In this document: one piece after another, positions 1-64,000 of the stretch | Layout: each line of letters begins with the position of its first letter | How positions within the stretch are numbered: position 1 is the stretch's first letter | NCBI GenBank assembly: GCA_039028735.1 | Contig: JBCCHQ010000016.1 | Span: forward strand, 1,758-65,757 | DNA length: 64,000 nucleotides | Origin: Planctomycetota bacterium | GTDB lineage: Bacteria > Planctomycetota > UBA8108 > UBA1146 > JAJFFE01 | Reading direction: 5' to 3' | Made by a program: the position numbers and the translations under genes | The notes under the pieces: generated by a model | What the model was told of the DNA's origin: nothing | What the model saw: the letters and a program-made list of their open reading frames with translations, nothing else | Database searches by the model: none

Positions 1-1942
1 TGGCGGTAACGGTAGACCCGTTGCTCTCGCCCAGGTGTTCGGTCGCCAGCTGTACGTGCTGCTCGAGCATGCGCTGCGCTACTTCGGTGTGGTGCAAGTT
101 GTCGTGCGCAACAGCCACGACGCCGAGAGCAGCAATGGTCTCTCGGTGGGCAAGCCCATACTTCTTCTCGCACGCGCGGAAAGTGGCCTCGGCCACCGGT
201 AACCCTTCTTCGTACAGAGACAGTTCCAAGATCGCGTTCGCTAGGCCCAGCTGCGATCGCAGCGTTTCTGAATGATCCGCACCAAGGTGCTCCCGGCGCA
301 ACTCCAAGGACAGTTCGAACTGACGCCGCGCCCCAGGGGCCTCGCCGAGGCCAAGGTAGGTCTCCCCCAAAGCGTTGCGGATCCGCGCTTGGATCAACGG
401 TTGGTCCTTGAACTCTTCCTCCAGCCGTCGCTCTGCCTCCGCGAGTTCAGACCGTACCGAGCCATCCCCCCGCGTCAGACTCGACGGATTGGCAAAAGCG
501 AGAAGCTCGGTCAGAAATCGCGTCACCCGCTCCGATCCATCGAGTGCGGCCTCGGCGGCAGCCTGCGCTTGCAGCGCGTTCGTCCGCTCGGTCTCGGCAT
601 CGATTTTCGCGCGGAGGGCCGCAGCCTCTTGCTGCTCGGCGACAACACGCTGCTGCTGTGCCTCCACTTTTGCTTTCGTGGCTTTCGCTTCTTGGTCTTC
701 GGCGACGAGTCGCTGCCGTCTCTCGGCATAAATTGCGACCAGTAGAACTGCGATCACAGCTGCGGTGCCAACGACGATGGGACGATTGCGTCGGACGAAC
801 TTGCGCAGCTGATAGACCCGACTGGCCGGGCGAGCGGCGATCGGTTCGTTCTGAAGATGGCGCCGGATGTCCGCCGCTACCTCGGCCGCGGACGTGTAGC
901 GACGGTCCGGCTCTTTCTCGAGACACTTCTGGACGATCGTCTCGATATCGCCGCGGAATCGCCCGTCGGAACTGCTGATTCGTTCGGGCGGGTGATCGGC
1001 GATCAACGCGGCCGCCTCGACCAGCGAACGAGTGCCGACGTCTATCGGGTGCCGGCCACTGAGCAGTTCGTAGAGAACGACACCCAGCGAGTAGACGTCG
1101 GAGCGCGTGTCGATCAGGTCGCTGACCCCCTTGACCTGCTCGGGACTCATGTACGGCAGCGTGCCGATCAACTGCCCTTCCGTTGTGCGGTAGGTCGTGG
1201 TCCGCGGATCGGAATCGGCCGCGCGCGCGACGCCAAAATCTAGGACCTTGGGTTGTCCAACCCCAGCGCCAACCTGTGGAACCAAGATGTTGCCTGGCTT
1301 CAGATCACGGTGAATCACTCCTTGTTGGTGCGCGTGATGCACGGCGTCACAGACCTTGGCAATCAACTCGAGCCGGGCCCGCGTCGACAAGTCTTGATCT
1401 CGGGCGTACTCGTCAACGGGCTGCCCTTCGACCAACTCCATCGCAAAGTATGGGCTGGGTGTCGTGCCGTCCGCAGCGATCTCGGTGCCCGCTTCGTAGA
1501 TCTGCGCGATCCCGGGATGTTGTAGCAGCCCGAGAATCTGAGCCTCGAACTCGAAACGCCGCAACGCACGCTCGCCCATGAGCCCGGGGCGGATCATCTT
1601 CAACGCAACGGTGCGGCGGGGGTTCTCTTGTTCAGCGCGATAGACGACCCCCATGCCGCCGCGCCCCAAGACGCCGACGATTCGATACTGGCCGATCGAA
1701 GCTGGCATGCCATCGGTGACGTCCGTGACTGCTGCCGCCTCTCGGGCAATCCCTCGCGCGATCCCGGTGTCGAGGGCGGCTTCCGGCAACGCCTCGTCTC
1801 GCTGCAGCAAGTTCATGACGTCGCGTTGCAGGTCGTGATCGCTGCCACACTCGCGGTCGAGGTAGCGGCGACACTCTTCGGGAGCCATCTCGCACGCGGC
1901 CTCGAAGAGTTCTTCCATGCGCCGGAAGCGATCGGCATTCAT
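1..1942 (-). CDS. Ser/Thr protein kinase, membrane-anchored, TPR-like C-terminal region; partial (C-terminus beyond the left window edge)
   Basis: My reverse-strand translation gives GRGGMGVVYRA (Gly loop), VALK, HRDLKPGNIL, DFGVA, PYMSPEQ, SDVYSLGVVLYELLSG, then a TM helix (IVVGTAAVIAVLLVAIY), coiled-coil and TPR-like repeats. The frame stays open to position 1, and it is absent from the ORF track presumably because it lacks a stop in the window. Start ATG at 1942 overlaps the upstream sigma-factor stop (ATGA). Confidence 0.8.
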   Translation of the reverse strand, partial: MNADRFRRMEELFEAACEMAPEECRRYLDRECGSDHDLQRDVMNLLQRDEALPEAALDTGIARGIAREAAAVTDVTDGMPASIGQYRIVGVLGRGGMGVVYRAEQENPRRTVALKMIRPGLMGERALRRFEFEAQILGLLQHPGIAQIYEAGTEIAADGTTPSPYFAMELVEGQPVDEYARDQDLSTRARLELIAKVCDAVHHAHQQGVIHRDLKPGNILVPQVGAGVGQPKVLDFGVARAADSDPRTTTYRTTEGQLIGTLPYMSPEQVKGVSDLIDTRSDVYSLGVVLYELLSGRHPIDVGTRSLVEAAALIADHPPERISSSDGRFRGDIETIVQKCLEKEPDRRYTSAAEVAADIRRHLQNEPIAARPASRVYQLRKFVRRNRPIVVGTAAVIAVLLVAIYAERRQRLVAEDQEAKATKAKVEAQQQRVVAEQQEAAALRAKIDAETERTNALQAQAAAEAALDGSERVTRFLTELLAFANPSSLTRGDGSVRSELAEAERRLEEEFKDQPLIQARIRNALGETYLGLGEAPGARRQFELSLELRREHLGADHSETLRSQLGLANAILELSLYEEGLPVAEATFRACEKKYGLAHRETIAALGVVAVAHDNLHHTEVAQRMLEQHVQLATEHLGESNGSTVTA

Positions 1943-2511
1943 GACGCGCCCCCTTGCAGCGCTTGTGAAATCCAAGCACGCGCGAAGCGCCAATCCTTGC
2001 TGACCGTCATGTGTGAGACCTCGAGGGCAGATGCTGTCTCTTCGATGTTCAGTCCGCCGAAGAAACGCAGCTCGACGACCTTCGACTTGCGAGCGTCGAG
2101 TGCAGCGAGTTTCGTCAACGCCGCATCGAGATCGAGAACGTCGACATCCGGCGCCTGCATCGGGCTGACTTGCTCGTCGAGCGTAATCCTTCGGAGGCCC
2201 CCACCGCGTTTCTCGACAGCGCGCCCGCGAGCATGGTCGACGAGGATGCTCCGCATCGCCGTGGCAGCCGTAGCTACGAAGTGCGCCTTGTCATTCCACG
2301 CACCCTGCGTGCGATCTGCCAGCTTCAGGTAGGCTTCGTGCACGAGAGCGGTCGGCTGTAGAGTGTGGCCCAAGGGTTGGCGCCGGAAGTAGTTCGCGGC
2401 CAGCTGCCGCAGCTCTTCGTAGACGAGTGGCAGCACCGCGTCACTGTCGACGCTGTCGTAGCTATCTCGCACACCATCACCGGCCATCTGGCTCCTCCTA
2501 GAGCATCCCAA
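1939..2511 (-). CDS. ECF-type RNA polymerase sigma factor (STK-associated)
   Basis: Sigma-70 region 2 (LVYEELRQLAANYF, LVHEAYLKL) and region 4 (VVELRFFGGLNIEETASALEVSHMTVSKDW) motifs. Four-nt overlap with the kinase start. Confidence 0.8.
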   Translation of the reverse strand: MGCSRRSQMAGDGVRDSYDSVDSDAVLPLVYEELRQLAANYFRRQPLGHTLQPTALVHEAYLKLADRTQGAWNDKAHFVATAATAMRSILVDHARGRAVEKRGGGLRRITLDEQVSPMQAPDVDVLDLDAALTKLAALDARKSKVVELRFFGGLNIEETASALEVSHMTVSKDWRFARAWISQALQGGAS

Positions 2512-2630
2512 CAGCCCTGCATTCTATCCCAAAAAAGAGTTGGGAGCGCAGACGGCAATCTCGTTTAGCCAGATGACGGGGTGGGAGTGGGCGCTCTCCC
2601 CTGGACCCAGAACCCCAAGGAGGTTCTCTG

Positions 2631-4850
2631 ATGGCACGGACGAGTTCGCACAACTTGACGGTACTCTGCTTTGCGGTATCTACATTCCTGACAGGTTTCT
2701 CAGGGGGCGCGTGGGCCCAGGGGGGCCCCGGAGTCGTTGGCAATCGCCAGATCGACGGGATCGCAACCCGACCTGGGTCGGCGCCGGGAACTCACGCCGT
2801 GCACGTCCTGTGGTCGGCAGGCACCGGCCCAGCGACAGCGACAGCGGACTGGAGCACACTCATCGAAGTGCGCGTCAACGGCACGACCGCCGCTTCGGTG
2901 ACGGCGACCGCCATCGCACTGGGCGCAATCGACTGCAACCTACCCGTCGGCGGCTGCAGCAGTAGTGCCTGCGGCAGTTGGAGCACCGGCGCGCTGACGG
3001 TCGACGGCTTCTGCCGTCCCTCTTCGGCTGCGACTGGCGGCTGCGAATGTGGCGCCTTGTTCATCACGGAGCTACCGCCGGTGCCGCTGGTCCCCGGCGA
3101 TGAGATCATGGTGATCTTGCTCCCCGCTCCAGGCGCACTCCCGGATTCCAATACTACAGACGACACCTGGGTACAGACATTCTCGAAGACGATCGCCGGT
3201 CCGAACCGGTCGATTCAGAGCGTCGAGCTCCAGCCCAGCCCGACCGGCGGCACCAACATTCATGTGAGCTACCACGTCGAGTCGGGTCCCTCCAGCACAA
3301 CGCTCGACCTGAGCACCGGCATCCAGGTGCTCTTGAACGGCACTGTGATCTCGGACACGACACACACACTCGGCAAAAACCCTGATTTTGGTTCTTGCGA
3401 GAACAACGCCTGCGAGAACCAACAGGGTTGCGCGCTGTACTTGAGCCCCGCGAGCCCACCCATTGGCGGCGCTTGCCTAGGCAGCAAGACGCAACAAACG
3501 TGTGCCTGCACGGTCGCTTTCGCGACGGATGTTCCGGCGGCACCGTTGACCCCGACCGATGAGATCATGGTGATCCTCTATCCAGCCGCGGGCGCCTGGC
3601 CAGATCTCCCGGCACTGCCAGCCGACGACGTCAGTGTTGCACCAACTCAAGGCAATCGACGCATCGCAGCCATTGCGTCGCAGCCTGCAGCTACCGCAGG
3701 CAGCGAGGTCGTCTGCGTGATCTGGGAGATCAACGCAAAGCAGTCGACTGTCCCGCAGGATTTCTCGACGCGCCTCGACCTCGTCGTCAACGGGGTTCCC
3801 GTCGCATCGGCGTTGCAGACGGCAATTGCCCTGCAAGCGACCGACTGCGCCCTCTCCGGCGGCTGCACCCAAGGCATTTGTGGCAGCTGGGACAACGGTC
3901 TCGCCATAAGCGATGGTTTCTGCCGCGACATCTCCGGGCCGGCCAGCCCACCCGAGTGTATGTGCGGACACTGGTTCACGACCGACTTCCCGCCGGTACC
4001 GCTGCAACCCGGTGACGAAATCATGATCATCCTGTATCCAGCCCCCGGAGCACTGCCCGACGGCGTCGAGCACGATGACACGTGGGCACAAGTTCACGCC
4101 GGTCCGATCGCCGGGCCCAACCGCTCGTTCTCTTCGGTACAGGTGACGCCCAGCTCCGCAGCGCCCGGCACCTCCGACGTTCACATCGAGTATCGTGTGG
4201 AGGCCGGCCCTTCCGTGCTCGCGCTGGATCTCAGCACCGAAGTCGAGATCCAGGTCAACGGCGTCGTCGTGCACAACTCGACGCGCACGATCAGCAAGAA
4301 CCCCGACCTTGGCAGCTGCGACAACAACGCGTGCCTGAACATGATCGGGTGCGCGATCTTCGATTGCCCACCGACGATTGGCGTCGCGGGACAGTGCTTC
4401 TTCAGTCAAACGCAGCAGAACTGCGTCTGCGCGACTCTTCTGTCACTCGACGTGGGAGCGATCCCGCTGGACCCGAACGACGACCTCGTCGTGATCCTGC
4501 GCCCCGTGCCAGGCGCCCTGCCGGAGCTCCCAGGATTCCCGCCAGACGACGAAGGGATGCCTGATCCGACCGCACCGAACTTCGATCGTGGCGACTGCAA
4601 TGCGGACGCCAACTTCGATATCGGCGATCCAGTCACGCTACTGTCGGAGCTCTTCGGGGGGCAGACTCCGGGGCCGTGCGCAGACGCGTGCGACATGAAC
4701 GACGACGGAACGAAGAACATCGCCGACGCAGTCTATGCTCTGAACGCACTGTTCAACGCAGGCGCTGCCCCGCCCAGCCCACACGATGCCTGTGGCGTCG
4801 ATCCAACGAACGACCCACTGGACTGCGCAAGCTACGCGCCCTGCCCATGA
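2631..4850 (+). CDS. Secreted Cys-rich protein with four internal repeats and a C-terminal dockerin-like (type I) module
   Basis: AAGGAGG RBS. Signal peptide (LTVLCFAVSTFLTGFSGGAWAQG). Repeated (D/N)(E/D)(I/L)(M/V)(V/I)IL.P.PGA.P motif four times, with Cys-rich blocks (GSCENNACENQQGC / GSCDNNACLNMIGC). C-terminus: DCNADANFDIGDPVTLLSELF...CDMNDDGTKNIADAVYALNALF (dockerin duplicated Ca-binding segments) plus a Cys tail (CASYAPCP). Confidence 0.75.
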   Translation: MARTSSHNLTVLCFAVSTFLTGFSGGAWAQGGPGVVGNRQIDGIATRPGSAPGTHAVHVLWSAGTGPATATADWSTLIEVRVNGTTAASVTATAIALGAIDCNLPVGGCSSSACGSWSTGALTVDGFCRPSSAATGGCECGALFITELPPVPLVPGDEIMVILLPAPGALPDSNTTDDTWVQTFSKTIAGPNRSIQSVELQPSPTGGTNIHVSYHVESGPSSTTLDLSTGIQVLLNGTVISDTTHTLGKNPDFGSCENNACENQQGCALYLSPASPPIGGACLGSKTQQTCACTVAFATDVPAAPLTPTDEIMVILYPAAGAWPDLPALPADDVSVAPTQGNRRIAAIASQPAATAGSEVVCVIWEINAKQSTVPQDFSTRLDLVVNGVPVASALQTAIALQATDCALSGGCTQGICGSWDNGLAISDGFCRDISGPASPPECMCGHWFTTDFPPVPLQPGDEIMIILYPAPGALPDGVEHDDTWAQVHAGPIAGPNRSFSSVQVTPSSAAPGTSDVHIEYRVEAGPSVLALDLSTEVEIQVNGVVVHNSTRTISKNPDLGSCDNNACLNMIGCAIFDCPPTIGVAGQCFFSQTQQNCVCATLLSLDVGAIPLDPNDDLVVILRPVPGALPELPGFPPDDEGMPDPTAPNFDRGDCNADANFDIGDPVTLLSELFGGQTPGPCADACDMNDDGTKNIADAVYALNALFNAGAAPPSPHDACGVDPTNDPLDCASYAPCP

Positions 4851-4907
4851 GTGCCCGCGCCGCAGCGCGCGACCGCACCTAAGCAGTGAAACTCTTGAAG
4901 TGCCAAC

Positions 4908-4945
4908 ACGGGGGCGAGCTGCGGCTCGTCCCCGTCTGTTTGTCC
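4908..4945 (+). terminator. Putative intrinsic terminator after the dockerin-protein gene
   Basis: Hairpin gggggcgagc-tgcg-gctcgtcccc (one mismatch) followed by a T-rich gtctgtttgt. Confidence 0.35.
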
Positions 4946-5028
4946 GGGGCGGGGTCAGCTTCGAACAGCGCCGCCGGAGTCTTGAGCCCCCAGCGGCCGG
5001 AACACACAGCGGCTAGAACACCCAGCGG

Positions 5029-7461
5029 CTAGTACACCCAGGGTCTGGCCTGCTTGATGAGCAGCTTGCCCTTGCGCGTGATCTTGAACTCGATCTCCAT
5101 TGCGAACTGTGCGTCGGGCGTCTGCTCGTAGAGGTTGCGGAACTCCTTCTCGATCGTCCGCAAGGCGCGGCGCAGCTCGAGCAGATGGGGCTGACTCAGC
5201 AACCGACCGCCTCCTTCGACGCGGCTCGCAGTCCGTACCACGGTGTCGGTCCTTGGATTGCGCGGACTCAGGAGGATCTCCTCGGGCGCAGCTTCGGAAT
5301 CGGGGTTCGTCACCAGGTCCTCGCCGACCTGCGCGTTCACGTAAAAACGTGGCCCACCGCGGGCTGCCGAGTCATACAAAATGTCTTGGGTGACGGCGAC
5401 ACCGTTGGCCTGCTCCTTCTTCTGATTGCGGTGCAGCAACACGCCCATCGCCGTCTTCAGGTGATCGACACGATAGAACTCGCGCTCCTCGAACGCGCGA
5501 TAGTTCCATGCGCTCGCATAGACCTGCTTGATGGACTTGGCGAGGTGCCCCTCGCCCTTCTTGTGCGTGAAAGAATCGTACAGCCCTGCGCCGCTGAAAC
5601 CCGGCAAGTCCTCGTTGTTCGTGCTCGACCGGCAGCGGATCGACTTCCCTTTCGGGAACTCTCGTCGCACCTTCGCAAGCGCGTCCAGCGCCCACTGCGG
5701 CATCTCTGCGTCCTTGATTGCCGCACGGAACTGCTGCAACGCTTGATCGCGCCGGTTCGCGTCCTTCTTGAATTCTTCCGCCGCCATCATCTTCTGCGCC
5801 ATCGCGTACAGCCCGTTGTGGCGCATGAACTCGTCGTAGAACGAGAACGGCACGGCATAACCATTGGGGATCAGCTTCTTCCTCAGCCCCAGCTTGCGCA
5901 GCGCGGCTAGGTTCGCCGCCTTGACGCCGAAACGCGCCGAGTCGCTGAAGCCAATGTCGTCGAGCGCCCGAATCTCTTTGACCGAAAGGTCACGCGGTGG
6001 CAGTTGAGCAGAAGCTGGACGCAGCGACGCAAAGTGAGCCTCCACTTCTTCTGCATCGGCTTCGCGCAACTGGTAGCCATCGGCGGCAACAGTGTATTTG
6101 ACGTACTTGCCGATCAACGCCTGGATGGCAGCGTTCTCGAGTGCGTTTGCGATGAACGCGTTTGGGACATTGTCCTGCACTGCCCGAAGATTCACATGCG
6201 AAAGCGGCGTTTGTCGCACCGCTGTGATCACACCCGCCACTCGCGGCATCTCGTTGGGCAAAGTCGAGTACAACACAACGTCGCGAATTCCGGGACGTTG
6301 ATTGGTCTTCATCAGTCGCAGCCGACCAAAAGACGTCGCCTGGTGCAGCGGCAGGAAGGCAATGCCTGCGTACTGCTCCGAGGACTCCTCGAAGACAGGT
6401 AGATTTGCGTCGTAGTAGCGATCGAACTCTGTCAAGTACTGCCGCTTGGCCGTCGGCAGCAGGTGGTACGACAGATTTCCGCGCAAGATCGGCGCCGTCT
6501 TCTCGAGCATCTTGAAGGCCACTTGCACGAGCTCGAATTCGTAAGCATCCTCTGGCTCGAACTCGAACGTGTAGTGACCGGACCGACCGGATGGAGACTT
6601 GAGCAGCGGCCGATAGACCAGCACACCGCGCATTTGATCATAGCCGCCACGCGCCAAGCCAATCGCGCCGCTGAACATCATGTGCGCGCGATGCGTCTTC
6701 GTGTTCATGAAGTACATCGTCGGTTTGTCGCCAGCCGCGTTCTCGATCTGAAATTTGACGTATTCGACGCCGCGCAGGTGTGTGTCGATCAGTACTTCAT
6801 CGCCTTGGTACGACATCTCTTTGAAAGTCGCGCGGTCCTTGATCTCAGCGACGCCGTCCTTGCGATCGAGATCTTGCGGCTGCACAGGGCCGCCGGCACG
6901 CTGGGTGCGGCCTCCGCGACGCGCGCCGCCGCCAGGACGGCGCCCGAAGATGGGCTGCAGCTCGCTTGCTGACAGCATCCCGTCGGCATCCTCGTCCAAC
7001 TTCCGCAGCAAGACCGCTGCGTCGCTGACTTCGTCTTCGAACAGCTCCCCATCCCGATCGAGATCCAACGCGATCATCACCGGCAGCATGCGCAGAATCC
7101 CACCGGGCCCCATCGGCGGGCCTCGGCGACGGCCTCTTCCCTCGCCGAACGCCGAGGCTTCCGGCGTAATCTCATCGGTTGTCAGATTTCCGTCCTTATT
7201 CACGTCGAGCGTGAGGAGTTTCTGGTGAGCTGCTGCGATCTCTTCGGCTGACAACGCTCCATCGGAATTCTCGTCCAGAGCCTTCATCATCGGAAACGAC
7301 TGCATCATGTCGCCGAAACCTCGTCGCCCTCGTCGCGGAGGTCCATCTTGAGCCAAGGTTAGCGTCGTCACGGCGAGTAAGATCGCGACGAGAATCGTGA
7401 CCGCAATGGTGCCGCTGAGAAGTGCGGGCGCCGGCGCGTTTCGATGTGGAGAAGAGCGCAT
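5029..7461 (-). CDS. Membrane-anchored protein with four EF-hands, a PEP-utilising swivel His domain and a PPDK_N/ATP-grasp (pyruvate phosphate dikinase N-terminal-like) domain
   Basis: N-terminal TM. Four canonical 12-residue EF-hand loops (DENSDGALSAEE, DVNKDGNLTTDE, DLDRDGELFEDE, DEDADGMLSASE). Swivel-like TPLSHVNLRAVQDNVPNAF. C-terminal nucleotide-binding region GVKAANLAAL...RSSTNNEDLPGFSGAGLYDSF...GVAVTQ resembles PEP synthase/PPDK_N. Domain order is the reverse of PpsA. Confidence 0.75.
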   Translation of the reverse strand: MRSSPHRNAPAPALLSGTIAVTILVAILLAVTTLTLAQDGPPRRGRRGFGDMMQSFPMMKALDENSDGALSAEEIAAAHQKLLTLDVNKDGNLTTDEITPEASAFGEGRGRRRGPPMGPGGILRMLPVMIALDLDRDGELFEDEVSDAAVLLRKLDEDADGMLSASELQPIFGRRPGGGARRGGRTQRAGGPVQPQDLDRKDGVAEIKDRATFKEMSYQGDEVLIDTHLRGVEYVKFQIENAAGDKPTMYFMNTKTHRAHMMFSGAIGLARGGYDQMRGVLVYRPLLKSPSGRSGHYTFEFEPEDAYEFELVQVAFKMLEKTAPILRGNLSYHLLPTAKRQYLTEFDRYYDANLPVFEESSEQYAGIAFLPLHQATSFGRLRLMKTNQRPGIRDVVLYSTLPNEMPRVAGVITAVRQTPLSHVNLRAVQDNVPNAFIANALENAAIQALIGKYVKYTVAADGYQLREADAEEVEAHFASLRPASAQLPPRDLSVKEIRALDDIGFSDSARFGVKAANLAALRKLGLRKKLIPNGYAVPFSFYDEFMRHNGLYAMAQKMMAAEEFKKDANRRDQALQQFRAAIKDAEMPQWALDALAKVRREFPKGKSIRCRSSTNNEDLPGFSGAGLYDSFTHKKGEGHLAKSIKQVYASAWNYRAFEEREFYRVDHLKTAMGVLLHRNQKKEQANGVAVTQDILYDSAARGGPRFYVNAQVGEDLVTNPDSEAAPEEILLSPRNPRTDTVVRTASRVEGGGRLLSQPHLLELRRALRTIEKEFRNLYEQTPDAQFAMEIEFKITRKGKLLIKQARPWVY

Positions 7462-7482
7462 TTGCTCCCTTTCGAGTGACCC

Positions 7483-8262
7483 TCAGAAGATGCTGATGTA
7501 GCCGAGCTGCTCGCAGCCGGTGACGTACTTGGAGAAGCGCGCCTTCCGCGCCGGCAACGGCCGCAAGGCACCGTGCACTGCAGCGTGCTCAGTCGGTGCG
7601 TGCTTACACTCAATCAAAGCGACGCCACTGAGCCGGTGCACGAACCGACGTGATAGGCAACGCCGAAAGAGCTGAGGATAGAAGCGAATGTTGTAGTCCA
7701 GCGTGAACCGGGCGCCTGAACCATCGAGGGCGAAGTGCTCGCGGTCGTACTCAACGAGCACGACGGCTTCCGTGTCGTCGTACAAGTGTCGCGTGTAGGG
7801 ATCGGGAATCGTCCGACGAAGCGCAGCGTGCAGGCGCTTCAGTGGCGTCGACTGGAAGTCACTGTCGTTGCCGATGCGTAGACGGTGCTTGCCGGTCGCT
7901 CGGTGGCGGCGCCACTTCTTCTCATAGAAGAAGTGATCGCCGGGGTAAGGCTGATCGTACCACCGTAGCCGCGTCTTGTGGCGCAGTCCCACACCGTCGA
8001 GGTTCGCACGGCAAGCACTCAGCCGCGGATCGTCGAAGTAGATGCTAGCAACTTTCGACACTCGGTCGCCGTAGACGATCGGTGTGCAGCTGCGCCGCAA
8101 GGTCGTGCGCAGGGTAGCAACATCGAAGTTGGTGAATACGTACTTCGACTCGCGTCGAAGCGACAAATCATCGCGCGCCTTGCCATCGTCGAGCAGCCTT
8201 AGCCTCGCGCCTGACGTTGACATCAGAGCAGCCCGGCGCTGTTGACATAGGAGATCTGGCAA
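7483..8262 (-). CDS. VTC-domain (polyphosphate polymerase-like/CYTH-like tunnel) protein
   Basis: Roughly 250-aa soluble protein. Sequence character (KYVFTNFD..., conserved R/K/E/Y pattern) matches bacterial VTC-domain proteins that neighbour DUF4956. Assignment by recall only, not searched. Confidence 0.6.
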   Translation of the reverse strand: MPDLLCQQRRAALMSTSGARLRLLDDGKARDDLSLRRESKYVFTNFDVATLRTTLRRSCTPIVYGDRVSKVASIYFDDPRLSACRANLDGVGLRHKTRLRWYDQPYPGDHFFYEKKWRRHRATGKHRLRIGNDSDFQSTPLKRLHAALRRTIPDPYTRHLYDDTEAVVLVEYDREHFALDGSGARFTLDYNIRFYPQLFRRCLSRRFVHRLSGVALIECKHAPTEHAAVHGALRPLPARKARFSKYVTGCEQLGYISIF

Positions 8263-8906
8263 TCGGGGAGTCGGCTGCGCAACTCGGCAATCAAGTTCGG
8301 CGCCGATTCAGGCTCGACTCGATGCAGTCGTACCCGCAACTGCCCCTCCTCGCCGTCGATCTCGCAACGCTGAACTGTCAGATGCGGGTGCAGGTCGCGC
8401 ACCGCTGCCAGCGCCAGCTCTTCCCCCGCAAACATCGACGCTGGCCCAACGATCGTCAGGTAAGCCTCGCCATCGCTTGTGCGGAGGCGATCGAACAGCA
8501 GCACGAACACGGTCGCCACGCCAACCAGAGCTATGGCTAGCCACAACTGTTGGGCACCCAGCGTCAAGCCGACGCCGATACAGAGGAACAAATACACGAG
8601 TTCTTCGGGATCCTTGATCGCAGCGCGAAAACGCACAATCGACAGGGCCCCTACCAAGCCTAGCGACAAAGCCAGCGATGACTTCACGACCGTGATCACG
8701 GCGATCGTGACCAGGGTCAGCAGCGGGAAGACCTTGGCGATCGAATCCCCCCCGGCTTGCGGACTGGTGCGGCGATAGAGGAAGCGAATGAACATCGCCA
8801 GCAGCCCGCCGAGCAACAAGCTGAAGCAAAACTGCGAAAGCGATGTCGTCGGTGCCGCGAACGTTGGCTCGAGGTGCTGCCACTGGTCGACGAGCCACTG
8901 TTTCAC
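8223..8906 (-). CDS. DUF4956-family membrane protein
   Basis: Polytopic N-terminal half with the signature SLGLVGALSIVRFRAAIKDPEELVYLF, plus a soluble C-terminal domain. Typical genomic partner of VTC-domain genes. Confidence 0.65.
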   Translation of the reverse strand: MKQWLVDQWQHLEPTFAAPTTSLSQFCFSLLLGGLLAMFIRFLYRRTSPQAGGDSIAKVFPLLTLVTIAVITVVKSSLALSLGLVGALSIVRFRAAIKDPEELVYLFLCIGVGLTLGAQQLWLAIALVGVATVFVLLFDRLRTSDGEAYLTIVGPASMFAGEELALAAVRDLHPHLTVQRCEIDGEEGQLRVRLHRVEPESAPNLIAELRSRLPDCQISYVNSAGLL

Positions 8907-9247
8907 GGCAAGCCTCTATAGCGCTGGGGCCCGATCGATGGGCCACTCGAAGTCGAAGGAAGTCAGAATCTGCGCCTACTGCGTGGGAGCCTAGCAGAGC
9001 ATGCCCCGAAATGGCCACCCTTCCGGGTTCTACCACGAACACGAGACATACGGCCTCCCCAGCCCTATGCGACAACAACTGCACGAAGTTCGGCCCAGTA
9101 CACCGGGTTTGCCAAACTTTCCCGCGTTTTGGGGCCCTGCGGCGTGACACTCGCCCGAAGGCGGCTCGTCCTTGCTGCCTCGGCGTGGGCATGTTGCAAT
9201 TGGAGCGACCCTCCAGTTTCAAGACCCAGAGCCCTGAGGAGCTGCCG

Positions 9248-9802
9248 ATGTCCCGCTTTTCCCTGAACTCACTACGTGCGCGCCGAATCGTGTGTCGTAA
9301 CCGCGTGTCCTCGTTCGTTGTCGTTGCGGCTTGCCTGATGCTTGGCGCTGTCGCGTCGGCTCGCGGCCAAGAAGAGGGTGCGGTTCAGGCGACGGGAACG
9401 GACGGTCCCAAGTTCCAAAGCGTCATCGTCGTGCAACTCGCCGTCAAAGACATCGACGCTGCCGTGAAGTTCTACACAAAGACGCTGGGGCTCGAGCTGG
9501 GATACCAGATCGATGCAATCAAGTGGGCGCAGATAAAGACCCCGGTTCCGGGCTTCACGCTGGGGATCGGCGAGGACCGAACGGCAAAGGGGAGCGGCAC
9601 GGCGTCGGTCAACCTCGCAGTCGCAGATACGGACGCCGTACGCAAGATGCTCGAAGAACGCGGCGTGAAGTTCAGCCAAACGATGGAGATCCCCGGAGTG
9701 GTCCGTTTGGCCGACTTCACGGATCCCGACGGCAACCGTTTGCGCCTGGCCGGCCCCCCGACTGGGAAACCGGCCCAGGGGAAGACCGAGGAGAAGCTGT
9801 AG
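9248..9802 (+). CDS. Secreted VOC/glyoxalase-family protein
   Basis: Signal peptide, then VIVVQLAVKDIDAAVKFYTKTLGLE...ADFTDPDGNRLRLA (glyoxalase fold motifs). Start moved downstream of the ORF-track start to the ATG at 9248. Confidence 0.6.
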   Translation: MSRFSLNSLRARRIVCRNRVSSFVVVAACLMLGAVASARGQEEGAVQATGTDGPKFQSVIVVQLAVKDIDAAVKFYTKTLGLELGYQIDAIKWAQIKTPVPGFTLGIGEDRTAKGSGTASVNLAVADTDAVRKMLEERGVKFSQTMEIPGVVRLADFTDPDGNRLRLAGPPTGKPAQGKTEEKL

Positions 9803-9813
9803 CGAAACCGCCG

Positions 9814-10692
9814 CTACTGCGGCTGGCTCAGCTGTCGCAAGCGCTCGATACGCTCTTTCTCTTCGGCGACCCAGCCAATTTGTGACAGCTTGCCATAGGC
9901 TTCAGCGAAGAATGGGCGTGCCTCTTCGGCGCGTCCGAGCGCGTGCAGGCACTCGCCGATCTCTTCGGCAACGAAGCCCATGTCCTCAATGGGACTCTCT
10001 TCGTACGCAAGACGCAGCTTGCGTTGCTCTTCGAGCGCTTCCTCGGCGCGACCCAATGAGCGCAGGCCGCGGCCAATCGTCCACCGCGCGATGTAGAGCG
10101 GTCGCGTCGAGCTCTTGCGCTCTTCATGGAATGCGAGCCCTTTGCGCCACAGCGTGAGCGCTTCTTCGTAGCGTTCCATTTCGTGGTAGGTCCAGCCAAT
10201 GTTGTTGTAGAGCGCCCCGAGCCAGCGCGCAGCGCGCTCGTCACCGCAGTGCTCGGCGTAGCGCATCGCCTCTTCGTTCCAGTGCAAGGACTTGTCACCA
10301 TCTTCGACGATGCCAAGCATGTGCGCGGCATCGACGGCGTAGCCGTGTAGCGCGTGTTTGCGAGCAAGGTCCCAGGCTTCTGTGAACAGTGGCGCAGAAT
10401 CCACGGGCCGCTTACCGCTGTTGAACGCACGACCACGCTCCAGCAGATACCGCACGCGCACGCTGGGCCCCACGTCCGCGAGAGAACGCTCGACGTCATC
10501 GAGCACCGCATGGGCTGACGAGAAGTCGGATTCCAAACCGTGAGTACGGGCGATCTGCGTCAGTAGCTCTTGGTGGTAGACCGAATCACCGGAGCTTTCG
10601 GCCAGCGGCAGGATCTCGAGGAACTTCTCCCGGGTGGCAGTCGGGTCGTTGTAGTCCCAGAGCTTGTCGAAATTGGGGAGCGGTTCTTTCAT
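9814..10692 (-). CDS. TPR-repeat protein
   Basis: Repeated 34-residue W/Y/A-rich helical motifs (ALGRAEEALEEQRKL..., YEEALTLWRKGLAFHEE...). Confidence 0.6.
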   Translation of the reverse strand: MKEPLPNFDKLWDYNDPTATREKFLEILPLAESSGDSVYHQELLTQIARTHGLESDFSSAHAVLDDVERSLADVGPSVRVRYLLERGRAFNSGKRPVDSAPLFTEAWDLARKHALHGYAVDAAHMLGIVEDGDKSLHWNEEAMRYAEHCGDERAARWLGALYNNIGWTYHEMERYEEALTLWRKGLAFHEERKSSTRPLYIARWTIGRGLRSLGRAEEALEEQRKLRLAYEESPIEDMGFVAEEIGECLHALGRAEEARPFFAEAYGKLSQIGWVAEEKERIERLRQLSQPQ

Positions 10693-10951
10693 CGGGACCT
10701 CTTACACGCCGAGAGCGCAACCAACACGAAAAACAGTAGATACGACGCTACACGCGGCGCCAACCGCGCTCGAAACTCACTACCAGCCATCTTCAGCCCC
10801 TCCTGTCTATACTCCTGATAGCCGGAAAAACGGCGCGACGAAACCCCTTCTCGCAAAAGCGGTCAGGGATTCCTGCTGGCTACCGGAACTGCCGCAGGAG
10901 GGCTCGCTCCCGCAGCTCGCAAGAAATCGCGTCCCCACGAAGGAGTGTCGC

Positions 10952-11794
10952 ATGCACGTCATGGCTGTTCTCTTCTGCTGCTGTCTATTGTCGGGCGATG
11001 CGCCGCGTGCGGTCGACAATCAAGAGTGGATCCAACGCGACCTCGCCGTCGCCCGCCACATCGTTTCGTGCCTGCCGCCAGACGGCGTCCCAACTAGCGC
11101 CTGGCTGGCCAAACTAGCGCCGAGTCGAGACGAACGATTCGAACTCGGCTACGGCGGCCGGCGCCACGACCTCGCGTGCTACGGCGGCTACACGACGACC
11201 TGGATCACGCTGGTGAGTTTCGAAGACCGGATCGTGTCGATCGACATCAAGAACCCCCTCGAGAAAGACGAGGTGGAGCCAGTCGGTCGCGTCCTGACGC
11301 CAGTGTGGAGCAAGTATGCACAACTGTCAGAGGGCACCTTGCACTACAGCTATCGCGATGCCGTCGCCCTGGCTGACTTTCGCGCCGCGGTCAGCGCTGC
11401 ACTGGGCGCACCGGCAAAGGTCGCTGTGAGTGACGCCTATGCAGGTGCCTATGCACTACTGACCGAGCCAGCCAGCAAGCTGGTCTTTGGCGACATCTGC
11501 TACTACGGCGGCACAAAGCCAGAAGGGCGTGCCGCCACGGACTCACTAGTCGCAGGGGAGCAGGTCGCACTACTGCGCAACGTCTTGCGAAGCATGAATC
11601 CGGTCGCTCGCGTGTACGCTGCGGCCGCTTTGTTGAAACTGCAAGCGAATGGCACTGAGCTCGTATCCACCGACGCGGACGTTATCGAAAAGATCCGTAC
11701 GTCGAAAATCTTGCTGCAAGCCTGCTTTGGGTCTCTCCTGCACGAACAGACCGCAGCGGTGCTACTCACCAACAAAGACGACAAGGCCAAGTAG
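10952..11794 (+). CDS. Secreted hypothetical protein with HEAT/armadillo-like C-terminus
   Basis: AAGGAG RBS 6 nt before the ATG at 10952. Signal peptide MHVMAVLFCCCLLSG. C-terminal NVLRSMNPVARVYAAAALLKL. Confidence 0.5.
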   Translation: MHVMAVLFCCCLLSGDAPRAVDNQEWIQRDLAVARHIVSCLPPDGVPTSAWLAKLAPSRDERFELGYGGRRHDLACYGGYTTTWITLVSFEDRIVSIDIKNPLEKDEVEPVGRVLTPVWSKYAQLSEGTLHYSYRDAVALADFRAAVSAALGAPAKVAVSDAYAGAYALLTEPASKLVFGDICYYGGTKPEGRAATDSLVAGEQVALLRNVLRSMNPVARVYAAAALLKLQANGTELVSTDADVIEKIRTSKILLQACFGSLLHEQTAAVLLTNKDDKAK

Positions 11795-11855
11795 GAACCT
11801 CACCGCTGGCTCAGGGGCCCTGCCACATCGCTGTCGTTGCGGGTATCATGCACGC

Positions 11856-14225
11856 ATGCGTTTCCCTAGCAACGATAGCGGCGGTGCGAGTCCGCCTGTG
11901 CAGCGCGGCTTCATCCTCCATCCGACCTACAAGATCGAGAATGGACGCGCTGTCGTGCACCTCTACGGACGGCTCGAAGGTGGCGAACGCTTTCTTGTTC
12001 GTGACGATCGGCAGATACCGCACTTCTACATCCGCACGCAGGACCAGGTTCGCGCGCACGCGATTCCACAAGATCGCTGCGAGCCGAGTGACCGTCATAC
12101 TTTTCAGGGGGACCCGGTCACGCAAGTCGACGTGCGGATCCCTTCCGATACGCCGGGGATTCGCAACAAGCTGCAACGCGACCTGATCCAAACATACGAA
12201 GCCGATGTGCGGTTCGCGATGCGCTACTTGATCGACCGCGGCATTCGCGGATCGATTGCAATTCACGGCCACGGCAAGGCCGTTGCGCAGCGGGCGCTGC
12301 TGTTTGAGAACCCCACATGTACGGCTGGTGATTGGGACCCGGAACTGACACTGCTGTCCTTCGACATCGAAACCGACATGACAGCCGACAAGTTGCTGTC
12401 CTTCTCGCTGTACGGGTGCGGTGCCGCCGAAGTCCACCTGCTCGACGGCCCTGGACTAGCGCGCCCCCAGCGAGCCGTCGTCTACGACGATGAACGTTCG
12501 CTCCTCGAAGCCTTCTGTCGGCGTGTCCGCGAACTGGATCCCGATATCATCACGGGTTGGAACATCGTCGAGTTCGACTTTCCGGTGCTCGAGAAGATCG
12601 GCAAGCGCTGCGGAGTCCCGCTAGAACTCGGACGCAGCGCCGGAGTCGCACGCGTCCAAGCGGGAAGCGGCCGCGGCGGCGCCCTTGTGAACATCATCGG
12701 ACGAGTTGTCCTCGACGGGATTCGGCTACTGCGTGGGGCGTTCGTGCAGATGGACAGCTATGCCCTCGACGCGGTAGCGCGCGAGATCTTGGGTGAAGGG
12801 AAGTTGCTGGCGGGTCATGGGCGCGGTCAAGAGATCAGTCGCCTGTTCGAAGAAGATCGTGACCGCTTCGTCGAGTACAACTTGACCGATGCCCGTTTGG
12901 TCGTCGAGATTCTGGAGAAGATGCGGCTGATCGAACTGAGCGTGGAGCGAAGTCGCTTGACCGGGCTGCCCCTCGACCGGGTATCGGGCTCCATCGCAGC
13001 GTTCGATTTCCTCTACCTGTCAGAGCTGCACCAGCGCAAGATCGTCGCCCCAACCGTCGGCGCTTTCGATGAGGAGCGAGAAGGCACGACTGGCGGACAC
13101 GTTCTCGAGCCGAAACCGGGGCTGCACGACCGAATCTTGGTGTTCGACTTCAAGAGCCTGTACCCAAGTGTGATCCGGACATTTCAGATCGATCCATTGG
13201 GCCTCGTGTACGACCACGGCCAAGAGGAGACAGACCAAATGTCTGTCATCGTCGCGCCGAACGGGGCTCGCTTCCGCCGCGAGCCAGGCATCTTGACGGC
13301 CATCCTGGATGAGCTCTTTCCGCGCCGCGCCGCGGCACAGGCAGCCGGGAACAAGGTTGCCAGCCAAGCCATCAAGATCTTGATGAACTCGTTCTACGGC
13401 GTCTTGGGCACGCCAGCCTGCCGCTTCTACAACAGCGCTCTAGCAAACGCGATCACGAGCTTCGGCCGCGAGCTATTGTTGTGGTCGCAAAACTACTTCG
13501 AGCAGCACGGCCACCGGGTCTTGTACGGCGACACCGATAGCCTGTTCGTCGAGTCGAACTGCGAGGACTCCGCTGCGGCCAACGCCCGCGGCGAGGCACT
13601 GTGCGCCGAACTGAACGCAGCTCTGACCAAGCACATCGCCGAGAAGTGGCAAGTCGAGAGTCGCCTAGAGCTGCAGTTCGAGACCCTGTACTTGCGGTTG
13701 TACTTGCCGGCGATGCGGCACAGTACCGCGGGAGCGCGCAAGAGATACGCGGGGATGGTGCAAGACGAGGAGCAAGGCCTCGCGGTGGTCTTCAAGGGAC
13801 TCGAGGCTGTGCGGCGCGACTGGACGGATCTCGCCCGGCGTGTGCAGCGGGAGATCTACCGGCGGCTGTTCCTCGAAGAGCCGATCCCAGACTATCTGTG
13901 CGACATCATCGATGACTTGCGTGCGGGGCAGTTCGATGAAGAGCTCGTCTATCGCAAAGCGCTGCGCAAGAAGCTAGAAGCGTACACATCGACGACCCCC
14001 CCACACGTCGCTGCGGCCCGCAAACTCGATACGCCTCCGGGACGTCTGATCGAGTACTACATGACCAAGGAGGGACCCGAACCTTTGGCCAAACACGACA
14101 GCCCGATCGACTACGAGCACTACCTCGACAAGCAGCTCCGCCCGATCGCCGAGCCGGTCCTGGATTTGATCGGTGTGAGTTTTCAGTCACTGCTGGGTGG
14201 AGAACAGCAACTCGAGTTGTTCTAG
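11856..14225 (+). CDS. polB: DNA polymerase, family B (Pol II-like)
   Basis: Exo motif FDIETD, polymerase motif A DFKSLYPSVI, motif B KILMNSFYGVLG, motif C YGDTDSLFV. Confidence 0.85.
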   Translation: MRFPSNDSGGASPPVQRGFILHPTYKIENGRAVVHLYGRLEGGERFLVRDDRQIPHFYIRTQDQVRAHAIPQDRCEPSDRHTFQGDPVTQVDVRIPSDTPGIRNKLQRDLIQTYEADVRFAMRYLIDRGIRGSIAIHGHGKAVAQRALLFENPTCTAGDWDPELTLLSFDIETDMTADKLLSFSLYGCGAAEVHLLDGPGLARPQRAVVYDDERSLLEAFCRRVRELDPDIITGWNIVEFDFPVLEKIGKRCGVPLELGRSAGVARVQAGSGRGGALVNIIGRVVLDGIRLLRGAFVQMDSYALDAVAREILGEGKLLAGHGRGQEISRLFEEDRDRFVEYNLTDARLVVEILEKMRLIELSVERSRLTGLPLDRVSGSIAAFDFLYLSELHQRKIVAPTVGAFDEEREGTTGGHVLEPKPGLHDRILVFDFKSLYPSVIRTFQIDPLGLVYDHGQEETDQMSVIVAPNGARFRREPGILTAILDELFPRRAAAQAAGNKVASQAIKILMNSFYGVLGTPACRFYNSALANAITSFGRELLLWSQNYFEQHGHRVLYGDTDSLFVESNCEDSAAANARGEALCAELNAALTKHIAEKWQVESRLELQFETLYLRLYLPAMRHSTAGARKRYAGMVQDEEQGLAVVFKGLEAVRRDWTDLARRVQREIYRRLFLEEPIPDYLCDIIDDLRAGQFDEELVYRKALRKKLEAYTSTTPPHVAAARKLDTPPGRLIEYYMTKEGPEPLAKHDSPIDYEHYLDKQLRPIAEPVLDLIGVSFQSLLGGEQQLELF

Positions 14226-14408
14226 GGGTTGCTTGGTTGGCAGGAGTGGGAGGAAGGCTTAGCCCCGAGTAACTGGAGCGACGTAGTTCAACGTCTGTGA
14301 ATGTGTAGGTCGCCAGTTTGACTCGAGGCTAATCACCTCCGCTGACATGTACTTCGGCCAGCGGGGTGGGAACTTTGAGGACTTTCTCGGAAATTCCGAA
14401 AACTTGCC

Positions 14409-15605
14409 TCAACCCTCGTTTCGCGGCAGCGTCTGCAGCTTCACGGGCACCTCAACGATCTCACGGTCACGGATCACCGAGACGGCGACCGTGTCACCGA
14501 CGCTGAAATCCTGCAGGATGCTCTGCAGCTCGTTGATCGTCGGACAGGCGCGGCCATTGATCTTGACGATGATGTCCCCCTGACGGTCCCCATCCTGATC
14601 GAGCAAACCCGAGGCCTCGGCCGATCCCCCAGCGAGAAGATCACGGATGTACAGGCCGTAGACATTTCGACGCAACGACACTGGAGTCAAGACGACACCC
14701 AGTCCCGGGGTCTTCACCTGACCGTGCTCGATCAGGTCGGGGACAATGTGGCGCACCGTGTCGGCCGGGATCGCAAAGCCGATCCCGGCATAAGCACGAG
14801 TGGGACTGGCGATCGCGGTGTTGACGCCGATCAAGCGCCCCGCACTGTCGAGCAGCGGCCCCCCCGAGTTGCCGGGGTTGATCGCGGCGTCGGTCTGGAT
14901 CACGCCGTACAGAGTGGTGCGTGCCTCCGACTCGATCTCACGACCAAGGGCACTGATCACACCTGTCGTCAGCGTTTGATCGAGGCCGAACGGATTACCG
15001 ATCGCGAGAACCTTCTGCCCCACCTGTAGATCGTACGAAGTGCCGACCGGGACTGGGCGCAAGCGGTCTGCCGGTGCGTCGATCTTCAAGACGGCCAGAT
15101 CTTTGTTCGGAGAGACCCCAACGAGAGCAGCGTCCCAGGAGCTCTGGTCCGACAGCGTCACTTTCGCGATCTTCACGCCCCGCCGGAGACGGGCGCCCAG
15201 ATTCAGAACGTGGAAGTTCGTGACGATGTGTCCTTCTTTGTCCCAGACGAAACCGGTGCCGGTCCCCTCGGTGCGCACGACGCGGTAGAAGTTGCGCTTC
15301 ACACCGTAGGCGGTCACGTGCACGGTCGACGGCGACGCCTCCCGGAAGAGTCGAATCTGGGCCTGTTCGTCGGGCAAGAACTCACCTCGCGGCGTTACGC
15401 TGCGCGCGGCGGCGTCCGTCACCTCGTCGCGGCTCCAGCGCCAGCTCGCGACCAGCACGAGCGCAACCGACAACAGGCCAACCAGGACCAACAGCGGGCG
15501 GGTGCGGGGCGCGCCAGCCGGGTTGCCACGAGAATCCATCCCGCCCGGAGTCTGTGTTCGTGGACCATAGTTTGGGGGTGGTGCGTCGGGTGTGTTCCAA
15601 TTCAT
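14409..15605 (-). CDS. HtrA/DegP-family serine endopeptidase with C-terminal PDZ domain
   Basis: Trypsin-like catalytic region (HVVTNFHV, DLAVLKID, GNSGGPLLD). PDZ-like C-terminus. N-terminal TM. GAAGGAGA RBS before the ATG at 15605. Confidence 0.8.
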   Translation of the reverse strand: MNWNTPDAPPPNYGPRTQTPGGMDSRGNPAGAPRTRPLLVLVGLLSVALVLVASWRWSRDEVTDAAARSVTPRGEFLPDEQAQIRLFREASPSTVHVTAYGVKRNFYRVVRTEGTGTGFVWDKEGHIVTNFHVLNLGARLRRGVKIAKVTLSDQSSWDAALVGVSPNKDLAVLKIDAPADRLRPVPVGTSYDLQVGQKVLAIGNPFGLDQTLTTGVISALGREIESEARTTLYGVIQTDAAINPGNSGGPLLDSAGRLIGVNTAIASPTRAYAGIGFAIPADTVRHIVPDLIEHGQVKTPGLGVVLTPVSLRRNVYGLYIRDLLAGGSAEASGLLDQDGDRQGDIIVKINGRACPTINELQSILQDFSVGDTVAVSVIRDREIVEVPVKLQTLPRNEG

Positions 15606-15854
15606 CGGGTCTCCTTCAACAATACTCTGTGGCTGCGCGAGCATGCGGTCGAACGCATGGGCGGGACCACAGACGGGCTCCTATTCTAGTCGGACTCACG
15701 TTCTGGTCCACCGGCGGATCTGCGGCACCGGTTGCGCCCCCGAGACCAAAAGAGGTACGGTGCGCCCCACGTGCTTGGCAACACCCAGCGCACAGCCAAG
15801 CTCTGGCCGGCGTCCAAGCTCAGAACGAGCGAGACCAGTAAGAGAAAGGGCAGC

Positions 15855-17060
15855 GTGTCCCCTTCGCGGACCTCTGACGAAGCAAGGCTCGTGCCGATTG
15901 CTGTCGACGAGCTCGTTGCGATTCTGCAGCAGAGCCAAGGCGTCAGAACCTTGCTACCGCGCGGCCTCGCAACCCGCCCCGTCGTCGCGGTCGCCAAACC
16001 CCGCGCCCAAGCAGTCACCGAGCTGAACCTCGCGCAGATGCCGCGGGAGATCGATCTCGACCCCGACGAGATGGTGGTGACCGTGACTGCTGGGACGCCA
16101 CTGGCAGATCTCGATGCTGCTGCCAGAGCCCATGGATTGTTCGTACCACCGATCCTTACGGGGACACCGCTCGACGCGAGGATGCCAGGACAACACGGCC
16201 TTCTCGCGGGAACCATCGGTGGCCTCTACTCCGACCCGCGCGAACTCAGCACGAGCGCCAGCCTCGGCCGAGTTCGCGATCATGTTCTGGGTATCGAAGC
16301 GGTACGCGGGGACGGCACGCCATTCAAGAGTGGCGGTCGCGTCGTCAAGAACGTCACCGGATACGACGTGACGCGCTTTCTCTGTGGTGCCCGCGGGCGC
16401 TGGGGCGTCATCACGAAGCTGCACTGGCGGCTACAGCCCAGGCCGCAACAGGCCGCAAGTGCGCAGTTCGAGTTCGGCACGGCGTCCGAACTGTGGCGTG
16501 GCGTGGATGCGATCCGTGATTGCGGACGCGAACCCCTCGACGCATGGGTCATGCCGGATGAACACATCTTAGGAATTGTCGAAGCGTCGCGCGGCGAGTT
16601 CGCCAGCACTCAGATGCAACACTATCGGGAGCTGCTGCAGGACAATGGCGGCACCGAGATCGAGCCGGCCGCGCCGCGAGGCACAACCGCTGCCGAGAGC
16701 TGCAACGCAACGACACTGGTGCGCGTGCGCGCTCCGTACAGCCGCTGGGCTACGCTGACCAACCCTGTCGCAGGCGTGCAGTGGGAACGCGTGCACCCGT
16801 TCGCGGACTTCGCTCTCGCCAGGCTGCCACACCACGAACTAACCCCGACAGTCGCCGCGCTGCTGCAATTGCGGCAACAGTGGGCTCCATTGGGAGCGAC
16901 CCTCGCTGTCGAAGCCATCACGCCGGATCTCTTTGGCTTGGATCGCGCAACGCTTCACGGAACCGACGAACCATCAGCCGTGCGCGAACTCGCGCAGCGC
17001 TTGCATAAGGAATGGGATCCTCATGGAACGCTCGACTACGAGGCCGCCGATGGACCGTAG
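15855..17060 (+). CDS. FAD-binding oxidase subunit, GlcE-like (PCMH-type FAD domain)
   Basis: FAD-binding PCMH-type motifs (VVTVTAGTPLADL, GTIGGLYSDP, NVTGYDVTRFLCGARGRWGVITKL). Start is an uncertain GTG at 15855. Stop overlaps the start of the next gene. Confidence 0.55.
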   Translation: MSPSRTSDEARLVPIAVDELVAILQQSQGVRTLLPRGLATRPVVAVAKPRAQAVTELNLAQMPREIDLDPDEMVVTVTAGTPLADLDAAARAHGLFVPPILTGTPLDARMPGQHGLLAGTIGGLYSDPRELSTSASLGRVRDHVLGIEAVRGDGTPFKSGGRVVKNVTGYDVTRFLCGARGRWGVITKLHWRLQPRPQQAASAQFEFGTASELWRGVDAIRDCGREPLDAWVMPDEHILGIVEASRGEFASTQMQHYRELLQDNGGTEIEPAAPRGTTAAESCNATTLVRVRAPYSRWATLTNPVAGVQWERVHPFADFALARLPHHELTPTVAALLQLRQQWAPLGATLAVEAITPDLFGLDRATLHGTDEPSAVRELAQRLHKEWDPHGTLDYEAADGP

Positions 17061-18273
17061 TCAACTGCAGCAGCTACCCACGTTGAAGGACTGCGTACAC
17101 TGCGGTCTCTGCCTGCCGGCCTGCCCCACTTACGCCATCACCGGCAAAGAAGTGGAGTCTCCTCGGGGTCGCATTGCAGCGCTACGCCTACTGGCCGAGG
17201 GCAAGTCCGACGTCACGCCTGCATTGGCGGAAGGACTCGACAACTGCCTGATCTGTCGCTCTTGCGAAAGCCACTGCCCGTCAGGAATCAGCATGGAACA
17301 GCTGATCGCCGGCTACCGCGCTGACACTCCAGCCAAAGGATGGCGCGCCGCGCTAGAGCGCTTTGCACTCCGCAGAGTAGTCGCCGCACCACGACGGATG
17401 CGCATGGCAACGGCGCTCGCTGCTGCCAGTGCGCCCATACTGCGACACCTGCCGCTCGCACGACTGGGGTTGCCGGCTGACTTGCCGCGCCGCGACCGCC
17501 TAAGAACGCGCAAGCTGCCACTGCCGCGGCGGCTTGATCCGGCCGGCGATGCTCGCGGGACGGTCGCCCTGCTGCGCGGCTGCATCACCGACATCTGGTT
17601 TCGCGACGAGCTGTTGGCAACCGCGCGTGTCCTGCGTCACAACGGTTATGTAGTGCATTTGGTCGGACCCGGATGCTGCGGCGCACTGCACAAGCATGCG
17701 GGCTTGGCGGAGACGGCAGAGCAGCTAGGAACGACAGCCGCAGAGCAGCTATTGGCAGTTCAGCCCGACTGGATCGCGATCGAATCCGCTGGTTGCGCCC
17801 CGGTCTTTGCAGGCGAGCACGCAATCACTGGCCCCCTGACCCAGACCGCGGACAAAGCCATCGACCCGTTCACGTTGCTCGTAACTGAGGGATGGCAGCC
17901 GCCACGCCTGCGAGTCTCAGGTGACTGGGTCGTCGCACCGCCGTGTCACCATCAGCACGGCCCGTTCGGCGAGGACGGCGTGCGTACGGTACTCGAGCAG
18001 ACACTGACGAGCGGCTACCGCGAGTTGCCGCCACCGGACCACTGCTGCGGTGCGGCTGGCACGTACATGGTGCGCAACGCGCGACAGTCTCGTGCGATCG
18101 GCGACGCCGCGCGTGCACGATTCATTGCCAGTGGCGGTACTGGGCTCGTGACCGGAAACCCAGGCTGCCTGCTGCGCTGGGAGTCGCTCCTCCCCGATTC
18201 GACACCCGTCCTCCACCCCTTAGCCGTCCTCGATCGCGCGTATCGCGATGGGGGTGACTACACCGACGCGTGA
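17023..18273 (+). CDS. glcF: Fe-S oxidoreductase, GlcF-like (two 4Fe-4S ferredoxin motifs plus two CCG cysteine-rich domains)
   Basis: CVHCGLCLPACP and CLICRSCESHCP, followed by CCG-type Cys clusters (GCCGALHKHAG / HCCGAAGTYM). Confidence 0.65.
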   Translation: MERSTTRPPMDRSQLQQLPTLKDCVHCGLCLPACPTYAITGKEVESPRGRIAALRLLAEGKSDVTPALAEGLDNCLICRSCESHCPSGISMEQLIAGYRADTPAKGWRAALERFALRRVVAAPRRMRMATALAAASAPILRHLPLARLGLPADLPRRDRLRTRKLPLPRRLDPAGDARGTVALLRGCITDIWFRDELLATARVLRHNGYVVHLVGPGCCGALHKHAGLAETAEQLGTTAAEQLLAVQPDWIAIESAGCAPVFAGEHAITGPLTQTADKAIDPFTLLVTEGWQPPRLRVSGDWVVAPPCHHQHGPFGEDGVRTVLEQTLTSGYRELPPPDHCCGAAGTYMVRNARQSRAIGDAARARFIASGGTGLVTGNPGCLLRWESLLPDSTPVLHPLAVLDRAYRDGGDYTDA

Positions 18274-18312
18274 GCTATAATCACGCGAACTCATCAACCA
18301 CGGAGAACAGCC

Positions 18313-18798
18313 TTGTTGAAGTGCCCCGCCCCACGACTATGGATCATCCCTGCCGTGCTACTCCTGATGGCAGTGGTGCAACGCTACCACGCTGAGGTAA
18401 CGCACCTGCATCCGTGGAAAGGGGGCGGCTTCGGCATGTTCGCAGCGGTTCCCCCGACGCACTTGCTCACGATGAAGACCCAAGATGGGAAGTTCTATTA
18501 CAAGACACCTACGCCGGACACGATGCGTCGTGCGGGGCGCGTGCTCAGTACTCATCCGACCCCCGCGCGGTGCGAGCAGTTCGGGGCAGCAATCCTCGAA
18601 CAGGATTGGGTTCTGATCCCCGGCGCCGACGGCAACTTCCCTGTGACGAGAGATCGCGCCAGCGCATTTCCCAGCGCCCAACCGGTCACGCTGAAAGAAG
18701 TCACGCTCGACATTTCGCAGTACGTTTTCGACAAGAAGACATCTCAGATGCGCCATGCGCCGCTGCTCGACTCCGTGACCGTGAAGAGAACGAACTAA
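18313..18798 (+). CDS. Hypothetical membrane-anchored protein
   Basis: N-terminal TM (LWIIPAVLLLMAVV). No recognisable domain. Confidence 0.35.
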   Translation: MLKCPAPRLWIIPAVLLLMAVVQRYHAEVTHLHPWKGGGFGMFAAVPPTHLLTMKTQDGKFYYKTPTPDTMRRAGRVLSTHPTPARCEQFGAAILEQDWVLIPGADGNFPVTRDRASAFPSAQPVTLKEVTLDISQYVFDKKTSQMRHAPLLDSVTVKRTN

Positions 18799-18802
18799 CC
18801 CG

Positions 18803-19768
18803 ATGCGACAGTTCTTCGAGAAACTGCTGAGTCGCGACCCACTGGACACGGTGCTGCTGCTGACGCTGCTTCTCGTTGCGGTGAATCCCGGTGAGTCTTT
18901 GATGCTGCATGCGTCGATACAGACTTCCAGCGGTCCGCTGCATGCCGATGGCTCCGTGTGGCTCGATTGGCTATTGCTGGTGAGCACCGCCATCGTTGGC
19001 GTCAGCGGGATCTTGTCGCCCCAGCTACGGTCGTCGGCCGCGCTCTGGTTCACACTCGGCGGGCTGCTGGCTGTCGTCAACGTCTGGCACAACTGGCACT
19101 TCTCCGACAACCACAAGTTCGTGATCTGCTATTGGTGTTTCGGCCTCGGAATCTGCCAGCAGCTGCGCGATCCAGCCCGCGGCGCTGCTTGGACTGGACG
19201 CATCTTGGTTGGACTCGTGTTCGGGGTGGCGACTCTGTGGAAAGTCACGTCGCTGGGCTACCTCGACGGCTCCACGTTCCAGTTCCTGTTGATCACTGAC
19301 GAACGCTTCTTCGCAATGGCGCATGCGTTGGCTGGTTTCACGACCGACATGTTCGAAGCAAACCGCCTGGTCCTGACCGAAGAGCTCGCCAAGCCGACAC
19401 AACTCCTGCCGACAGTCCAGTACGTCGCGGCGCACTCACTACAGACGACAGAGTCGATCCCGGCGCTTGCCGTGTTCTTGACGTGGTGGACGATCTTGAT
19501 CGAGGGAGCCATCGCCGTCCTGTTTCTGATCGATCGGGGTGAGAAGTGGGAGAAGTGGCGCCATGGCGTGCTGCTGTTCTTCATCTTCACGACCTACCCG
19601 CCAACCAGCGTGATCAAGTTCGGCTGGATCTTGGTGATCATGGCGCTCGCGGCGGTCCCGTCGGAGTGGCGCCGCACCCGCACGGCGTACCTGTTCCTGT
19701 TCTTGTACATCTACGTGTTTGCAGAAAGCTTCCTGCGCAACGCATACTTCAGCTGGGCCAAGGGCTAG
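18803..19768 (+). CDS. Polytopic integral membrane protein, uncharacterised (possibly HTTM-like)
   Basis: About 8 predicted hydrophobic helices. Adjacent to and co-oriented with the previous ORF. Confidence 0.45.
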   Translation: MRQFFEKLLSRDPLDTVLLLTLLLVAVNPGESLMLHASIQTSSGPLHADGSVWLDWLLLVSTAIVGVSGILSPQLRSSAALWFTLGGLLAVVNVWHNWHFSDNHKFVICYWCFGLGICQQLRDPARGAAWTGRILVGLVFGVATLWKVTSLGYLDGSTFQFLLITDERFFAMAHALAGFTTDMFEANRLVLTEELAKPTQLLPTVQYVAAHSLQTTESIPALAVFLTWWTILIEGAIAVLFLIDRGEKWEKWRHGVLLFFIFTTYPPTSVIKFGWILVIMALAAVPSEWRRTRTAYLFLFLYIYVFAESFLRNAYFSWAKG

Positions 19769-19788
19769 TACACAAACTCGTTCGCCGA

Positions 19789-20463
19789 CTAGCCGTACGC
19801 TTCGACCGCCTCACCGCGCCCGATCAAGACCATGCTGGCCAACCCTACGAAGAGCCCATGCTCAACGACACCGGGGATCGCACCCAGTGCGGTAGCCAGC
19901 GCGTCCGGGTCGTCGATCTGCCGAAAGGGGCAGTCCAGAATGAAGTTGCCTTCGTCGGTGCGAAACGGCCGGCCGTCTTTGTCAGTGCGCTGCACCGGCT
20001 GACACCCCAAAGGCGAAATGGCAGTGCGAACAGGCTCGAGGGCAAACGGTATGACCTCGACCGGCAGTGGAAACGCACCGAGTTTTTCGACGTACTTGCT
20101 GCCGTCGGCGATGACGATCATTCGGTCACTCGCCGCGGCGACGATCTTCTCTCGCAACAGCGCACCGCCGCCCCCCTTGATCAATCGTAGCTGTGCATCG
20201 ACTTCATCGGCGCCGTCGATCGTGAGGTCGAGCTGGTGCAACTCGTCGAGAGTCGTGACGTCGATTCCACACGCGAGCGCCTGTTGCGCCGTCGCCTCCG
20301 AGGTGGCAACACAACGTACGCTCAGTCCTGTACGCACTCGCTCGCCGAGAAAGTCCACCATGTGCTTGGCCGTGGATCCCGTGCCCAGTCCCAGACGCAT
20401 GCCATCCTCGACGAACTCCAAGCTGCGCCGGGCGGCCGCCTGCTTCTCGTGATCTCCACTCAT
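19789..20463 (-). CDS. rpiA: Ribose-5-phosphate isomerase A
   Basis: [29 protein letters not shown] motifs. Confidence 0.85.
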
Positions 20464-20574
20464 CTAGACTCCCCTCTCACGAGGGGCAGCCTATCAGATC
20501 AGGTAGTCCGTGCGGAGACGATCTGCGCAGGACAGGTGACAGCGCGCCGTCCTGGAAGCGCTGCCAAGGTGGGA

Positions 20575-22311
20575 CTACTTGCGCAGTGGGTTCTTGCGCA
20601 GGGCCTTCACGACGAACTCCCGCGACTCTTTCGTCACGAGGCGGATCGTCTTCAGCAGACTGTTACGGTAGGCGTACTGCGGCTTGTTCTTCATCAAGAC
20701 CTTCATCGTGGCTCGCGCGTCGTAGGGGTAGACGAACTCCTCTTCGCCAACTTTTGCAGCCGGCTGTGCCGCGGGAGCGGCCTCCCCGTCCTTGCCCTTC
20801 ACATACTTCTTGCGCCGGATTCCGTAGCGCTGCAGCAACTGGCGCAGCGATCGCTCGGTCTTGGTCTCCTCGTAGTTGCGCATCACGTTGAAGAACGTAC
20901 GCAGGAACAGGATCGGATGGTGCAGCATACGAGTCATGAAGAAGCCCATGTAGGCCTTACGACGCATCGTATTGAGTTCTTCGTTCGTGACCTCGTCGTC
21001 GAAGGATACAGCGCGGTTGAGATCGCCGATCGTCAACAGGTCCAGCCAGTCGCGCCCTTCCATCTTGTCCTTGCTGAGGTCCCACAAAGGTGTGCCGGGC
21101 AACGGAATGAACAGCCCGAAGCCGACTTCATCGACGCCGACCTTCGCGAGCTCCTTCGCGTAGTCGATCGTCATCTGCATCTCCTCCTTGGTCTCCCCAG
21201 GGAGTCCCAGAATGAAGTACGCAGCGACCTTCATGCCAACTTTGTGCGCCTCCCGACCGCATTCTTTCAGCTGCTCCAGATCGAAGTCGCGCCCCTTCTT
21301 GATGACTTCCTTCAGGACCCGTGGCGACCCACTCTCCGGAGCAAGGGTCACGTGGTTGCAGCCGCTCTCTTTCATCTTGCGCAGCATGCCACCGTTGGTC
21401 CGGCTAGCGCGAATCCCGTTCGGCGTCTGCCACTTGACGTCGAGTCCCCGCGCGATGATCTCGTCGCAGATCTCGATCAGGCGCTTCTCGTTGATCGTCA
21501 TGTTGTCGTCTTCGAAGTGAAACTCGGTAATGCCCCACGTATCGAGGCAATACTGCATTTCATCGACGACGTCTTGGGCAGAGCGCGAGACCCAGCGGGT
21601 CTTTCGCGAAGCACAGAACGTGCAGCCGTAGGGGCAGCCGCGCGAGCTCAGCATCGTCGTCCAGCGACCATTGGTTGCCCCGTGCGACTCTTGAGTCTGA
21701 ATGTACGACTCCATCGGCAGCAAATGGCGCGCTGGATACGGCACGCTACCGGAGTCGAGTTCAGTCAGACGCACCGATGATTCCAACTTCACGGGCTTGC
21801 CGTCTTGTCCGCGGACGACCAACCCTTTCAGCGCGTCGTAGTCGATCTTGCCATCCAAGTGCATCACCAGCCGCAGCAAGATCTCTTCGGCCTCACCAAT
21901 CGCGACATAGTCGACCGCTGGGCAGGTCTCGAGGATCTCGTCAGCTTGTGCTGATGGGTGCGGACCACCCAAGATGACCTTCATGTGTGGAAAGCGATCC
22001 TTGATGCGAACCGCGAGTTCCTCGACAGCCGGGTAGGCGAAGCTGAACAAGTTGGAGATCCCGACGAGATCAGCGTCCGGGTCGAGTCGCTCCAGAATGT
22101 CATCGAAACTGAGGCCGCGGAGAAACGTGTTCTTGTGGAACGGTGTGATCGTCTTCGGTGCTTCGCCAAGCGCATCGATGACTTGCACCTCGAAGCCATC
22201 CTCGAGCAGGTAGGCGGCCAGGTACGCTACGCCAAGCGGCGGCTGCACACCGGATGCTACTTGCGTCTTCACGAAAATCTGCGGCGGGTTGATGAGGACG
22301 GTCTTGATCAT
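20575..22311 (-). CDS. B12-binding radical SAM protein (class B) with Lys-rich C-terminal extension
   Basis: N-terminal cobalamin-binding domain (VLINPP..., DxxG-like, VGISNLFSFAY). CxxxCxxC in SSRGCPYGCTFCAS. Roughly 100-aa K-rich tail. Start set at MIKTVL. Confidence 0.8.
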   Translation of the reverse strand: MIKTVLINPPQIFVKTQVASGVQPPLGVAYLAAYLLEDGFEVQVIDALGEAPKTITPFHKNTFLRGLSFDDILERLDPDADLVGISNLFSFAYPAVEELAVRIKDRFPHMKVILGGPHPSAQADEILETCPAVDYVAIGEAEEILLRLVMHLDGKIDYDALKGLVVRGQDGKPVKLESSVRLTELDSGSVPYPARHLLPMESYIQTQESHGATNGRWTTMLSSRGCPYGCTFCASRKTRWVSRSAQDVVDEMQYCLDTWGITEFHFEDDNMTINEKRLIEICDEIIARGLDVKWQTPNGIRASRTNGGMLRKMKESGCNHVTLAPESGSPRVLKEVIKKGRDFDLEQLKECGREAHKVGMKVAAYFILGLPGETKEEMQMTIDYAKELAKVGVDEVGFGLFIPLPGTPLWDLSKDKMEGRDWLDLLTIGDLNRAVSFDDEVTNEELNTMRRKAYMGFFMTRMLHHPILFLRTFFNVMRNYEETKTERSLRQLLQRYGIRRKKYVKGKDGEAAPAAQPAAKVGEEEFVYPYDARATMKVLMKNKPQYAYRNSLLKTIRLVTKESREFVVKALRKNPLRK

Positions 22312-22495
22312 GATTCGCTCACTACCGGGATTCTCGACGGCCACAAAAGTCGTCGCCACGGAACACCAGCGACGCGTACACATGGGCAGACAGCGCGGCG
22401 GCTATCTACCCGTTCGTCGGCCGCTTCGGGAGTTGGCTGAAACACTTATGCGCGAGCCTGGCGCGCTCGCGACGTTCCGATAACTGAATTACCGG

Positions 22496-23911
22496 CTATT
22501 GCGGGAACTTGTTCCACGCTCGATCCCCGACGACGACGTTGCGGAAGCCGGCGAGACGCGAGTGCCGCCCCTTCTTGAGGTCGGACTCTTCGACGTGCAG
22601 TGTCATCGCGCGCGACCCGGGGAAGTTCTCGATGCGATCGCGAGAATAGTAGCCTTCCAGGTAGATGTCTCCTCCACCGCGGCGGCCGACCTGCAGCCAC
22701 TCGCCATCGCGAATGATCTCACCTCGTACGACCACAGTCGTCCGGTAGTCGACATGAACCGTGCCATAGAGATCCCCGAAGACAACGAGGGTCGTCCCGC
22801 GCTGGCAACGGACGACACCCGTGAGGTTTCCATCAATGCAGATCGTTCCAGAAGACTTCGCCGTAATGTTCCCCGCCATCTCACCGAGCACGACGACTCC
22901 CGCGTTACGCGAGTAGCGAAGTTCTCCAGCACGTCCAATACCAGCTTCCGCGTAGATCAACCCGCCGTGATCGAGCTGTAGCGACGTCAACAGCGGTGCA
23001 CCCAGAACGAGATGTCGATCTTTCGTGACGACAAGGTCGTGCGGCGGAAAATCGAGCTGGATCAGCTGCCCTTTGTTTACCCGCAGATAGTGATTGCGTC
23101 CGGGCATCTTGCCCAGCAGCTTGCGCAAGTCGCGCAAAGCCGTGTAGATGTCGGCAACTGGTTCGACACCCGTGACGACGTCGGAACTCATCCGCACCGC
23201 GCCCCCGTCGGGTACGGTCGGCAACTCTGCATAGGCCAGCACCACGCTGCGGTCGAGCGCATGCGTCGCGCGCTCCTCTTCGACGATGCGCGCCTTGTAG
23301 ACCCTGCCGTCACGGGCCCGAATCAAGACGACGCCGGTTCGTTCGTTGGCTGAGACCGAGCCATACAGCGTGACCTCGTCGGCCTCGCTGAGGTCGTCGG
23401 GCGCGTCGAGAAGCGCGTCGAAAACCTCGGGTTGCGTCGGCGGATTGCCAACGACAATCCGTGGATGATAGACCTGCTCGCTGCCTCCCGGCGTACCCAA
23501 TACGCAACGGCCACCACGTAAGTCGAAGCAGATCAGGTCGTGGCCACCCTTCACGGCTGACGTATCCGTTGCGTTGTCGGCGACGACGGTCGGGGAGCCA
23601 AACCGGTAGCGATCACCGATGCGCAGCACGACCTCGCCCGGCGCGAAAACGAGCGGCTGCGTGTCGCGGCGATCGACGGCGCCGTCGCCGCTATCGGCAG
23701 TTCGTTGCGGCGCGTCTACAAACGGCTGAAATGCAGGGTTGGCGGCCGGATCCACCTGACTCGTCGTGCGAGCGCTCGAGTGCGCGTCGAACCCGGCGGG
23801 CTGCGTCCGGTCCTCAGCGGGCCAATTCAACCAGCTCACGAACGCAAGGCACAACGCACCCGCCACGAATCCAACGCTGATCATCATGACTTTTGAGTGC
23901 GCGTCGCTCAC
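22496..23911 (-). CDS. Membrane-anchored hypothetical protein with beta-helix-like repeats
   Basis: N-terminal TM. C-terminal repetitive G/V/T-rich segments (GNITAKSSGTICIDGNLTGVVRCQRGTTLVVFGDLYGTVHVDYRTTVVVRG) suggest a parallel beta-helix. Confidence 0.45.
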   Translation of the reverse strand: MSDAHSKVMMISVGFVAGALCLAFVSWLNWPAEDRTQPAGFDAHSSARTTSQVDPAANPAFQPFVDAPQRTADSGDGAVDRRDTQPLVFAPGEVVLRIGDRYRFGSPTVVADNATDTSAVKGGHDLICFDLRGGRCVLGTPGGSEQVYHPRIVVGNPPTQPEVFDALLDAPDDLSEADEVTLYGSVSANERTGVVLIRARDGRVYKARIVEEERATHALDRSVVLAYAELPTVPDGGAVRMSSDVVTGVEPVADIYTALRDLRKLLGKMPGRNHYLRVNKGQLIQLDFPPHDLVVTKDRHLVLGAPLLTSLQLDHGGLIYAEAGIGRAGELRYSRNAGVVVLGEMAGNITAKSSGTICIDGNLTGVVRCQRGTTLVVFGDLYGTVHVDYRTTVVVRGEIIRDGEWLQVGRRGGGDIYLEGYYSRDRIENFPGSRAMTLHVEESDLKKGRHSRLAGFRNVVVGDRAWNKFPQ

Positions 23912-24022
23912 AGGTTTGGTCCCTTACAGGCTCCGGCGAAGAATCGTGACCTGCCACCAATAGAACGCGAAAATCACACCTCAGCCAAGAGAATCCCGGG
24001 TGAGAGATGCTGCGTATGCTGT

Positions 24023-24865
24023 CTACTGCCCGTGAGCGTTCGCATGATCTTCGGCAATGACGGCCGCAAGACGTTCGACAGCTGGCGTGAAGGCACTCTC
24101 CCACTCCGCTGCGCGTTCGGCGTTCCAACCCCAACCGACACCACGGATGCATGCCATGGCTTGCGCCCCGGCCCAGAAACCCTTCAGCTCCAGCACCCCG
24201 CTGCCTTCAGACCAAGCGATCGCCGTCTCTGCCGCTGTCTGCGCCAATACCGTTCCGGTGACGCTGCCGCCATCGCGGAGCACGAGCCGGCAGTCGCTGC
24301 CAACCGAACCCGGCACGCCAGACTCCGTCAGCCATTGCGCCAGTCCCGCTTCGTCGCGATAGAAGCGGTCTGCGTCAGGGAGCACCGGCGTGGGGCGCAG
24401 TAGCAGGAATGCACGCTTGTCGTGGCCAAAGTGGTTCTCGAGGTAGTGCCGCAGCGTGGCGAGCGCCATCTCCCACCCCGAGTCGATCCCCTCGTACTCG
24501 TTGTCCCACTCGGCACCATCTTGGAAGCCTGAGTTGACGAGGCGAATCACCGTCTTGCCCCCACGACTCTCAATGTCGATCTCGAGGACTCCGCGGGGGC
24601 GATCCGGCAGCTGCAGCGCCAGCACGAAACGTTTGTCTAGTTCCGCCTCCACGACTTGATAGGGAATTGGGTGCGGCACCATGTCGAACGACCACTCGAA
24701 CGTCGTGCCGACCTCGGGACTGCCTTTGGCATCATCGACGAACCACTGCGCCAACTTCGTCGGGTCGGTCCACGCGTCCCATACCTGGCGCGGCGTTGCG
24801 GTGGTCTCGATCTGCTTACGGACCTGGCGGCCACGACTGTCGTCATGCATTGGGTTGCTCCTCAT
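24023..24865 (-). CDS. SRPBCC/Aha1-domain protein (activator of Hsp90 ATPase homolog-like)
   Basis: N-terminal RQVWDAWTDPTKLAQWF typical of the AHSA1/SRPBCC fold. Paired with an ArsR regulator. Confidence 0.65.
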   Translation of the reverse strand: MRSNPMHDDSRGRQVRKQIETTATPRQVWDAWTDPTKLAQWFVDDAKGSPEVGTTFEWSFDMVPHPIPYQVVEAELDKRFVLALQLPDRPRGVLEIDIESRGGKTVIRLVNSGFQDGAEWDNEYEGIDSGWEMALATLRHYLENHFGHDKRAFLLLRPTPVLPDADRFYRDEAGLAQWLTESGVPGSVGSDCRLVLRDGGSVTGTVLAQTAAETAIAWSEGSGVLELKGFWAGAQAMACIRGVGWGWNAERAAEWESAFTPAVERLAAVIAEDHANAHGQ

Positions 24866-25583
24866 CGCTTTCCTGTGCGGTGTCTTTCAGTGGAGTCTTC
24901 TTCTTGGCGGTCATCTTCTGGGCGCTATCTGTGGGAGGGATCGGCCAAGAGCCCACGAGCAAGCGGTAAGGGCGTCCCGGTGCTTCCCCACCACTGCGGC
25001 CTTGCTGCGGCGACGTGAACCTCGCGACGACGTCGACAACCGCTTGTTGCAACGCTTCGGTGAACGCCGTCCGCTGCTGCGCACTCTCGAACCGAAACTC
25101 AGAAGACACCGACATCGTTGGCAACGGCTTGGCCGCGGCGGCAGCCTGCTCCCGCGCGACGGAGACTTCGTTCTGCAGCTGTGCTGCCAGCGCCAACAGG
25201 TAGGCGCTGCTGAAGGGGCCTGCGACCGTAGCGCGATCGAGGGCTGCCCCTCCCAACACCGCAGGCGCCAACAGGTAGGCGCGCGCCGTAGCGATGTAGC
25301 GCTGTTCGGTCATGCCGCGCTTCTTGCGGGTGCCGGCCTTGTGCAAGAAGCCGCAGCGATGTAGCTCGCGCACGTGGTAGTTGACTCGCTGCCGCGGCAC
25401 CCCCAAGCGCGTCGCAATGCCGGCTGCCGAAATCGGGGTGCGCGCTTCAGCGAGTACCGATGCCCGCAGCGGATGCAGCAGCGCCGCAGCTCGTGCCGGA
25501 TCGGCGACACACTCCAGCTCGCCGGCCTCGTTGGGCTTGGGATCGGCTTTGGAAGCCGCTTCTCTCGTCGATCTCGCGTTCAT
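24843..25583 (-). CDS. ArsR/SmtB-family transcriptional regulator
   Basis: HPLRASVLAEA...ISAAGIATRLGVPRQRVNYHVRELHRCGFL winged HTH. Confidence 0.7.
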   Translation of the reverse strand: MNARSTREAASKADPKPNEAGELECVADPARAAALLHPLRASVLAEARTPISAAGIATRLGVPRQRVNYHVRELHRCGFLHKAGTRKKRGMTEQRYIATARAYLLAPAVLGGAALDRATVAGPFSSAYLLALAAQLQNEVSVAREQAAAAAKPLPTMSVSSEFRFESAQQRTAFTEALQQAVVDVVARFTSPQQGRSGGEAPGRPYRLLVGSWPIPPTDSAQKMTAKKKTPLKDTAQESDEEQPNA

Positions 25584-25803
25584 GAAAGGGATTGTTGTCT
25601 AGAAAGCACTAGTTGTCAATAAAGCGCACGAGAGAGGTACTAAGTAACTTATTTTTGGTACCTTGCGCCCCTCCTGCGACCACCAGCGAGACCGTGTAGG
25701 CCGCCAGATCCAACTCCGGCAGATCCGCACCAGCCCAGCGGGTAGGATAAGAGCCGAACAGTTGCCCAACGCAGCCAGCAGATCAGAGAGGAGACGGCGG
25801 ACC

Positions 25804-26517
25804 ATGATCCAGCACAGCCCAAACCGACAGTTGCTCCAGGTCGCGGTGTTGATCGGGGTTTTCTCGCTCGTGCCGACAGCAACCTTCGGATTCATTCGCG
25901 GCGACGCCAACAGTGACGGTAGCGTCAGCATCGCGGATCCGATTGCCCTGTTGAACGTGCTGTTCGTGCCAGGTACTCCTCCGCTTGCGTGTGCCGACGC
26001 CGGCGACGGCAACGATGACGGCGCGCTCAACATCGCCGACGCCGTCTACGTGCTGAACGCGCTGTTCGTGCCTGGATCGTCACCGATTCCGGCGCCGTAC
26101 CCGACCAGCGGCACCGACCCAACGCCGGACTCGCTGCCGAGCTGTGCGCCGACCTCGATCCCGTTCCAGACCATTTCGATCGGCGACGACTCGGGTCATG
26201 CGACCGGGATCCAGACGGTGATCTACACCGCCAACGCGTGGAGCAGCTTCTGGTCGCTGCACAGCAACGCCCCCCTCCCCAGCGTCGACTTCAACCAAGA
26301 GATGGTCGTCGTCGTTCTGGCGATTGCGCCGAGTCTCGGGCACACGATCGACATTACGCAGATCGTCGAGAACGCCGGTGACCTCGAGATCCACTACACA
26401 GCGCTGCTGCCTGGCGCGTACCTGCCGATGCCGATAGAACCGCACCACGTGGTCCGCGCTCCGAGGACGTTTGGAAACAACGTCGTCTTCGTGCCGACGA
26501 TCATCGCGTTGCCGTAG
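25804..26517 (+). CDS. Secreted protein with N-terminal dockerin-like module
   Basis: RBS and signal peptide. GDANSDGSVSIADPIALLNVLF...DAGDGNDDGALNIADAVYVLNALF, followed by a PxP-rich Cys tail. Confidence 0.65.
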   Translation: MIQHSPNRQLLQVAVLIGVFSLVPTATFGFIRGDANSDGSVSIADPIALLNVLFVPGTPPLACADAGDGNDDGALNIADAVYVLNALFVPGSSPIPAPYPTSGTDPTPDSLPSCAPTSIPFQTISIGDDSGHATGIQTVIYTANAWSSFWSLHSNAPLPSVDFNQEMVVVVLAIAPSLGHTIDITQIVENAGDLEIHYTALLPGAYLPMPIEPHHVVRAPRTFGNNVVFVPTIIALP

Positions 26518-26574
26518 GCAGAACCGCCTGTCGCAACCGAAGAACGGCGCCTGAAGCGATAGAAAGGGCGTTCT

Positions 26575-27111
26575 TTGCCACAATCACCACAGTTAGACGA
26601 TGCGGAGCTGGACCGACGCTTCCTGACGCTGCGCATCATCTATGGCGTGCTGATCATGGGAGTCGTCACATTCGCGGCCGTAGCAGCGATCCTTCCAGCC
26701 GACGTGTTCGGCCCCAGCAACCTCGAACCGAACTCGTTCGACGACCGCTCTTTCGACAACGAGCCGCTCGACTCCGAACGCAGCGCGTCGCCGACACGCA
26801 TGCTGGTCTGGATCGCCATCGCATTGACCGCAACGACCGCGTTGCCTGCCGGGGCGCTGGCAGGCGCATTGGGGCGACGCAGTATCAGCGCAGGGCGACC
26901 GGCTGCAAGTCGCGTTTGGTCAAGCTACCAAGCAGCGAAGATCATGACGGCAGCTCTGATCGAAGCGCCGGGCCTCCTGTGGTGTGTGATCGCGCTGTTG
27001 ACCGGAGATGCGATCTACACGGCCGGCGCCGCGCTGTGTGCTGTGCTGATGCTCTGGAACTTTCCGAGCACGAACCAGTACGAAGACTGGGTGGCTGCTG
27101 CCGACCATTAG
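26575..27111 (+). CDS. Hypothetical membrane protein
   Basis: Three to four hydrophobic helices. No motif recognised. Confidence 0.35.
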   Translation: MPQSPQLDDAELDRRFLTLRIIYGVLIMGVVTFAAVAAILPADVFGPSNLEPNSFDDRSFDNEPLDSERSASPTRMLVWIAIALTATTALPAGALAGALGRRSISAGRPAASRVWSSYQAAKIMTAALIEAPGLLWCVIALLTGDAIYTAGAALCAVLMLWNFPSTNQYEDWVAAADH

Positions 27112-27116
27112 TCCTT

Positions 27117-28256
27117 CTACTGGCCGCGGGGCGCAAACGGTGCAAGATCCCACGCACAGTCACCGGTAAGAATCAGCTCAGACACCACCGCGGCAGTGAT
27201 CGGCGTCAACGCAACGCCGATCTTGTAGTGACCGACCGCAGCGAACAACCCATCGACGCCGGGCACGCAGCCAAGATAAGGGCGCAGATCCACAGACGAC
27301 GGACGCAACCCAGACCGGTGCTCGACGACTTGCGACGCCTGCAGCTCCGGGAGCAAGTCCACCGCACCGGCGAAGAGAAGCTCGCGTGCGGCCGGCGTCG
27401 GAGTGCGGTCGAAACCCGCTTCATGCTCGGTCGTCGCGCCAACGACAACCGTGTTCTGGTCGCGGCGCAGCACGTAGATCGCCCCGCAACGGATCAATCG
27501 ATCGCTGACGGGTTGCTGGACACGCAGCGTCAACGACTGCCCGCGAGCAGGCTCGGTCAACGTAGCATCCTGCACCGTACGAAGCTGCGCTGCATGCGCG
27601 CCGGCCGTCAGAAGCACCTGCTTGCACTCGATCGTTGCTGCGTCGTTGGCCAAGCGGACCCCGGTCACGCGAGCACCTGTCCCGCGATCGCCGGCGGTCA
27701 CGACATCTTCCACCTCGGCGTGTTCACGAATCTGCACCCCGCTCCGTTCACAGGCAGCGCGCAGCGCAGCGACCAGTCCGTCGACGTGCACCTGTGCCGT
27801 GATCCGGCAGTGAATCGCCCCATGCTCTGCAGGGCGTAGGCCGGGCTCGAGCTGCGCCACTTCGGCCGCGGTGATCACTTCTTGCGGCGCACAACCATCG
27901 ATCGCGTTCCACTGCTGCGCGCTGAGGCGCACCTCGTGGTGAGCGTTCTCGCGACGGCCAGCGCTGCGCAGTAACTCCAACCGTCCACGCCGCTCGTACA
28001 GCGGCTGCGTCGCAAACTGCGCGAGCTCTGCGCAGAAGTTGGGATAGAGAAGCAAAGATTCGCGCTGCAGTGCAGTCAGTGCATTCTGCCGCGTACTGAC
28101 CGAAGGGACCAACGCGCCCAGGGCGGCATACGACGCGCCGCTACCGCAACGGTCGGCTTCCAAAAGCGTAACTGCCCGTCCACCTTGAGCGAGACGCCAA
28201 GCAGTCGCGAGCCCCATCACGCCACCGCCAATGACGACAATATCCGGGGTCACTGG
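27117..28256 (-). CDS. FAD-dependent oxidoreductase (glycine oxidase ThiO / D-amino-acid oxidase family)
   Basis: DIVVIGGGVMGLATAWRLAQGG Rossmann FAD motif. DAO-family length. Start uncertain (GTG near 28256 or TTG/ATG at 28298). Confidence 0.7.
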   Translation of the reverse strand, partial: PVTPDIVVIGGGVMGLATAWRLAQGGRAVTLLEADRCGSGASYAALGALVPSVSTRQNALTALQRESLLLYPNFCAELAQFATQPLYERRGRLELLRSAGRRENAHHEVRLSAQQWNAIDGCAPQEVITAAEVAQLEPGLRPAEHGAIHCRITAQVHVDGLVAALRAACERSGVQIREHAEVEDVVTAGDRGTGARVTGVRLANDAATIECKQVLLTAGAHAAQLRTVQDATLTEPARGQSLTLRVQQPVSDRLIRCGAIYVLRRDQNTVVVGATTEHEAGFDRTPTPAARELLFAGAVDLLPELQASQVVEHRSGLRPSSVDLRPYLGCVPGVDGLFAAVGHYKIGVALTPITAAVVSELILTGDCAWDLAPFAPRGQ

Positions 28257-29344
28257 ACGGGGTCGACTTGCGGATTCGCCTGAGTGACGTCGTCCCATTC
28301 CAACGCGGCGCCGGCGGCGATGTCGCGCGCGGCACGACGGCCGACCACGCGATCCAGTGCCTCTGCGCCGATGCCCACCTGCGGACGGCGTGCCGACAAA
28401 TGCTCGCGAACGATCACGGACCCGGCTGCGATCGCGACCTTGGCCGTCAGACTCTTACGCACTTTCGGGATCGTCGGGACCTCTACTGCAGTGGGTTCCT
28501 TCTCTGCTCGCCCAACGGCTTCCGGTAGCTGTCGCAAAGCAGTCACCAGTTCTCCCAGTGCAGTAGGCTCCAACGAGGCGGCGTGGTCGGGCCCCTCGGC
28601 TTCGCGATCGTAGGTGAAGTGCTTCTCGATCACGACCGCGCCCAGCGCAGCTGCCATCACCGAAACCCAGATACCCGGAGTGTGGTCGGAGTAGCCAACA
28701 GGGCGGTCGAGGGCCGCGGCCAGAGTGGCAAGCACCGCAAGGTTCGCGTCCGGGACCGGACACGGATAGGCAGTCGTACAATGCATGACGACGATGTCGC
28801 GCGCGCCTGCGCCTTCGAGCCAACCCACGGCGCGCTGCACTTCAGGCAAGGTTCCCATCCCTGTTGCAAGAAGCACCGGCAGCCCGGTTGCCGCCACTCG
28901 CTCGAGGAGCAAGGGGTTCGTCAGGTCCGCCGACCCAACCTTGAATGCTGGCACGAGCGGCGCCAAGACGTCGACCGCCTCGACGGTGTGAGGAGTCGAA
29001 AGAAAGAGTATGCCGCGTTCGTCGCATACGTCCTTGAGCACAGCGAACGCATCCTCTGCCAGCTCGAGTGCCGCCAACAGCTGTCGTTGCGTCGCTGCCG
29101 TCTTGCCGCGTTTTTGGTACTCGACCAGCGGCGCGGCGTCGGTAACGAGATCGTCGGTGCGAAACGTCTGGAACTTGACGGCGTCGGCGCCCGCAGCGAC
29201 CGCAATGTCGATCAGTCGCAGCGCCGTATCGAGATCTCCGTCATGGTTGACCCCAGCTTCAGCGATGACGAACGGACGCTCGCCGCTTTGAAGCAGCCGA
29301 ACACCGATCGCGACGGAGCGCTCGCGGCCTGACTTCTCGCTCAT
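28250..29344 (-). CDS. NeuB-family nonulosonic acid synthase (sialic/legionaminic/pseudaminic acid synthase-like) with SAF domain
   Basis: VIAEAGVNHDGDLDTALRLIDIAVAAGADAVKFQTF..., GYSDHT, and a C-terminal SAF (antifreeze-like) domain. Start at MSEKSG. Confidence 0.8.
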   Translation of the reverse strand: MSEKSGRERSVAIGVRLLQSGERPFVIAEAGVNHDGDLDTALRLIDIAVAAGADAVKFQTFRTDDLVTDAAPLVEYQKRGKTAATQRQLLAALELAEDAFAVLKDVCDERGILFLSTPHTVEAVDVLAPLVPAFKVGSADLTNPLLLERVAATGLPVLLATGMGTLPEVQRAVGWLEGAGARDIVVMHCTTAYPCPVPDANLAVLATLAAALDRPVGYSDHTPGIWVSVMAAALGAVVIEKHFTYDREAEGPDHAASLEPTALGELVTALRQLPEAVGRAEKEPTAVEVPTIPKVRKSLTAKVAIAAGSVIVREHLSARRPQVGIGAEALDRVVGRRAARDIAAGAALEWDDVTQANPQVDPVQ

Positions 29345-29406
29345 GGAATTCGCCTTCCGTTCCCTGGTCTGCAGGGTATCGCGTCCAGCAACTCGCGAGA
29401 AGGGCA

Positions 29407-29440
29407 CAAAAAAACCCGGGCGCCGCTGAGCGGCGTCCGG
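29407..29440 (-). terminator. Intrinsic terminator downstream of the Cys/Lys repeat-protein gene
   Basis: On the minus strand: hairpin cccggacgccgc-tcag-gcggcgcccggg followed by TTTTTTT (plus-strand aaaaaaacccgggcgccgctgagcggcgtccggg). Confidence 0.5.
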
Positions 29441-29462
29441 GTTTGCGTTTCGCTGGCAGCGC

Positions 29463-30440
29463 TTAGCTGGCCGGCTTGACCTCGACGGGCTTGGCGGTCT
29501 TCGCCGACTTGCCACAACCACCGCAGCAACCGTTGGCCTTCTCAGCCTTGGCAGCGACGGGCTTCATCTTGGTAGCGGTCATGAACTTCGCGAGCTTGTC
29601 CTTGCTCGACTTGCAGCCGTTCGCGGCGCACTTCTCGAGGTAGGCAACCTTCTTCGCGAGGTCCTTCGAGCACTCCGTGCCGAACTCCTTCTTCAGAGCC
29701 GTGAGCATCGCGCCGGACTTGGCGCAGCCACCATCGGAGCCCTTGCAGAGCTTCGCGACCATAGCGGAGACGCTGACCGGCTTGGCCGCGACGGCGGCCT
29801 TGTCCATGCCGAACTCTTTCGTCAGCTTGGCAAGCTTGTCCACACTCGACTTGCAGCCCTTGCCGGCACACTCTTCGAGGTAAGCAATCTTCTTCGACAT
29901 CCCAGCGATGTCCTTGGAGCACTCCGAGCCACAGGCCTTGCTGAGCGCGGCGAGCTTCTCTGCGGACTTGGCGCAGCCCTTCTCGGCACCACAGGCGAGC
30001 TTGGCGACCATTTCGCTGAGCTTCATCTCGTTGCATGCGACACCCTTGTCGCCACAGGCGCTGGCGCAGTCCTTCTTCGCAGCGGCGGCCTTGTCGCCAC
30101 AGGCGCTGGCGCAGTCCTTCTTCGCAGCAGCGGCCTTGTCGCCACATGCGCTGGCGCAGTCCTTCTTCGCAGCTACGGCCTTGTCGCCACAGGCGCTGGC
30201 GCAGTCCTTCTTCGCGGCAACGGCCTTGTCGCCACAGGCGCTGGCGCAGTCCTTCTTCGCAGCAACGGCCTTGTCGCCACAGGCAGTCGCGCAGTCTTTC
30301 TTCGCGACGGCCTTGTCACCGCAGGCGGTGGCACAGTCCTTCTTCGCGGCGGCAGCCTTGGCTTTCTCAGGACAACACTGAGCATCCACTCCGGCGGCAA
30401 CGCCGAAAACAAATAGACAGACGAAGAGTAGCTTCTTCAT
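29463..30440 (-). CDS. Secreted Cys/Lys/Ala-rich tandem-repeat protein (nine copies of KKDCA[ST]ACGDKA[VA]AA)
   Basis: Signal peptide MKKLLFVCLFVFGVAAGVDA. CCPEK, then 9 near-perfect 13-14-aa repeats. C-terminal half has 14 more Cys in CG/GC pairs (AKLACGAEKGCAKS, CAGKGCKSS, CAANGCKSS) and ends GCCGGCGKS. Confidence 0.75.
   Translation of the reverse strand: MKKLLFVCLFVFGVAAGVDAQCCPEKAKAAAAKKDCATACGDKAVAKKDCATACGDKAVAAKKDCASACGDKAVAAKKDCASACGDKAVAAKKDCASACGDKAAAAKKDCASACGDKAAAAKKDCASACGDKGVACNEMKLSEMVAKLACGAEKGCAKSAEKLAALSKACGSECSKDIAGMSKKIAYLEECAGKGCKSSVDKLAKLTKEFGMDKAAVAAKPVSVSAMVAKLCKGSDGGCAKSGAMLTALKKEFGTECSKDLAKKVAYLEKCAANGCKSSKDKLAKFMTATKMKPVAAKAEKANGCCGGCGKSAKTAKPVEVKPAS
30031..30360. 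repeat. Roughly 42-bp coding tandem repeat array (about 8-9 units) within the repeat-protein gene
   Basis: cttgtcgccacaggcgctggcgcagtccttcttcgcagc(a/g)gcggc reiterated head-to-tail with few substitutions. Confidence 0.8.
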
Positions 30441-30813
30441 GGGTCTCCTCTAGGAAAGGTTTCTAACCGCGACGGGTCGCTATCCAACGCTCCCGTAGGT
30501 ACGACGTCGGGCCCCGAAAAGTTGGCCCCGAAGTCAAAGTCTCTCAGAAAAAGTATCGGCCGGCGACGCGCTTCGTAACGATTTCGGCGCTACACCGCAG
30601 TTTGCTGTACCCGATTTCTGAATACAGCCCCCCATGGGCTGAATTCACAGTTTAACACTTAGCAGCGTCCATGCCAGAGGCTGCGGGATTCCTCGCGAAC
30701 CACCCGACCTCGCTGCCGGTCGAAAGCTAAGAGCCTACTTCCAAGGCACTTGGAACAGCCAGAGCTGCCCCTGACACCGATCGCGGGATCCTCCAACGCC
30801 AGTAGGAACGGGG

Positions 30814-31122
30814 CTACGGTCCAGCGGGTTCCCAGCGATAGTCCGAAAGGGGCAACCGGTTACCCCGAAAGCGGACCCCTTCCTGCTCCAGAAGAGCCTG
30901 TTGGCGCCCCGGAGACTCCTTTTCGTCGGTCGAGCATTTGCCTTGGGCGTTCACGACTCGGTGCCAGGGGACGTTACGCGGGGCAGTGTTGAGGGCCCAC
31001 CCAACGGCGAGCGGAGAAATCCGAGCCGCCATCGCCTGGGAAATCTGCCCATAGGTCATGACGCGCCCGGGCGGAATGCCGCGGACGAACTCGTAGACCT
31101 CTTCCCAGACCGGCCCACCCAT
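30814..31122 (-). CDS. Alkyltransferase-like protein (ATL; MGMT DNA-binding domain with Trp replacing the catalytic Cys)
   Basis: MGMT C-terminal-domain motifs (RVMTYGQISQAMA, NTAP.NVPWHRVVNAQG). PWHR in place of PCHR is the ATL hallmark. Confidence 0.7.
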   Translation of the reverse strand: MGGPVWEEVYEFVRGIPPGRVMTYGQISQAMAARISPLAVGWALNTAPRNVPWHRVVNAQGKCSTDEKESPGRQQALLEQEGVRFRGNRLPLSDYRWEPAGP

Positions 31123-31126
31123 CGCC

Positions 31127-32095
31127 CTACGTCCCCAGCACTTGCTGCACTACTGCGAGGATCTGATCGTGATAGCGACCATTGCTGGCGATCACGCCGC
31201 GATTCTCCTCCAGCTGCCGGCCGCGACCGAAGTCGAGTGGCAGGCCGCGGACGTCCGTGACCCGTCCTCCAGCCTCTTCCATGACAATGGCTCCGGCGGC
31301 GTGGTCCCAAATCTTCTCGCGGTAGTCGGCTCGCGTCGGCAAACGCAGGTAGATCTCTGCGTCTCCGCGCGCCAGCGCACCGTACTTGACCTGCGAGTCG
31401 AGCCGCACCGGCTCGTTGGCAATCCCCAACTTCCGAGCGATCTGCGCCGACGCGCTCTGATCGGAGTGCCCACTCTCGACCGATTCACAAAAGCGCGCCT
31501 GGGCGAGGTCGGCGACGGCACTGACCGAACACGTTGTCTCGGTCGTATCGGCGCCGAACAGGGACTGCGAAACGGTACCTTGCCCACGCTCGGCGACGAA
31601 CAGCACGCCGTCGCCGTCCGGGCCAGCGAGTTGCGGGCAGCCAAGCACACCTAGTTGGACTTGGCCATCCTCGATGAGCCCGAGCGCGATCGCGTACTGT
31701 TCCTTGCGCAAGAATCCCTTCGTGCCGTCGATCGGGTCCAACGTCCAGAACCGACCACTCGCGGCACTGCCACCCAAGTCGATCCATGCGAGTACCTCTG
31801 CGCTCGAGGCGCCCTCGCGAACCGTCGTCACTTGCGCAACAACCTTCTCCAACACCTCTGCTTCCTGGCGGAGCTCGCGCGCATCTTCTTCACCGACCAC
31901 AGGGATCTGCGCGGTCGCCGCCGCCAGCTGTGCGCAGACCACCGCTTGCGACGCATAGTCGGCTACCGTGACGGGGCTCCGATCCTTCTTCTCGAGAGTG
32001 TCGGGGTGCACCCAGTGCTGCTGGACGTTGCGACAAACCATCGCAGCGGCGCGGACCGCCGCAATCCCGGCCGCTCGTTCTTGCTGAAGCCCCAT
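31127..32095 (-). CDS. Inositol monophosphatase-family phosphatase, 3'(2'),5'-bisphosphate nucleotidase (HAL2/CysQ)-like
   Basis: WTLDPIDGTKGF and other IMPase metal-binding motifs. Five-nt gap to ATL. Confidence 0.7.
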   Translation of the reverse strand: MGLQQERAAGIAAVRAAAMVCRNVQQHWVHPDTLEKKDRSPVTVADYASQAVVCAQLAAATAQIPVVGEEDARELRQEAEVLEKVVAQVTTVREGASSAEVLAWIDLGGSAASGRFWTLDPIDGTKGFLRKEQYAIALGLIEDGQVQLGVLGCPQLAGPDGDGVLFVAERGQGTVSQSLFGADTTETTCSVSAVADLAQARFCESVESGHSDQSASAQIARKLGIANEPVRLDSQVKYGALARGDAEIYLRLPTRADYREKIWDHAAGAIVMEEAGGRVTDVRGLPLDFGRGRQLEENRGVIASNGRYHDQILAVVQQVLGT

Positions 32096-32290
32096 GCGTC
32101 ACCCTCCTTGGATTCTCTTTGTCCGCACACTTTCGTATGCGGCCTCTCCCCGTGAGCAGCTATCCTGCGTAGAATGCCGCGTCTGCAGCGGAGCACAACC
32201 CATCCCGACCAGAAGCTGACAACTCGTGAAATCACGACAAACGGCGAGATCCTGGCGAACCGACAACGGCGAACGGCGAAGACAAGCCCC

Positions 32291-33319
32291 GTGGTAGATG
32301 AAACAGCCAGCAACCCGCAGCGCGCGACAGTGGTGCTGGGTGCCAATTCGTTCTCGGGACAAGACTTCGTCGACCTGTTGATCACCACAACCAACGACCG
32401 GGTCTTCGGGATCAGCCGCTCGCAGCAGCGCGACGCAACGTTCTCGAGCTACCTCAGACACGACCCTGACGTTCTCGCCCAACGCTTCGAGTACCACGCG
32501 CTCGACATGAACCACGACATGCCGGCGATCCTGGCCCTGCTCGATCGCTGGCGGCCTCAGCGCATCATCAACTTCGCTGCGCAGAGCGAAGTGGCTCCGA
32601 GTTGGGATCACCCAGAACACTGGTACCAGACCAACACCGTGGCTCTGTCGCAGCTCGTCAACCACCTCCGCGACTGCGACTACCTGCAACGCTACGTGCA
32701 CATTTCGTCGCCAGAGGTCTATGGATCTTGCGTCGGCGAGGTGCTCGAAGATGCACCCGCCAACCCCAGCACACCGTACGCGGCTTCGAAGGCGGCCGCG
32801 GACATGTTGCTCGCGGTGTTTCGCAAGCAGTACGATTTCCCGCTGCTGACGATCCGCGCCACCAACGTCTACGGAGCCCGGCAGCAGCTGTTCAAGATCA
32901 TTCCGCGCACGGTGATCTATCGCCGCCTGGGCAGGAAGATCCCGCTCCACGGCGGTGGTCACGCCGTGAAGTCGTACATCCACATCCGAGACGTCTCCCG
33001 CGGCGAACTGGCCGTGCTCGACCACGGCACAGTCGGGGAGACCTACCACATCTCTCCCGATCAGGGTGTCGCGGTGCGCGATGTCGTCGGCACGATCTGC
33101 AGCACACTCGGCGAAACGCTCGCAGACGCGACGACCCGTGTCGGCGAGCGCCCTGGACAGGATGCCGCCTACGTCATCGATTCGACGAAGATCCGCGAGG
33201 AACTTGGCTGGCAGCCTACGATCCCACTCGCAACCGGGATCAGTGAAGTTGTCGCGTGGATCGACGAACGCTGGCGGTCGATTTCTGAATTGCCACACGA
33301 GTATCTGCACGTGCCCTAG
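32291..33319 (+). CDS. NDP-sugar 4,6-dehydratase/epimerase (extended SDR)
   Basis: VVLGANSFSGQDFV (GxxGxxG-like), YAASKAAAD (YxxxK). Start is an uncertain GTG. Confidence 0.65.
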   Translation: MVDETASNPQRATVVLGANSFSGQDFVDLLITTTNDRVFGISRSQQRDATFSSYLRHDPDVLAQRFEYHALDMNHDMPAILALLDRWRPQRIINFAAQSEVAPSWDHPEHWYQTNTVALSQLVNHLRDCDYLQRYVHISSPEVYGSCVGEVLEDAPANPSTPYAASKAAADMLLAVFRKQYDFPLLTIRATNVYGARQQLFKIIPRTVIYRRLGRKIPLHGGGHAVKSYIHIRDVSRGELAVLDHGTVGETYHISPDQGVAVRDVVGTICSTLGETLADATTRVGERPGQDAAYVIDSTKIREELGWQPTIPLATGISEVVAWIDERWRSISELPHEYLHVP

Positions 33320-33352
33320 CGCTCGGGCCCCGCGCCTGACACACGCCGGCTC

Positions 33353-35701
33353 TTGTCATCGCGCGCGAAATCGGTTCCCTTCAGTCACATGACTCGCGAC
33401 GACAAGCCAGACATCTCTGCGACCGAGACGGCTCTGGAGTCCGCGCTCGCAGACGGGCAACTCGAAGCTGCACAGCAGCTGCTCGCGGCCTACGGCGAAA
33501 CGCCCCCGGCAGCGCTCGCGCGGCCTGCGGCCCGGCTGTGGATGGAACGACAGCGCTGGCAGCGCGCCGCGCAGGCCTGGGCCGGTGTCACGTCAGCGAC
33601 AACAGAGGAACGCTGCAACGAACGCCTGTGCCGCAATCTCGCTGTGCTCGAAACCAACCACCCCACGATCGCTGGCGCCGTCGTCGCTGCCACGAACGAC
33701 GACCGCTTCACGCTACACACCAGCGACAGTGGCGCCCTGACGATTGCTTTCGAGCGTGCCGACGGTTCACAACTCCTTCTGTCGGCACAGGAGGATCCGA
33801 TCGCCGACGTGCGGCAGGTCGTCGCTGGCCTACAATCGCACCTTGACGAGTGCGCCACGCTGGCATTGTGCGGCATCGGCGACGGCTACCTGTTGGCAGA
33901 GCTTGCCCAGCAAGAGAGCCGCAGTGCCCTTGGGCTCGAATCGCAGATCTACGTGATCGTGCCCGATCCCGCGGCGCTACTGACGTGCCTCATGTTGCAC
34001 GACTATTCCGGTGACGACGGCCCGTTGTGCCAACCTCGGTTTCGCTGGTACGTCGGCGCCGATTGGCTGACGGCACTGCAAACGGACCTCGCCGCGGACC
34101 TGTATCTCCCGCTGCCGAAGGTGCAGGTTCAGCTGCCACCCCACGGCACGGATACGGCCAAGCAGCTCGAAGCGGCTACGGACAAACTGCAGCGCCGCGA
34201 TGATCGCTTTCGGCGACGGATCGACCAACACTACACCACCGTCGAACCAACGCAGCTGGCCGCGTTGCTGGGGGACGACCCGCCCCGGCGCCCGCGGATC
34301 GCTCTGGCAACGACCAGATTCACAACAGTGCTCCAGTACGCGACCCGCGACCTGGCCACGACGCTTGGCGGACTCGGCTGGGACGTGGAAATCATCATCG
34401 AACCAACCACCGAGCACCGCGTTACGAAGCCCGCAATTCGTGAAGTGTTGGCACGCTTTCGACCCGACTTCTTCCTGCAGATCGATCACTTGCGGCACGA
34501 GCACGGCGACCTGCTGCCGGCGGCTCTGCCGTTCATCTGCTGGGCGCAAGATCTGCTCCCCAACCTCCTCGACGCGAACGCGGCCGCGGCGACAGGTCCC
34601 TACGACTACGTGTTGACGTTCGACGTACCGCTGTTCGTCGACCAATACGGCTACCCGCAGGAACGCTGCATCGCGATGCCGTTCATGTTGGCGCTCCCCG
34701 CGAGAACGGGCCAGGGTACAGCGGCAGCGAGCCCGGCGACCCACGACCTCGTGTACGTTTCCAACATGTCCAGCACCCCAGAGCGCGCCTTTGAGTGGCA
34801 ACGCAATGGCGCGCCGGCCGCGCTGCGATCGTTGTTGGACGCGTGTTGGGAACAGCTCCGACAACAGTATGCCGGGGACTTCCCGGTCAGCCAAAGGGTC
34901 GTCGGACACGGCGGCATCACAGACTTGCTGAACGCAACCGCGACGCAGACGGGCGTGCACTTGCCCACTGCTACGGCGGCGCGGCTGGCGAGTCACATCT
35001 TGTTTCCCCTCAACAGCCTTCTCTTTCGCCAGGAGGGGCTGCGCTGGGTTGCAGCGGCCGCTTCCGAACTCGGCAGCGACCTCGCCGTGTACGGCAGAGG
35101 TTGGGAACTGCACCCGGACTTTGCGCCGTACGCGCGCGGCGTCGTCGAGCACGGGGCCGCCCTGCAGGAACTGACGCAGCGCAGCCGCATCAACTTGAAT
35201 CTCGAACCGTATCCGTGCGTGGCGCACCAGCGGCTGCTGGACGGCCTTGCCGCAGGTGGCTTCTTCCTGATCCGTGAGCACACGTCGAACCGAGTCCTGC
35301 AGCAGCTGGCGAATCTCCTCGACCAGTATGCAACCCCAGCGGTTCACGACCTGGCCAGCGCCCGCAGCCAATTGCCTGCAGCCCAGCAAGGTGCGCTCGA
35401 AGAACTCGTAACCCTGTGCTTGCCCCTGTGCTACGCAACTCCAGCAGATCCGGTGCGGTTGGTACGCTCCTATCAAGAAGCCAAAGTGCTGATTTCGCAG
35501 CAGACATCGCTCCCCTACCTCGACGCGGTTTCGTTCGCTTCTCCAGCGCAGTGCCGCGTCCGCATCGAGCATTTTCTCGGCGCCGCCAAGACCCGCCAAT
35601 CGATCGCGGCCGCGCAGTGGGACAACATTCGCGATCGGCTCTCGTTTCCGGTTGCCATGAAGCGGGTGATCGGCGAGATTCGGCGACATCTAGCGGGCTA
35701 G
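33353..35701 (+). CDS. Large (782 aa) putative glycosyltransferase, Maf (DUF115/MptE-like) and/or CgeB-like
   Basis: Soluble and large. C-terminal region RINLNLEPYPCVAHQRLLDGLAAGGFFLIREH resembles the CgeB/GT1-like C-terminal domain. Context with NeuB-like synthase. Weak, recall-based. Confidence 0.45.
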   Translation: MSSRAKSVPFSHMTRDDKPDISATETALESALADGQLEAAQQLLAAYGETPPAALARPAARLWMERQRWQRAAQAWAGVTSATTEERCNERLCRNLAVLETNHPTIAGAVVAATNDDRFTLHTSDSGALTIAFERADGSQLLLSAQEDPIADVRQVVAGLQSHLDECATLALCGIGDGYLLAELAQQESRSALGLESQIYVIVPDPAALLTCLMLHDYSGDDGPLCQPRFRWYVGADWLTALQTDLAADLYLPLPKVQVQLPPHGTDTAKQLEAATDKLQRRDDRFRRRIDQHYTTVEPTQLAALLGDDPPRRPRIALATTRFTTVLQYATRDLATTLGGLGWDVEIIIEPTTEHRVTKPAIREVLARFRPDFFLQIDHLRHEHGDLLPAALPFICWAQDLLPNLLDANAAAATGPYDYVLTFDVPLFVDQYGYPQERCIAMPFMLALPARTGQGTAAASPATHDLVYVSNMSSTPERAFEWQRNGAPAALRSLLDACWEQLRQQYAGDFPVSQRVVGHGGITDLLNATATQTGVHLPTATAARLASHILFPLNSLLFRQEGLRWVAAAASELGSDLAVYGRGWELHPDFAPYARGVVEHGAALQELTQRSRINLNLEPYPCVAHQRLLDGLAAGGFFLIREHTSNRVLQQLANLLDQYATPAVHDLASARSQLPAAQQGALEELVTLCLPLCYATPADPVRLVRSYQEAKVLISQQTSLPYLDAVSFASPAQCRVRIEHFLGAAKTRQSIAAAQWDNIRDRLSFPVAMKRVIGEIRRHLAG

Positions 35702-35783
35702 AGGGGATTCTGCGAGCCGGGCAGGGACTGCCGTGGCTGCGCTGCCGCCAGGTCGACGGCCACTGGGAACGGGGGGAGCTCCA

Positions 35784-36842
35784 ATGCCATCAGGCAACCG
35801 GCACCAAGACAAGGTCTGCTTGGTCACGGGCGGTGCGGGCTTCATTGGCAGCCACCTTGTCGACCGACTCATCGCTGCTGGGCATCGCGTCCGAGTCATC
35901 GACAACCTGGCATCTGGCAACCTCGACAATCTCGCGCCGCACAAGAACGATCCACGCCTACGCTTCGTCGAAGCCGACATCGCAACCACGTCGGAACTGA
36001 CGTCACTGGCGGCCGGCGTGCAGTGGTTCTTCCACCTCGCGGCGCTCGCCGACATTGTCCCATCGATCGAACAACCGCAGCGCTACCATCAGGCCAACGT
36101 CAACGGCACGATCGCCGCGCTGGAAGCCGCTCGAGCAAGTGGCGTCGAACGCTTCGTCTACGCTGCATCTTCATCGTGCTACGGCCTCCCCGACCAATAC
36201 CCGACCCCTGAGACCGCGCCGTGTCGGCCGATGTATCCGTACGCGCTGACGAAGATGATCGGGGAACAGTACGTACAACATTGGCAGCAGTGCTACGGGT
36301 TGCCGACCGCTTCGCTGCGGTTCTTCAACGTGTACGGTCCACGAGCACGTACCAACGGTACCTACGGCGCCGTCTTCGGTGTGTTCCTGGCGCAGAAGCT
36401 CGCCGGCAAAGCGTTCACGGTTGTTGGTGACGGCAAGCAGTCGCGCGACTTCACGTTCGTCACCGACATTGCATCGGCGCTGGTCGCTGCCGCTCGCCGC
36501 GCAGCTCCCGGCGCAATCTACAACGTCGGCTCGGGTGGCACGTACACGATTCAGCACCTCGTGGAGTTGCTGGGCGGGCCCGTCGAGTATGTCCCCGAGC
36601 GGCCCGGCGAACCTAGGTGCACGTTCGCCGACACGACCAAGATCACCGAAGAACTCGGATGGCAGCCACAAGTTTCTTTCGAAGACGGGGTCGCTGAGAT
36701 GCTGCGCTGCATCGAACAGTGGCGCGAAGCTCCCGTCTGGGACCGGTCTTCGATCGATGTCGCCACGCGCGACTGGTTCCGCTACCTCGGTCCCAAGAAC
36801 GAGACCAACGCCGCGATCGCCGGCGCGGGAGATCCTGCATGA
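35784..36842 (+). CDS. NAD-dependent epimerase/dehydratase (UDP-glucuronate decarboxylase / UDP-hexose 4-epimerase-like)
   Basis: GGGGGAG RBS. VCLVTGGAGFIGSHLVDRL, YAASSSCYG, YALTKMIGEQY (YxxxK). Confidence 0.75.
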   Translation: MPSGNRHQDKVCLVTGGAGFIGSHLVDRLIAAGHRVRVIDNLASGNLDNLAPHKNDPRLRFVEADIATTSELTSLAAGVQWFFHLAALADIVPSIEQPQRYHQANVNGTIAALEAARASGVERFVYAASSSCYGLPDQYPTPETAPCRPMYPYALTKMIGEQYVQHWQQCYGLPTASLRFFNVYGPRARTNGTYGAVFGVFLAQKLAGKAFTVVGDGKQSRDFTFVTDIASALVAAARRAAPGAIYNVGSGGTYTIQHLVELLGGPVEYVPERPGEPRCTFADTTKITEELGWQPQVSFEDGVAEMLRCIEQWREAPVWDRSSIDVATRDWFRYLGPKNETNAAIAGAGDPA

Positions 36843-38392
36843 CTCGTCCGTCCAATTCCAACTGGCAGCGCAGCGGGGACAAAGTCATCGCGCTGGAGGC
36901 CCTCGCGGACGTCACGGAGAACGCCCGTGCGTGCGGCCAGAAAATCGTGCACTGCCATGGGGTCTTCGACCTATTGCACGTTGGGCACCTCAGGCACCTC
37001 GAAGCAGCCCGCCGATTCGGAGACCTCCTGGTCGTCACCGTGACTCCCGATGCGTTCGTCAACAAGGGACCCGGCCGCCCTGCCTTCAGCGCCGAGTCCC
37101 GCGCCGAAGCACTGGCCGCTCTCGCCAGTGTCGACTTCGTCGCGATCAACCGCTGGCCCACCGCTGTCGAGACCATCGGCATGCTGCGCCCTCACGCTTA
37201 TGCGAAGGGGTCTGAGTACGCCGACAAGAACGCAGACCGCACTGGCGGCATCATCGACGAGGAAGCGGCACTGAGCGGGCATGGCGGCCGCCTGGTGTTC
37301 ACGGACGAAGCCACATACAGCTCGTCACACTTGCTCCAGCACCACACCGACATGTACTCACAAGAAGTGAGGACGTTTCTCGGCGACTTTCGGGAAGAGT
37401 ACCCTTCCGCGGAAGTGCTAGCCGCTGTCGACGCGGCGGCCTCGCGCCGAGTCCTGGTCATCGGTGAGACGATCATCGACGAGTATCAGTACTGCGATGC
37501 CATCGGCAAGAGTTCCAAGGAACCGACCCTGGCCGTGAAACCGTATTCGGTGGAACGCTTTGGCGGCGGCATCCTGGCTGTCGCGAACCACGTCGCGCCG
37601 TTCTGTGAGCAAGTTACCGCACTGACCGCTATCGGCAGCCAGGATGGGTCACGCGCGTTCGTGGAAGGAGCTCTGGCGGCCAGCGTACAGCCAAGGTTCA
37701 TCGAACTCGAGCACGCACCGACAATCACGAAACGACGTTTCATCGATCGCTACTTCTTCCACAAACTTTTCGAAGTCTACGAGATGGACGACAGTGAACT
37801 CACTGGGCCGGACGAGGCGGCGCTACTGGACGCTCTGGACGAAGCGCTGCCGCAGCACGACGTCGTCATCGTAGTCGACTATGGGCACGGCCTGCTGACG
37901 CCTCGCGTCGTCGACAAGCTGACCAAGCAGGCGCCCTTCTTGGCTGTCAACGCCCAGTCGAACGCCGGCAACCTGGGATACAACACGGTCTCGAAGTACC
38001 CCCGGGCGGACTACGTGACCCTTGCCGAGAACGAGCTCCGCCTGGACAGCCGCGACCGCCATGGGCCCCTGCCGCCACTCGCGCGACGGGTCTCTGAGCG
38101 CTGTGGTGCCCGCACCGTCGCGGTCACACGCGGCGCGCAGGGTTGCCTGTTGTTCGATCGCAGTGCCGGCTTCGTCGAAGTGCCGGCGCTGGCAGGCACG
38201 ATCAAAGATCGCATGGGAGCCGGCGATACATTCATGGCGATCACTGCCCTGACCGTCGCTGGGGAAGCCCCAGTTGCCGTCAGTGGGTTCTTGGGCAACG
38301 CCATGGCTGCAGGAACGGTGGCCACTGTCGGGCATCGTGGCTGTATCGACAAAGCGCCGTTCGTGCGACACGTCGAATGCCTATTGAAGTAG
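36839..38392 (+). CDS. Bifunctional sugar-phosphate nucleotidyltransferase (HIGH-motif, cytidylyltransferase-like) / PfkB-family sugar kinase; HldE-like with reversed domain order
   Basis: N-terminal CHGVFDLLHVGHLRHLEAAR (HxGH nucleotidyltransferase) and C-terminal PfkB kinase motifs (GAGDTF). ATGA overlap with the upstream epimerase. Confidence 0.75.
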   Translation: MTRPSNSNWQRSGDKVIALEALADVTENARACGQKIVHCHGVFDLLHVGHLRHLEAARRFGDLLVVTVTPDAFVNKGPGRPAFSAESRAEALAALASVDFVAINRWPTAVETIGMLRPHAYAKGSEYADKNADRTGGIIDEEAALSGHGGRLVFTDEATYSSSHLLQHHTDMYSQEVRTFLGDFREEYPSAEVLAAVDAAASRRVLVIGETIIDEYQYCDAIGKSSKEPTLAVKPYSVERFGGGILAVANHVAPFCEQVTALTAIGSQDGSRAFVEGALAASVQPRFIELEHAPTITKRRFIDRYFFHKLFEVYEMDDSELTGPDEAALLDALDEALPQHDVVIVVDYGHGLLTPRVVDKLTKQAPFLAVNAQSNAGNLGYNTVSKYPRADYVTLAENELRLDSRDRHGPLPPLARRVSERCGARTVAVTRGAQGCLLFDRSAGFVEVPALAGTIKDRMGAGDTFMAITALTVAGEAPVAVSGFLGNAMAAGTVATVGHRGCIDKAPFVRHVECLLK

Positions 38393-38453
38393 TGACAATG
38401 AGCCGCGAACTTGCTGTGTGCGACGAACAAGAGGGGTTGAGGGGAACGAACGC

Positions 38454-39188
38454 ATGACCGTACCGGGTAAGGACAGTGCTCGAGGAAATGGCACTGCGCG
38501 AGACGACACCGTGCCGGATCGAGCCAGCAGCTATTTTCGCGCACTTCACGAATTGCTGGGCCGAGCCGCTGCGACCGATGGCGACGGCGCCCCGATCGAC
38601 TTCGACGAGGGGGCACGCTCGGCAGTGCGGCGATTGTTGGCGGCTCGCGATGCCGGACACAAAGCCATGGTTATCGGGAACGGCGGTAGCGCCGCGATCG
38701 CAAGCCATCTCCAGAACGACCTCGGCAAGACTGTGGAACTGCGAGCGCTGGTCTTCAATGAACCGGCAACGCTGACTGCGCGCAGTAATGACGACGGCTA
38801 CGAACGCGCGTTCGAAGCGCAGCTGTGCCAATGGGCAGACCCTGGCGATGTCTTGATCGCAATCAGCAGCTCGGGTGCTTCTGAGAACATACTGCGCGCG
38901 GTACGAGCGGCCCGCGCCCGTTCGCTGTCGATCATCACGATGTCTGGGTTCGCAGCGGACAACCCTCTGCGCCAACTGGGTAACGTCAACTTCTACGTAC
39001 CGATCGATCATTACGGACATGTGGAGCTGGCGCACCAGATCCTGGCGCACTACTTGACCGACACTGCAGAGACACAGTTGAAGAGACAGGAGGCTCGGAG
39101 TGACGAACTCGCGGCGCATCTTGGTGACGGGGGGAGCTGGGTATGTGGGCGCCGTTCTCGTATCGAAACTCCTCGCAGCCGGACATAG
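38454..39188 (+). CDS. gmhA: SIS-domain sedoheptulose-7-phosphate isomerase (GmhA-like)
   Basis: MVIGNGGSAAIASHLQNDL and AISSSGASENILRAV SIS motifs. 3' end overlaps the next gene; the true stop may be earlier. Confidence 0.7.
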   Translation: MTVPGKDSARGNGTARDDTVPDRASSYFRALHELLGRAAATDGDGAPIDFDEGARSAVRRLLAARDAGHKAMVIGNGGSAAIASHLQNDLGKTVELRALVFNEPATLTARSNDDGYERAFEAQLCQWADPGDVLIAISSSGASENILRAVRAARARSLSIITMSGFAADNPLRQLGNVNFYVPIDHYGHVELAHQILAHYLTDTAETQLKRQEARSDELAAHLGDGGSWVCGRRSRIETPRSRT

Positions 39189-40137
39189 GGTCCGCGTACT
39201 CGACTGGTTTCTATACGGTGAAGAGGTCCTGAGCGCTCACGCCAGCAATAACAATCTAGAGCAACACAGCGGCGACATCCGCGACGAGAGCCTGGTGGCG
39301 TCGCTCGTGAGTGGCTGTGATGCCGTCATACACCTTGCCTGCATCTCGAATGATCCGAGCTTCGAATTGGATCCTGAGCTAGGTCGCTCGATCAACCTCG
39401 ACGCATTCGACCCGCTGGTGCGTGCCAGTCGCGACGCCGGGGTCGCTCGCTTCATCTACGCTTCCACGTCGAGCGTCTATGGACTCAGCGACGCGCCGGA
39501 CGTGACAGAAGATCACCCGCTGCGGCCACTCACAGACTACAGTCGCTTCAAGGCCCAGTGCGAAGAGCAGCTGCGCGAGTACGAGGCGCCTGACTTCACG
39601 ACCGTGACGCTGCGGCCAGCCACGGTTTGCGGCTACTCACCACGGCTGCGTCTCGACCTGACGGTCAATATCTTGACGAATCACGCCGTCAACAACGGCG
39701 TAATCAAGGTCTTCGGCGGCACCCAGAAACGGCCCAACATTCACATCGACGACGTGACGGACTTGTACGTACAGCTGCTCGACGAACCGCACGAGCGGGT
39801 GGCTGGTAAGACATTCAATGCGGGCTACGAAAATCACACAGTCGCGGAGATCGCGACCTTCGTGCGTGACGTCGTGCGGGCCGAGCTGCCAGAAAGAAAG
39901 CTGCTCGACATCGTCACGACGCCCAGCGACGACTTACGCTCGTATCACATTTCATCGCAGAAGATCGCGCGCGAGCTGGGTTATCGACCGCGTCGATCGA
40001 TCGAAGACGCGGTACGCGACCTCGTGCATGCTTTTGTGGCCGGCAAGATTCCAAACTCCATGACGGACATGAAGTACTTCAACGTCGAGATGATGAAGAA
40101 CCACCCAATCCCCGCCTACACCGAGAGCAGCAGATGA
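39100..40137 (+). CDS. NAD-dependent epimerase/dehydratase (extended SDR)
   Basis: GACAGGAGG RBS then GTG. ILVTGGAGYVGAVLVSKLL, YxxxK (YSRFKAQCE). Confidence 0.75.
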   Translation: MTNSRRILVTGGAGYVGAVLVSKLLAAGHRVRVLDWFLYGEEVLSAHASNNNLEQHSGDIRDESLVASLVSGCDAVIHLACISNDPSFELDPELGRSINLDAFDPLVRASRDAGVARFIYASTSSVYGLSDAPDVTEDHPLRPLTDYSRFKAQCEEQLREYEAPDFTTVTLRPATVCGYSPRLRLDLTVNILTNHAVNNGVIKVFGGTQKRPNIHIDDVTDLYVQLLDEPHERVAGKTFNAGYENHTVAEIATFVRDVVRAELPERKLLDIVTTPSDDLRSYHISSQKIARELGYRPRRSIEDAVRDLVHAFVAGKIPNSMTDMKYFNVEMMKNHPIPAYTESSR

Positions 40138-40958
40138 CGGCCGCTCGGGTCGACCTCGCTACTCTCGAGCAGTACAGTCGCGAGATCCGCGGCACAGTCG
40201 TGCAGATGTCGCATGCTTCCGGCGCGCCGCACCTGGGATCGAACCTGTCCTGTATCGACATCCTCGTCGCTGCCTACTGGGACGCTGTGCGGATCGATCC
40301 GTCGCAGCCGTCGGATCCGGGTCGCGATCGTTTCATTCTCAGCAAGGGGCATGCGGCTGCTGCTCTCTACGCAACGCTGGCGCTGCGCGGCTTCTTTCCG
40401 ATCGAACAGCTGCGACGTTTCAACGAAGTTGGCTATCACCTCCCCGAACAGCCCGCCCCCGACTGCGTGCCGGGCGTCGAACTGGCAACCGGGTCGCTGG
40501 GTCACGGACTCGGCGTCGCGGCCGGAATTGCGCTGGCAGCCAAAATCCAGCGCAAGGACTACCACACGTTCTGCCTGCTCAGCGACGGCGAATGCAACGA
40601 AGGTTCTGTCTGGGAAGCAGCGATGTTTGCCCCCGCACAGCATCTCGGGCAACTGACCGCGATCATCGACTACAACGGCTGGCAGGCGACCGGGCGCAGC
40701 GACGAGGTGCTGGCACTGGCTCCCCTTACTGACAAGTGGAGTGCGTTCGGCTGGGACACACGAGAGGTCGACGGCCACGATCTAGCAGCACTCCAGGACG
40801 CGATCCGGACAGACGACGCGAGGCAAACGCCACGGGCGATCATCGCGCATACGGTCAAGGGCAAGGGTGTGTCGTTCATGGAAGACGACAACAACTGGCA
40901 CTACCGTATTCCGACCGCCGATGAAGTCGCGGCTGCGCGCCGGGAGCTTCAGCTATGA
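40134..40958 (+). CDS. Transketolase, N-terminal subunit (split transketolase)
   Basis: TPP-binding region (HLGSNLSCIDILVAAYW, LSKGHAAAALYATLA, GSLGHGLGVAAGIA). ATGA overlap with the previous gene. Confidence 0.85.
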   Translation: MTAARVDLATLEQYSREIRGTVVQMSHASGAPHLGSNLSCIDILVAAYWDAVRIDPSQPSDPGRDRFILSKGHAAAALYATLALRGFFPIEQLRRFNEVGYHLPEQPAPDCVPGVELATGSLGHGLGVAAGIALAAKIQRKDYHTFCLLSDGECNEGSVWEAAMFAPAQHLGQLTAIIDYNGWQATGRSDEVLALAPLTDKWSAFGWDTREVDGHDLAALQDAIRTDDARQTPRAIIAHTVKGKGVSFMEDDNNWHYRIPTADEVAAARRELQL

Positions 40959-41884
40959 GGAACCGCTTCGCAGCGACGATCGAAGAGCTGGCTGCCGTAG
41001 ACGAACGCGTCGTCCTGCTATCGGGCGACATCGGCAATCGGCTGTTCAATCGCTTCAAGGAACGATTCCCCGATCGTTTCTACAACTGTGGGGTCGCCGA
41101 ACAGAACATGGTCAGCGTTGCCGCAGGCTTGGCACTCAGCGGCTTGCGCCCGGTGGCCTATACGATCGCCCCGTTCTTGACGACGCGAGCGTTGGAGCAG
41201 ATCAAGATCGACCTGTGCTACCACAATGCGCCCGTCGTACTGGTCGGTGTCGGCGCAGGCCTCAGCTACGCGAGCCTTGGGCCAACGCATCACACGCTCG
41301 ACGACATCGCGCAGCTACGATCGCTCCCAGGACTGACGATCATGGCTCCTGGAGATGCTCCCGAAGTGCAACTGGCTCTCGAAAGCGCGCTGTCGGTGGA
41401 CGGTCCGGTGTACCTTCGCATCGGCAAGAAGAACGAACCGGTGGTGCACGCAGAGGCTCCCCCCTTCAAGATCGGCGAGTCGATCCCGCTACGCGCCGGC
41501 AGCGCAGCCTGCCTATTGAGTACAGGAACGATTCTGCCCGAAGCGGTCGCTGCAGCCGAAGACCTCGCGCAGCAAGGGATCGAGGTCGCACTACACAGCG
41601 TGCCGACGGTGCAGCCCCTTGCGCAGGACTGGCTGGCCTCACTGGCCAAGCAGTTCGCGGTGATCGTAACGATCGAGGAGCACGCCCACGCTGGTGGCTT
41701 TGGCGCTGCTATCGCGGAGGCCATTGCCGACGCGGACCTCCCCGTGCACCTCGTTCGGATCGCCGCTCCGGACCAGTTTCATCACGACGGTGGCACGACG
41801 AAAGAGGCGCGACTGCGTTGCGGTCTGTCGGCATCTCAGATCGCCCATCGGGTCAAGGCCGCCTACGTGCAACGAGCGCATTAG
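40955..41884 (+). CDS. Transketolase, C-terminal subunit
   Basis: Pyrimidine-binding and C-terminal domains (FYNCGVAEQNMVSVAAGLAL, APFL). Overlapping start/stop with the N-terminal subunit gene. Confidence 0.85.
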   Translation: MRNRFAATIEELAAVDERVVLLSGDIGNRLFNRFKERFPDRFYNCGVAEQNMVSVAAGLALSGLRPVAYTIAPFLTTRALEQIKIDLCYHNAPVVLVGVGAGLSYASLGPTHHTLDDIAQLRSLPGLTIMAPGDAPEVQLALESALSVDGPVYLRIGKKNEPVVHAEAPPFKIGESIPLRAGSAACLLSTGTILPEAVAAAEDLAQQGIEVALHSVPTVQPLAQDWLASLAKQFAVIVTIEEHAHAGGFGAAIAEAIADADLPVHLVRIAAPDQFHHDGGTTKEARLRCGLSASQIAHRVKAAYVQRAH

Positions 41885-42022
41885 GTATCCTCACTGAAGG
41901 ACTTGCAGCCCTGGAACTGGGGCACGCACCTCCCGTTACCGGCCTGTTCCGAAGGACGATGTTAGACTTATACACCTCGTCCTGTACTCAGTTGCTCCCG
42001 CCGCACTCAAGAGTAGAAGTCG

Positions 42023-42430
42023 ATGCCCTTGGATCCTCCATCAACAAAGGCACCACCCGAGCGCCGACAGCACGGCATTTCGCTGATCGAGTGTCTCGCT
42101 TGCATCGCGATCCTCGGTACCGCTGTCGTGTCGGGACTGTCGCTAGCCAGCGTCCAGTCCCAAGTCGTCACCAGTGACGAACTGACCGTGCTCGCAAATC
42201 GGTATCTGAAGCGTGAGTTCGAACACTGTCAAGGCACGCACTACGCCGCGATAGACACGACGGCCGCAACGACTGTCGACGAAGACAGCCGCTTCGCCAT
42301 CAGCTACACCGTGACCGAGCGGTCATCGATGTACAAAGAAGTCACAATCTCCATTGCCTGGCTTTCTGAAAGCGGTGTGGCTCGGACTGAGTCACTGACC
42401 ACCCTCCGTTGCAAGAACACACTCGACTAG
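42023..42430 (+). CDS. Prepilin-type N-terminal domain protein (minor pseudopilin, GspI-like)
   Basis: G|ISLIECLACIAILGTAVV cleavage/methylation motif. Confidence 0.6.
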   Translation: MPLDPPSTKAPPERRQHGISLIECLACIAILGTAVVSGLSLASVQSQVVTSDELTVLANRYLKREFEHCQGTHYAAIDTTAATTVDEDSRFAISYTVTERSSMYKEVTISIAWLSESGVARTESLTTLRCKNTLD

Positions 42431-42441
42431 GCAGGCGCAGC

Positions 42442-43536
42442 ATGAAGCCAACCTCTGGGTTCACTCTTGTGGAAACGGTCACGGCGATGGCCATCGCCGG
42501 CACGATCTTTACGTCCCTGTACTTGGTATCGGCGGTCGCTGTCGAGCAGTCCGCTACGCAGCAAGAGACACAAGAGAGTCTCGCAGACGCGCACCGAGTA
42601 ATGAACGAGATCGAGACTGCAATCCGCCTCAGTGATCGCGTGTTGAAGTCAGGAGTCAACATCCTGTTGTTGGAGACCCGTTACTTCATCGACGACGACG
42701 CAGGCATAGAACAGGTGCGTTACGTTCGTTCGGGAAACTCCCTGTATCGCCGGATATCCGACGAAGGAGGACCGCTCTCTGAGCCTGAGCTACTCCTCGC
42801 TGTCGCTACATCTTTTCAAGCAAACAAACTGCGGATTCGTGAGTCATTCGATCGCGAAGACTTCGATGTCAACATCGCTGGCCCGATCGCAACAGGTAAT
42901 GCACGGACAGCCAATGGAGCTGTGCAAGCGGAGTATGACCTAAAGGAGCTCGGCGACGTCGATGCCGATCTGTTGGCCGCATACTCAACAGAGAAGGAAC
43001 GACTCGAGGCAACGGGCGCGAGCGCGATCACGGCCACGACCATGACGGTGTCGCCACCTATGAAGAAGGCGTCCCTGACCGTGACGACAGACTTCACGCC
43101 GCAGTCTCTGTTCAAGGAGTACCGCCCACTGGTCTTTGGCGCCGAGATGCCCGACACCGACAACATCTCAGTGGTCTTCGAGTCCAACGGCGATGTGGTC
43201 GTTCGCACGACAGAGGGTGGCACGCTGGTCGAGCAGTCGACGCCAAACCTCTCATGGACCCCGGCGAACGCCTACAAGGTTCGACTGGAAATGTCTGCTA
43301 GCAAAGCGCGTGCGTTCATCAGCGAGAACGGTGAAGTCGCACAGAAAGTTGGAATCATCGACAGTGGTACAATGACGACTGGCTCGCTGCACTACCAGAT
43401 CAACGGCACGGGATCTGCTGCGTGGGACTCACTCGAGATCGACAACGATTTTCTGACGATCAAGCTGACAACCACTCTCAACGGCCAAAGCAAAGACCTA
43501 TGGGGGGGCGCATGCTCGCGACAGCCCAAGAAGTAG
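42442..43536 (+). CDS. Prepilin-type N-terminal domain protein (pseudopilin, GspJ-like but long)
   Basis: MKPTSG|FTLVETVTAMAIAGTIF classic prepilin leader/cleavage motif. Confidence 0.65.
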   Translation: MKPTSGFTLVETVTAMAIAGTIFTSLYLVSAVAVEQSATQQETQESLADAHRVMNEIETAIRLSDRVLKSGVNILLLETRYFIDDDAGIEQVRYVRSGNSLYRRISDEGGPLSEPELLLAVATSFQANKLRIRESFDREDFDVNIAGPIATGNARTANGAVQAEYDLKELGDVDADLLAAYSTEKERLEATGASAITATTMTVSPPMKKASLTVTTDFTPQSLFKEYRPLVFGAEMPDTDNISVVFESNGDVVVRTTEGGTLVEQSTPNLSWTPANAYKVRLEMSASKARAFISENGEVAQKVGIIDSGTMTTGSLHYQINGTGSAAWDSLEIDNDFLTIKLTTTLNGQSKDLWGGACSRQPKK

Positions 43537-44693
43537 GCCGCAACCGGCAACAATCGGGCGCGGCGCTGATCCTCGCAATCTTGATGATGACAGCGCTCGT
43601 ATCGTTCGGTGTTGTGTATCTGGAAGTATCCTCTGGGATGGCATCCGGACGAGAACTCGAGATCGATCGAGTTCGGGCGGTTGCTCTTGCAGAAGCCGGG
43701 ATCGCGCACGCCCACAGCGCTCTCCTCGATGACCCACTGTTCACTGGCCCGCTCGACGAATCGCTCGGAGACGGCGGGTATCAAGTCACGATTCGCAGCG
43801 TGCCGGGAGCGGTGGAGGTGTCGTCTGTGGGCGGTAACCCGAGTATCGCCGCCGGCTACAAGTCCATGATCAGCCAGAGAACACTGCCGAATCTGCGAGG
43901 CCCGTTCCTCGTCGGCAACGACGTGCACATCAACTCATCCACCATCGGCTGGGGCGGGTCCTTGGGCTACGGCAACGCCTTGAATCGCTCGCTGTCCATT
44001 GCATTGGGGTTGAGCGAGCAGGTCTCGGGGGACCAAGCGGCCGGTTTCAACATCGACTTTGGTGCGGCCCAATCGGCAGCGACGACGAGTATTGATGTGA
44101 TCGCCGGTGACATCGACCAAATCAACGCAGATACTGGGCAGTTTCAGGATGGTACCTACACCGGCATCACCTATGTGAATGCGAACCTCGATGTCATGGG
44201 AGACGTGACGCTGGAGGGGACGTTGATCGTCGACGGAAACTTGACGATCCATGACGGTGCCAAAGTATCGATCCAAAGGGGTGACCATCCGACAGTTCTG
44301 ATCGTGGGCGGAAATCTGACGCTGCAACAACTCAGCCACTTGACGATGGCAGGGACGGTGTACGTCCGGGGCAACACGTCCTTCAATCACGTGAGCTGGT
44401 TCGAAGGACAAGGCAGCCTCGTCACGAATGGCGACTTGACGTTCCAGAATTGCGCGGGCGGGTGGGAGTTCGATCCCAATGCCAATCGCAGCGACGCTTT
44501 CGCAGTGAATGGGCCACCGACCACGGTCACTTTTACGGAAATAGCTCGAGTACCGTATGCAGCGGCCCCGACGCCAGATCTCGGCAGTGGTTCCAACAGT
44601 CGCGGCTCCGTAACCAGCACGAGCACGCCGAGTGGCGACAGTGGCGGCAGCCTCCTGGATGCGCTGATGAGCGCTTTCGGAGGATCAAAGTAA
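43512..44693 (+). CDS. GspK/PilX-like pseudopilin with beta-helix-like C-terminal region
   Basis: QQSGAALILAILMMTALVSF resembles the GspK N-terminal hydrophobic segment. C-terminal repetitive N/G/T/V region. Confidence 0.5.
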   Translation: MLATAQEVGRNRQQSGAALILAILMMTALVSFGVVYLEVSSGMASGRELEIDRVRAVALAEAGIAHAHSALLDDPLFTGPLDESLGDGGYQVTIRSVPGAVEVSSVGGNPSIAAGYKSMISQRTLPNLRGPFLVGNDVHINSSTIGWGGSLGYGNALNRSLSIALGLSEQVSGDQAAGFNIDFGAAQSAATTSIDVIAGDIDQINADTGQFQDGTYTGITYVNANLDVMGDVTLEGTLIVDGNLTIHDGAKVSIQRGDHPTVLIVGGNLTLQQLSHLTMAGTVYVRGNTSFNHVSWFEGQGSLVTNGDLTFQNCAGGWEFDPNANRSDAFAVNGPPTTVTFTEIARVPYAAAPTPDLGSGSNSRGSVTSTSTPSGDSGGSLLDALMSAFGGSK

Positions 44694-44822
44694 CGCTCGG
44701 AATGAACTCCACATCGTCGTCAACGAGAAGCAGCGTTGGTGCTGGCCACGCTCAACGACGCGCGGCACCGAGACCGGCGACAACGGCAACGGCAATGGCA
44801 AGAACAAGTAGCCGGTGTTCGC

Positions 44823-45800
44823 TCAATAGCCGCGTTCCGCGCTGACACGATTCTCCAGCTGCAAGTCAGCGCTTTCACTGCCACGATTCAACAGCTCCGC
44901 CAAAGCCAACGCCCGGTCGCGCTCGGTCTTGTCTCCATGCCCAGCCCGGTGCGGACTCAGCACCACGTTGTCGAGAGATCCGAAATCGTGCTTCGCTGGC
45001 GCGGTCGCCGCCCGCGCCTCTTCGTCCTCGGGGTAGCGCCACCACACGTCCAACCCTGCCCCCCACAGCTGGCGCCGCTCGAGAGCCGCAAACAGTGCCG
45101 CCTCGTCGACGACCGCGCCGCGAGCAACGTTCACGATGATTGCACTGCGCGGCAACTGCTGCAGTTCCCGCATACCGATCATCCCCTCGCTCTCCGGGGT
45201 CGCAGGCACACAGAGAAACAACACATCGGCGCGCGGCAATAGCTCGGGCAGATCGGCGACCGGGAGTCCCTCTGCGCCCTCTCGAGCCATCCTTCGCACG
45301 CCCAGCACGTTCATCCCGAACGCCTTGCACACCGCGCCGACGCGTCGACCAATCGCACCGTAACCGACGATCACAGCGGTACGCCCCGCCAGCAGCAGCG
45401 CATTGTCGTGATCGTAGCGCATCGTCCAGTCGTCGCGTCGCAACGCCTGATCCGCAGGAACGACACGCTTAGCGACAGCCAGCAACAAGCCGATCGCCAT
45501 CTCGGCGGTAGGCGCAGCGTTGTGATGCAAGTTGTGCAGCGAAACATCAGGGTGCTGCAGCAGCAACTCGCGCGTGACTGCGGGGATGCCGGCGAACGGC
45601 ACGACGACGCTGCGGACGGACGCGCCCAGCTGATCCGCAGTGGGTCGCCCGGCAACCAACACATCGCAGGATTCGGGATTGCCGGCGTCCCCGAGAAAGA
45701 GCTGCCACTTGCCGTCCAGGTTGCTGCGCAGAGTCTCGGAGAACGGATCTGCCGGGGCCTTGGGGATCCAGACGCGGTAGCTCACGGGCTTCGTCGACAC
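44823..45800 (-). CDS. D-isomer-specific 2-hydroxyacid dehydrogenase (NAD-binding)
   Basis: VIVGYGAIGRRVGAVCKAFGMNVLGV Rossmann motif. Catalytic R/E/H positions. Confidence 0.75.
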   Translation of the reverse strand: MSTKPVSYRVWIPKAPADPFSETLRSNLDGKWQLFLGDAGNPESCDVLVAGRPTADQLGASVRSVVVPFAGIPAVTRELLLQHPDVSLHNLHHNAAPTAEMAIGLLLAVAKRVVPADQALRRDDWTMRYDHDNALLLAGRTAVIVGYGAIGRRVGAVCKAFGMNVLGVRRMAREGAEGLPVADLPELLPRADVLFLCVPATPESEGMIGMRELQQLPRSAIIVNVARGAVVDEAALFAALERRQLWGAGLDVWWRYPEDEEARAATAPAKHDFGSLDNVVLSPHRAGHGDKTERDRALALAELLNRGSESADLQLENRVSAERGY

Positions 45801-45911
45801 GGTCCTCCTCGCATGAACTCAACTGTGACTGCCAGGACTCGCGTGTCTGGGATTGACAACGACGACGTACCGACGTCGAATCAGAGAACGACCAGAATAC
45901 GGGGAGACTCC

Positions 45912-46952
45912 ATGCGAACAAAGGCTGCTGTGCTCGTCGAAACCGGGCGTCCGCTCGAGATCTGGGATCTCGGTGTGCCGCGACTCGCAGCAGGGCAGGT
46001 GTTGGTAGAGCTCGCTTACAGCGGCGTCTGCCACACGCAGCTGCTCGAGTGGCAGGGATTGCGCGGGGAAGATCGCTTTCTCCCCCACTGCCTCGGCCAT
46101 GAAGGCAGTGGCACGGTCGTCGAGGTCGGCTCTGCGGTAACGAAAGTAGCCGCCGGCGACGACGTCGTGCTCAGCTGGATGAAGGGACGCGGCGGCGACG
46201 CCAGAGGGACCGTCTACGACAGCGCAAGCGGCCCTGTGAACGCCGGCGGTGTCACGACGTTCCAACACCACGCGGTGGTGAGCGAGAATCGCCTGACCCC
46301 GCTCCCAGACGGCTGCTCGCTGCGGCAGGCGGCGCTATTGGGGTGCGCGATCCCAACCGGCTTTGGCAGTCTGTTGAACACCGCGGGCGCCCGCCAAGGA
46401 GAGTCTGTCGCGGTCTTTGGCTGCGGTGGTATCGGCGCATCCGCGGTGCTGGCTGCTGCGGTGCTGGGCTGCACGCCGATCGTGGCCGTCGACGTGGCTG
46501 CCAACAAACTCGAGTTCGCGGCGACTCTTGGCTCGACGCACACTGTTATGGGTGGCGATGACGCCGTCGCCGCCGTGCACGAAATCACTAGCGGTGGAGT
46601 CGACGTTGCGATCGAAGCCAGCGGGCGCCCCAGCGTCATGGCACAGGCGTTGGCCAGCGTCAGAGCGCGCGGCGGACGCGCGGTCGTCGTCGGCAACGCC
46701 CCCCACGGCGAGCAGGTCCCCGTCGACCCGCGTGAACTGAATCAAGGAAAACAGCTCCTGGGGACATGGGGCGGCGATTGCGATCCCGACGCTGACTTTG
46801 CGCGCTTCGCGGCGCAGGTCGTGGGGCACGCCGATCAGCTCTGCGCCCTCGCGCCGACGCTGACCCCACTCGAGGACATCAACTGTGCTTTGGAGGCGCT
46901 GGGTAGCGGCAGTGTCGTACGCCCCATGCTGTCTCTGCAGGGATCGGAGTAG
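45912..46952 (+). CDS. Zinc-dependent alcohol dehydrogenase (MDR family)
   Basis: GGGGAGAC RBS. GVCHTQL, HEGSGTVVEVG, GCGGIGASAVLAAAVLG. Confidence 0.75.
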   Translation: MRTKAAVLVETGRPLEIWDLGVPRLAAGQVLVELAYSGVCHTQLLEWQGLRGEDRFLPHCLGHEGSGTVVEVGSAVTKVAAGDDVVLSWMKGRGGDARGTVYDSASGPVNAGGVTTFQHHAVVSENRLTPLPDGCSLRQAALLGCAIPTGFGSLLNTAGARQGESVAVFGCGGIGASAVLAAAVLGCTPIVAVDVAANKLEFAATLGSTHTVMGGDDAVAAVHEITSGGVDVAIEASGRPSVMAQALASVRARGGRAVVVGNAPHGEQVPVDPRELNQGKQLLGTWGGDCDPDADFARFAAQVVGHADQLCALAPTLTPLEDINCALEALGSGSVVRPMLSLQGSE

Positions 46953-46954
46953 CC

Positions 46955-47593
46955 GTGCCGCGCCCACAACATCTAGGGATCGATTTCGACAACACGATCG
47001 TCTGCTACGACGCGCTGTTCGGCAAGCTGGCGCGCGAACGCAAGCTGCTGCCGCGCTCGGCAACGGGTTCGAAGCAGCAGATCCGCGATGCCCTGCGCGC
47101 CGCCAACCGCGAGGACGAATGGACAGAGTTGCAGGCGGTCGCGTACGGTGAGCGCATTCTCGAGGCGACACCAGCGCCCGGCGTGCTGACCTTTCTGGAA
47201 CGCGCTCACAACGCCGGCATTCCAATGAGCATTGTCAGTCACAAGACGCGCGCGCCGTACGCTGGGCCGCCCGTTGCGCTCAGAGAGGCCGCCCGCGGCT
47301 GGCTGCAACACTACGAAGTGTTGGATCGCATTCGTACGGGGCTGACACTCGAGCGCGTCTGGTTCGAAACCACGAAGGAAGCGAAGGCAGATCGCATCGC
47401 TCAGATCGGATGCTCGCACTTCATCGATGACCTCCCGGAGTTCCTCGACGCACCTTTCTTCCCAGCCATCGTCGAACCGCTCCTCTACGCGCCGCGTCCC
47501 GAGTCTGTGCGCAGCGTCGCCGTATTGCCGGCGTTCGGGGATTGGCTCAATCTCGATCCGGTTTCGTTGCGGGAGCGGACCCCCACTTCATGA
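46955..47593 (+). CDS. HAD-superfamily hydrolase (putative phosphatase)
   Basis: Motif I GIDFDNT (DxDxT). Size and position. Confidence 0.5.
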   Translation: MPRPQHLGIDFDNTIVCYDALFGKLARERKLLPRSATGSKQQIRDALRAANREDEWTELQAVAYGERILEATPAPGVLTFLERAHNAGIPMSIVSHKTRAPYAGPPVALREAARGWLQHYEVLDRIRTGLTLERVWFETTKEAKADRIAQIGCSHFIDDLPEFLDAPFFPAIVEPLLYAPRPESVRSVAVLPAFGDWLNLDPVSLRERTPTS

Positions 47594-48651
47594 CGACCGC
47601 TTCGCCTGCGCTACCGGCCGGGGCTGCGCACTTCGCACGCATGCATGGCTTCGACCCCGCCACCTGCAAGCAGGTCCCCGGCGGCCGCAACAATCGCGTC
47701 TACCGGGTCGAGGCTACCGACGGCGCGCCAGCCGCGCTGAAGCTCTACTTTCAGCATCCCGAAGATCACCGCGACCGCTGGCACTCGGAGGCAACCTTCC
47801 TCGACTACGCGACCGGGCGCGGCATCGCCGCGGTGCCGCGCGTGATTGCCCGTGAGCGCACGGTAGCCGCGACGCTCCTCGAGTGGATCGATGGCGACGC
47901 AATGACGACGGCCATGTTGCGGCCGTCACACGTGGAGGCTGCCGTCGCGTTACTTGCGGACCTCAATCCAGCCTCAGGCCCGAACCAACACCAGAACCAA
48001 CACCAAGACGATGTTGTGCTACCCAGCGCTGCGGAAGCCTGTTTTTCGCGCGCCACACACTGCGCGATGGTCACGAACCGCGTTGCAGCGCTCGTCGAAA
48101 CAGCACGCAGCGACGCAATCGCCCCCGACCTAAGCGACTTCATCGGGCGAGAACTCGCGCCCGCAACGCAGACCCTCGTGGATCGAATCGCGGCGCTGCC
48201 CGGCGCTCATACAGAGCCGCTACCTGCGGCTGGCCGCTGCGTTTCGCCGTCGGATCTCGGCTTTCACAACGCGCTGATCGATCGCGCGGGTCGGGTGCGC
48301 TTCGTCGACTTCGAGTACGCGGGCTGGGACGATCCGGCCAAGCTGATCTGCGACTTCTGGCTGCAGCCACAGTGCCCGATCGATCCGACTTGGCGCGCGC
48401 CGTTCGCTACACAGGTGGCCGAGTGGCTCGGCGACGCCGGGCACGGTGCACCCGACGCGCTGCTCCAGAGGGTCGCGCAGTTGGCGCCGCTGTACGCGCT
48501 GAAGTGGTGCTGCATCGTGTTGAATCCACTGCTTGCGGTCGCACGGGAACGCCGCCGCTTCGCTGGCAACGACGAAGCCGAGCAGCTCGCAACGGCGCGA
48601 CGGCTGCTGGGAGAGGCGGAGCAGCTGGCGTCCACAGACCCATTGCTGTAG
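47590..48651 (+). CDS. Aminoglycoside/choline-kinase-family phosphotransferase (APH-like)
   Basis: QVPGGRNNRVYRV N-lobe, HNALIDRAGRVRFVDFEYAGWDDP (HxDxxxxN...D catalytic/Brenner motifs). ATGA overlap with HAD. Confidence 0.65.
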   Translation: MTTASPALPAGAAHFARMHGFDPATCKQVPGGRNNRVYRVEATDGAPAALKLYFQHPEDHRDRWHSEATFLDYATGRGIAAVPRVIARERTVAATLLEWIDGDAMTTAMLRPSHVEAAVALLADLNPASGPNQHQNQHQDDVVLPSAAEACFSRATHCAMVTNRVAALVETARSDAIAPDLSDFIGRELAPATQTLVDRIAALPGAHTEPLPAAGRCVSPSDLGFHNALIDRAGRVRFVDFEYAGWDDPAKLICDFWLQPQCPIDPTWRAPFATQVAEWLGDAGHGAPDALLQRVAQLAPLYALKWCCIVLNPLLAVARERRRFAGNDEAEQLATARRLLGEAEQLASTDPLL

Positions 48652-48658
48652 GGGCAGC

Positions 48659-49024
48659 CTAGTAGCGGGGCTGATACAGCTGGATCGAGAAGTCGCCGGG
48701 CGCCTTGAAGAACGTGACTAATCCGTAACCGTGGTCTTCGACGGGGCCATCGAACTCGACCGCCTTACCTTGCAACTCGGCGACCGTCGCTTCGATGTCT
48801 TCGCAATAGAAGGAGATCGACTGCGTCCCGGACGGATGCCCGCCGTCTTCCGTTGGGTGCACGCCCATGTCCGCCTCTGGAACATCGAAGATCAGCCAAC
48901 CTTCTCCGATGTCACGGGCCGCAAACCCCAGCTTGTCACGCAAGAACTGCCGTAGCTCAGCCGCTTGCGACGAGTAGAACATCGTGTGCACACCTTTGAT
49001 CGCCATCTTGAAAGAGCCTTCCAT
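48659..49024 (-). CDS. VOC/glyoxalase-family protein
   Basis: Small beta-alpha-beta-beta-beta fold pattern (IKGVHTMFY..., GVHPTEDGGHPSGTQSISFYCEDIEATVAEL). Confidence 0.55.
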   Translation of the reverse strand: MEGSFKMAIKGVHTMFYSSQAAELRQFLRDKLGFAARDIGEGWLIFDVPEADMGVHPTEDGGHPSGTQSISFYCEDIEATVAELQGKAVEFDGPVEDHGYGLVTFFKAPGDFSIQLYQPRY

Positions 49025-49120
49025 CGCAGCAGTGGCCAGAGAGCGCAGAAATCGAAACGAAAAAAACGGGGTCGTCACCGAGCTGCGGTGCCGACCCCGT
49101 TGAATTCTAGAAGCTCCTGC

Positions 49121-50521
49121 TTACGGACAGGAGTTGAACTGGTCGCAGATCGCACCTGGCAGCGGAGCGCAGCTCGGGAACGGGGCCGCCGGTGCGGCGC
49201 CGCTCAAGAACAGGAAGCTGAACAGGTAAGAGACGTCGGCGACGTTGATCGTGCCGTCGCTGTTGGCGTCGCAGGCTTCCTCGCAAGGTCCTTCCGGGCC
49301 CTGCAGCGGCAGCGCCAAGTAGCCGTTGATCAGCCAGATGGGGTCGGCAATGTTGACCGAACCGGTGTCGTTGCAGTCGCCGCGGACAAAGTCGAGCGTG
49401 ACCAGCGGATCCAGCGTAACGGTGATGTCTTGCAGGTCGAGGAAGCGCATTTCGGCAAGGTCACGGTCGCCGCAGATCAGCGTCACGCTGGTCCCGACAC
49501 CACCGACTTCACCGAATGCGATCGACGTAACCGTGTTGCTGGTCGTTCCGGCCAGCGACGACGTGTCGACGGTGTAGTCGACCGTGAACGCGGCCTGGCC
49601 GGTCCATGCCAACAGGTCCGGCGTGTACGGAAGCACCGGGATCATCGGCAGCATCGTGTTCAAGCAGTCGACCGAGATTCCGTCGGGCTGGATGTTCGTC
49701 AGAAAGATATCAGCGCCAGCCGCACCGTTCAGGGTGTCGAGGTGCGTGCCGGCCGTGATCGAAGTCGCGGTCAAGAACGCCGGGTCGTGCGTCAGCGAGA
49801 TCACAAAGCCAGCCGTGTCACCGAGCATCGTGTTCGTGCCGCTCTGGGTGATCTTCACATCTCGGGAGAACGTGCAGTTCGTCAGGCAAGTACCTGCAGT
49901 ACCGTCGTAGTCGACAACAACATCGCTACTGCCCAGCGCCCACAGCGCGTTCCCCGGCAGATACGTCACGGTGCCGTCTACGGTCTCGAGGGTACCTGGT
50001 CCGACCGGTACGGACGTACCCGCGCAACAAACGACAACGGCCTCTACGGGCGGATTTCCGACCGTCGAGCAAATCGTCGTCGTCGAGGTCGTCCCGGCCG
50101 TGCCGGCGTCGGCAATGTAGGTCACGTTGGCCACCACGTGCGACTCGCCGGCGGGGAAGAAGAAGAAACCGTTCTGATCGATCACGACTCCCTGCGCGGC
50201 GCCGTCGACCGATCCCGGAACATTGACTGCACGATCGTCGACGGTCTCGTTCAGAAAGAACAGCGGACCGATCAATCCGAGGTCCAGCGTGAACTGCGTC
50301 GACGTGATCGCACAGACGTCGCTCTTCGTGTTGTCGTGGCAGATACTGTACGACCAGCCGCCGACGTTGTCGGTCGTGTTGTGGGTCAGCGTCACGGCGA
50401 GGTTGTAGAACAAACCTTCCGTGGCGTCCGCGTCGCTGATCGACATCTGATACTGAAACGTTCCAGCGAACGAGGTACTACAGCAGAGCAAAACGATGCT
50501 TGCAGCGATCGTACTCTTCAT
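49121..50521 (-). CDS. Secreted protein with C-terminal dockerin-like module
   Basis: GGGGAGAAG RBS. Signal peptide MKSTIAASIVLLCCSTSFA. C-terminus DCNDTGSVNIADPIWLINGYL...CDANSDGTINVADVSYLFSFLF plus Cys tail CDQFNSCP. Confidence 0.7.
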   Translation of the reverse strand: MKSTIAASIVLLCCSTSFAGTFQYQMSISDADATEGLFYNLAVTLTHNTTDNVGGWSYSICHDNTKSDVCAITSTQFTLDLGLIGPLFFLNETVDDRAVNVPGSVDGAAQGVVIDQNGFFFFPAGESHVVANVTYIADAGTAGTTSTTTICSTVGNPPVEAVVVCCAGTSVPVGPGTLETVDGTVTYLPGNALWALGSSDVVVDYDGTAGTCLTNCTFSRDVKITQSGTNTMLGDTAGFVISLTHDPAFLTATSITAGTHLDTLNGAAGADIFLTNIQPDGISVDCLNTMLPMIPVLPYTPDLLAWTGQAAFTVDYTVDTSSLAGTTSNTVTSIAFGEVGGVGTSVTLICGDRDLAEMRFLDLQDITVTLDPLVTLDFVRGDCNDTGSVNIADPIWLINGYLALPLQGPEGPCEEACDANSDGTINVADVSYLFSFLFLSGAAPAAPFPSCAPLPGAICDQFNSCP

Positions 50522-50836
50522 GACTTCTCCCCTTCGTACGCAGTGCCCACACGGCCGTAACGGCAAGACCCGCTACGGGGAAGGCCTGTGATTTCTTTGC
50601 CCCGTCGAATTTACACGTTAGATAGTAAGATTCGCCCGTTTGCCAGGACCGCTGCTTCGGCTCACGCCCCCGGCGCCGGTTGGCGCAGGTGGGTGGTTGC
50701 CGACGAAATGCGCGGCCGCGGCTGCCATCTCATCCCAACATCTGGCCCGATTCTGCCATCGCGGTAGCAGCCTGTCCAGGATCCGCTCCGCTCCCAAAGG
50801 GTTTTCCTGCCGCAGGTAACGCAAACACAGCCCGGG

Positions 50837-51706
50837 CTAGCCCAACGCGAGCTGCCAACGCCGCAGCACCTGGGCGTAGTGCGCCCGCAGCGCCACGAGA
50901 GCCACCCGCCAGAACGGGGCCAGCGAGTGGCGTCGGCGCCAGACCGCCGCCAGATCGCCCCCAGGAGGCGCCAGGGTTCGCAGCAGCTTGGCCCGCCACC
51001 GCCAGCGACCGCTGACGCTCTGGCGGGTACGTTGGTGCTCGCCATCGATCAGGCGCACCTTCTTGCGCCGCAACTCGTGCCAGGTCTTGCGCGCTGGGTG
51101 GGCGACGACTGCGTCGGCGCAGTACTGGACCCGCACACCCTGAGCCCGGGCCCGCTGCCCCCACTCGAGGTCCCCGCCAGACAGCAGCTGCGCGTCGAAC
51201 GTGCCAACTGCCGCGAACAGTTCACGACGCACGAACAGGTTCGCGGTCACGCCGTAGCCAGCGCGCACGTACTGCTGCTGCGGGAACGCGGTGGCAAGTT
51301 CGTAGGATTCGATCGGGTCCGGCGTCCCTGCGGCGTCCGCTGCCGACGCAAAGACGCGCACCCGCCCCGCAACCAAACCGGTTTCGCCAACCGCGCTACT
51401 GCCACGAGCCAACCAAGACCGCTCGGGAATACAGTCCGCGTCGGTAAACGCAATCAGCTCACCACGCGCCGCCTCGATCCCACGGTTCCGGGCCGCGTAC
51501 GAACCGCTCTCCGGAGCGTTCAGCGCGCGCGCAAACGGGTACTCCGCCACCACGCGTGCAGCCGGGTCACGCGAAGCGTTGTCGACGACGAGAACCTCGA
51601 CATCGCTCAAGCCCCCTTCTTGGTGACTGAGTGCGTCGAGGCACGTGCGCAATCGGTCGGGATCGTCACGCACTGGAATAACAACTGAAACGCGGGGCGT
51701 CCCCAC
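50837..51706 (-). CDS. Family 2 glycosyltransferase
   Basis: VSVVIPVRDDPDRL, VVDNASRD, DADC (DxD-like) motifs. Confidence 0.75.
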   Translation of the reverse strand: MGTPRVSVVIPVRDDPDRLRTCLDALSHQEGGLSDVEVLVVDNASRDPAARVVAEYPFARALNAPESGSYAARNRGIEAARGELIAFTDADCIPERSWLARGSSAVGETGLVAGRVRVFASAADAAGTPDPIESYELATAFPQQQYVRAGYGVTANLFVRRELFAAVGTFDAQLLSGGDLEWGQRARAQGVRVQYCADAVVAHPARKTWHELRRKKVRLIDGEHQRTRQSVSGRWRWRAKLLRTLAPPGGDLAAVWRRRHSLAPFWRVALVALRAHYAQVLRRWQLALG

Positions 51707-51894
51707 GATGGTCCCCTTTGTGTTCAGGCCTTCAATTCAGGGCGTTGTGTGTTTGAGCCGTGGCACGAGTGCCAAACTCCACACGACCCACCGGCCCATA
51801 CTGCCGTGACTGCCTCCGGCGAACCACCCCAGAGCACGCAACCGCTCTTGTTCCCGCGGAGACTCTACGGTATCTCGATCGGCGAGGAGGAACC

Positions 51895-52548
51895 GTGACC
51901 GAGATCAACCTGCTAGACCGCTACCCACGATCGCAACGTCCGATCGAAGAGCGTGGCTCGGTGATTACCGAAGAGATCCGCCGCGTCGCTCGCCAATACG
52001 GCGAGGAGTTCTTCGACGGCGACCGGCTCTATGGGTACGGCGGCTACAGCTACGACGGTCGCTGGGTACCGATCGCAGAGCGCATCCGCGACTACTACGG
52101 ACTCACGGGCACTTCAACCGTGCTAGACATTGGCTGCGCGAAGGGGTTCTTGATGCACGACCTCGAACAGGTCGTGCCCGGCCTCCGCAGTTATGGCGTC
52201 GACGTGTCGCACTATGCAATTCACCACGGAATGGAGGAAGTGAAGCCGCGTTTGGCCGTCGCCGACGCCTCGCGCCTCCCGTTTCCCGACGATTCGTTCG
52301 ATGTCGTGCTCTCGATCAACTCGCTCCACAACTTGCCGGCTGCAGCCTGTCGTGAGTCACTGCGCGAAGTCATGCGAGTCAGCCGCGGTCAGGCATTCGT
52401 CACCGTCGACGCCTGGCGCGACGAACCAGAACGGCAGCGCCTGATGCAGTGGATGCTGACGGCAGAGACCTACATGAGCGTCGACGACTGGAAGCAGTTT
52501 TTTGGCGACGCCGGGTATACCGGCGACTTCTACTGGTTCTTCCCCTGA
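51895..52548 (+). CDS. Class I SAM-dependent methyltransferase
   Basis: GGAGG RBS then GTG. VLDIGCAKGFLMHDL (motif I), DVVLSINSLHNL. Confidence 0.7.
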   Translation: MTEINLLDRYPRSQRPIEERGSVITEEIRRVARQYGEEFFDGDRLYGYGGYSYDGRWVPIAERIRDYYGLTGTSTVLDIGCAKGFLMHDLEQVVPGLRSYGVDVSHYAIHHGMEEVKPRLAVADASRLPFPDDSFDVVLSINSLHNLPAAACRESLREVMRVSRGQAFVTVDAWRDEPERQRLMQWMLTAETYMSVDDWKQFFGDAGYTGDFYWFFP

Positions 52549-52674
52549 TCGCGCTCGCGGTAACGAATTCGTGCACCGCCGTGGTTTTCGGGGTGACGGT
52601 GCGCACTTCGGTCCGGTATCTTCCTAGCGATACGCCACCGCGACCACACCCACCGCTTGGAGATCAGGAGATCG

Positions 52675-53901
52675 ATGTCCCCACCAACCATTCCGCGCCG
52701 CGCGGATCTCGTCATCTTGGGGGCCGGACCCGCTGGGATCGAAGCCGCGTTGGCCGCGCGCGAGCACGGCTTCGAGCCCGTCGTCCTGGAAGCCGATACA
52801 GTCGGCGCGTCGCTGCATCGGTGGGGGCACGTGCGCCTGTTCACGTCTTGGGCGCTGAACCTCTCTGATCGCGGTCGCGAGGCACTGCTCGCAGCCGGGC
52901 AGCCGGTGCCCGCCGCGGACAAGTTCCCGACCGGGCGTGAGGTGGTCACAAGCTACCTGCAACCGCTGGCCGACGGCCCGTTACAAGATCACGTCTTCTG
53001 CGGCACACGAGCTCTGGCCGTCAGCCGAGGGAAGATGCTGAAGGGGGAACGGATCGGCGACCCCGCTCGTTGTGACCAACGGTTCCGCGTGGTGTGGCGC
53101 CGCAACCACAAAGAGGGTGTCTTGGAGACTCCAATCTTGATCGACGCGACCGGCGTCTATCAGACCCCAACGGCTACAGGGGCTGGCGGCGTTGCAGCGC
53201 CGGGCGAACGGGACGCGGCAGCGTTCATCACCCGACATATCCCCGACGTTCTCGCTGTAGACGCAAACTGGAGCGGGCGGCTGATGGTGATTGGTAGCGG
53301 CTACTCAGCAGCAACCGTGCTGCACGATCTGCAGTCGCTGGCGCAGCGCGATGAATCGATTCACGTGACCTGGCTGCTGCGCGGAGATCGCGAAGAGCCG
53401 CTACGCCGGATCGCAGATGATCCGTTGCCGCAACGCCAAGCACTAACTGAGGAAGCGAATGCCCTCGCCGCACGACCACCCGCATGGTTGACTGTCGAAC
53501 GCAACGCAACTGTCGAAGCCTTCGCGAGCGATGTCGACGATGTGACCGTCACCTACCAGCAGCAAGATGAGCTGCGCACCTGCACCGTCGATCGTGTGAT
53601 TTCGCTGACAGGGTATCGCCCCGACCCAGAGCTCCTGCGGGAACTGCAAGTGCACCACTGCTGGGCGACCGATGGTTTGATGAAACTCTCTGCAGAACTC
53701 CTCGGAGCCGCGAGTGGCGGCGATTGCTTGGCACAAGGCAGCGGCGGCGCGGCAACGCTGCTGAATCCAGAACCGAATCTATTCGTGATTGGCAACAAAT
53801 CGTACGGGCGCCTGTCGACGTACTTGCTGCGCAGCGGCCGTGAGCAGATCGAGCACGTCTTCACAACGCTACTGAGCCAACCGGAAGGACAACGCACGTG
53901 A
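52675..53901 (+). CDS. FAD/NAD(P)-binding oxidoreductase (flavin monooxygenase-like)
   Basis: AGGAGA RBS. DLVILGAGPAGIEAALAAREHG, second dinucleotide motif LMVIGSGYSAATV. Confidence 0.65.
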   Translation: MSPPTIPRRADLVILGAGPAGIEAALAAREHGFEPVVLEADTVGASLHRWGHVRLFTSWALNLSDRGREALLAAGQPVPAADKFPTGREVVTSYLQPLADGPLQDHVFCGTRALAVSRGKMLKGERIGDPARCDQRFRVVWRRNHKEGVLETPILIDATGVYQTPTATGAGGVAAPGERDAAAFITRHIPDVLAVDANWSGRLMVIGSGYSAATVLHDLQSLAQRDESIHVTWLLRGDREEPLRRIADDPLPQRQALTEEANALAARPPAWLTVERNATVEAFASDVDDVTVTYQQQDELRTCTVDRVISLTGYRPDPELLRELQVHHCWATDGLMKLSAELLGAASGGDCLAQGSGGAATLLNPEPNLFVIGNKSYGRLSTYLLRSGREQIEHVFTTLLSQPEGQRT

Positions 53902-54809
53902 CCGACGTCGCTCCCATGCCGGCCCCACTACTCGCTCCCGGTGACCTCGACGTGTTGTGGTTCCAAGTCGGAGGCACGCTGTGCAACCTGAAGTGCGAGC
54001 ACTGTTTCATCTCATGCTCGCCGACCAACGACCACCTCGGCCGGATGTCACTGGCCGAAATGGAACCCTACCTGCAACAAGCCGCGCGCCTCGGGGTGCG
54101 GGAATACTATCTGACCGGCGGCGAACCGTTCATCGTCAAAGAACTGGAAGACATCATTGCGCGGATCCTCGAGCAAGGCCCGGTCAGCGTATTGACGAAC
54201 GGGATCTTGATCACCGAAGAACGCGCGCAGCGGCTGGCTGCCGTACGCGATGCTGCTCGCTATTCTCTGGAGCTGCGCGTGTCCCTCGACGGCTGCACGG
54301 CCGAAGAGAACGATCCGATCCGCGGACGCGGGACTTTCGAGAAGGCGTTACGCGGCGTCGAGCGTTTGGTCGAGAGAGGTTTCCTGCCGATCATCACTGC
54401 CGCCCAGATGTGGGAGCCAGAGCGCGACCAAGAAGTCTTGGCTGGCTTCGTTGCCGAACTGAAACGCCGCAACTACGACCGCCCGCGCATCAAGATCCTG
54501 CCGCGCCTCAAGATCGGCGCCGAGGCAGAACGCAACGAGGGATACAGCGACGCGGAACGCATCACCCAGGACATGCTCGACCACTATGACCCGGCGCTGT
54601 TGCAGTGTCATTCGAGTCGCATGATCAGCGATCGCGGCGTTCATATCTGCCCGATTCTCGTCGACGACCCTCGCAGCGAAATGGGGGATGACCTCGAGGC
54701 CAGCTTGCGTCCGTTCCCGCTGGAGCCAAACGCCTGCTACACCTGCTGGCTGTACGGCAACATCTGCTCCAACACATCGAGTGCCGTAGGCTTTGGAGAG
54801 GCAACTTGA
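53898..54809 (+). CDS. Radical SAM enzyme (possible SPASM/twitch-like C-terminal Cys cluster)
   Basis: CNLKCEHCF CxxxCxxC. GGEPF motif. C-terminal CPILVDD...CYTCWLYGNIC. ATGA-type overlap with the upstream gene. Confidence 0.75.
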   Translation: MTDVAPMPAPLLAPGDLDVLWFQVGGTLCNLKCEHCFISCSPTNDHLGRMSLAEMEPYLQQAARLGVREYYLTGGEPFIVKELEDIIARILEQGPVSVLTNGILITEERAQRLAAVRDAARYSLELRVSLDGCTAEENDPIRGRGTFEKALRGVERLVERGFLPIITAAQMWEPERDQEVLAGFVAELKRRNYDRPRIKILPRLKIGAEAERNEGYSDAERITQDMLDHYDPALLQCHSSRMISDRGVHICPILVDDPRSEMGDDLEASLRPFPLEPNACYTCWLYGNICSNTSSAVGFGEAT

Positions 54810-55606
54810 GCCGCGAACTGAACAAGGTCGCGCTGTTTGGCGGCGTCTACTCGAACTACCATTCTCTGGTTGCCGTCGTCGAGGATGCACAGCGTCGTGG
54901 TTGCGACGCGATGTACTGCCTGGGTGACATCGGCGCCTTTGGGCCTCACCCCGATCGCGTGTTCCCGGTGCTGGTCGACAATGCCATCGCAACCGTGCAA
55001 GGGAACTACGACCATTCGATCGGCAACCGTCGCGACGACTGTGCGTGCGGCTATACCGACCCCCGAGACAACCACTTCGCCCGGTTGTCATACGCCTACA
55101 CGTTCGAACGAACTGCCGATCGTTGGAAGGACTGGATGCGCGACCTCCCGCCCGAGATCCGCATCGAGGTCGGAGGGCGCCGAGTGCTGCTGTGCCATGG
55201 TTCCCCGCGACGCACCAACGAGTTCCTGTGGCAGAGCACGACCCCCGACCCATTCATCGATCGGCTGTTTCGCGACCACTCAGCGGACGCGATTGCGTGC
55301 ACCCACAGCGGGCTGCACTGGCAGCAACAAGTTCAGGGTGGGTTACTCGTGAACGTCGGTGTGATCGGCCGCCCCGAAAACGATGGAACGACGGCTGTCG
55401 GCTACATGATTCTCGAAACCGACCGGGATGCGCCTTCCGGTCTCCGGGCGCAGTACGTACCGGTGACCTACGACTACCAAACATTGGCTGCGGAGATGCG
55501 CGCAGAAGGGTTGCCAGAAGAGTTCGTGGCGACGATCGAGACCGGTTGGTGGACGAGCTGCCTGGAGATCCTACCGGTGAAAGAACGGCTGTGCGGCCGC
55601 TTCTGA
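54806..55606 (+). CDS. Calcineurin-like metallophosphoesterase
   Basis: VALFGGVYSNYHSL, CLGDIGAFGP, GNYDHS, CHGSP, THSG motifs. Overlapping start with the radical SAM stop. Confidence 0.75.
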   Translation: MSRELNKVALFGGVYSNYHSLVAVVEDAQRRGCDAMYCLGDIGAFGPHPDRVFPVLVDNAIATVQGNYDHSIGNRRDDCACGYTDPRDNHFARLSYAYTFERTADRWKDWMRDLPPEIRIEVGGRRVLLCHGSPRRTNEFLWQSTTPDPFIDRLFRDHSADAIACTHSGLHWQQQVQGGLLVNVGVIGRPENDGTTAVGYMILETDRDAPSGLRAQYVPVTYDYQTLAAEMRAEGLPEEFVATIETGWWTSCLEILPVKERLCGRF

Positions 55607-55664
55607 CCGCCTGCAGGCCCAGAGGTTCGCAACATCCCCTGTTTGGCTACGACGCTACGTTCGG

Positions 55665-56045
55665 CTACGACGCTACGATGCTCGGCACGCGCCGAGTCGT
55701 CGCCAACTCCATCTTCTCCAGCTGATCGAGAAGCTCGTCGGCGGTCGTCACCGGCTTCAGCAGATAACCGTGACCGCCGCGCCGTAGACTGCTGACGATG
55801 TGCTCGACATCTTCGCGCTGGGTCGTCACGAGCGTGCGGCCACCATGTTGGTGCACTCGCTCCAGTAGCGCGATGGCTTCCGCGGGACCATCGACGTCGA
55901 TCGTGACCAGGTCGTAGTCGTTCTTGCGATAGTAGCGGTGCGCTTCGGCGACGTTGTCGACCGTGACACAAGTGCCAATCGAGGAGAGCACGTCAGTGAG
56001 GACGCCACGGGTGACTACATCGGTTTCGAAGATGAGGAAGCGCAT
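55665..56045 (-). CDS. Stand-alone response-regulator receiver domain protein
   Basis: CheY-like fold: acidic pocket, DLVTIDVD phospho-acceptor region, conserved K (YLLKP). Confidence 0.5.
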   Translation of the reverse strand: MRFLIFETDVVTRGVLTDVLSSIGTCVTVDNVAEAHRYYRKNDYDLVTIDVDGPAEAIALLERVHQHGGRTLVTTQREDVEHIVSSLRRGGHGYLLKPVTTADELLDQLEKMELATTRRVPSIVAS

Positions 56046-56175
56046 AAAGCCGCCTTGCGGGCAGTCGTTTCCCCTCTGCCGGTGAGCACGTGGGCGATTC
56101 AGAGGGCGCCCATCCCTACGAATAAGAGTGCCATCCCCGGGCGCTTCGCGCCAACAGGAGGCAAGCGGCGAGTTC

Positions 56176-57216
56176 CTAGTCCAGCCCGAAGCGGTAGCGG
56201 ACTCCGACGACGACGATCGAGACGAAGCTGCGATCGTCGACTTCCTCCAGTCGGATGTCGAAGCCAGGAGGCGCATCCGGCGCAGCGGGCGCCTTCTTTC
56301 CCGGAAGCTCGCGTGTCGTGGCTTGCGGATCGAGGCTCTTCAGGCGCGCCTCGACACCGGCGAGACGTGCTTCGAGGCGGCGCAGTTCGGCTTTCTCGGC
56401 CCCCGCACGCTGCCGCCGAGACAGCTCTTGCTGCATCTCGCGCCGATCGTCGAGCAGCGTGAGGTACTGTTTGTCATCGAGCCGCAGACGCGGCGTGGCG
56501 CCCCCGAGCAGCAGCGTCAATTGCAGCGGGTTGCCGCCGCTGCTGCGGCGCAGCTCGCCGAGAGCCAACTCCCGCGGCAAGATCGCGAGACGCGGGAAAT
56601 CGAAGCTACTCAAGCGGTAGCCGCCGGCTTCACTCGTGCGCCGATGTACCGGGCGAAAATCTCCCTGAAACAACACCGCACCCCAACGCACCTGCAACGA
56701 TCCGATCTCTTCTTTGTCCCCGTGGACCGCCGACAGCGAGATGACGATCCCGCCATCTCCCGGCTCGTTGTAGTGACCCAACGTCAGTGCCAAGCGACGC
56801 GGGCTGCCCCCGCGCACGGGCTGCAACCGCAAGAACGGCTGCAGATCATCGTCGACAACGATCCCCAGGCGGTACTCTCCTGGCGCAAGTACTTGCTCGC
56901 CCCACAACACCGGCAGCGCAACCCGAAAGCGCGCGACGCGTGGGATCAGCAATTCCTTCGGACGCGACAGGTCGGGAGGAAGCGGTGTGCCGGAGGGGCG
57001 TTCGTGAGTGGCCTCGAACTTCATACCCAACAGCTGCATCGTCGAACGCACCAACGTCGGCTGCGGCGTGGGCTTCTTCTTCGTGGCTTGGGGCGCGCGC
57101 GAGGATGGAGCTTGTGCACGGACGTCCGTCGACAGCGCTCCCAGCAGCATCGCGAAAGCAAGGACGCCCAGTCGGCACAACAAGTGACGACGGCGGTAAG
57201 CGATCGGTGTCGCCAT
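56176..57216 (-). CDS. Secreted hypothetical protein with C-terminal coiled coil
   Basis: Signal peptide LGVLAFAMLLGALSTDVRAQA. No recognisable domain. Confidence 0.35.
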   Translation of the reverse strand: MATPIAYRRRHLLCRLGVLAFAMLLGALSTDVRAQAPSSRAPQATKKKPTPQPTLVRSTMQLLGMKFEATHERPSGTPLPPDLSRPKELLIPRVARFRVALPVLWGEQVLAPGEYRLGIVVDDDLQPFLRLQPVRGGSPRRLALTLGHYNEPGDGGIVISLSAVHGDKEEIGSLQVRWGAVLFQGDFRPVHRRTSEAGGYRLSSFDFPRLAILPRELALGELRRSSGGNPLQLTLLLGGATPRLRLDDKQYLTLLDDRREMQQELSRRQRAGAEKAELRRLEARLAGVEARLKSLDPQATTRELPGKKAPAAPDAPPGFDIRLEEVDDRSFVSIVVVGVRYRFGLD

Positions 57217-57220
57217 TATC

Positions 57221-58777
57221 TTATCCGGACTTTCCGTGACTCGACTTGCGCGGCCCCGCGGGCCCCGCACTGCGGCTGTGGCCGCTGCCTGTTCTGGCTG
57301 TGCCAGAGGGCTTCGCTCCAGAGGGTTTCCCCCCCGGCTTGCGGCGCGGCCGCCGTCTCTTCTTGGACCCTGTATTCTTCGACGCCGGACCCTTCTTTCG
57401 TTGAGGGGTCGCTGCGTCTTTTGTCTGTTTTGCCGCGCGCGCCGCGCCAGCGCCCTTGCTAGCTCCCTTTTTTCGTGGTCCACGGGGGCGCCGCCGGCGC
57501 CGCCCCTCGTCTTTTGGAGCCGGGACCGGGGGCAGCGAGCGGACCTCGTCGACGAAGTCGTCGACAGCGTCGCTGGGTTCCTCGAGGATCCGGACGATCT
57601 CGGCCGCCTCTGGCAGGTAGTGCCGCTGCTTCAGTGACTGCGGGATCTTGCCGCGATCGATCGCGCGCTGCAGCCGATGCCAAGCTCCGAGCACGTGCCA
57701 CAATCGCTCCTGATCGCGACGGTAGACACGCATGTCTCGAAAGATCGGCTCGAGCTCTTCTTGGAAGATTTCCGCGACAGAACCGTCGTGGGATGTTTCC
57801 TCGACGTCGCGGGCAATCGGCAAGATCAGCGGCGCGAAGAGAGCAGCGAGCCCCTGCGCGTGGGTCACTTCCCGGCCGGCAGCGCGATTCTCGTCGATGC
57901 GATCGAGGCACTCGAGAAACAAAGCCTTGCCGCTGCGGCCGCCACGACGGCGAAACGTCTTGACGAGATCGGGCACAAGGATCTTCAGAAAGTCGTGGTC
58001 GTGCAAATCGGCGAAGAAGCGCGCCGCGCAACCACTCGACAGGTCCTTGTAGATTTCTTCGATCAGCCGCGCGGCGTTCGCTTTGTGAATCTCTTCGCGC
58101 TCTGTGTGGAGGGCGCGTCGCGTCGCCGGCTCCAAATCGAAGCCAAGTCGCGCTGCATGCCGCAACGTGCGCGTCATGCGCACGGGGTCTTCGCGAAAGG
58201 ACGCAACGGGGTCGCCGATCGTGCGCACCAGTCCTGCGCGCAAGTCATCGACACCGCCGACGTAGTCAATCACGCTGAAGTCATCGATGTTGTAGAACAA
58301 GCCGTTGATCGTCAGGTCCCGGCGCAGCGCATCCTCTTCGGCCGTGCCATAGACATTGTCACGCTGGATCAACTCACCATCGCGCACGATTCCATCGGAT
58401 GCAGACGTACTGCGAAACGTAGCAACCTCGATAATCTTCTCACCAGGGTAGTGCAGATGAGCCAGCCGGAAGCGACGCCCGATGATGCGACAGTTGCGAA
58501 ACAGGCGCTTGACGCGGCGCGGCCGCGCATCCGTCGCGATGTCGAAGTCCTTGGGTTGCCGCCCCAACATCAGATCGCGGACGCCACCACCGACGAGATA
58601 GCCGCAGTGGCCGTTCTTGTTCAGCCGGTAGAGAATACGCAGAGCATCGGGGTCGATGTCTTGCCGCGAGACATTGTGTTCGGAACGAGGGACGATCCTG
58701 GGTTCCAAGTGGTCGCTTTCCACGCTCCGCTGAGGTCCTGAAGAGGACGCGCCAAGCCGTCTTGGTGCTTGATCCAT
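57221..58777 (-). CDS. Poly(A) polymerase / CCA-adding nucleotidyltransferase family (PcnB-like) with Lys/Arg-rich C-terminal tail
   Basis: GYLVGGGVRDLMLGRQPKDFDIATDARP head domain motifs. Basic tail (KKGASKGAGAARAAKQTKD...). Confidence 0.75.
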   Translation of the reverse strand: MDQAPRRLGASSSGPQRSVESDHLEPRIVPRSEHNVSRQDIDPDALRILYRLNKNGHCGYLVGGGVRDLMLGRQPKDFDIATDARPRRVKRLFRNCRIIGRRFRLAHLHYPGEKIIEVATFRSTSASDGIVRDGELIQRDNVYGTAEEDALRRDLTINGLFYNIDDFSVIDYVGGVDDLRAGLVRTIGDPVASFREDPVRMTRTLRHAARLGFDLEPATRRALHTEREEIHKANAARLIEEIYKDLSSGCAARFFADLHDHDFLKILVPDLVKTFRRRGGRSGKALFLECLDRIDENRAAGREVTHAQGLAALFAPLILPIARDVEETSHDGSVAEIFQEELEPIFRDMRVYRRDQERLWHVLGAWHRLQRAIDRGKIPQSLKQRHYLPEAAEIVRILEEPSDAVDDFVDEVRSLPPVPAPKDEGRRRRRPRGPRKKGASKGAGAARAAKQTKDAATPQRKKGPASKNTGSKKRRRPRRKPGGKPSGAKPSGTARTGSGHSRSAGPAGPRKSSHGKSG

Positions 58778-58858
58778 GGCCCCGGGAAGGTGCGACGATG
58801 CGCGGCACCGCGGAACCGAATCGTCGGATCATAGGCCGTCCTGCCAGAGGCCACAAGC

Positions 58859-60292
58859 CTACGGCGCGGGCCAGGGGCGCTGTGCCCAGGGAGCGCTCCG
58901 GGCACCGGCAAGCAGGCTCCACAGGGTTTCACGAACGTCCTCGCCAGGACTGAAGAAGTTCACGCGCCCCCCGCCAGCCTTGGCCAGCTCACGAAAGCCG
59001 GGCACCGAGCGGTACTCTTTTTCGCGCAAGAAGCCGATCGTATGGCAGACATGTTTCTCCGGAGAGCCATGCGCCCCTTCGACCAGAGCGACCATCGCCG
59101 CGATACGGTCGTACGGCGGCGGTGCGTCGCCAATCACGACCAGCGCGTGTTCGCTGTCGGGCTGCCACGAGAAACTCTGAAAACGCAGCGCCTCGAAGAT
59201 CGCTCGGTCGACCCCCTCCGGGACATCGCCGCCCCCCTCTGCACGCCAACTCGTCGTCGACGCCAGGAACGCATCGACATCGGCAGTCAGCGCGAAAGAG
59301 TCGACCACCTCGTCGCGATAGCCGATCCACCCCCAGCGGCGCCCCGCGGCAGGATCGGCGAGGAGGGGCAGCTGCGCGGCCAAAGCCTGCTGCAGGGTAG
59401 CGAGCTCGCCGGCCATGCTTTCACTGAGATCGACCAGTAACAGTAGGTCGCGCGGTCGAGCTGGGTGGATCGCGCTCCGCCACGTCGCGACCGACGCTGG
59501 CAGCCGCTCTTGCGCCCGCGGCCACAGCTCGGACCAACGCGCTTGCAAATTCTCGACGATGGGTCCTCGTGCTGCTGGAGCCAAGATCGACAGCTCGGTC
59601 CCGATCGGCTGCTGCACCGCCGCGGTAAGCCAGGCGTAGTCGTCACTGCTCACCAAGCGCGCGACGGCCGCTTCGCGCAAGAAGCCGCTGCCCCAGGCGG
59701 CCGCGGCCAGGTAGCCGGCCAGGCGGTCGATGTCATCGGTCGCCGGCGACTGTACGCAGGCCCACAACAACACCGCATCAAGGTTCGTCGGCAGCGGCAG
59801 AGAAATCGCAACCGGTCGAGCGCTGTCGTCAACAGGCGTCGTACCCACTGCGGGGGGCAGCGCTGTGGCTCCGCGGTTGTTCGCTTCGATGCGGGCAGCG
59901 CCGCCGTTCGTACCGGTGACCACCGCGTCTGTAGGCACGGCCTCCGCATTCACTTCGGCCTCGATTGGAGCAGCGACCGGAGCATCGACGTCCGCCGTAG
60001 TGGCCGTCGGCTCAGCGATCGGCGGTGGCGTTGGAGTCCCGGCCCCGTCGGTTGGATCAAGCGTCGTAGCAGCTGGTCTCCCAGAAGCCGGGGCGCCACG
60101 GGGAGTGACCGGCGATTGCGCGGCCGTCTCCAGGGGCGGCTCCGTGTCGCTCCCCGTTCGGGTCCACAGCATGACCAACAGGATGCTGTTGAGAACAGTC
60201 AGCCCCAGAACGAGGCCGACGACGAGATACACCGGCTCGCGAGAGCGCAGCGTCACTTCCTGGCCACAGCGACAGCGGTACTGAATCGACAT
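58859..60292 (-). CDS. Zinc-ribbon/TM/von Willebrand factor A-domain protein
   Basis: N-terminal CRCG...C-like ribbon, one TM, and vWA MIDAS-like LLVDLSESMAG near the C-terminal half. Confidence 0.55.
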   Translation of the reverse strand: MSIQYRCRCGQEVTLRSREPVYLVVGLVLGLTVLNSILLVMLWTRTGSDTEPPLETAAQSPVTPRGAPASGRPAATTLDPTDGAGTPTPPPIAEPTATTADVDAPVAAPIEAEVNAEAVPTDAVVTGTNGGAARIEANNRGATALPPAVGTTPVDDSARPVAISLPLPTNLDAVLLWACVQSPATDDIDRLAGYLAAAAWGSGFLREAAVARLVSSDDYAWLTAAVQQPIGTELSILAPAARGPIVENLQARWSELWPRAQERLPASVATWRSAIHPARPRDLLLLVDLSESMAGELATLQQALAAQLPLLADPAAGRRWGWIGYRDEVVDSFALTADVDAFLASTTSWRAEGGGDVPEGVDRAIFEALRFQSFSWQPDSEHALVVIGDAPPPYDRIAAMVALVEGAHGSPEKHVCHTIGFLREKEYRSVPGFRELAKAGGGRVNFFSPGEDVRETLWSLLAGARSAPWAQRPWPAP

Positions 60293-60512
60293 CAGAGACG
60301 GATCCTAGCGCAGCGACGAAGGAGGGAGTCTCCGGGCAAGCCCCAGCGACCCCCGTATTGTAGCGGATCGAACGCTCAGATGGGATTCGGGCCTCGATGG
60401 AACCCTCTGTTGTTACCGTGGCGGTGAGGTCCCTGGGTTTGTTGAGATTGCTGAGTCGAAAATGACGGGCGAGATCGCTGCAGCAGCGACCTCGGGTCAC
60501 TGCCTGGGACAG

Positions 60513-61166
60513 CTACTTGCGGTACTTACGCACCACACCGACCACGACGCCACGGACCTCGACCTTGTCGGTGTAGATCGGATCGAGAGCCTCGTTGGCC
60601 GGCTGCAGGCGGAAGCGGCCCTGATTGGAGTTGGCGGCATCCGGCTCGCGGTAGAGCTTCTTCAGCGTCACTTCATTCTCGGGGAGGACCGCAACGACCG
60701 TCTCTCCGTCGTCGGCGATCTGACGCCGCTCGACGATGACGAGGTCACCGTCGCGAATCCCCTCGTCGACCATCGACATCCCCCGGACCCGGAGCGCGTA
60801 GTGCTCCTTCCCCATCGGGATCAGGTCGGCGAGGTCGACCGTCTCAGGATTCTCCACGGCTTCGATCGGTCCACCGGCGGCGATGCTGCCGAGCACCTCG
60901 ACCGGGAGAATCTCGCCGTCATCTCCGGCAGCGTCGTCCGGAGGCAGGTCCGCGTAATCAGGATCGAGGATCTCGAGGGCCCGGGCGAGGTTTGGCTCGC
61001 GGCGGATCGCCCCCTTCTTCTCCAGCTGGCGCACGTGATCGTGGATCGTGACCCGCGAAACCCCGAAGTTCTGCGCGATTTCTTCGAGCGTCGGCGAGAG
61101 CCCACGCATCTTGCGGTAGTGCTGCAAGAACTCCAAGACAGCGAGTTGGCGATCTGTGTAGAACAT
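60513..61166 (-). CDS. lexA: LexA repressor (S24 peptidase)
   Basis: N-terminal wHTH (LTDRQLAVLEFL..., VSRVTIHDHVRQLEKKGAI), Ala-Gly cleavage site, S24 catalytic region (VRGMSMVDEGIRDGDLVIV...K). Confidence 0.85.
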   Translation of the reverse strand: MFYTDRQLAVLEFLQHYRKMRGLSPTLEEIAQNFGVSRVTIHDHVRQLEKKGAIRREPNLARALEILDPDYADLPPDDAAGDDGEILPVEVLGSIAAGGPIEAVENPETVDLADLIPMGKEHYALRVRGMSMVDEGIRDGDLVIVERRQIADDGETVVAVLPENEVTLKKLYREPDAANSNQGRFRLQPANEALDPIYTDKVEVRGVVVGVVRKYRK

Positions 61167-61182
61167 ACGCTCCAGCTCTTAA

Positions 61183-61260
61183 GCGCGAACTAGGTTAAAC
61201 GCCGCACTAGGTTAAACGCCGCACTAGGCTAAACGCCGCACTAGGCTAAACGCCGAACCA
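61183..61260. repeat. Four tandem 19-bp direct repeats (GCCGCACTAGG[T/C]TAAACGC) directly upstream of lexA
   Basis: Seen directly: cgcactaggttaaacgc x2 then cgcactaggctaaacgc x2, head-to-tail, beginning about 20 bp upstream of the lexA ATG. Confidence 0.85.
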
Positions 61261-61707
61261 GGCCATGACCAAAAGTCCACCGAGCGCGACCCAGAACCAA
61301 CGGTCCCCCGTCATCGCGTCCGCCGAGGCTTCCAACGGCGCCGTCAGAACGGCCGTCGCGGCTGCCTGTTCGGCGGCGCGCTCTTCGAGCGTCGGCCACG
61401 GGATCACCGGCGCAGCGGCCGCCTGAGCCACCTCGGTTGGAACCGCGGCAACCTTCGCTGGAACCGGCTCTGGAGCCGTTTCAGCGATCACCTGCTTCAC
61501 GCGAGCCGATACGTCGTCGAGAGACAGCTGCTGCAGATTCTCACCGGCACCTTGCCAGCCACCTCGACGGAAGCTCTTGCGGCTGCCAGCGCGACTGCGA
61601 CTGCGCGTGGGCGCCTTCGTCGATGCCGTCGTCGAGGCCTGTGGCGTTGCCTGCGGGGAACCGATCTCTGGTGCACTACCGAAGTTCAGCTCTGTCTGCT
61701 GCGTCAT
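61246..61707 (-). CDS. Hypothetical small protein with C-terminal TM
   Basis: ORF only. Overlaps the repeat array at its 3' end. Confidence 0.25.
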   Translation of the reverse strand: MTQQTELNFGSAPEIGSPQATPQASTTASTKAPTRSRSRAGSRKSFRRGGWQGAGENLQQLSLDDVSARVKQVIAETAPEPVPAKVAAVPTEVAQAAAAPVIPWPTLEERAAEQAAATAVLTAPLEASADAMTGDRWFWVALGGLLVMAWFGV

Positions 61708-61993
61708 GAGACGCGCCTTCCCTTCTTCGGCGGTCGATTCGGGAGGCGCAACCAGGACTCTGACTGCGGGTGCACGGCATTGGGGATTCGCCGCGATCCG
61801 CGAGTTGCTCTGGACATTCCTCCACGAGTCGGGTATCCCGCCCGCGGTGTTACGATAGGGAAACTACCCTAACAAAAACCGAACGTCAACAGGCGTTCTC
61901 CACAAAATTTCCACGCCATCGGTCCGCCCACGCCTGAGGACCCATCCCACCCCTCGATTCTGCGTGGCTCGCGCCCTTGAAAGGATTGTCCTA

Positions 61994-63253
61994 ATGAAGC
62001 CTCCCCGCCCAGTTTACGTCGCTGGTGGCGCCCACACGCCGTTCATCGGGAAGTTCCATCCGGACTTCATCTGGAAGAAGCATCCCGACTTCGGGAAGCG
62101 CGAGAATCCGGGGCTCGAGCAGTATTTTCGCCTCGTCACGGACGCGGTCTTCGCGGATCTCGGGATCGATCCCGGCGTCATCGACCGTGCGGTCGTCGGC
62201 AATTTCGTCGGCGAACTGTTCTCGAGCCAGGGACATCTGGGCTCGATGCTAGTCGCGGCCGTTCCCGGGCTGAAGTACAAGCCCAGCCACCGCGTCGAGG
62301 GTGCCTGTGCGTCGGGTGGCCTCGCAATCCAGTCCGGGCTCGACATGATCGCCGCGGGCGCCGACATCGTTCTCGTCGTCGGTGCCGAGGTGCAGACGAC
62401 CTTCAACGCGAAGGACGGCGCCGACTTTCTGGCACGAGCCGCGCACTACGAGAAGGAGCGGCCGATCGACCCGTTCACGTTCCCGTGCCTGTTCGCGCGC
62501 CGTATGAAGGCGTACTTCGAGAAGAATGGTGGCGAGCCCGGTGACGTGGCGCCGATCGTCGTGAAGGCGTACGAGAACGCAGCGAAGAACCCGAACGCGC
62601 ACATGCGGGAAGTGGGCATGAAGCTCGAAACCGCGCAGGCCGCGTCCGACAAGAACCCGAACTTCCTCGAGAACGAGGAGTACAACCCGTTTCTGAAGAT
62701 CTCCGATTGCTCCCAGGTCTCCGACGGCGCTTCGTGCGCGATTCTGGCGACGGCTCAGGGGCTCGAGAAGATGGGGCGTTCCCCGTCGGACTGTTCGCAG
62801 ATCGTCGCGTCGGGCCATGCGGCCGGGCCGTTGGGGGATGTCTCCGACCTCACGGATATGGATGTCTCGCGGCACGCGGTGCAGCAGGCCTATTCAAGCG
62901 CTGGCTGGAGCGCCAGCGACGTCCAAGTGGCCGAAGTCCACGATTGCTTCAGCATCACCGAGGCGCTGATGTATGAGGCGCTCGGTCTCTGTGAGCGCGG
63001 TGACGGGGTCCGCTACGGCGCCGACGGCAACACGACTCTGACCGGCAAAGTTCCGGTCAACACGGGCGGAGGCCTGATGGCGTTCGGGCACCCAGTCGGT
63101 GCGACCGGCGTCAAACAGGTCGTCGAGATCCATCGCCAGCTGCACGGTCTCTGCGGCGACTACCAGATCGGTGGCTCCCCGACGCGCGGCGCGACCGTCA
63201 ACATGGGCGGCGACGACCGGACCTCTGTCGTCACGCTGATCGAGAAGGCCTAG
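61994..63253 (+). CDS. Thiolase-like protein (SCP-x/non-specific lipid-transfer-type thiolase family)
   Basis: AAAGGA RBS. VYVAGGAHTPFIGKF, catalytic Cys region (VEGACASGGLAIQSG), C-terminal GGGLMAFGHPVGATG. Confidence 0.75.
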   Translation: MKPPRPVYVAGGAHTPFIGKFHPDFIWKKHPDFGKRENPGLEQYFRLVTDAVFADLGIDPGVIDRAVVGNFVGELFSSQGHLGSMLVAAVPGLKYKPSHRVEGACASGGLAIQSGLDMIAAGADIVLVVGAEVQTTFNAKDGADFLARAAHYEKERPIDPFTFPCLFARRMKAYFEKNGGEPGDVAPIVVKAYENAAKNPNAHMREVGMKLETAQAASDKNPNFLENEEYNPFLKISDCSQVSDGASCAILATAQGLEKMGRSPSDCSQIVASGHAAGPLGDVSDLTDMDVSRHAVQQAYSSAGWSASDVQVAEVHDCFSITEALMYEALGLCERGDGVRYGADGNTTLTGKVPVNTGGGLMAFGHPVGATGVKQVVEIHRQLHGLCGDYQIGGSPTRGATVNMGGDDRTSVVTLIEKA

Positions 63254-63512
63254 AAGCTCAGACCCGGCTGCAACCGACGCGGTCGGGATCGGTCTATCAA
63301 GCGAAGGGCCGCGGCGACTGGGCCCGGAGTGCGCCCCAGGGGCCGCTGATGTCACCGTTTGCGGCTCGCTGGCAGTATCATCGAGTGCGTCGGTCCCCAA
63401 GGCCGGGGTGTCGTGTTACTTTGGGACCACCCGCGAGTAGTTTTGGCCAGCTTCGAGTCCTCTCGATGGTGGTCCAGGCCGCCAGGCCGAAGTGAATCGG
63501 AGGCCCGCGTCG

Positions 63513-64000
63513 ATGAGTGCAAACCATCGCAAGCTTGCCGCCGCGATCGCCATCGCGGCGTTGCTGGCTGGTCTACTCTTCTGGGTCTTGCGTGACGGCT
63601 CAGGCGGCACCAGCGCCGCCGGACGCGATCAACGCGCCGGTACGACCGACAGCACGGGGGACGGTCCGAGCGATCGGAACGCGACCCACTTCCCGGACGC
63701 CGACCCGACGCGCACCGATCCCGGCAGTAGCCGCGGCAGCCAGGACGCAACGACTGCGTCCAACGAAGCGTCGACCACAACGACTGACGGGGGCGGCGAC
63801 GGGGACGGTGGCTACTGGATCACCGGCAACGTCGTCAGCGACGACGGCACTCCGTTTCCCGGTGCTCGTGTCGAACTGCTGCCCAATCGCGGGCCGCTGT
63901 TCACGAAGGCTGCCCTCGAAATGATCCAGCGAGCAACCGAGGACTCCGCTCCAATCGCCGCCACGCGCACCGTCGGCGGCGGCAGTTTTCGTATTCAGGC
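63513..64000 (+). CDS. Secreted/membrane-anchored protein, partial (runs off the right edge); carboxypeptidase-regulatory-like domain start
   Basis: ATG at 63513. MSANHRKLAAAIAIAALLAGLLFWVL signal/anchor, low-complexity linker, then YWITGNVVSDDGTPFPGARVELL (CarbopepD_reg-like). Confidence 0.5.
   Translation, partial: MSANHRKLAAAIAIAALLAGLLFWVLRDGSGGTSAAGRDQRAGTTDSTGDGPSDRNATHFPDADPTRTDPGSSRGSQDATTASNEASTTTTDGGGDGDGGYWITGNVVSDDGTPFPGARVELLPNRGPLFTKAALEMIQRATEDSAPIAATRTVGGGSFRIQ

What the first reader, a model, noticed from the sequence alone, without database searches (positions are those of the whole stretch)
5029..8906. EF-hand plus reverse-order PEP-utilising/ATP-grasp enzyme next to a VTC-domain and DUF4956 pair: candidate Ca-responsive membrane phosphotransfer or polyphosphate system
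The 810-aa protein has an N-terminal TM, four canonical EF-hand loops, a PEP-utilising swivel phospho-His-like segment (TPLSHVNLRAVQDNVPNAF) and a C-terminal PPDK_N/ATP-grasp nucleotide-binding domain. This order is the reverse of PEP synthase and of rifampin phosphotransferase. The strongly basic stretch just after the TM (PPRRGRRG) suggests the catalytic part is cytoplasmic and membrane-tethered. Immediately downstream on the same strand are a VTC-domain protein and a DUF4956 membrane protein. The VTC domain is the CYTH/triphosphate-tunnel fold of eukaryotic polyP polymerase Vtc4. In other bacteria the VTC-DUF4956 pair usually travels with CotH-type atypical kinases; here a Ca-binding dikinase-like enzyme takes that place. 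I know of no characterised system with this composition.
Basis: partly seen in the sequence, partly recalled or inferred. Interest (0 to 1): 0.72.

Follow-up and report, generated by a model that had tools for sequence, protein, structure and literature searches.

The report
Exported dikinase with polyphosphate-polymerase-like module
A three-gene operon pairs a cytoplasmic polyphosphate-polymerase-like enzyme and its membrane partner with an exported, calcium-binding phosphate-transferring enzyme, which suggests an uncharacterised way for bacteria to phosphorylate targets outside the cytoplasm.

Summary
Window 5029-8906 (minus strand) is a tight operon: DUF4956 (5-TM, MgtC-like), then a VTC protein that keeps every Vtc4 catalytic residue, then an 810-aa protein. 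That protein has a signal peptide, four canonical EF-hands, a domain with no structural match, a histidine-swivel domain (invariant H422) and a C-terminal PPDK_N ATP-grasp.

- The 810-aa gene is the last gene of the operon, not the first.
- The N-terminus is most likely a cleavable signal peptide, not a cytoplasmic tether. Relatives are fused to cadherin, FN3 and Calx-beta domains.
- The domain order has a precedent in plant glucan water dikinase.

The dikinase belongs to a large uncharacterised family, found in at least 584 species genomes. VTC and DUF4956 sit next to it in 16 of 80 sampled loci. They always occur together there, in three gene orders and across at least two phyla.

In a separate DUF4956-centred sample of metagenome contigs, the third gene is usually an extracytoplasmic CotH kinase. 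One of these CotH proteins carries the same EF-hand leader.

So this is a dikinase variant of the known but unexplained CotH-VTC-DUF4956 trio. The most likely mechanism is inferred, not shown: VTC and DUF4956 supply a phosphoryl donor (polyP) across the membrane to the exported enzyme, which phosphorylates a surface glycan.

The parts
8223..8906 (-). Gene 1: DUF4956 membrane protein (227 aa, GTG start). It has five hydrophobic segments (aa 26-44, 59-74, 78-91, 103-117, 121-138). The invariant RFR motif (R92, R94) is predicted to lie on the cytoplasmic face. A soluble C-terminal tail of about 85 aa follows.
   Evidence: Pfam PF16316 E 1.7e-15, with a weak MgtC hit. Hydropathy analysis. Alignment A4 invariants. 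A published description of the streptococcal homologue as MgtC-like TM plus cytoplasmic ACT domain (PMC12345266).
7483..8223 (-). Gene 2: VTC-domain protein (246 aa), a Vtc4-like triphosphate-tunnel enzyme. It has no hydrophobic segment and so is cytoplasmic. Its start codon overlaps the stop of gene 1 by one base.
   Evidence: Pfam PF09359 E 1.4e-21. The family profile hits the yeast Vtc4 catalytic domain 3g3q at E 4e-19, with RxxxKY, SxYFD, RLRWY, ExK, YxR, RxxLD, ExK and SK(Y/F) aligned. R23, K27, Y62, D64, R85, R87, Y89, E101, K103, K112, R114, R161, R172, T174, D176, E205, K207, S231, K232 and Y233 are invariant in 26 sequences. Maximum 19-residue hydropathy is 0.49.
7462..7482 (-). 21-nt spacer between genes 2 and 3, with a Shine-Dalgarno-like GGGAG.
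   Evidence: Sequence read directly.
5029..7461 (-). Gene 3: 810-aa exported EF-hand dikinase-like protein. It is the last gene of the operon.
   Evidence: ORF and translation. More than 1000 homologues. AF2 model with pLDDT 84.6 and pTM 0.80.
7351..7461 (-). Predicted Sec signal peptide (aa 1-37, ending TLA|Q).
   Evidence: Family statistics: 105 of 117 homologues have an N-terminal hydrophobic segment; the median uncharged run is 16 aa; the run ends in A|Q or A|E in 68 of 105. The A-Q column is conserved in alignment A1.
6955..7290 (-). Two EF-hand pairs (four canonical loops at aa 63, 86, 133 and 156), separated by a G/R/P-rich linker.
   Evidence: Pfam EF-hand_1/5/6/7. Loop regular-expression search. 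The model is confident in the EF pairs and disordered in the linkers.
6367..6879 (-). Central alpha/beta domain (aa 195-365) of unknown fold family. It carries the invariant motifs YFxNTxxxRxH and (F/Y)ExxPxD (FEFEPxD in most members). It is the presumed acceptor-binding and second phosphotransfer site.
6022..6366 (-). Phosphohistidine swivel domain (aa 366-480). The candidate catalytic His422 (codon 6196-6198) lies at the start of a short helix within the invariant QTPLSHVNLR.
5032..5979 (-). C-terminal ATP-grasp nucleotide-binding domain (PPDK_N). The GxKxxNL, RSSxxxEDLxxxSxAG and ExE...QxRP motifs are intact.
   Evidence: PF01326 E 1e-28. Foldseek 5hv1 E 9e-16, 2ols E 2.5e-14, 1kbl E 2e-08. 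Profile alignment to PEP synthase 2ols.
4908..4935 (.). Hairpin with 12 base pairs (9 G-C) between the convergent 3' ends of gene 3 and the 739-aa ORF 2631..4850. Candidate bidirectional terminator.
   Evidence: Terminator scan. The total number of such sites does not exceed the shuffled controls, so this is weak evidence.

Best explanation
The operon encodes a three-part system that spans the cytoplasmic membrane.

(1) A cytoplasmic Vtc4-like triphosphate-tunnel enzyme. It most likely polymerises the gamma-phosphate of ATP into polyphosphate.

(2) DUF4956, a five-helix MgtC-like membrane protein with a cytoplasmic tail. It is always encoded beside the VTC protein and most likely forms a complex with it. 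By analogy with the yeast VTC complex, it would anchor the polymerase and conduct its product across the membrane.

(3) A Sec-exported, Ca-binding dikinase built like glucan water dikinase (central domain, His-swivel domain, ATP-grasp). It would be phosphorylated on His422 and pass that phosphate to an extracytoplasmic acceptor bound by the central domain. The acceptor is probably a cell-surface or exo-polysaccharide.

The dikinase sits in the slot that an exported CotH kinase holds in most such operons. The shared job of VTC and DUF4956 is therefore most likely to provide the phosphoryl donor outside the cytoplasm, where ATP is not normally available.

Shown here: gene organisation, domain identities and folds, conservation of catalytic residues, the exported nature of the third component (by sequence and fusion evidence only), and conserved linkage.

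Inferred: polyP synthesis, translocation through DUF4956, use of polyP as the donor, and a glycan acceptor.
For: Operon structure: a one-base overlap and a 21-nt gap.

The VTC protein keeps every aligned Vtc4 tunnel residue, including the counterparts of K200, R264/R266, E426 and S457/K458. The residue roles come from the Vtc4 literature as I recall it, not from a paper read here.

VTC and DUF4956 co-occur in 16 of 16 linked loci, in the orders DUF-VTC-DIK, VTC-DUF-DIK and DIK-VTC-DUF, in Planctomycetota (including cultured Stieleria marina) and in Bryobacterales. Linked loci are scattered over the dikinase tree. One metagenome contig encodes a single DUF4956-VTC fusion ORF.

The third component is exported:
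- Signal-peptide statistics.
- Fusions of the same core to cadherin, fn3, Calx-beta and Ig domains.
- CotH partners with signal peptides or N-terminal signal anchors.
- Streptococcal CotH is described as secreted (PMC12345266).

Slot equivalence: L081 has DUF4956-VTC-[EF-hand+CotH+LTD], and L084 has DUF4956-VTC-dikinase. The N-terminal signal peptide plus EF-hand module is homologous between that CotH and the dikinase.

The dikinase machinery is intact: ATP-grasp motifs, swivel fold, invariant His.

The yeast VTC complex couples polyP synthesis to membrane translocation (PMC9911596 abstract).

Glycan context:
- GT2, GT4, ABC-transporter and glycoside-hydrolase genes lie beside VTC/DUF4956 loci.
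- The trio lies beside pel loci, and mutants in two of its genes, the DUF4956 and CotH homologues, reduce Pel-dependent aggregation (PMC7112168; PMC12345266).
- A chitin-synthase-like gene lies nearby in C. perfringens.
- GWD-type dikinases phosphorylate a polysaccharide.
Against: - No bacterial VTC or DUF4956 protein has been shown to make or move polyP.
- DUF4956 is unrelated in sequence to the yeast VTC membrane domain.
- The ATP-grasp keeps all nucleotide and phosphate-binding motifs. This fits ATP as the donor at least as well as polyP.
- 64 of 80 dikinase loci lack VTC/DUF4956 within the flanks, including all Poribacteria and Verrucomicrobiota loci. The enzyme can evidently work without an adjacent pair.
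- A basic stretch right after the predicted cleavage site, present in the window protein and in 25 of 106 homologues, is unfavourable for Sec export in E. coli.
- The fusion ORF comes from a single metagenome contig and could be an assembly frameshift.
- The acceptor is unknown, and the central domain has no recognisable fold relatives.
Confidence: 0.4

Rival explanations
1. Co-regulated but mechanistically independent. VTC and DUF4956 make or regulate cytoplasmic polyP, or DUF4956 acts as an MgtC-like regulator of phosphate and ATP homeostasis. The exported dikinase uses ATP that reaches the periplasm or the outside by some other route. The genes are clustered only because they respond to the same signal, for example phosphate, calcium or biofilm state.
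For: The ATP-grasp motifs for nucleotide binding are fully conserved. 64 of 80 dikinase loci have no VTC/DUF4956 nearby. DUF4956 has a weak MgtC match, and MgtC is a regulator rather than a channel (as cited in PMC12345266).
Against: Two unrelated exported phosphotransferases (CotH and the dikinase) occupy the same slot beside the same pair. Three different gene orders keep all three genes adjacent. The genes show translational coupling. Simple co-regulation does not explain why the partner is always extracytoplasmic and always a phosphotransferase.
Confidence: 0.22
2. PolyP is the substrate, not the donor. The exported enzyme acts on an extruded polyP chain. It might cap it, attach it to a surface molecule, or trim it. 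Alternatively it runs the dikinase reaction in reverse to make ATP from AMP outside the cell. The EF-hands would handle Ca-polyP.
For: The same linkage evidence applies. Dikinase reactions are reversible (established for PPDK). Ca-binding modules (EF-hand, cadherin, Calx-beta) recur in the family, and polyP is a strong Ca chelator. An Arg-rich stretch follows the signal peptide in a subset.
Against: Most family members are not linked to VTC/DUF4956. EF-hands are absent from three linked members. CotH, the usual partner, is a protein-kinase-like fold with no known polyP chemistry. There is no direct evidence.
Confidence: 0.15
3. The N-terminal helix is a membrane anchor, the EF-hands and catalytic domains face the cytoplasm, and the enzyme works with cytoplasmic ATP as a Ca-responsive dikinase next to the VTC polymerase.
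For: In the window protein the uncharged N-terminal run is long (about 25 aa) and is followed by PPRRGRRG. 25 of 106 homologues have a net charge of +3 or more after the run. A cytoplasmic location would solve the ATP-supply problem.
Against: The median uncharged run in the family is 16 aa, which is too short to span a membrane. A conserved A|Q cleavage-type motif is present. 66 of 106 homologues have a net charge of +1 or less after the run. Relatives carry cadherin, fn3 and Calx-beta domains. The equivalent CotH partners are signal-peptide or type-II anchored proteins, and the streptococcal CotH is described as secreted.
Confidence: 0.1
4. Chance adjacency of three unrelated genes.
For: Most dikinase loci lack the pair.
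Against: 16 independent species loci in at least two phyla keep the trio in three gene orders. A 1-nt overlap and a 21-nt gap separate the genes. Parallel CotH trios exist.
Confidence: 0.02

Closest known systems
CotH / polyphosphate-polymerase (VTC) / DUF4956 accessory gene trio of Gram-positive pel loci (for example Streptococcus intermedius SIR_1594/1593/1592) and of C. perfringens NELoc-2
   Same: Both have the same VTC and DUF4956 pair, encoded together. The third gene encodes an extracytoplasmic phosphotransferase. Polysaccharide-synthesis genes often lie nearby. In a Pirellulaceae relative, the CotH even carries the same signal peptide plus EF-hand leader.
   Different: Here CotH (a protein-kinase-like fold) is replaced by a histidine-swivel ATP-grasp dikinase, a different catalytic mechanism. 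The trio itself has no established biochemical function. I found no paper that mentions a dikinase partner; only five library papers mention DUF4956 at all, and I read one of them.
Alpha-glucan water dikinase (plant GWD1 / PWD)
   Same: The order of catalytic modules is the same: substrate or central domain, then His domain, then C-terminal ATP-binding domain. The catalytic His lies at the start of a short helix. The ATP-grasp is close to that of rifampin phosphotransferase. A weak PF22973 hit is present.
   Different: There are no CBM45 or CBM20 domains. The central domain is about 170 aa, against about 440 aa in GWD1, and shows no detectable similarity. The protein is exported and carries EF-hands. 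The acceptor is unknown. The PF22973 score is below Pfam's threshold.
Yeast/protist VTC complex (Vtc4-Vtc3/2-Vtc1)
   Same: The triphosphate-tunnel catalytic domain has all catalytic residues conserved (E 4e-19 to 3g3q). The polymerase is associated with a membrane component.
   Different: There is no SPX domain. The tunnel domain is a separate soluble protein. The membrane partner is DUF4956 (MgtC-like), not the DUF202-type helices of the Vtc proteins. Translocation is unproven.
PEP synthase / PPDK / rifampin phosphotransferase
   Different: The domain order is permuted. There is no PEP/pyruvate TIM-barrel and no rifampin-binding domain. PF00391 is not detected by sequence. The protein is exported.
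MgtC family
   Same: DUF4956 has a weak Pfam match to the MgtC membrane domain, with five helices plus a small cytoplasmic C-terminal domain (PMC12345266).
   Different: The match is far below threshold (18.7 bits against a 31.4-bit cut-off). MgtC is a regulator that acts on the F1Fo ATPase and PhoR, and it is not known to pair with a VTC enzyme.

Membership tests
PPDK/PEPS-type histidine-swivel dikinases | ATP-grasp nucleotide-binding domain (PF01326) with phosphate and Mg-binding motifs | tested here: met
   PF01326 E 1e-28. Foldseek 5hv1 E 9e-16. GxKxxNL, RSSxxxEDLxxxSxAG and ExE..QxRP align to PEP synthase 2ols.
PPDK/PEPS-type histidine-swivel dikinases | Mobile phosphohistidine domain with an exposed catalytic His | tested here: met
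PPDK/PEPS-type histidine-swivel dikinases | Autophosphorylation on His and transfer of the beta-phosphate to an acceptor | not testable with these tools
   Needs labelled ATP or polyP assays with wild type and an H422A mutant.
Alpha-glucan water dikinase (GWD/PWD) | Domain order: central domain, His domain, C-terminal ATP-binding domain | tested here: met
   Model and Pfam coordinates compared with the StGWD1 description.
Alpha-glucan water dikinase (GWD/PWD) | GWD-type His domain (PF22973) | tested here: inconclusive
   E 0.035 and 14.2 bits against a 27-bit cut-off in the window protein. 11 of 30 members hit it, with a best E of 0.0026.
Alpha-glucan water dikinase (GWD/PWD) | Starch-binding CBM45 or CBM20 modules and the large GWD central domain | tested here: not met
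   No CBM hit. The central domain is about 170 aa and has no structural relative in the PDB.
Vtc4-type polyphosphate polymerase (VTC, PF09359) | Triphosphate-tunnel domain matching PF09359 or Vtc4 | tested here: met
   PF09359 E 1.4e-21. Profile against 3g3q gives E 4.4e-19.
Vtc4-type polyphosphate polymerase (VTC, PF09359) | Catalytic tunnel residues (counterparts of Vtc4 K200, R264, R266, E426, S457, K458) | tested here: met
   K27, R85, R87, E205, S231 and K232 are invariant in 26 sequences and aligned to the Vtc4 motifs. The residue roles come from the Vtc4 literature as I recall it, not from a paper read here.
Vtc4-type polyphosphate polymerase (VTC, PF09359) | SPX regulatory domain and fused membrane domain | tested here: not met
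   The protein is 246 aa with a single domain and no hydrophobic segment.
Vtc4-type polyphosphate polymerase (VTC, PF09359) | PolyP synthesis from ATP coupled to translocation | not testable with these tools
   Needs enzyme and proteoliposome assays.
DUF4956 (PF16316) | Pfam match and multi-pass membrane topology | tested here: met
   PF16316 E 1.7e-15. Five hydrophobic segments. Conserved RFR motif.
CotH-VTC-DUF4956 trio | Adjacent VTC and DUF4956 genes | tested here: met
CotH-VTC-DUF4956 trio | CotH kinase (PF08757) as the third gene | tested here: not met
   There is no CotH domain anywhere in the window. The third gene is the dikinase.
EF-hand calcium-binding proteins | Canonical 12-residue loops (D-x-[DNS]-x-[DNS]-G-x-[ILV]-x-x-x-E) in pairs | tested here: met
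   Four of four loops fit. Pfam EF-hand_1/5/6/7 are above or near threshold. Ca binding itself was not tested.

The most novel reading that the evidence does not exclude
VTC and DUF4956 form a bacterial polyphosphate synthase/translocase whose purpose is to energise chemistry outside the cytoplasm. Exported dikinases or CotH kinases would take phosphate from the extruded polyP, rather than from ATP, and phosphorylate surface or exo-polysaccharides. This would be a previously unrecognised way of delivering phosphoryl-transfer potential across the bacterial membrane. It would also give a first function to a family of exported dikinases comprising more than 1000 50%-identity clusters.
Probability: 0.25. 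Interest if true: 0.9.

Novelty: new variant of a known kind. Interest (0 to 1): 0.72.

Why it matters
Bacterial VTC/DUF4956 pairs are widespread. In streptococci, mutants in two genes of the CotH trio reduce Pel-dependent aggregation, and in C. perfringens the trio lies in a pathogenicity locus. Their function is unknown.

Two mechanistically unrelated, exported phosphotransferases (CotH and a GWD-order dikinase) can fill the same slot. This narrows the role of the pair to something both enzymes need outside the cytoplasm, most simply a phosphoryl donor.

The analysis also reveals a large, unnamed family of exported histidine-swivel dikinases in marine and soil Planctomycetota, Verrucomicrobiota, Poribacteria and Acidobacteriota. 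Some members are fused to cadherin, fn3 and Calx-beta domains. Enzymes of this class have been studied only as intracellular enzymes.

If the acceptor is a glycan, this would extend polysaccharide phosphorylation by dikinases from plant starch to bacterial surfaces. A cultured carrier, Stieleria marina K23_9, makes the idea testable.

Tried and rejected
- tblastn with the window VTC protein found only 1 of the 16 VTC neighbours.
- The first iterative HMM for VTC was contaminated by an over-extended ORF in L004 that ran into the dikinase gene. I rebuilt it from a clean cluster.
- The diverse VTC alignment A3 had no stretch conserved enough for a metagenome scan. I used a DUF4956 alignment instead.
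- The AlphaFold-database fold library was not available, so GWD models could not be compared directly.
- A sigma-70 promoter scan found nothing upstream. This is uninformative for Planctomycetota.
- No second copy of any component and no CotH gene is present in the window.
- Nearby window genes (glyoxalase, TPR, PolB, HtrA-like protease, NeuB, inositol monophosphatase, radical SAM) gave no functional clue.
- Conserved neighbours of unlinked dikinase loci (Laminin_G_3, DUF5916/CBM9, sulfatase, Kelch, DUF3500) mostly reflect Poribacteria synteny.
- Literature searches for a CotH-polyP connection or for secreted PPDK_N proteins found no functional study.
- Chance adjacency was considered and rejected.

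Full report
**What is in the sequence**

Window 5029-8906 holds three genes on the minus strand. In the order of transcription they are:
- a 227-aa DUF4956 protein (8906..8223, GTG start);
- a 246-aa VTC-domain protein (8223..7483), whose ATG shares one base with the preceding stop (TGATG);
- after a 21-nt spacer containing GGGAG, an 810-aa protein (7461..5029).

A hairpin with 12 base pairs at 4908-4935 lies between this gene and a convergent 739-aa ORF. The gene upstream of DUF4956 is divergent and encodes a glyoxalase-fold protein. The unit is a three-gene operon. No other copy of any component, and no CotH gene, is present in the 64 kb.

**Domain identities**

Pfam gives the following:
- PPDK_N at aa 510-807 (E 1e-28);
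- EF-hand families at aa 58-172;
- VTC, E 1.4e-21;
- DUF4956, E 1.7e-15, with a weak MgtC hit.

The four EF loops at residues 63, 86, 133 and 156 all fit the canonical 12-residue pattern.

Only PF22973, the phosphohistidine domain of glucan water dikinase, appears. It is below threshold and occurs in 11 of 30.

Structure prediction settles the point:
- The full-length model is confident (pLDDT 84.6, pTM 0.80).
- Its C-terminal domain matches the ATP-grasp of rifampin phosphotransferase, PEP synthase and PPDK (Foldseek E 9e-16 to 2e-8).
- H422 lies at the start of a short helix inside QTPLSHVNLR, which is invariant in 30 homologues.
- The nucleotide and Mg-binding motifs of the ATP-grasp align with PEP synthase.
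- Residues 195-365 form a confident alpha/beta domain with invariant motifs (YFxNTxxxRxH; (F/Y)ExxPxD, which is FEFEPxD in most members). This domain has no PDB relative.

The domain order is central domain, then His domain, then ATP-grasp. It is not unprecedented. Potato GWD1 has exactly this order, and its authors stress that it differs from PPDK and RPH (PMC13553574).

**Location of the 810-aa protein**

The family says otherwise.
- 105 of 117 full-length homologues have an N-terminal hydrophobic segment. Its uncharged run has a median of 16 residues (quartiles 15 and 18). This is too short to span a membrane.
- The run ends in xxA followed by Q or E in 68 of 105. This is the pattern of a cleavable Sec signal peptide.
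- The basic stretch is not a family feature. 66 of 106 have a net charge of +1 or less in the 12 residues after the run, and only 25 have +3 or more.
- Independently, a profile of the central-plus-His region finds 1954 clusters at 50% identity (1154 at E below 1e-10). Many are proteins of 1000-3700 aa.
- All five of the long proteins I scanned carry the same core plus PPDK_N fused to cadherin, fn3, Calx-beta or Ig-like domains. These are typical cell-surface modules, and several bind Ca.

The enzyme is therefore most likely exported. This rests on sequence evidence only. The Arg-rich start of the mature window protein remains a point against it.

**The VTC and DUF4956 proteins**

A profile of 26 VTC homologues hits the catalytic domain of yeast Vtc4 (3g3q, E 4e-19). 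Every tunnel motif aligns. The invariant residues K27, R85, R87, E205, S231 and K232 correspond to Vtc4 K200, R264, R266, E426, S457 and K458. The roles of those Vtc4 residues come from my recollection of the Vtc4 literature, not from a paper read here. The protein has no hydrophobic segment and no SPX domain.

DUF4956 has five hydrophobic segments. By the positive-inside rule, the invariant RFR motif and the C-terminal soluble domain are cytoplasmic. This agrees with the published description of the streptococcal homologue as an MgtC-like membrane domain with an intracellular ACT domain (PMC12345266).

One metagenome contig encodes DUF4956 and VTC as a single 523-aa ORF. That fits a physical complex with the DUF4956 C-terminus in the cytoplasm. 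A single contig could, however, carry a frameshift error.

**Conservation of the linkage**

Among the 80 loci kept:
- 16 have both VTC and DUF4956 next to the dikinase, and none has only one of the two.
- Three gene orders occur. DUF4956-VTC-dikinase is found in Planctomycetota, including the cultured Stieleria marina K23_9. VTC-DUF4956-dikinase is found in Bryobacterales/Terriglobia. Dikinase-VTC-DUF4956 is found in four loci: two Planctomycetota MAGs, one MAG labelled Proteobacteria and one unclassified. One further locus is convergent.
- Linked loci are scattered over a distance tree of the dikinase core.
- The other 64 loci lack the pair within the flanks. They include all Poribacteria and Verrucomicrobiota loci.
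- EF-hand number ranges from 0 to 8, and three linked members have none. The EF-hands are therefore an accessory module.

**The reverse view**

Three VTC homologues at 41-44% identity to the window protein gave three contexts:
- DUF4956-VTC-[signal peptide + EF-hands + CotH + LTD], followed by a secreted EF-hand protein (Pirellulaceae, L081);
- DUF4956-VTC-dikinase (L084);
- DUF4956-VTC followed by an unknown 389-aa membrane-anchored protein (L083).

The signal peptide plus EF-hand leader of the L081 CotH is homologous to that of the dikinase.

In 83 DUF4956-centred loci (80 metagenome contigs plus the three VTC contexts above), a CotH-like gene is the partner in 46. It is the partner in at least 28 of the 37 loci with enough flanking sequence. 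The dikinase is the partner in two.

CotH partners have signal peptides or N-terminal signal anchors. Many carry PA14, CHB_HEX_C, Fn3_assoc, LTD or ankyrin modules. GT2, GT4, ABC-transporter and glycoside-hydrolase genes are frequent neighbours.

**What is already known**

The CotH/polyP-polymerase/DUF4956 set was noted as an accessory group next to Gram-positive pel loci (PMC7112168). In S. intermedius, mutants of the DUF4956 and CotH genes reduce Pel levels and aggregation; CotH is described as secreted, and no mechanism is known (PMC12345266). The same set lies in C. perfringens NELoc-2 beside a chitin-synthase-like gene (PMC2879425). Only five papers in the library mention DUF4956. I read one of them, and searches linking CotH or secreted PPDK_N proteins to this pair found no functional study.

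**Interpretation**

The stable part of the system is a cytoplasmic Vtc4-like enzyme with a dedicated membrane partner. The variable part is an extracytoplasmic phosphotransferase of one of two unrelated folds. The simplest common requirement of an exported kinase and an exported dikinase is a phosphoryl donor on the far side of the membrane.

The yeast VTC complex shows that a tunnel-fold polymerase can couple polyP synthesis to translocation (PMC9911596). I therefore favour this sequence: VTC makes polyP at the membrane, DUF4956 passes it out, and the exported dikinase is phosphorylated on H422 and transfers phosphate to an acceptor held by the central domain.

A glycan acceptor is suggested by three things: the GWD-like architecture, the carbohydrate-binding modules on CotH partners, and the polysaccharide-synthesis neighbourhoods.

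None of these steps is shown. The intact ATP-grasp fits ATP as the donor equally well. Most dikinase genes are not next to the pair. I put 0.4 on this explanation as a whole and about 0.25 on the specific claim that polyP is the donor.

Rivals are:
- co-regulation without mechanistic coupling (0.22);
- polyP as the substrate rather than the donor (0.15);
- chance (0.02).

**Verdict**

The system is a new, dikinase-bearing variant of a known but unexplained trio. The analysis also exposes a large, uncharacterised family of exported histidine-swivel dikinases. Interest 0.72.

Noticed in passing
P0241-P0389; for example P0242 aa 1808-2425, and L165:8001-11729: The central-His-ATP-grasp core occurs in giant proteins of 1000-3700 aa, fused to cadherin, fn3, Calx-beta and Ig-like (AIR9) domains. 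One 2.4-Mb contig carries two such paralogues within 8 kb of each other. The family has 1154 clusters at E below 1e-10, and the matches I examined carried no functional name.
   Followed up: partly
L098:3939-5510 (minus strand): A single 523-aa ORF with DUF4956 at the N-terminus and VTC at the C-terminus. It could be a natural fusion of the two partners or an assembly frameshift. A CotH gene with PA14, CHB_HEX_C and LTD modules lies next to it.
   Followed up: partly
L081:6943-10627: In a Pirellulaceae MAG, the CotH partner carries a signal peptide and EF-hands separated by long Gly/Pro-rich linkers. It is followed by a separate secreted 240-aa EF-hand protein built in the same style.
   Followed up: partly
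L086:1985-4300 and L088:7484-9904: These CotH partners of VTC/DUF4956 have an N-terminal signal anchor and a C-terminal block of ankyrin repeats. Ankyrin repeats are an unusual module for a protein predicted to face outward.
   Followed up: no
window 7330-7347 (aa 39-44 onwards) and homologues P0019-P0057: A GRRGRRG-type Arg/Gly stretch directly follows the predicted signal-peptide cleavage site in about a quarter of the family (25 of 106). Its role is unknown. It could relate to export, to polyP binding, or simply be a linker.
   Followed up: partly
L083:7031-8200: A third kind of partner follows DUF4956-VTC here. It is a 389-aa protein with an N-terminal hydrophobic segment, a C-terminal membrane anchor and no Pfam match.
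   Followed up: no
window 2631-4850 (+): A 739-aa ORF convergent with the operon has no Pfam match at E 0.001 or better.
   Followed up: no
window 11649-14225 (+): A family B DNA polymerase gene (DNA_pol_B plus exonuclease domain), about 3 kb from the operon, in what is otherwise a housekeeping neighbourhood.
   Followed up: no
window 8843-9802 (+): The longest ORF of the divergent glyoxalase-fold gene overlaps the 5' end of the DUF4956 gene. Its Pfam domain begins only at aa 197, so the real start is probably much further downstream. The shared intergenic or promoter region is therefore undefined.
   Followed up: no
L118, L135, L155 (flanks of DUF4956/VTC): GT2 (processive-synthase type), GT4, ABC-transporter and GH5-like genes lie beside several VTC/DUF4956/CotH loci. 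This echoes the pel and chitin-synthase-like neighbours reported in Firmicutes.
   Followed up: partly

Follow-up and report, generated by a model that had tools for sequence, protein, structure and literature searches.

The window analysed here, a stretch of 64,000 nucleotides, carries one copy, in three separate blocks, of an 11-12 gene cassette that is widespread, uncharacterised and probably builds a modified seven-carbon sugar. Tentatively, with confidence a little short of even, we propose that its product is a heptose-type sugar, activated by a nucleotide, tailored by enzymes that include a transketolase and destined for a surface glycan. The cassette core runs from an SDR (SDR2) through a reversed HldE-like fusion and a GmhA-like isomerase to a second SDR (SDR3), whose nearest solved structure is 6vo6. 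Traced through the fusion, the cassette occurs in over 586 GTDB species, which belong to at least 10 phyla. Profile annotation recovered all 13 ORFs that a sequence-only reading had listed between 27117 and 41884, with the domain families given there. That reading joined the five minus-strand genes and the plus-strand genes into one functional island, which they are not. Conservation with the sugar genes does not extend to those of the minus strand. The conserved set reaches 48651, plus 51760-52548, and takes in four further recurring genes. Three, at 45.9-48.65 kb, encode a Zn-dependent alcohol dehydrogenase, a HAD-like protein and an APH-like kinase; the fourth, at 51.76-52.55 kb, encodes a methyltransferase.

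Co-location was scored in 83 loci of other species, each with the same fusion of nucleotidyltransferase and kinase. SDR3 lies directly downstream of the fusion in 54 of them (median identity 61%), SDR2 upstream in 26 (62%) and SDR1 downstream in 26 (49%). The N and C subunits of the transketolase are present in 45 and 43 loci, the alcohol dehydrogenase in 35-37, the methyltransferase in 35-36, the kinase in 31-32 and the HAD-like protein in 27-36; the isomerase adjoins the fusion in 33. Separately Pfam-annotated neighbourhoods give a concordant picture. Because the plus-strand genes recur in dozens of phylogenetically distant genomes, their co-location is far above chance. The plus-strand unit had been described as mostly translationally coupled. 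Overlaps of 4 nt occur at three junctions only (SDR2/fusion, SDR3/TK_N and TK_N/TK_C) and a longer one at the isomerase/SDR3 junction. Gene calls on an identical Logan contig place several starts downstream of the longest-ORF start. Neither a compositional island nor a tRNA border was found at the interval, and the core enzymes all score under NCBIfam equivalog cut-offs.

The minus-strand genes encode a DAO/ThiO-like FAD oxidase (27117-28298; 207 bits, not reaching the 250.8 cut-off), a NeuB-like synthase with a SAF domain (28250-29344), a secreted Cys/Lys repeat protein (29463-30440; tandem repeat of 45 bp x 6.8), ATL, recognised by its domain family (30814-31122), and HAL2 (31127-32095; 333 bits, over its cut-off of 267). 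The synthase is a genuine member of the NeuB/LegI family, as had been supposed, and not a KDO-8-P synthase: it scores 377 bits with TIGR03569, narrowly missing the cut-off of 399.65, and 241 with PseI, and is about 50% identical to many such proteins. In the earlier model, a single island supplied one and the same glycan with both a nonulosonic acid and an NDP-heptose, and the split transketolase boosted sedoheptulose-7-phosphate for GmhA. Adjacency on the HAL2-ATL side is preserved in a 78%-identical relative, and a contig from the same study that carries NeuB-DAO shows synteny with the left flank of the window. Kuenenia, a planctomycete, does have an S-layer protein that bears NulO-containing glycans as well as oligo-heptose ones (bioRxiv 10.1101/2020.12.03.409086). 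However, synteny of the sugar genes with the minus-strand genes is limited to the 78%-identical close relative; only 1 of the 83 loci has NeuB near the fusion, and none has the oxidase, HAL2, ATL or the Cys/Lys protein there. The reported lack of NeuA holds, and extends to NeuC, across the whole 64 kb by tblastn. Here NeuB is paired with the ThiO-like oxidase, whereas its partner in other planctomycete relatives is NeuC. The single-island model is therefore improbable. The cassette does not include the NeuB-DAO pair, the Cys/Lys protein, ATL or HAL2, which are only its neighbours.

The proposal that the plus-strand unit is a heptose-type nucleotide-sugar pathway fared better, resting on the HldE domain scores of the fusion and the GmhA residues of the isomerase. 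The fusion (36839-38392, plus strand) combines an N-terminal cytidylyltransferase-fold nucleotidyltransferase (Pfam CTP_transf_like, 40-127) with a C-terminal PfkB kinase (204-504), the reverse of the domain order in HldE, and the HldE profile matches it with the halves swapped. Its kinase half scores 121 bits with TIGR02198 (HldE domain I/HldA) versus at most 33 for other PfkB families, and its nucleotidyltransferase half 93 bits with rfaE_dom_II (HldE domain II) versus 35 for TagD; profile searches place it in neither the riboflavin nor the glycerol-3-phosphate family. The nearest PDB structures are HldA 4e84, for the kinase half, together with ECT 3elb and 5x9q, with HldA/HldC structures favoured. 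HxGH and GAGD motifs are invariant in the fusion family, which shows 52-57% identity across Planctomycetota, Acidobacteriota, Omnitrophota, Elusimicrobiota and Tectimicrobiota. The HldE-type (F/L)XXGXSTT motif reads FTDEATYSSS, so that both the sugar-1-phosphate and the NTP are uncertain. The isomerase, a GmhA-like SIS protein predicted to act on a ketose phosphate (38454-39188, plus strand; Pfam SIS_2/SIS), scores 83 and 70 bits with phosphoheptose isomerase models, under their cut-offs. It retains the catalytic and phosphate-binding residues H61, S119, S121, S124 and H180 of GmhA, and all 33 members of its family carry E65D and Q172E.

In the route that we propose, this isomerase would convert sedoheptulose-7-phosphate from ordinary pentose-phosphate metabolism into heptose-7-phosphate, which the PfkB half would phosphorylate at O1. 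The 7-phosphate may then be removed by a GmhB encoded elsewhere or by the HAD-like protein, and the N-terminal half would form the NDP-heptose. The heptose branch is not complete, as had been claimed: quite apart from the reversed fusion, no GmhB-type phosphatase was found in the interval or the window, where the only HAD-like gene is that at 46955-47593. A canonical GmhB-like HAD adjoins the isomerase gene in 6 loci.

The oxidoreductases suggest what might follow activation. SDR3 (39145-40137, plus strand) is a putative NDP-heptose C4-dehydrogenase; its top PDB match, 6vo6 (E 4.8e-41), lies 40 bits ahead of the next and is, we presume, the heptose C4-dehydrogenase Cj1427. Cj1427 oxidises C4 of GDP-heptose in assays supplied with alpha-ketoglutarate (PMC10680097). 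An L-2-hydroxyglutarate oxidase gene (529 and 485 bits; cut-off 299) directly follows SDR3 in one locus (L095) and lies between the E1 alpha and beta genes in another (L015), a context confined to 2-3 loci. By analogy, SDR3 would turn C4 of the activated heptose into a ketone. SDR1 (32174-33319, plus strand) is an RmlB/GMD-like extended SDR and putative NDP-sugar 4,6-dehydratase (Pfam GDP_Man_Dehyd/Epimerase; TIGR01181 202 bits, under the cut-off of 365). Its top PDB matches are dTDP-glucose 4,6-dehydratases, and it has YxxxK, with SSPEVYG in place of TDEVYG. SDR2 (35784-36842, plus strand), which opens the conserved core, resembles 4-epimerases (GalE 174 bits, heptose_epim 113 bits, both under cut-offs), and its top PDB matches are UDP-hexose and UDP-HexNAc 4-epimerases (7ys8, WbpP, WbgU). 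The alcohol dehydrogenase (45912-46952, plus strand; ADH_N, ADH_zinc_N) is a Zn-dependent medium-chain enzyme matching class III ADHs in the PDB (E 1e-40; 37 loci, 43% identity), and the methyltransferase (51760-52548, plus strand) is a class I SAM enzyme (Methyltransf_11/25; 35 loci, 45% identity). Together with SDR1 and SDR2 they might complete the sugar.

The 782-aa protein (33353-35701, plus strand; 770 aa at NCBI) is GT-B glycosyltransferase-like with a helical N-terminus and has a weak match to Glyco_trans_1_2 as its sole Pfam hit. Its family has 64 members among 5.8 billion proteins, every one named hypothetical, and is encoded immediately upstream of the fusion in four Phycisphaeraceae-labelled loci (L007, L010, L026 and L028); L094 and L097 have analogues. 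The AF2 model (pLDDT 91.3) has as top Foldseek matches in the PDB O-GlcNAc transferase and SPINDLY (E 4e-6, TM 0.25) and GT-B enzymes (TMt 0.53). The global TM-score behind this assignment, 0.25, is low. We treat the protein as a candidate transferase for the cassette product, which this OGT/SPY-like protein could attach, possibly to protein. Glycosyltransferase-like genes inside the operon in Phycisphaerae-type loci, this window included, and the GT2 and PMT_2 genes flanking the core in L095 speak against a destination other than a glycan, in which a modified NDP-sugar would be released by the HAD, phosphorylated anew by APH and either cut or rebuilt by the transketolase to yield a small-molecule precursor. 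The likeness would be to the entry of kanosamine and aminoDAHP into AHBA (RifL/K/M/N plus transketolase), with a similar set of oxidoreductase, DegT aminotransferase (21 loci), HAD, kinase and transketolase; in most loci, moreover, no glycosyltransferase could be recognised within 10 kb. Split transketolases reportedly also serve the sulfoquinovose transketolase pathway and side-chain cleavage in C. scindens. Recruitment of split transketolases to chemistry outside the pentose phosphate pathway is frequent, as in Rif15 (PMC6002545). Yet DegT accompanies just 11 of 38 transketolase loci and no locus has a downstream DAHP-synthase-like, PKS or NRPS gene, and this outcome is the least probable of those considered.

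The split transketolase consists of an N (PP-domain) subunit (40134-40958, plus strand; Transketolase_N; NF004559 262 bits), found in 45 loci, and a C (Pyr plus C-terminal domain) subunit (40955-41884, plus strand; Transket_pyr, Transketolase_C). ThDP/Mg ligands and cofactor-activating residues are intact. The N subunit retains H26, H66, D155 and N185, with H100Q in this window, and the C subunit E411, H473 and R358. The acceptor pocket is altered, with H461G in 41/41 sequences, D469L/N, R520K in 39/41 and S385R/G. In contrast, the characterised C. hydrogenoformans split transketolase, whose C chain (6yaj) is the closest PDB match of the C subunit (E 2e-48), retains H461, D469 and R520. Since R358 is kept and R or K stands at 385 and 520, the substrate could still be phosphorylated. 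In the 53 loci whose downstream sequence reaches at least 8 kb, the slot after SDR3 holds the transketolase in 38, E1 alpha/beta of the pyruvate-dehydrogenase type in 10 and both in 3.

Supply of sedoheptulose-7-phosphate by this enzyme now looks the weakest step of the single-island model. All ThDP/Mg ligands and R358 are retained, and RpiA is encoded about 7 kb away, but the isomerase is no more tied to the transketolase loci (17/38) than to the 15 non-transketolase loci (6/15), E1 enzymes occupy the same slot, and H461 and D469, kept in a genuine split transketolase, are lost. We infer instead a tailoring C2-transferase that would place a ThDP-bound two-carbon (dihydroxyethyl) unit on the C4 carbonyl left by SDR3; in the variant loci E1 alpha/beta would perform an equivalent transfer with pyruvate. 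The alcohol dehydrogenase (27/38 versus 6/15) and the methyltransferase (29/38 versus 4/15) are commoner in transketolase loci.

The transketolase travels with the HAD/APH pair. The HAD-superfamily phosphatase/mutase-like protein (46955-47593, plus strand) occurs in 23/38 transketolase loci versus 0/15 others, and the APH/choline-kinase-fold kinase (47590-48651, plus strand; Pfam APH) in 28/38 versus 1/15. The Pfam match of the former is weak (10 of 20 family members at E<0.01, five to PF00702 and five to PF12710) and no PDB relative was found by sequence or profile; its DFDNT, SHKT and FIDD motifs are invariant. So are SPSDFGFHN and DFEYAGWDDP in APH, whose only profile matches, both weak, are corramycin phosphotransferase and choline kinase. 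Tailoring gives these two proteins no clear role, which counts against it, and the tight linkage looks more like sugar-phosphate-level chemistry from kinase through transketolase to phosphatase. Accordingly, APH might phosphorylate an unusual aldose and the transketolase add two carbons to give a non-canonical ketose phosphate, which the isomerase, the PfkB half (at C1), HAD (distal phosphate) and the nucleotidyltransferase would take to a non-standard NDP-heptose or NDP-octose, on the pattern of the GDP-octose route to lincomycin (LmbR/N/P/K/O). The intact HAD (DxDxT, S/T, DD) and APH motifs, a pocket with D469L and H461G that suits an aldose in which the usual 2-OH or phosphate geometry is missing, and the family-specific E65D and Q172E agree with such precursor building. 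However, the isomerase is no commoner in transketolase loci, the transketolase follows SDR3, where the E1 tailoring enzymes sit in variant loci, and the core enzymes, in which one would expect changes if the substrate differed, are equally conserved in loci lacking the transketolase. HAD is also retained in four transketolase loci with a canonical GmhB-like gene (L017, L036, L046 and L075), and is thus not a simple GmhB substitute. We consider precursor building unlikely, though the likeliest alternative to tailoring.

To our knowledge, no transketolase acts on a nucleotide sugar. Parallels to the proposed tailoring are Rif15, a two-subunit transketolase encoded by overlapping genes that attacks a ketone carbon (PMC6002545), and the ThDP-dependent two-carbon branching of 4-keto sugars, which is established for YerE and for the eurekanate genes of avilamycin (PMC4753412).

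The window has a G+C content of 63%, and neither a composition profile nor a tRNA scan revealed a compositional anomaly or a tRNA in it; the term island, which the sequence-only reading applied to the 15 kb between 27117 and 41884, therefore describes gene content only. Gene finding by six-frame ORFs with a GC3 filter, followed by Pfam and NCBIfam scans, recovered every gene listed in that reading with the family it had been given. The minus strand carries a DAO/ThiO-like FAD oxidoreductase (27117-28298), a NeuB protein with a SAF domain (28250-29344), a secreted Cys/Lys repeat protein (29463-30440) whose gene contains a tandem repeat of 45 bp x 6.8, an ATL-type alkyltransferase-like protein (30814-31122) and a HAL2-type bisphosphate nucleotidase (31127-32095). 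On the plus strand lie SDR1 (32174-33319), a 782-aa protein (33353-35701), SDR2 (35784-36842), a CTP_transf_like-PfkB fusion (36839-38392), a SIS protein (38454-39188), SDR3 (39145-40137) and the N and C subunits of a split transketolase (TK_N, 40134-40958; TK_C, 40955-41884), with 4-nt overlaps at three of the gene junctions. A promoter and terminator consensus scan of 27-47 kb found no more sites than in shuffled sequences and is uninformative for a GC-rich planctomycete.

The fusion served as the anchor of a co-location test, its homologues being sought in GTDB with each species represented by one genome. The fusion family is strongly conserved (52-57% identity across phyla) and occurs in more than 586 species. 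All window proteins between 19.8 and 55.6 kb were compared by tblastn with 83 loci, of which 80 came from the scan, with flanks of at most 10 kb, and three from other look-ups, and the ORFs of the loci were also clustered all against all; the two methods agree in the picture they give and differ slightly in counts, and most gene counts reported here come from the clustering. SDR3 was found near the fusion in 54 loci (median identity 61%), SDR2 and SDR1 in 26 loci each (62% and 49%), TK_N and TK_C in 45 and 43 (55% and 48%) and the SIS protein in 33 (43%). Four genes further to the right also recur: a Zn-ADH (45912-46952; 35 loci, 43%), a HAD-like protein (46955-47593; 27 loci, 45%), an APH-like kinase (47590-48651; 31 loci, 35%) and a methyltransferase (51760-52548; 36 loci, 45%). 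NeuB was near the fusion in 1 of the 83 loci and the DAO, HAL2, ATL and Cys/Lys proteins in none, which does not bear out the proposal that heptose and nonulosonic-acid (NulO) genes form one mixed locus. None of the 83 loci has any of the three pseudopilin-like genes, the 2-hydroxyacid dehydrogenase or the genes between 52.6 and 55.6 kb, and the GT2 at 50.8 kb gave just four short N-terminal matches. It follows from the division between recurring and non-recurring genes that the real feature is a cassette of 11-12 genes in three blocks (32.2-41.9, 45.9-48.65 and 51.76-52.55 kb), with the minus-strand unit as its neighbour. Pfam-annotated neighbourhoods in Tectimicrobiota, Acidobacteriota, Elusimicrobiota and two further lineages concur. 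The cassette is distributed mostly among PVC, Chloroflexota, Elusimicrobiota, Omnitrophota and Acidobacteriota, not Proteobacteria.

A relative with a 78%-identical fusion (locus L097) keeps the local order of the window, including ATL, HAL2, the pseudopilin genes and the 2-hydroxyacid dehydrogenase, which is ordinary short-range synteny. The three pseudopilin-like genes (42023-44693, plus strand; N-terminal methylation motifs in two) and the D-2-hydroxyacid dehydrogenase (44823-45800, minus strand) separate the transketolase genes from the Zn-ADH/HAD/APH block, and this insertion is shared with L097 and with none of the 83 distant loci. In the segment 50837-55606, the GT2 on the minus strand (MftF-like, 126 bits, below cut-off) is followed by the methyltransferase and then by an FAD/NAD(P) oxidoreductase, a radical SAM protein that resembles Rv1681 (below cut-off) and a metallophosphoesterase; of these genes, the methyltransferase alone accompanies the cassette in other loci. 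RpiA, a B12-binding radical SAM protein and a number of hypothetical genes (18313-23911), all left of NeuB, are syntenic with a close relative (L090); eight of the distant loci have B12-radical SAM homologues of low identity close to the cassette. Two proteins unrelated to the cassette (25663-26517, plus; 49121-50566, minus) have weak dockerin-type repeats, which are characteristic of secreted proteins of planctomycetes. The Cys/Lys-rich secreted protein has no family match, and its 6.8 copies of a 45-bp (15-aa, KKDCAxACGDKAxAA-like) repeat span 30044-30347; the contigs of the closest relative stop to the left and to the right of the place it would occupy, which is what a repeat that interrupts short-read assembly would produce.

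The NeuB-like synthase is a genuine member of the NeuB/LegI family, as the sequence-only reading had held: it matches PF03102 (E 1e-82) and, in its SAF domain, PF08666 (E 4e-10), and is about 50% identical to many NeuB/LegI proteins. Its scores lie below the curated cut-offs of both TIGR03569 (377.1 versus 399.65) and TIGR03586 (PseI; 241 versus 340). The lack of a visible NeuA was likewise borne out, there being no NeuA- or NeuC-like sequence in the 64 kb by tblastn with NeuB-NeuA and NeuB-Epimerase_2 fusions, of which the NeuB part alone matches. In the more distant planctomycete relatives P0123 and P0124 (55% identity), a NeuC-type 2-epimerase adjoins NeuB; in the window and for the 68%-identical P0122, the DAO-family ThiO-like oxidase takes the NeuC position and is translationally coupled to NeuB. 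The NeuB-oxidase pair covers 27117-29344 on the minus strand, and the loci compared were L090, L089 and L092. The two genes may be a module in which an aldehyde made by the oxidase is condensed with PEP. Adjacency in a single genome, as of NeuB in the window, is not evidence for a common pathway.

In the fusion, the NTase (residues 40-127) precedes the kinase (204-504), the reverse of the order in HldE. The best model for the kinase half is HldE domain I (TIGR02198, 121 bits; other PfkB families at most 33 bits), and among PDB entries it is closest to the heptose-7-P kinase HldA (4e84). For the NTase half the best model is HldE domain II (TIGR02199, 93 bits), and 5x9q is a further PDB relative of the fusion; membership in a riboflavin or glycerol-3-P cytidylyltransferase family was rejected, TagD scoring 35 bits versus 93 for rfaE domain II. 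Both catalytic motifs, HxGH and GAGD, are unchanged throughout the family. The fusion scores 164 bits with the HldE equivalog NF008454, versus a cut-off of 521. Heptose NTases carry a nucleotide/sugar-phosphate motif, (F/L)XXGXSTT (PMC11461863); the matching stretch, FTDEATYSSS in the window and FTDDITFSSS in the consensus, is related to this motif and not the motif itself. The fusion family is paralogous to HldE and is not HldE itself.

The SIS protein retains H61, S119, S121, S124 and H180 of GmhA, whose catalytic and metal set in E. coli is H61, E65, Q172 and H180, the serines being phosphate-binding; E65D and Q172E are found in 33/33 members of the family. It scores 83 and 70 bits with the GmhA models, versus cut-offs of 276 and 209. 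A canonical GmhB-like HAD, a separate family from the HAD-like protein, adjoins the SIS gene in six other loci. The window is without one, and a GmhB-type phosphatase is absent from the reported interval, so the heptose branch cannot be called complete. Overall, the cassette appears to encode a widespread and uncharacterised nucleotide-sugar pathway of the heptose type, marked by the reversed HldE-like fusion and by a transketolase module that is atypical; all of its chemical steps are inferred.

The best solved relative of SDR3 is 6vo6 (E 4.8e-41; next match 1e-28), which we take to be C. jejuni Cj1427, a GDP-heptose C4-dehydrogenase. A dehydrogenase of this type is expected to have the SDR Tyr/Lys pair and to lack the dehydratase Glu; the SDR3 sequence reads STSSVYG and YSRFK. 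In the Cj1427-type reaction, tightly bound NADH is recycled as alpha-ketoglutarate is reduced to L-2-hydroxyglutarate. Two related cassette operons contain a bona fide L-2-hydroxyglutarate oxidase (529 and 485 bits versus a cut-off of 299), located directly after the SDR3 homologue in locus L095 (13182-14402) and flanked by E1-alpha and E1-beta in locus L015 (14195-15358); the window has no such gene. Since Cj1427 makes L-2-hydroxyglutarate, the oxidase in these two loci would regenerate alpha-ketoglutarate, which would be independent support for the assignment of SDR3. SDR3 is a putative Cj1427-type NDP-heptose C4-dehydrogenase, and the oxidase context in L095 and L015 fits alpha-ketoglutarate recycling. 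Cj1427 has been assayed with alpha-ketoglutarate as co-substrate (PMC10680097). The DAO of the window is not the counterpart of the DAO-family gene in L095, the L-2-hydroxyglutarate oxidase, with which only its FAD motif aligns.

Fifty-three loci extend 8 kb or more downstream of the fusion; a split transketolase is present in 38 of them and pyruvate-dehydrogenase-type E1 alpha/beta genes in 10, with both kinds in 3 and neither in 8. The ThDP enzyme usually directly follows SDR3, in TK-type and E1-type loci alike. Compared with E. coli TktA, the ThDP/Mg2+ and cofactor-activating residues H26, H66, D155, N185, E411 and H473 are conserved in 40-41 of 41 cassette transketolases. Among the residues that contact the substrate phosphate and 2-OH (R358, S385, H461, D469 and R520), R358 alone is kept, the changes being H461G (41/41), D469L/N, R520K (39/41) and S385R/G. 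The best solved relative of TK_C, the characterised C. hydrogenoformans split transketolase 6yaj (E 2e-48), retains H461, D469 and R520 ('THAGLTVGEDGASHQ', 'LGRSG'), positions occupied by G, L/N and K in the cassette enzymes, so that the changes are specific to the cassette family and not general to split transketolases. E. coli H261 is unaligned in the MAFFT alignment; by eye NNWHY matches SWHG, a motif of short-type (mammalian) transketolases, and H261 was therefore not counted as lost.

The sequence-only reading had the transketolase provide sedoheptulose-7-P to the heptose branch. The SIS gene is present in 17/38 TK loci versus 6/15 non-TK loci and is thus unlinked to the transketolase; HAD (23/38 versus 0/15), APH (28/38 versus 1/15) and the methyltransferase (29/38 versus 4/15) are the genes that accompany it. 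A two-subunit transketolase acting on an acceptor other than a sugar phosphate has a precedent in Rif15a/Rif15b of rifamycin biosynthesis, in which the ThDP-dihydroxyethyl intermediate attacks a ketone carbon (PMC6002545). The SIS-independent presence, the linkage to HAD, APH and the methyltransferase, the slot after SDR3 shared with E1, the altered acceptor residues and the Rif15 precedent together argue against simple sedoheptulose-7-P supply, and we favour a role in which the transketolase would transfer a C2 unit to the SDR3 product. C2 transfer leaves the HAD/APH linkage unexplained, which keeps alive a model in which APH, transketolase and HAD act on a precursor at the sugar-phosphate level, before activation. 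A literature search for transketolases with heptose or cytidylyltransferase clusters, or in branched sugars, found nothing relevant.

The HAD-like protein has intact DxDxT, S/T and DD motifs, and the APH-like kinase an intact catalytic loop and DFE motif. Against the PDB, by sequence and profile, the former gave nothing useful and the latter weak matches to corramycin phosphotransferase and choline kinase only; in NCBIfam the HAD-like protein had no match and the kinase nothing beyond a 23.5-bit APH(6) match, and the Pfam HAD match was weak. Neither protein has an informative characterised relative in PDB, NCBIfam or Pfam. A role for the HAD-like protein as a plain substitute for GmhB was rejected, since it is also encoded where a GmhB-like gene is present and no locus without the transketolase has it.

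The 782-aa protein belongs to a family of just 64 members, all named hypothetical. Several are on contigs with fusion homologues, the gene lies directly upstream of the fusion in Phycisphaeraceae-labelled loci, and analogues occur in L097 and in another locus, L094. Its AF2 model (pLDDT 91.3) retrieves O-GlcNAc transferase and SPINDLY first by Foldseek (probability 1.0, global TM 0.25) and reaches a TMt of 0.53 with single-domain GT-B enzymes. As in these GT41 enzymes, a GT-B catalytic domain appears to come after a helical N-terminal part; sequence identity to them is about 11%, and the protein has an extra Rossmann-like domain at about residues 100-250. The protein is likely the transferase for the product of the cassette, and its acceptors are possibly proteins.

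These elements can be combined into a tentative scheme, one that as a whole we think rather improbable, in which the cassette makes a new 'higher' sugar. The split transketolase would add a dihydroxyethyl (two-carbon) unit to an NDP-4-keto-heptose, giving a C-branched or chain-extended nine-carbon sugar that would then be methylated and attached to surface proteins by the OGT-like transferase; in the variant loci, E1 alpha/beta would add an acetyl unit instead. If true, this would be the first transketolase on a nucleotide sugar, and an unrecognised surface sugar would be common to hundreds of mostly uncultured PVC, Chloroflexota, Elusimicrobiota, Omnitrophota and Acidobacteriota species. If the favoured reading of the cassette holds, transketolase chemistry would be extended to nucleotide-sugar carbonyls, and the Cj1427-type strategy to 'oxidise without deoxygenating' would reach well beyond Campylobacter. 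One conserved gene set would define a modified heptose in more than 586 species, mostly uncultured and with almost unstudied envelopes, and the fusion, SDR3 and transketolase genes would be compact markers for it. Annotations such as 'HldE', 'transketolase' and 'NeuB' at such loci should not be equated with LPS-core heptose, pentose-phosphate flux and sialic-acid synthesis.

"Candidatus Kuenenia stuttgartiensis" is, like the window organism, a planctomycete with the cassette (TK-type, locus L042), and its S-layer protein bears NulO-containing and oligo-heptose glycans (bioRxiv 10.1101/2020.12.03.409086; PMC5088730). The idea of mixed NulO and heptose glycans is hence not foreign to the phylum; the genomic evidence does not link the two gene sets in the window. 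The S-layer papers assign the heptoses to the ADP-/GDP-heptose pathways and do not mention the cassette (PMC5088730; bioRxiv 10.1101/2020.12.03.409086). A 174.09-Da residue of the S-layer O-glycan was reported as a putative dimethyl-deoxyhexose (PMC5088730). By arithmetic, this mass (C8H14O4) is also that of a methyl-dideoxyheptose, a match that is only isobaric; nothing ties the cassette to any residue observed there, and the 174.09-Da residue is no more than a speculative lead.

With the ADP- and GDP-glycero-manno-heptose pathways (GmhA, HldE or HddA/HddC, GmhB, HldD) the cassette has in common a SIS isomerase, a PfkB anomeric kinase, a cytidylyltransferase-fold NTase and extended SDRs. It differs from them in the reversed fusion, the sub-equivalog scores, SSS in place of STT, the E65D and Q172E changes in GmhA and the usual absence of GmhB, and adds ThDP enzymes, the HAD and the APH kinase. 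The likeness to C. jejuni GDP-heptose tailoring by Cj1427 (PMC10680097) lies in the match of SDR3 to 6vo6 and, in two loci, in the alpha-ketoglutarate/L-2-hydroxyglutarate context. The split architecture of the transketolase is that of the C. hydrogenoformans enzyme (6yaj/6yak). Rif15a/Rif15b, likened here by description, also has its N and C halves encoded by two overlapping genes; its acceptor is a naphthoquinone, its product an ester, and its genes have no HAD or APH partners. Two-carbon branching of 4-keto sugar nucleotides by ThDP enzymes, the E1 type among them, is known, as for YerE (yersiniose) and the two-carbon genes of avilamycin eurekanate (PMC4753412), and in the cassette the ThDP gene comes directly after the presumed 4-ketone-forming enzyme. 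The E1 alpha/beta variant closely matches the logic of this branching. The eurekanate genes are reportedly the E1-like AviB1/B2. The ThDP enzyme of the window is instead a transketolase, whose putative donor would be a ketose or hydroxypyruvate and whose unit would be dihydroxyethyl rather than acetyl or hydroxyethyl; a heptose would take the place of the 6-deoxyhexose as acceptor.

Follow-up and report, generated by a model that had tools for sequence, protein, structure and literature searches.

A Sec-exported, Cys-rich repeat protein from a small Planctomycetota family: a possible extracytoplasmic thiolate metal buffer

The 64,000-nt stretch of Planctomycetota DNA analyzed here (hereafter the window) carries, on the minus strand at 29463-30440, an ATG-started open reading frame which is a genuine gene, and profile similarity places its product in a small unnamed family found so far only in Planctomycetota. 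We tentatively read this protein as a metallothionein-like buffer that would bind metals through thiolates outside the cytoplasm, an assignment suggested by its sequence that we consider possible, if short of probable. Exported by the Sec pathway, it would act in the periplasm or at the cell surface, where the Cys pairs of its repeats and tails would chelate soft metal ions (Cu(I), Zn, Cd or Hg) and the adjacent Lys residues would offset the thiolate charge. The folded hairpin domains would add fixed sites and would maintain solubility or provide an anchor, and the capacity of the whole would be tuned over evolutionary time through the gain and loss of Cys-pair units.

The ORF list and the sequence give a complete coding sequence of 325 aa plus stop, whose frame is settled by the family homology that supports it; the ORFs that overlap it in other frames (201, 157 and 143 aa) were set aside as by-products of the repeat. 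All features of the gene described below lie, like it, on the minus strand. Its GC content is 62.8%, against 63.0% for the whole window, with a GC3 of 81.5%. A Shine-Dalgarno-like GAGGAG, read from the sequence, is found 5 nt 5′ of the ATG (30445-30450), and the ORF layout leaves an upstream intergenic region of 373 bp, presumed to bear the promoter (30441-30813), in good agreement with the approximately 370 bp that the initial annotation had assigned to the gene. A promoter scan of this region, of a kind uninformative for this phylum, returned no sigma-70-like site, and no Rfam RNA family matched anywhere in the window, the 373-bp leader included. The terminator which had likewise been attributed to the gene is borne out by RNA folding: directly after the stop codon lies an intrinsic-terminator-like hairpin followed by U7 (29408-29441), with a stem of 5+6 bp interrupted by one A/C mismatch, a loop of 3 nt and an MFE of -30.2 kcal/mol (z = -2.68). 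A simple terminator scan had overlooked it because of this mismatch. A stand-alone transcription unit is supported.

The signal peptide is of the classical Sec type, 20 residues long and as clear on heuristic reading as first described (MKKLLFVCLFVFGVAAGVDA, aa 1-20, 30381-30440), and has no twin-arginine motif. The heuristic -3/-1 rule predicts cleavage before Q21, between MKKLLFVCLFVFGVAAGVDA and QCCPEK (VDA/Q), and a small residue at -1 (A, G or S), usually followed by Q and an early Cys, recurs in about 30 of 34 proteins of the family examined for it. On direct reading the mature N-terminus, QCCPEKAKAAAA (aa 21-32, 30345-30380), bears a vicinal Cys pair at mature residues 2-3; nearly all family members carry an early mature Cys motif (QCC, Q[DE]CxxC or GDDCC). 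The protein is probably not a lipoprotein, a point on which a check had been proposed: this heuristic reading finds no lipobox ([LVI][ASTVI][GAS]C), and the only Cys of the signal peptide, C8, sits inside LFVC within the hydrophobic region. A/C junctions are present in a few relatives (P0024, P0027 and P0033).

The mature N-terminus is followed by seven tandem KKDCA(T/S)ACGDK(A/G)(V/A)A(A/C) units (aa 33-136, 30033-30344), each with one CxxxC. The unit listing gives a period of 15 aa or 45 nt, only the first unit measuring 14 aa or 42 nt, and TRF reports 6.8 copies of period 45 at 30044-30347 with 91% matches. These values replace the nine repeats, the period of 13-14 aa or 42 nt and the 18 Cys of the initial annotation; the block holds 14 Cys, a density of 13%. 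The unit is under purifying selection: the 7 codons that differ between units 1 and 2 are all synonymous and KKDCA.ACGDK is unchanged in all seven units. The copy-number variation that had been anticipated is indeed seen between close relatives, which at this position have one CxxxC unit (P0001) or four (P0041 and the ORF of L014). An exact 45-mer search of metagenome contigs returned no population variants. Run SRR22824298, assembled independently in Logan, yields contigs that are 100% identical to the window over 30235-32547 and 22250-30073. Both contigs stop within the array, so that the assembly of this window is the sole source for the intervening 161 bp (30074-30234, units 3-6). The Lys/Ala-rich spacer formed by the array is probably helical. 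In the 15-residue unit C4, C8, A12 and A15 fall on one face of a helix and, if the array is helical, its Cys may line a right-handed coiled coil or a metal-storing bundle, somewhat as in Csp1. Single-sequence AF2 of the full protein was poor (pLDDT 46), and from it we used only tentative helices in the repeat region.

The C-terminal half, first viewed as a series of CG...GC pairs, is really made, according to the structural model, of four alpha-hairpins of ~37 aa forming two copies of a conserved domain of ~80 aa. Core domain 1 (aa 138-220, 29781-30029; profile score 115 bits) comprises two hairpins with K-G-C-x-x-S turns, has Cys at residues 150, 156, 170, 174, 191 and 196, and is predicted to form helices H4-16, H20-32, H41-56 and H60-72. 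Core domain 2 (aa 221-301, 29538-29780; 124 bits), again of two hairpins, has Cys at residues 232, 239, 257, 271 and 276 and predicted helices H87-99, H103-116, H121-136 and H140-152. These eight helices come from AF2 of the domain pair with the family alignment (pLDDT 83.5), which returns a helix, K-G-C turn, helix arrangement, and hhalign finds homology between the first and second half of each domain (probability 97.9%). Each hairpin turn bears a near-invariant G-C-x-x-S whose Cys stands at the N-cap, just before the second helix. Indeed, the domain consensus is nearly invariant at G18, C19, S22, E49, G55, C56, S59 and L63, the two N-cap Cys being kept in 68 and 66 of 69 domain copies, respectively. 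The chain closes with the tail ANGCCGGCGKSAKTAKPVEVKPAS (aa 302-325 plus stop, 29463-29537, sequence reading), which contains a CCxxC cluster; it runs 15 residues (AKTAKPVEVKPAS) past the GCCGGCGKS that had been taken for the terminus, and 15 Cys, not 14, follow the array. Of the family members listed, about two thirds end in a tail rich in Cys. No further copy of the domain is present elsewhere in the window.

Such hairpins could also belong to a Sel1/TPR-like interaction scaffold of the kind seen in the Helicobacter cysteine-rich proteins (Hcp). The four of them would then form a small solenoid whose binding partner is a protein, peptidoglycan or a glycan; the conserved Cys would do no more than staple the hairpins, with the repeats serving as spacers. 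The Sel1 pattern, AA.xG...A...LG, is resembled by the ~37-aa repeat of the family (A-A-x-G-C-x-x-S-x-x-K-L-A-x-L), and in both window domains a second Cys lying 5-7 residues ahead of each N-cap Cys could close the turn. However, only 6 of 69 domain copies carry this extra turn Cys in each of their two hairpins, with no co-occurrence (Fisher p = 0.35). Moreover, the Pfam models for Sel1 (PF08238) and TPR give no match to any of 38 members at E<=1, a PDB sequence-profile search returned no Sel1-like (SLR) or Hcp chain at E<=10, and a scaffold would not account for the Cys-pair tails, which recur and evolved independently. We regard such a scaffold as rather improbable.

The near-invariant N-cap Cys, with its Ser at +3, raises another question, that of reactivity. 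N-cap geometry lowers the pKa of the Cys in CxxC/CxxS redox proteins, and reactive thiolates at the helix N-termini (in a CxxS-like geometry) and in the tails could make the protein a sacrificial buffer against oxidants and electrophiles, or a periplasmic persulfide/polysulfide sulfur carrier. SoxY carries a GGCGG arm, which the Gly-flanked tail Cys (GCCGGCG) loosely recalls. But we found no thioredoxin-fold, Sox or rhodanese similarity and no conserved redox or sulfur-oxidation partner gene nearby, and a non-recyclable scavenger would be costly to make; a function of this type seems to us a slim prospect.

The family to which the protein is assigned is defined here by at least two domains of ~75-80 aa with two G-C-x-x-S turns, a signal peptide and Cys-rich N- or C-terminal segments, and the two domain scores given above place the window protein within it. 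An exhaustive HMMER search of 1.84 billion cluster representatives with the domain profile collected 55 at E<=1e-3, of which 39 reach E<=1e-10, and all those with a name are annotated as 'hypothetical protein' and come from Planctomycetota MAGs. Two Planctomycetota MAG loci share the architecture of the window protein, and a metagenome protein scan added two relatives only (L014 and L015). A word-indexed homology search was nearly empty (the full protein and A2 each drew a single match and A1 drew none) because low-complexity words swamp the index, hence the need for the exhaustive search. Scans of the window protein against Pfam and NCBIfam at E<=10 gave no significant family, in keeping with the initial impression that no named family could be recognized; the PDB sequence-profile search and Foldseek against the PDB likewise gave nothing significant. 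A Phage_scaffold match (E = 0.29) was dismissed as noise.

Most full-length members follow one plan: a Sec signal, a mature N-terminal Cys motif, two to four domains, and Cys-pair repeats or tails. The latter are lineage-specific (CxxxC, CC or CxxC) and differ in copy number among close relatives. The repeat sequences are unrelated between members, as illustrated by KKDCASACGDK in the window protein, TKEAAAKGGDGC and GGCCGDKTKAAGTEAK in L002, KKTDGCCDAAKATAV present ~14 times in L003, DCDGCEGGAKTAK in P0036 and the CGDCTDCSDCADC tails; each has at least one Cys and most have a Cys pair, and these pairs are the only feature kept across them.

Thiolate/metal chemistry is suggested, first, by this retention of Cys, mostly as pairs, in otherwise unrelated repeats, and second, by the purifying selection on the unit together with the abundance of CC, CxxC and CxxxC motifs (46, 101 and 102, respectively, in 34 family members). 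A third argument is that Cys counts show no bias toward even numbers, as detailed below, and a fourth is the metallothionein-like composition. The 325 residues include 76 Ala, 62 Lys and 32 Cys, no His, Arg or Trp and only 8 aromatic residues, so the initial portrait of a Lys/Ala-rich, aromatic-poor and His-free protein was accurate; the mature chain of 305 aa has 31 Cys (~10%), 5 aromatic residues and neither His nor Arg. Family-wide, Lys greatly exceeds Arg (62 versus 0 in the window protein, in a genome of 63% GC), with His and aromatic residues almost absent. Classical metallothioneins have the same bias, with Lys far above Arg and almost no His or aromatic residues. A cytochrome c had been argued against on Cys spacing, correctly, as neither the window protein nor any of the 34 family members contains CxxCH.

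The Lys content has another possible meaning. With a net charge of +26 on its mature chain and a gene adjoining NeuB, the window protein could be a polycation that binds polyanions (DNA, polyphosphate, LPS or acidic glycans, for instance), one of the functions initially envisaged. However, the mature net charge spans -10 to +29 across the family, with many members close to zero, the repeats of L002 are neutral and the glycan context is not conserved. As a family function polyanion binding is not supported, and we give this explanation very little credence.

The main rival to the metal buffer is a disulfide-cross-linked envelope protein, structural or adhesive. The exported Cys pairs would then be oxidized and unpaired Cys would bond between molecules to build a proteinaceous envelope layer or holdfast, with the many Lys serving adhesion or cross-linking. 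Sec signal peptides throughout the family agree with this, and planctomycete envelope preparations were classically described as cystine-rich. The parity of Cys numbers also bears on the matter: even and odd counts are about equally frequent among mature proteins (18 and 16) and among domain copies (35 and 34), and such a lack of even-number preference argues against every Cys being engaged in an intramolecular disulfide and fits bonds between molecules. A stand-alone gene with its own RBS and terminator hairpin fits, without showing it, a structural protein with independent and perhaps high expression. Against this, Cys positions are unconserved beyond the two N-cap Cys of each domain, whereas structural disulfide frameworks usually are conserved, and the repeats vary in both sequence and copy number between lineages. 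Moreover, vicinal CC is abundant (the 46 instances counted above), and vicinal disulfides are rare and strained. Pro is low, unlike in the Cys/Pro-rich planctomycete wall proteins, and the protein has no Pfam match, hence none to an envelope-protein family. On balance we consider a structural or adhesive role unlikely.

The neighborhood of the gene gives little direction. Its placement inside a glycan-biosynthesis island holds only loosely, insofar as NeuB is directly downstream and a sugar-nucleotide cluster begins ~5 kb upstream, but the other immediate neighbors (a DAO oxidoreductase, an MGMT-type DNA-binding protein and an inositol-monophosphatase-family protein) are unrelated to it. Across ~10 family loci no recurrent neighbor was found, the relatives lying in entirely different contexts, and a functional tie to glycan biosynthesis is not supported because the context is not conserved. 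Both the window and L002 loci have neighboring ORFs of ~782 and ~381 aa; these are non-homologous, and there is therefore no synteny. As to metals, one relative (L008) lies directly upstream of an RND membrane-fusion protein, with a weak CzcB_C match, and its pump, and another (L011) is 3.8 kb from an HMA P-type ATPase. These are weak context hints, found in only 2 of ~10 loci, and one such neighbor is missing in a second genome with an identical protein (L012).

The thiolate metal buffer has its own difficulties. Besides this unconserved neighborhood, no metal-binding family was detected by sequence or fold, the 13% Cys density of the array is well under the ~30% of true metallothioneins, and Sec export into an oxidizing compartment normally converts nearby Cys pairs to disulfides. 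We would go further only with reserve, and the following extension is to our mind doubtful: the window protein may be the founding example of a Planctomycetota-specific, Sec-exported, metallothionein-like class, in which a hairpin scaffold with N-cap thiolates would be flanked by rapidly evolving Cys-pair arrays, their copy number setting the capacity for Cu(I), Zn, Cd or Hg outside the cytoplasm. To our knowledge, few bacterial Cys-rich proteins are documented as handling soft metals outside the cytoplasm, Csp1 being the main example. The envelope of Planctomycetota is unusual and poorly understood, and Cys-rich proteins have long been noted there. A phylum-restricted, unannotated family with a clear domain, conserved helix-cap Cys and evolvable Cys-pair arrays is a concrete and testable candidate, which could prove to buffer metals in the periplasm or to form a disulfide-linked part of the envelope, and the domain definition is new for annotation, all members being now labeled 'hypothetical protein'.

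Among known systems, YTV-domain proteins of Rhodopirellula are Cys-rich planctomycete envelope proteins, which share with the window protein the phylum, export and Cys richness. They are Pro/Cys-rich, whereas the window protein is Ala/Lys-rich and helical, with no YTV match in Pfam. The Helicobacter Sel1-like proteins HcpB and HcpC are also secreted and built of tandem alpha-hairpins of ~36-40 aa with a Gly at the turn and Cys in each repeat; the window family differs in having one invariant Cys per hairpin in place of the Hcp disulfide pair, and Hcp proteins are without Cys-rich low-complexity tails.

Metallothioneins are operationally small, very Cys-rich proteins without aromatic residues or His that form metal-thiolate clusters (PMC7558416). 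The window protein resembles them, bacterial SmtA/BmtA and MymT included, in being Cys-rich and Lys-bearing with essentially no Arg, His or aromatic residues, in its CC, CxxC and CxxxC motifs set in a low-complexity K/S/G/A/D context, and in modular repeats whose number varies between lineages. Its composition thus fits the generic definition in part (10% Cys, 5 aromatic residues, neither His nor Arg), but its size does not: at 305 aa mature it is much larger, with ~10% Cys against ~30%, and it has a folded helical-hairpin core. Moreover, metallothioneins are cytosolic whereas the window protein is predicted to be Sec-exported, and at E<=10 neither the Pfam nor the NCBIfam scan matched it to a metallothionein family of the BmtA/SmtA or any other type. 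Csp1 proteins, which are Tat-exported, Cys-lined four-helix bundles, are a precedent for copper storage in an exported helical protein lined with Cys (PMC7558416). The window protein has no Pfam match to Csp/DUF326 and carries a Sec signal instead of a Tat signal; its conserved Cys stand at the hairpin turns and not along a bundle core, and its Cys-pair repeats sit outside the folded domain. What it shares with Csp1 is an all-helical prediction, an extracytoplasmic destination and an abundance of Cys, some of them in i/i+4 (CxxxC) pairs that share a helix face.

The Cys-rich gene (29463-30440, minus strand, in the ORF list and the sequence) encodes a protein of 325 aa, whose seven-unit repeat array precedes a pair of homologous domains. 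Its ATG lies 5 nt after a GAGGAG ribosome-binding site, the intergenic stretch on its 5′ side is 373 bp long, and RNA folding revealed a hairpin followed by seven U, starting about 20 nt past the stop codon (MFE -30.2 kcal/mol, z = -2.7); a simple terminator scan did not pick it up because the stem carries one mismatch. The GC content of the gene (62.8%, GC3 = 81.5%) is close to that of the window (63.0%), and the gene therefore looks native to the genome. By heuristic only, the N-terminus is a classical Sec signal peptide, MKKLLFVCLFVFGVAAGVDA, followed by QCC. The composition is extreme (76 Ala, 62 Lys, 32 Cys, 27 Gly): Arg, His and Trp are absent, and the only aromatics are six Phe and two Tyr.

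The seven KKDCA(T/S)ACGDK units span aa 33-136. The initial annotation had described a real feature and was broadly right, but several of its counts were not. It proposed nine units of 13-14 aa (42 nt), whereas TRF (30044-30347, period 45, 6.8 copies, 91% matches) and the unit listing give a period of 15 aa or 45 nt, only unit 1 being 14 aa (42 nt) long; it counted 18 Cys in the array and 14 after it, where we find 14 and 15, and the chain extends 15 residues beyond the GCCGGCGKS at which it had ended the protein. The units are under peptide-level selection: units 1 and 2 differ by seven codons, all synonymous, and the KKDCA.ACGDK core is unchanged in 7/7 units. Units 3-6 show only 1-2 codon differences and, being nearly identical, look like recent duplications. 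The spacing of C4, C8, A12 and A15 in the 15-residue unit (4, 4, 3, 4) corresponds to a 15/4 periodicity which, speculatively, would hold Cys and Ala on one helix face; single-sequence AF2 places long helices in this region, with a pLDDT of only 52-66.

An independent Logan assembly of run SRR22824298 holds the same genome. One of its contigs, L004, is 100% identical to positions 30235-32547 and ends in unit 3, and another, L005, is 100% identical to 22250-30073 and begins in unit 7. Both gene flanks are therefore independently confirmed, and 161 bp (30074-30234) lie outside the Logan coverage. Short-k-mer assembly, which we assume for Logan, is expected to break contigs inside a 45-bp repeat, and such breaks within the array are not evidence of an artefact. 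The exact copy number rests on one assembly. The combination of synonymous variants differs from unit to unit across units 3-6, so that their order could probably be recovered with reads that cover about three units.

The C-terminal half is a pair of domains of about 80 aa each. The first homology search returned a sole relative, P0001 (274 aa, from a 1.2-kb TARA Oceans contig), with 41% identity over aa 106-286, and this alignment revealed aa 138-220 and 221-301 as two copies of one domain. An exhaustive search of 1.84 billion cluster representatives with a profile of the four domain copies yielded 55 proteins at E<=1e-3, 39 of them at E<=1e-10 and 13 at E<=1e-30, and a genome scan added two loci (L002 and L003) in Planctomycetota MAGs. 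All named members are 'hypothetical protein' from Planctomycetes or Planctomycetota; the family is unannotated and apparently restricted to Planctomycetota, and its domain is newly definable. In the consensus of 69 copies, xLSxxxAxLxxxAxKGCxxSxAKLAALxKxxGTxCxxxLxxKVxxLExxAxxGCxxSxxKLAxL, conservation is 90% or higher at G18, C19, S22, E49, G55, C56, S59 and L63. The halves of the domain are homologous to each other (hhalign probability 97.9%, E = 3.5e-13), which makes a hairpin of about 37 aa, present four times in the window protein, the basic unit. AF2, run on a 38-sequence two-domain alignment, models the pair as eight helices (pLDDT 83.5), K-G-C forming each three-residue turn, so that the next helix has the invariant Cys as its N-cap and Ser at N3; the pTM of 0.54 leaves the orientation of the two domains relative to each other uncertain. 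A Sel1-like interaction scaffold built of such hairpins seems to us unlikely. Two distant matches, P0045 and P0047 (E about 3e-5), are shorter proteins with a signal peptide ending in A before C and repeated A-E-G-G-C-E-x-S-x-A-x-L-I-A-x-A-K hairpins; they may belong to the same hairpin superfamily as a more remote branch.

Most full-length members are built alike, with a Sec signal peptide whose end is usually A-x-A before Q, a Cys motif close to the mature N-terminus (QCC, Q[DE]CxxC or GDDCC), 2-4 domains, and Cys-rich low-complexity segments before and/or after them. These segments are non-homologous across lineages, each with at least one Cys and most with a Cys pair: KKDCASACGDK seven times in the window protein, TKEAAAKGGDGC and GGCCGDKTKAAGTEAK four times each at L002, KKTDGCCDAAKATAV about 14 times at L003, DCDGCEGGAKTAK in P0036, and tails such as CGDCTDCSDCADCPGK and CGDCEDCEDCEECEKCCEDEDECC. 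Clear relatives of the window unit are KDDCASKCEG in P0001, KKDDCASACGATVAAKA in P0004 and KDDCGSTCDDAKTVKA in P0041. Close relatives differ in copy number: at the same position, P0001 carries one unit, and P0041 and a complete ORF of the metagenome relative L014 (1682-2608) carry four, the three N-termini being near-identical apart from unit number. The predicted copy-number variation is thus borne out at the family level, and no other known member is as repeat-expanded as the window protein. In the P0008 cluster (90% identity), lengths of 356, 347 and 273 aa suggest that this branch, too, varies in its number of repeats or in the length of fragments.

Gene context is not conserved among these loci. 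Downstream of the Cys-rich gene lie a NeuB-family gene with a SAF domain (sialic/legionaminic-acid-synthase-like; 28250-29344, minus) and a DAO-family FAD oxidoreductase gene (27117-28298, minus), whose start the former overlaps by about 50 nt; the pair is also found in L005. Upstream are genes for an MGMT-type DNA-binding protein and an inositol-monophosphatase-family protein, and the sugar-nucleotide cluster starts about 5 kb further upstream. That run (35733-42177, plus), with GDP-mannose-4,6-dehydratase/epimerase-family, HldE-like bifunctional PfkB-kinase and cytidylyltransferase, second epimerase and transketolase N-terminal subunit genes, is the real 'glycan' cluster, separate from the Cys-rich gene. 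Neighbours of the relatives include kinases, LigD/Ku, a photolyase, a radical-SAM enzyme, Fic, MoxR/VWA and Cpn10, among others. Only two loci have a metal-related neighbour: L008, with an RND membrane-fusion protein and pump directly downstream and a weak CzcB_C match there, and L011, with an HMA P-type ATPase 3.8 kb off that is absent from L012, which encodes an identical protein. A B12-binding radical-SAM enzyme (602 aa; 20575-22383, minus) is encoded about 7 kb downstream of the Cys-rich gene, and a radical-SAM gene directly follows that of P0014 (locus L009); two cases are too few for a link. About 4 kb downstream, the genes for an ArsR-type HTH_20 regulator and an AHSA1/SRPBCC-domain protein overlap (24023-25583, minus); ArsR-family regulators are often metal sensors. 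Elsewhere in the window lie a gene whose product, similar to heterodisulfide reductase or GlcF, combines two 4Fe-4S dicluster motifs with CCG cysteine-rich domains (16933-18273, plus), and long ORFs without a Pfam match at E<=1e-5, of 782 aa (33353-35701, plus), 403 aa (32099-33310, minus), 471 aa (22496-23911, minus; also called in a Logan contig) and 284 aa (25663-26517, plus).

What might the protein do? Cys parity is random, with 18 even and 16 odd counts among heuristically defined mature proteins and 35 even and 34 odd among domain copies; a purely intramolecular disulfide framework would favour even counts. The 34 proteins contain 102 CxxxC, 101 CxxC, 46 CC and 6 CxC motifs. Vicinal disulfides are rare, and CC is a typical metallothionein motif. 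We tentatively favour a putative extracytoplasmic thiolate metal buffer, on account of this parity, the frequent CC motifs, the metallothionein-like composition, and the Cys pairs in a Lys-rich context, the one feature kept across independently evolved repeats. Oxidising export and odd Cys counts would fit equally well with the main rival, a disulfide-cross-linked envelope or adhesive protein, which we hold to be somewhat less probable. A thiol or sulfur redox carrier appears quite unlikely. The haem attachment motif CxxCH is absent from 34/34 members. The sole fixed Cys is the N-cap residue, two per domain, kept in 68/69 and 66/69 copies. An extra Cys 5-7 residues ahead of each turn is optional, with no co-occurrence (Fisher p = 0.35), and stands at both hairpins in 6/69 copies, including both window domains. 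With two hairpins packed up-down, as is usual, both turns lie at the same domain end, and each window domain would then have four Cys clustered at a single pole. Net charge ranges from -10 to +29 among mature members; the window protein is strongly positive (+26), a property not shared across the family, and a polyanion binder is highly improbable. The K-over-R bias is a family trait (K/R of, for example, 62/0, 45/0, 72/0 and 52/2).

The protein offers metallobiology, and planctomycete envelope biology as well, a concrete candidate that can be tested. Pfam and NCBIfam gave no match for the window protein, Pfam on 38 members nothing consistent, a PDB sequence-profile search nothing below E = 0.03, and Foldseek against PDB nothing at E<=0.001. 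In view of these searches, the protein is not a demonstrable member of the metallothioneins, Csp1 or the Hcp/Sel1 proteins, and at most works like them. It resembles metallothioneins in composition and motifs, and Hcp/Sel1 proteins in predicted secretion and Cys-bearing hairpin repeats. Csp1 is a copper store that is exported, helical and rich in Cys (PMC7558416); the window protein shares with it predicted export, modelled helices and a high Cys content.
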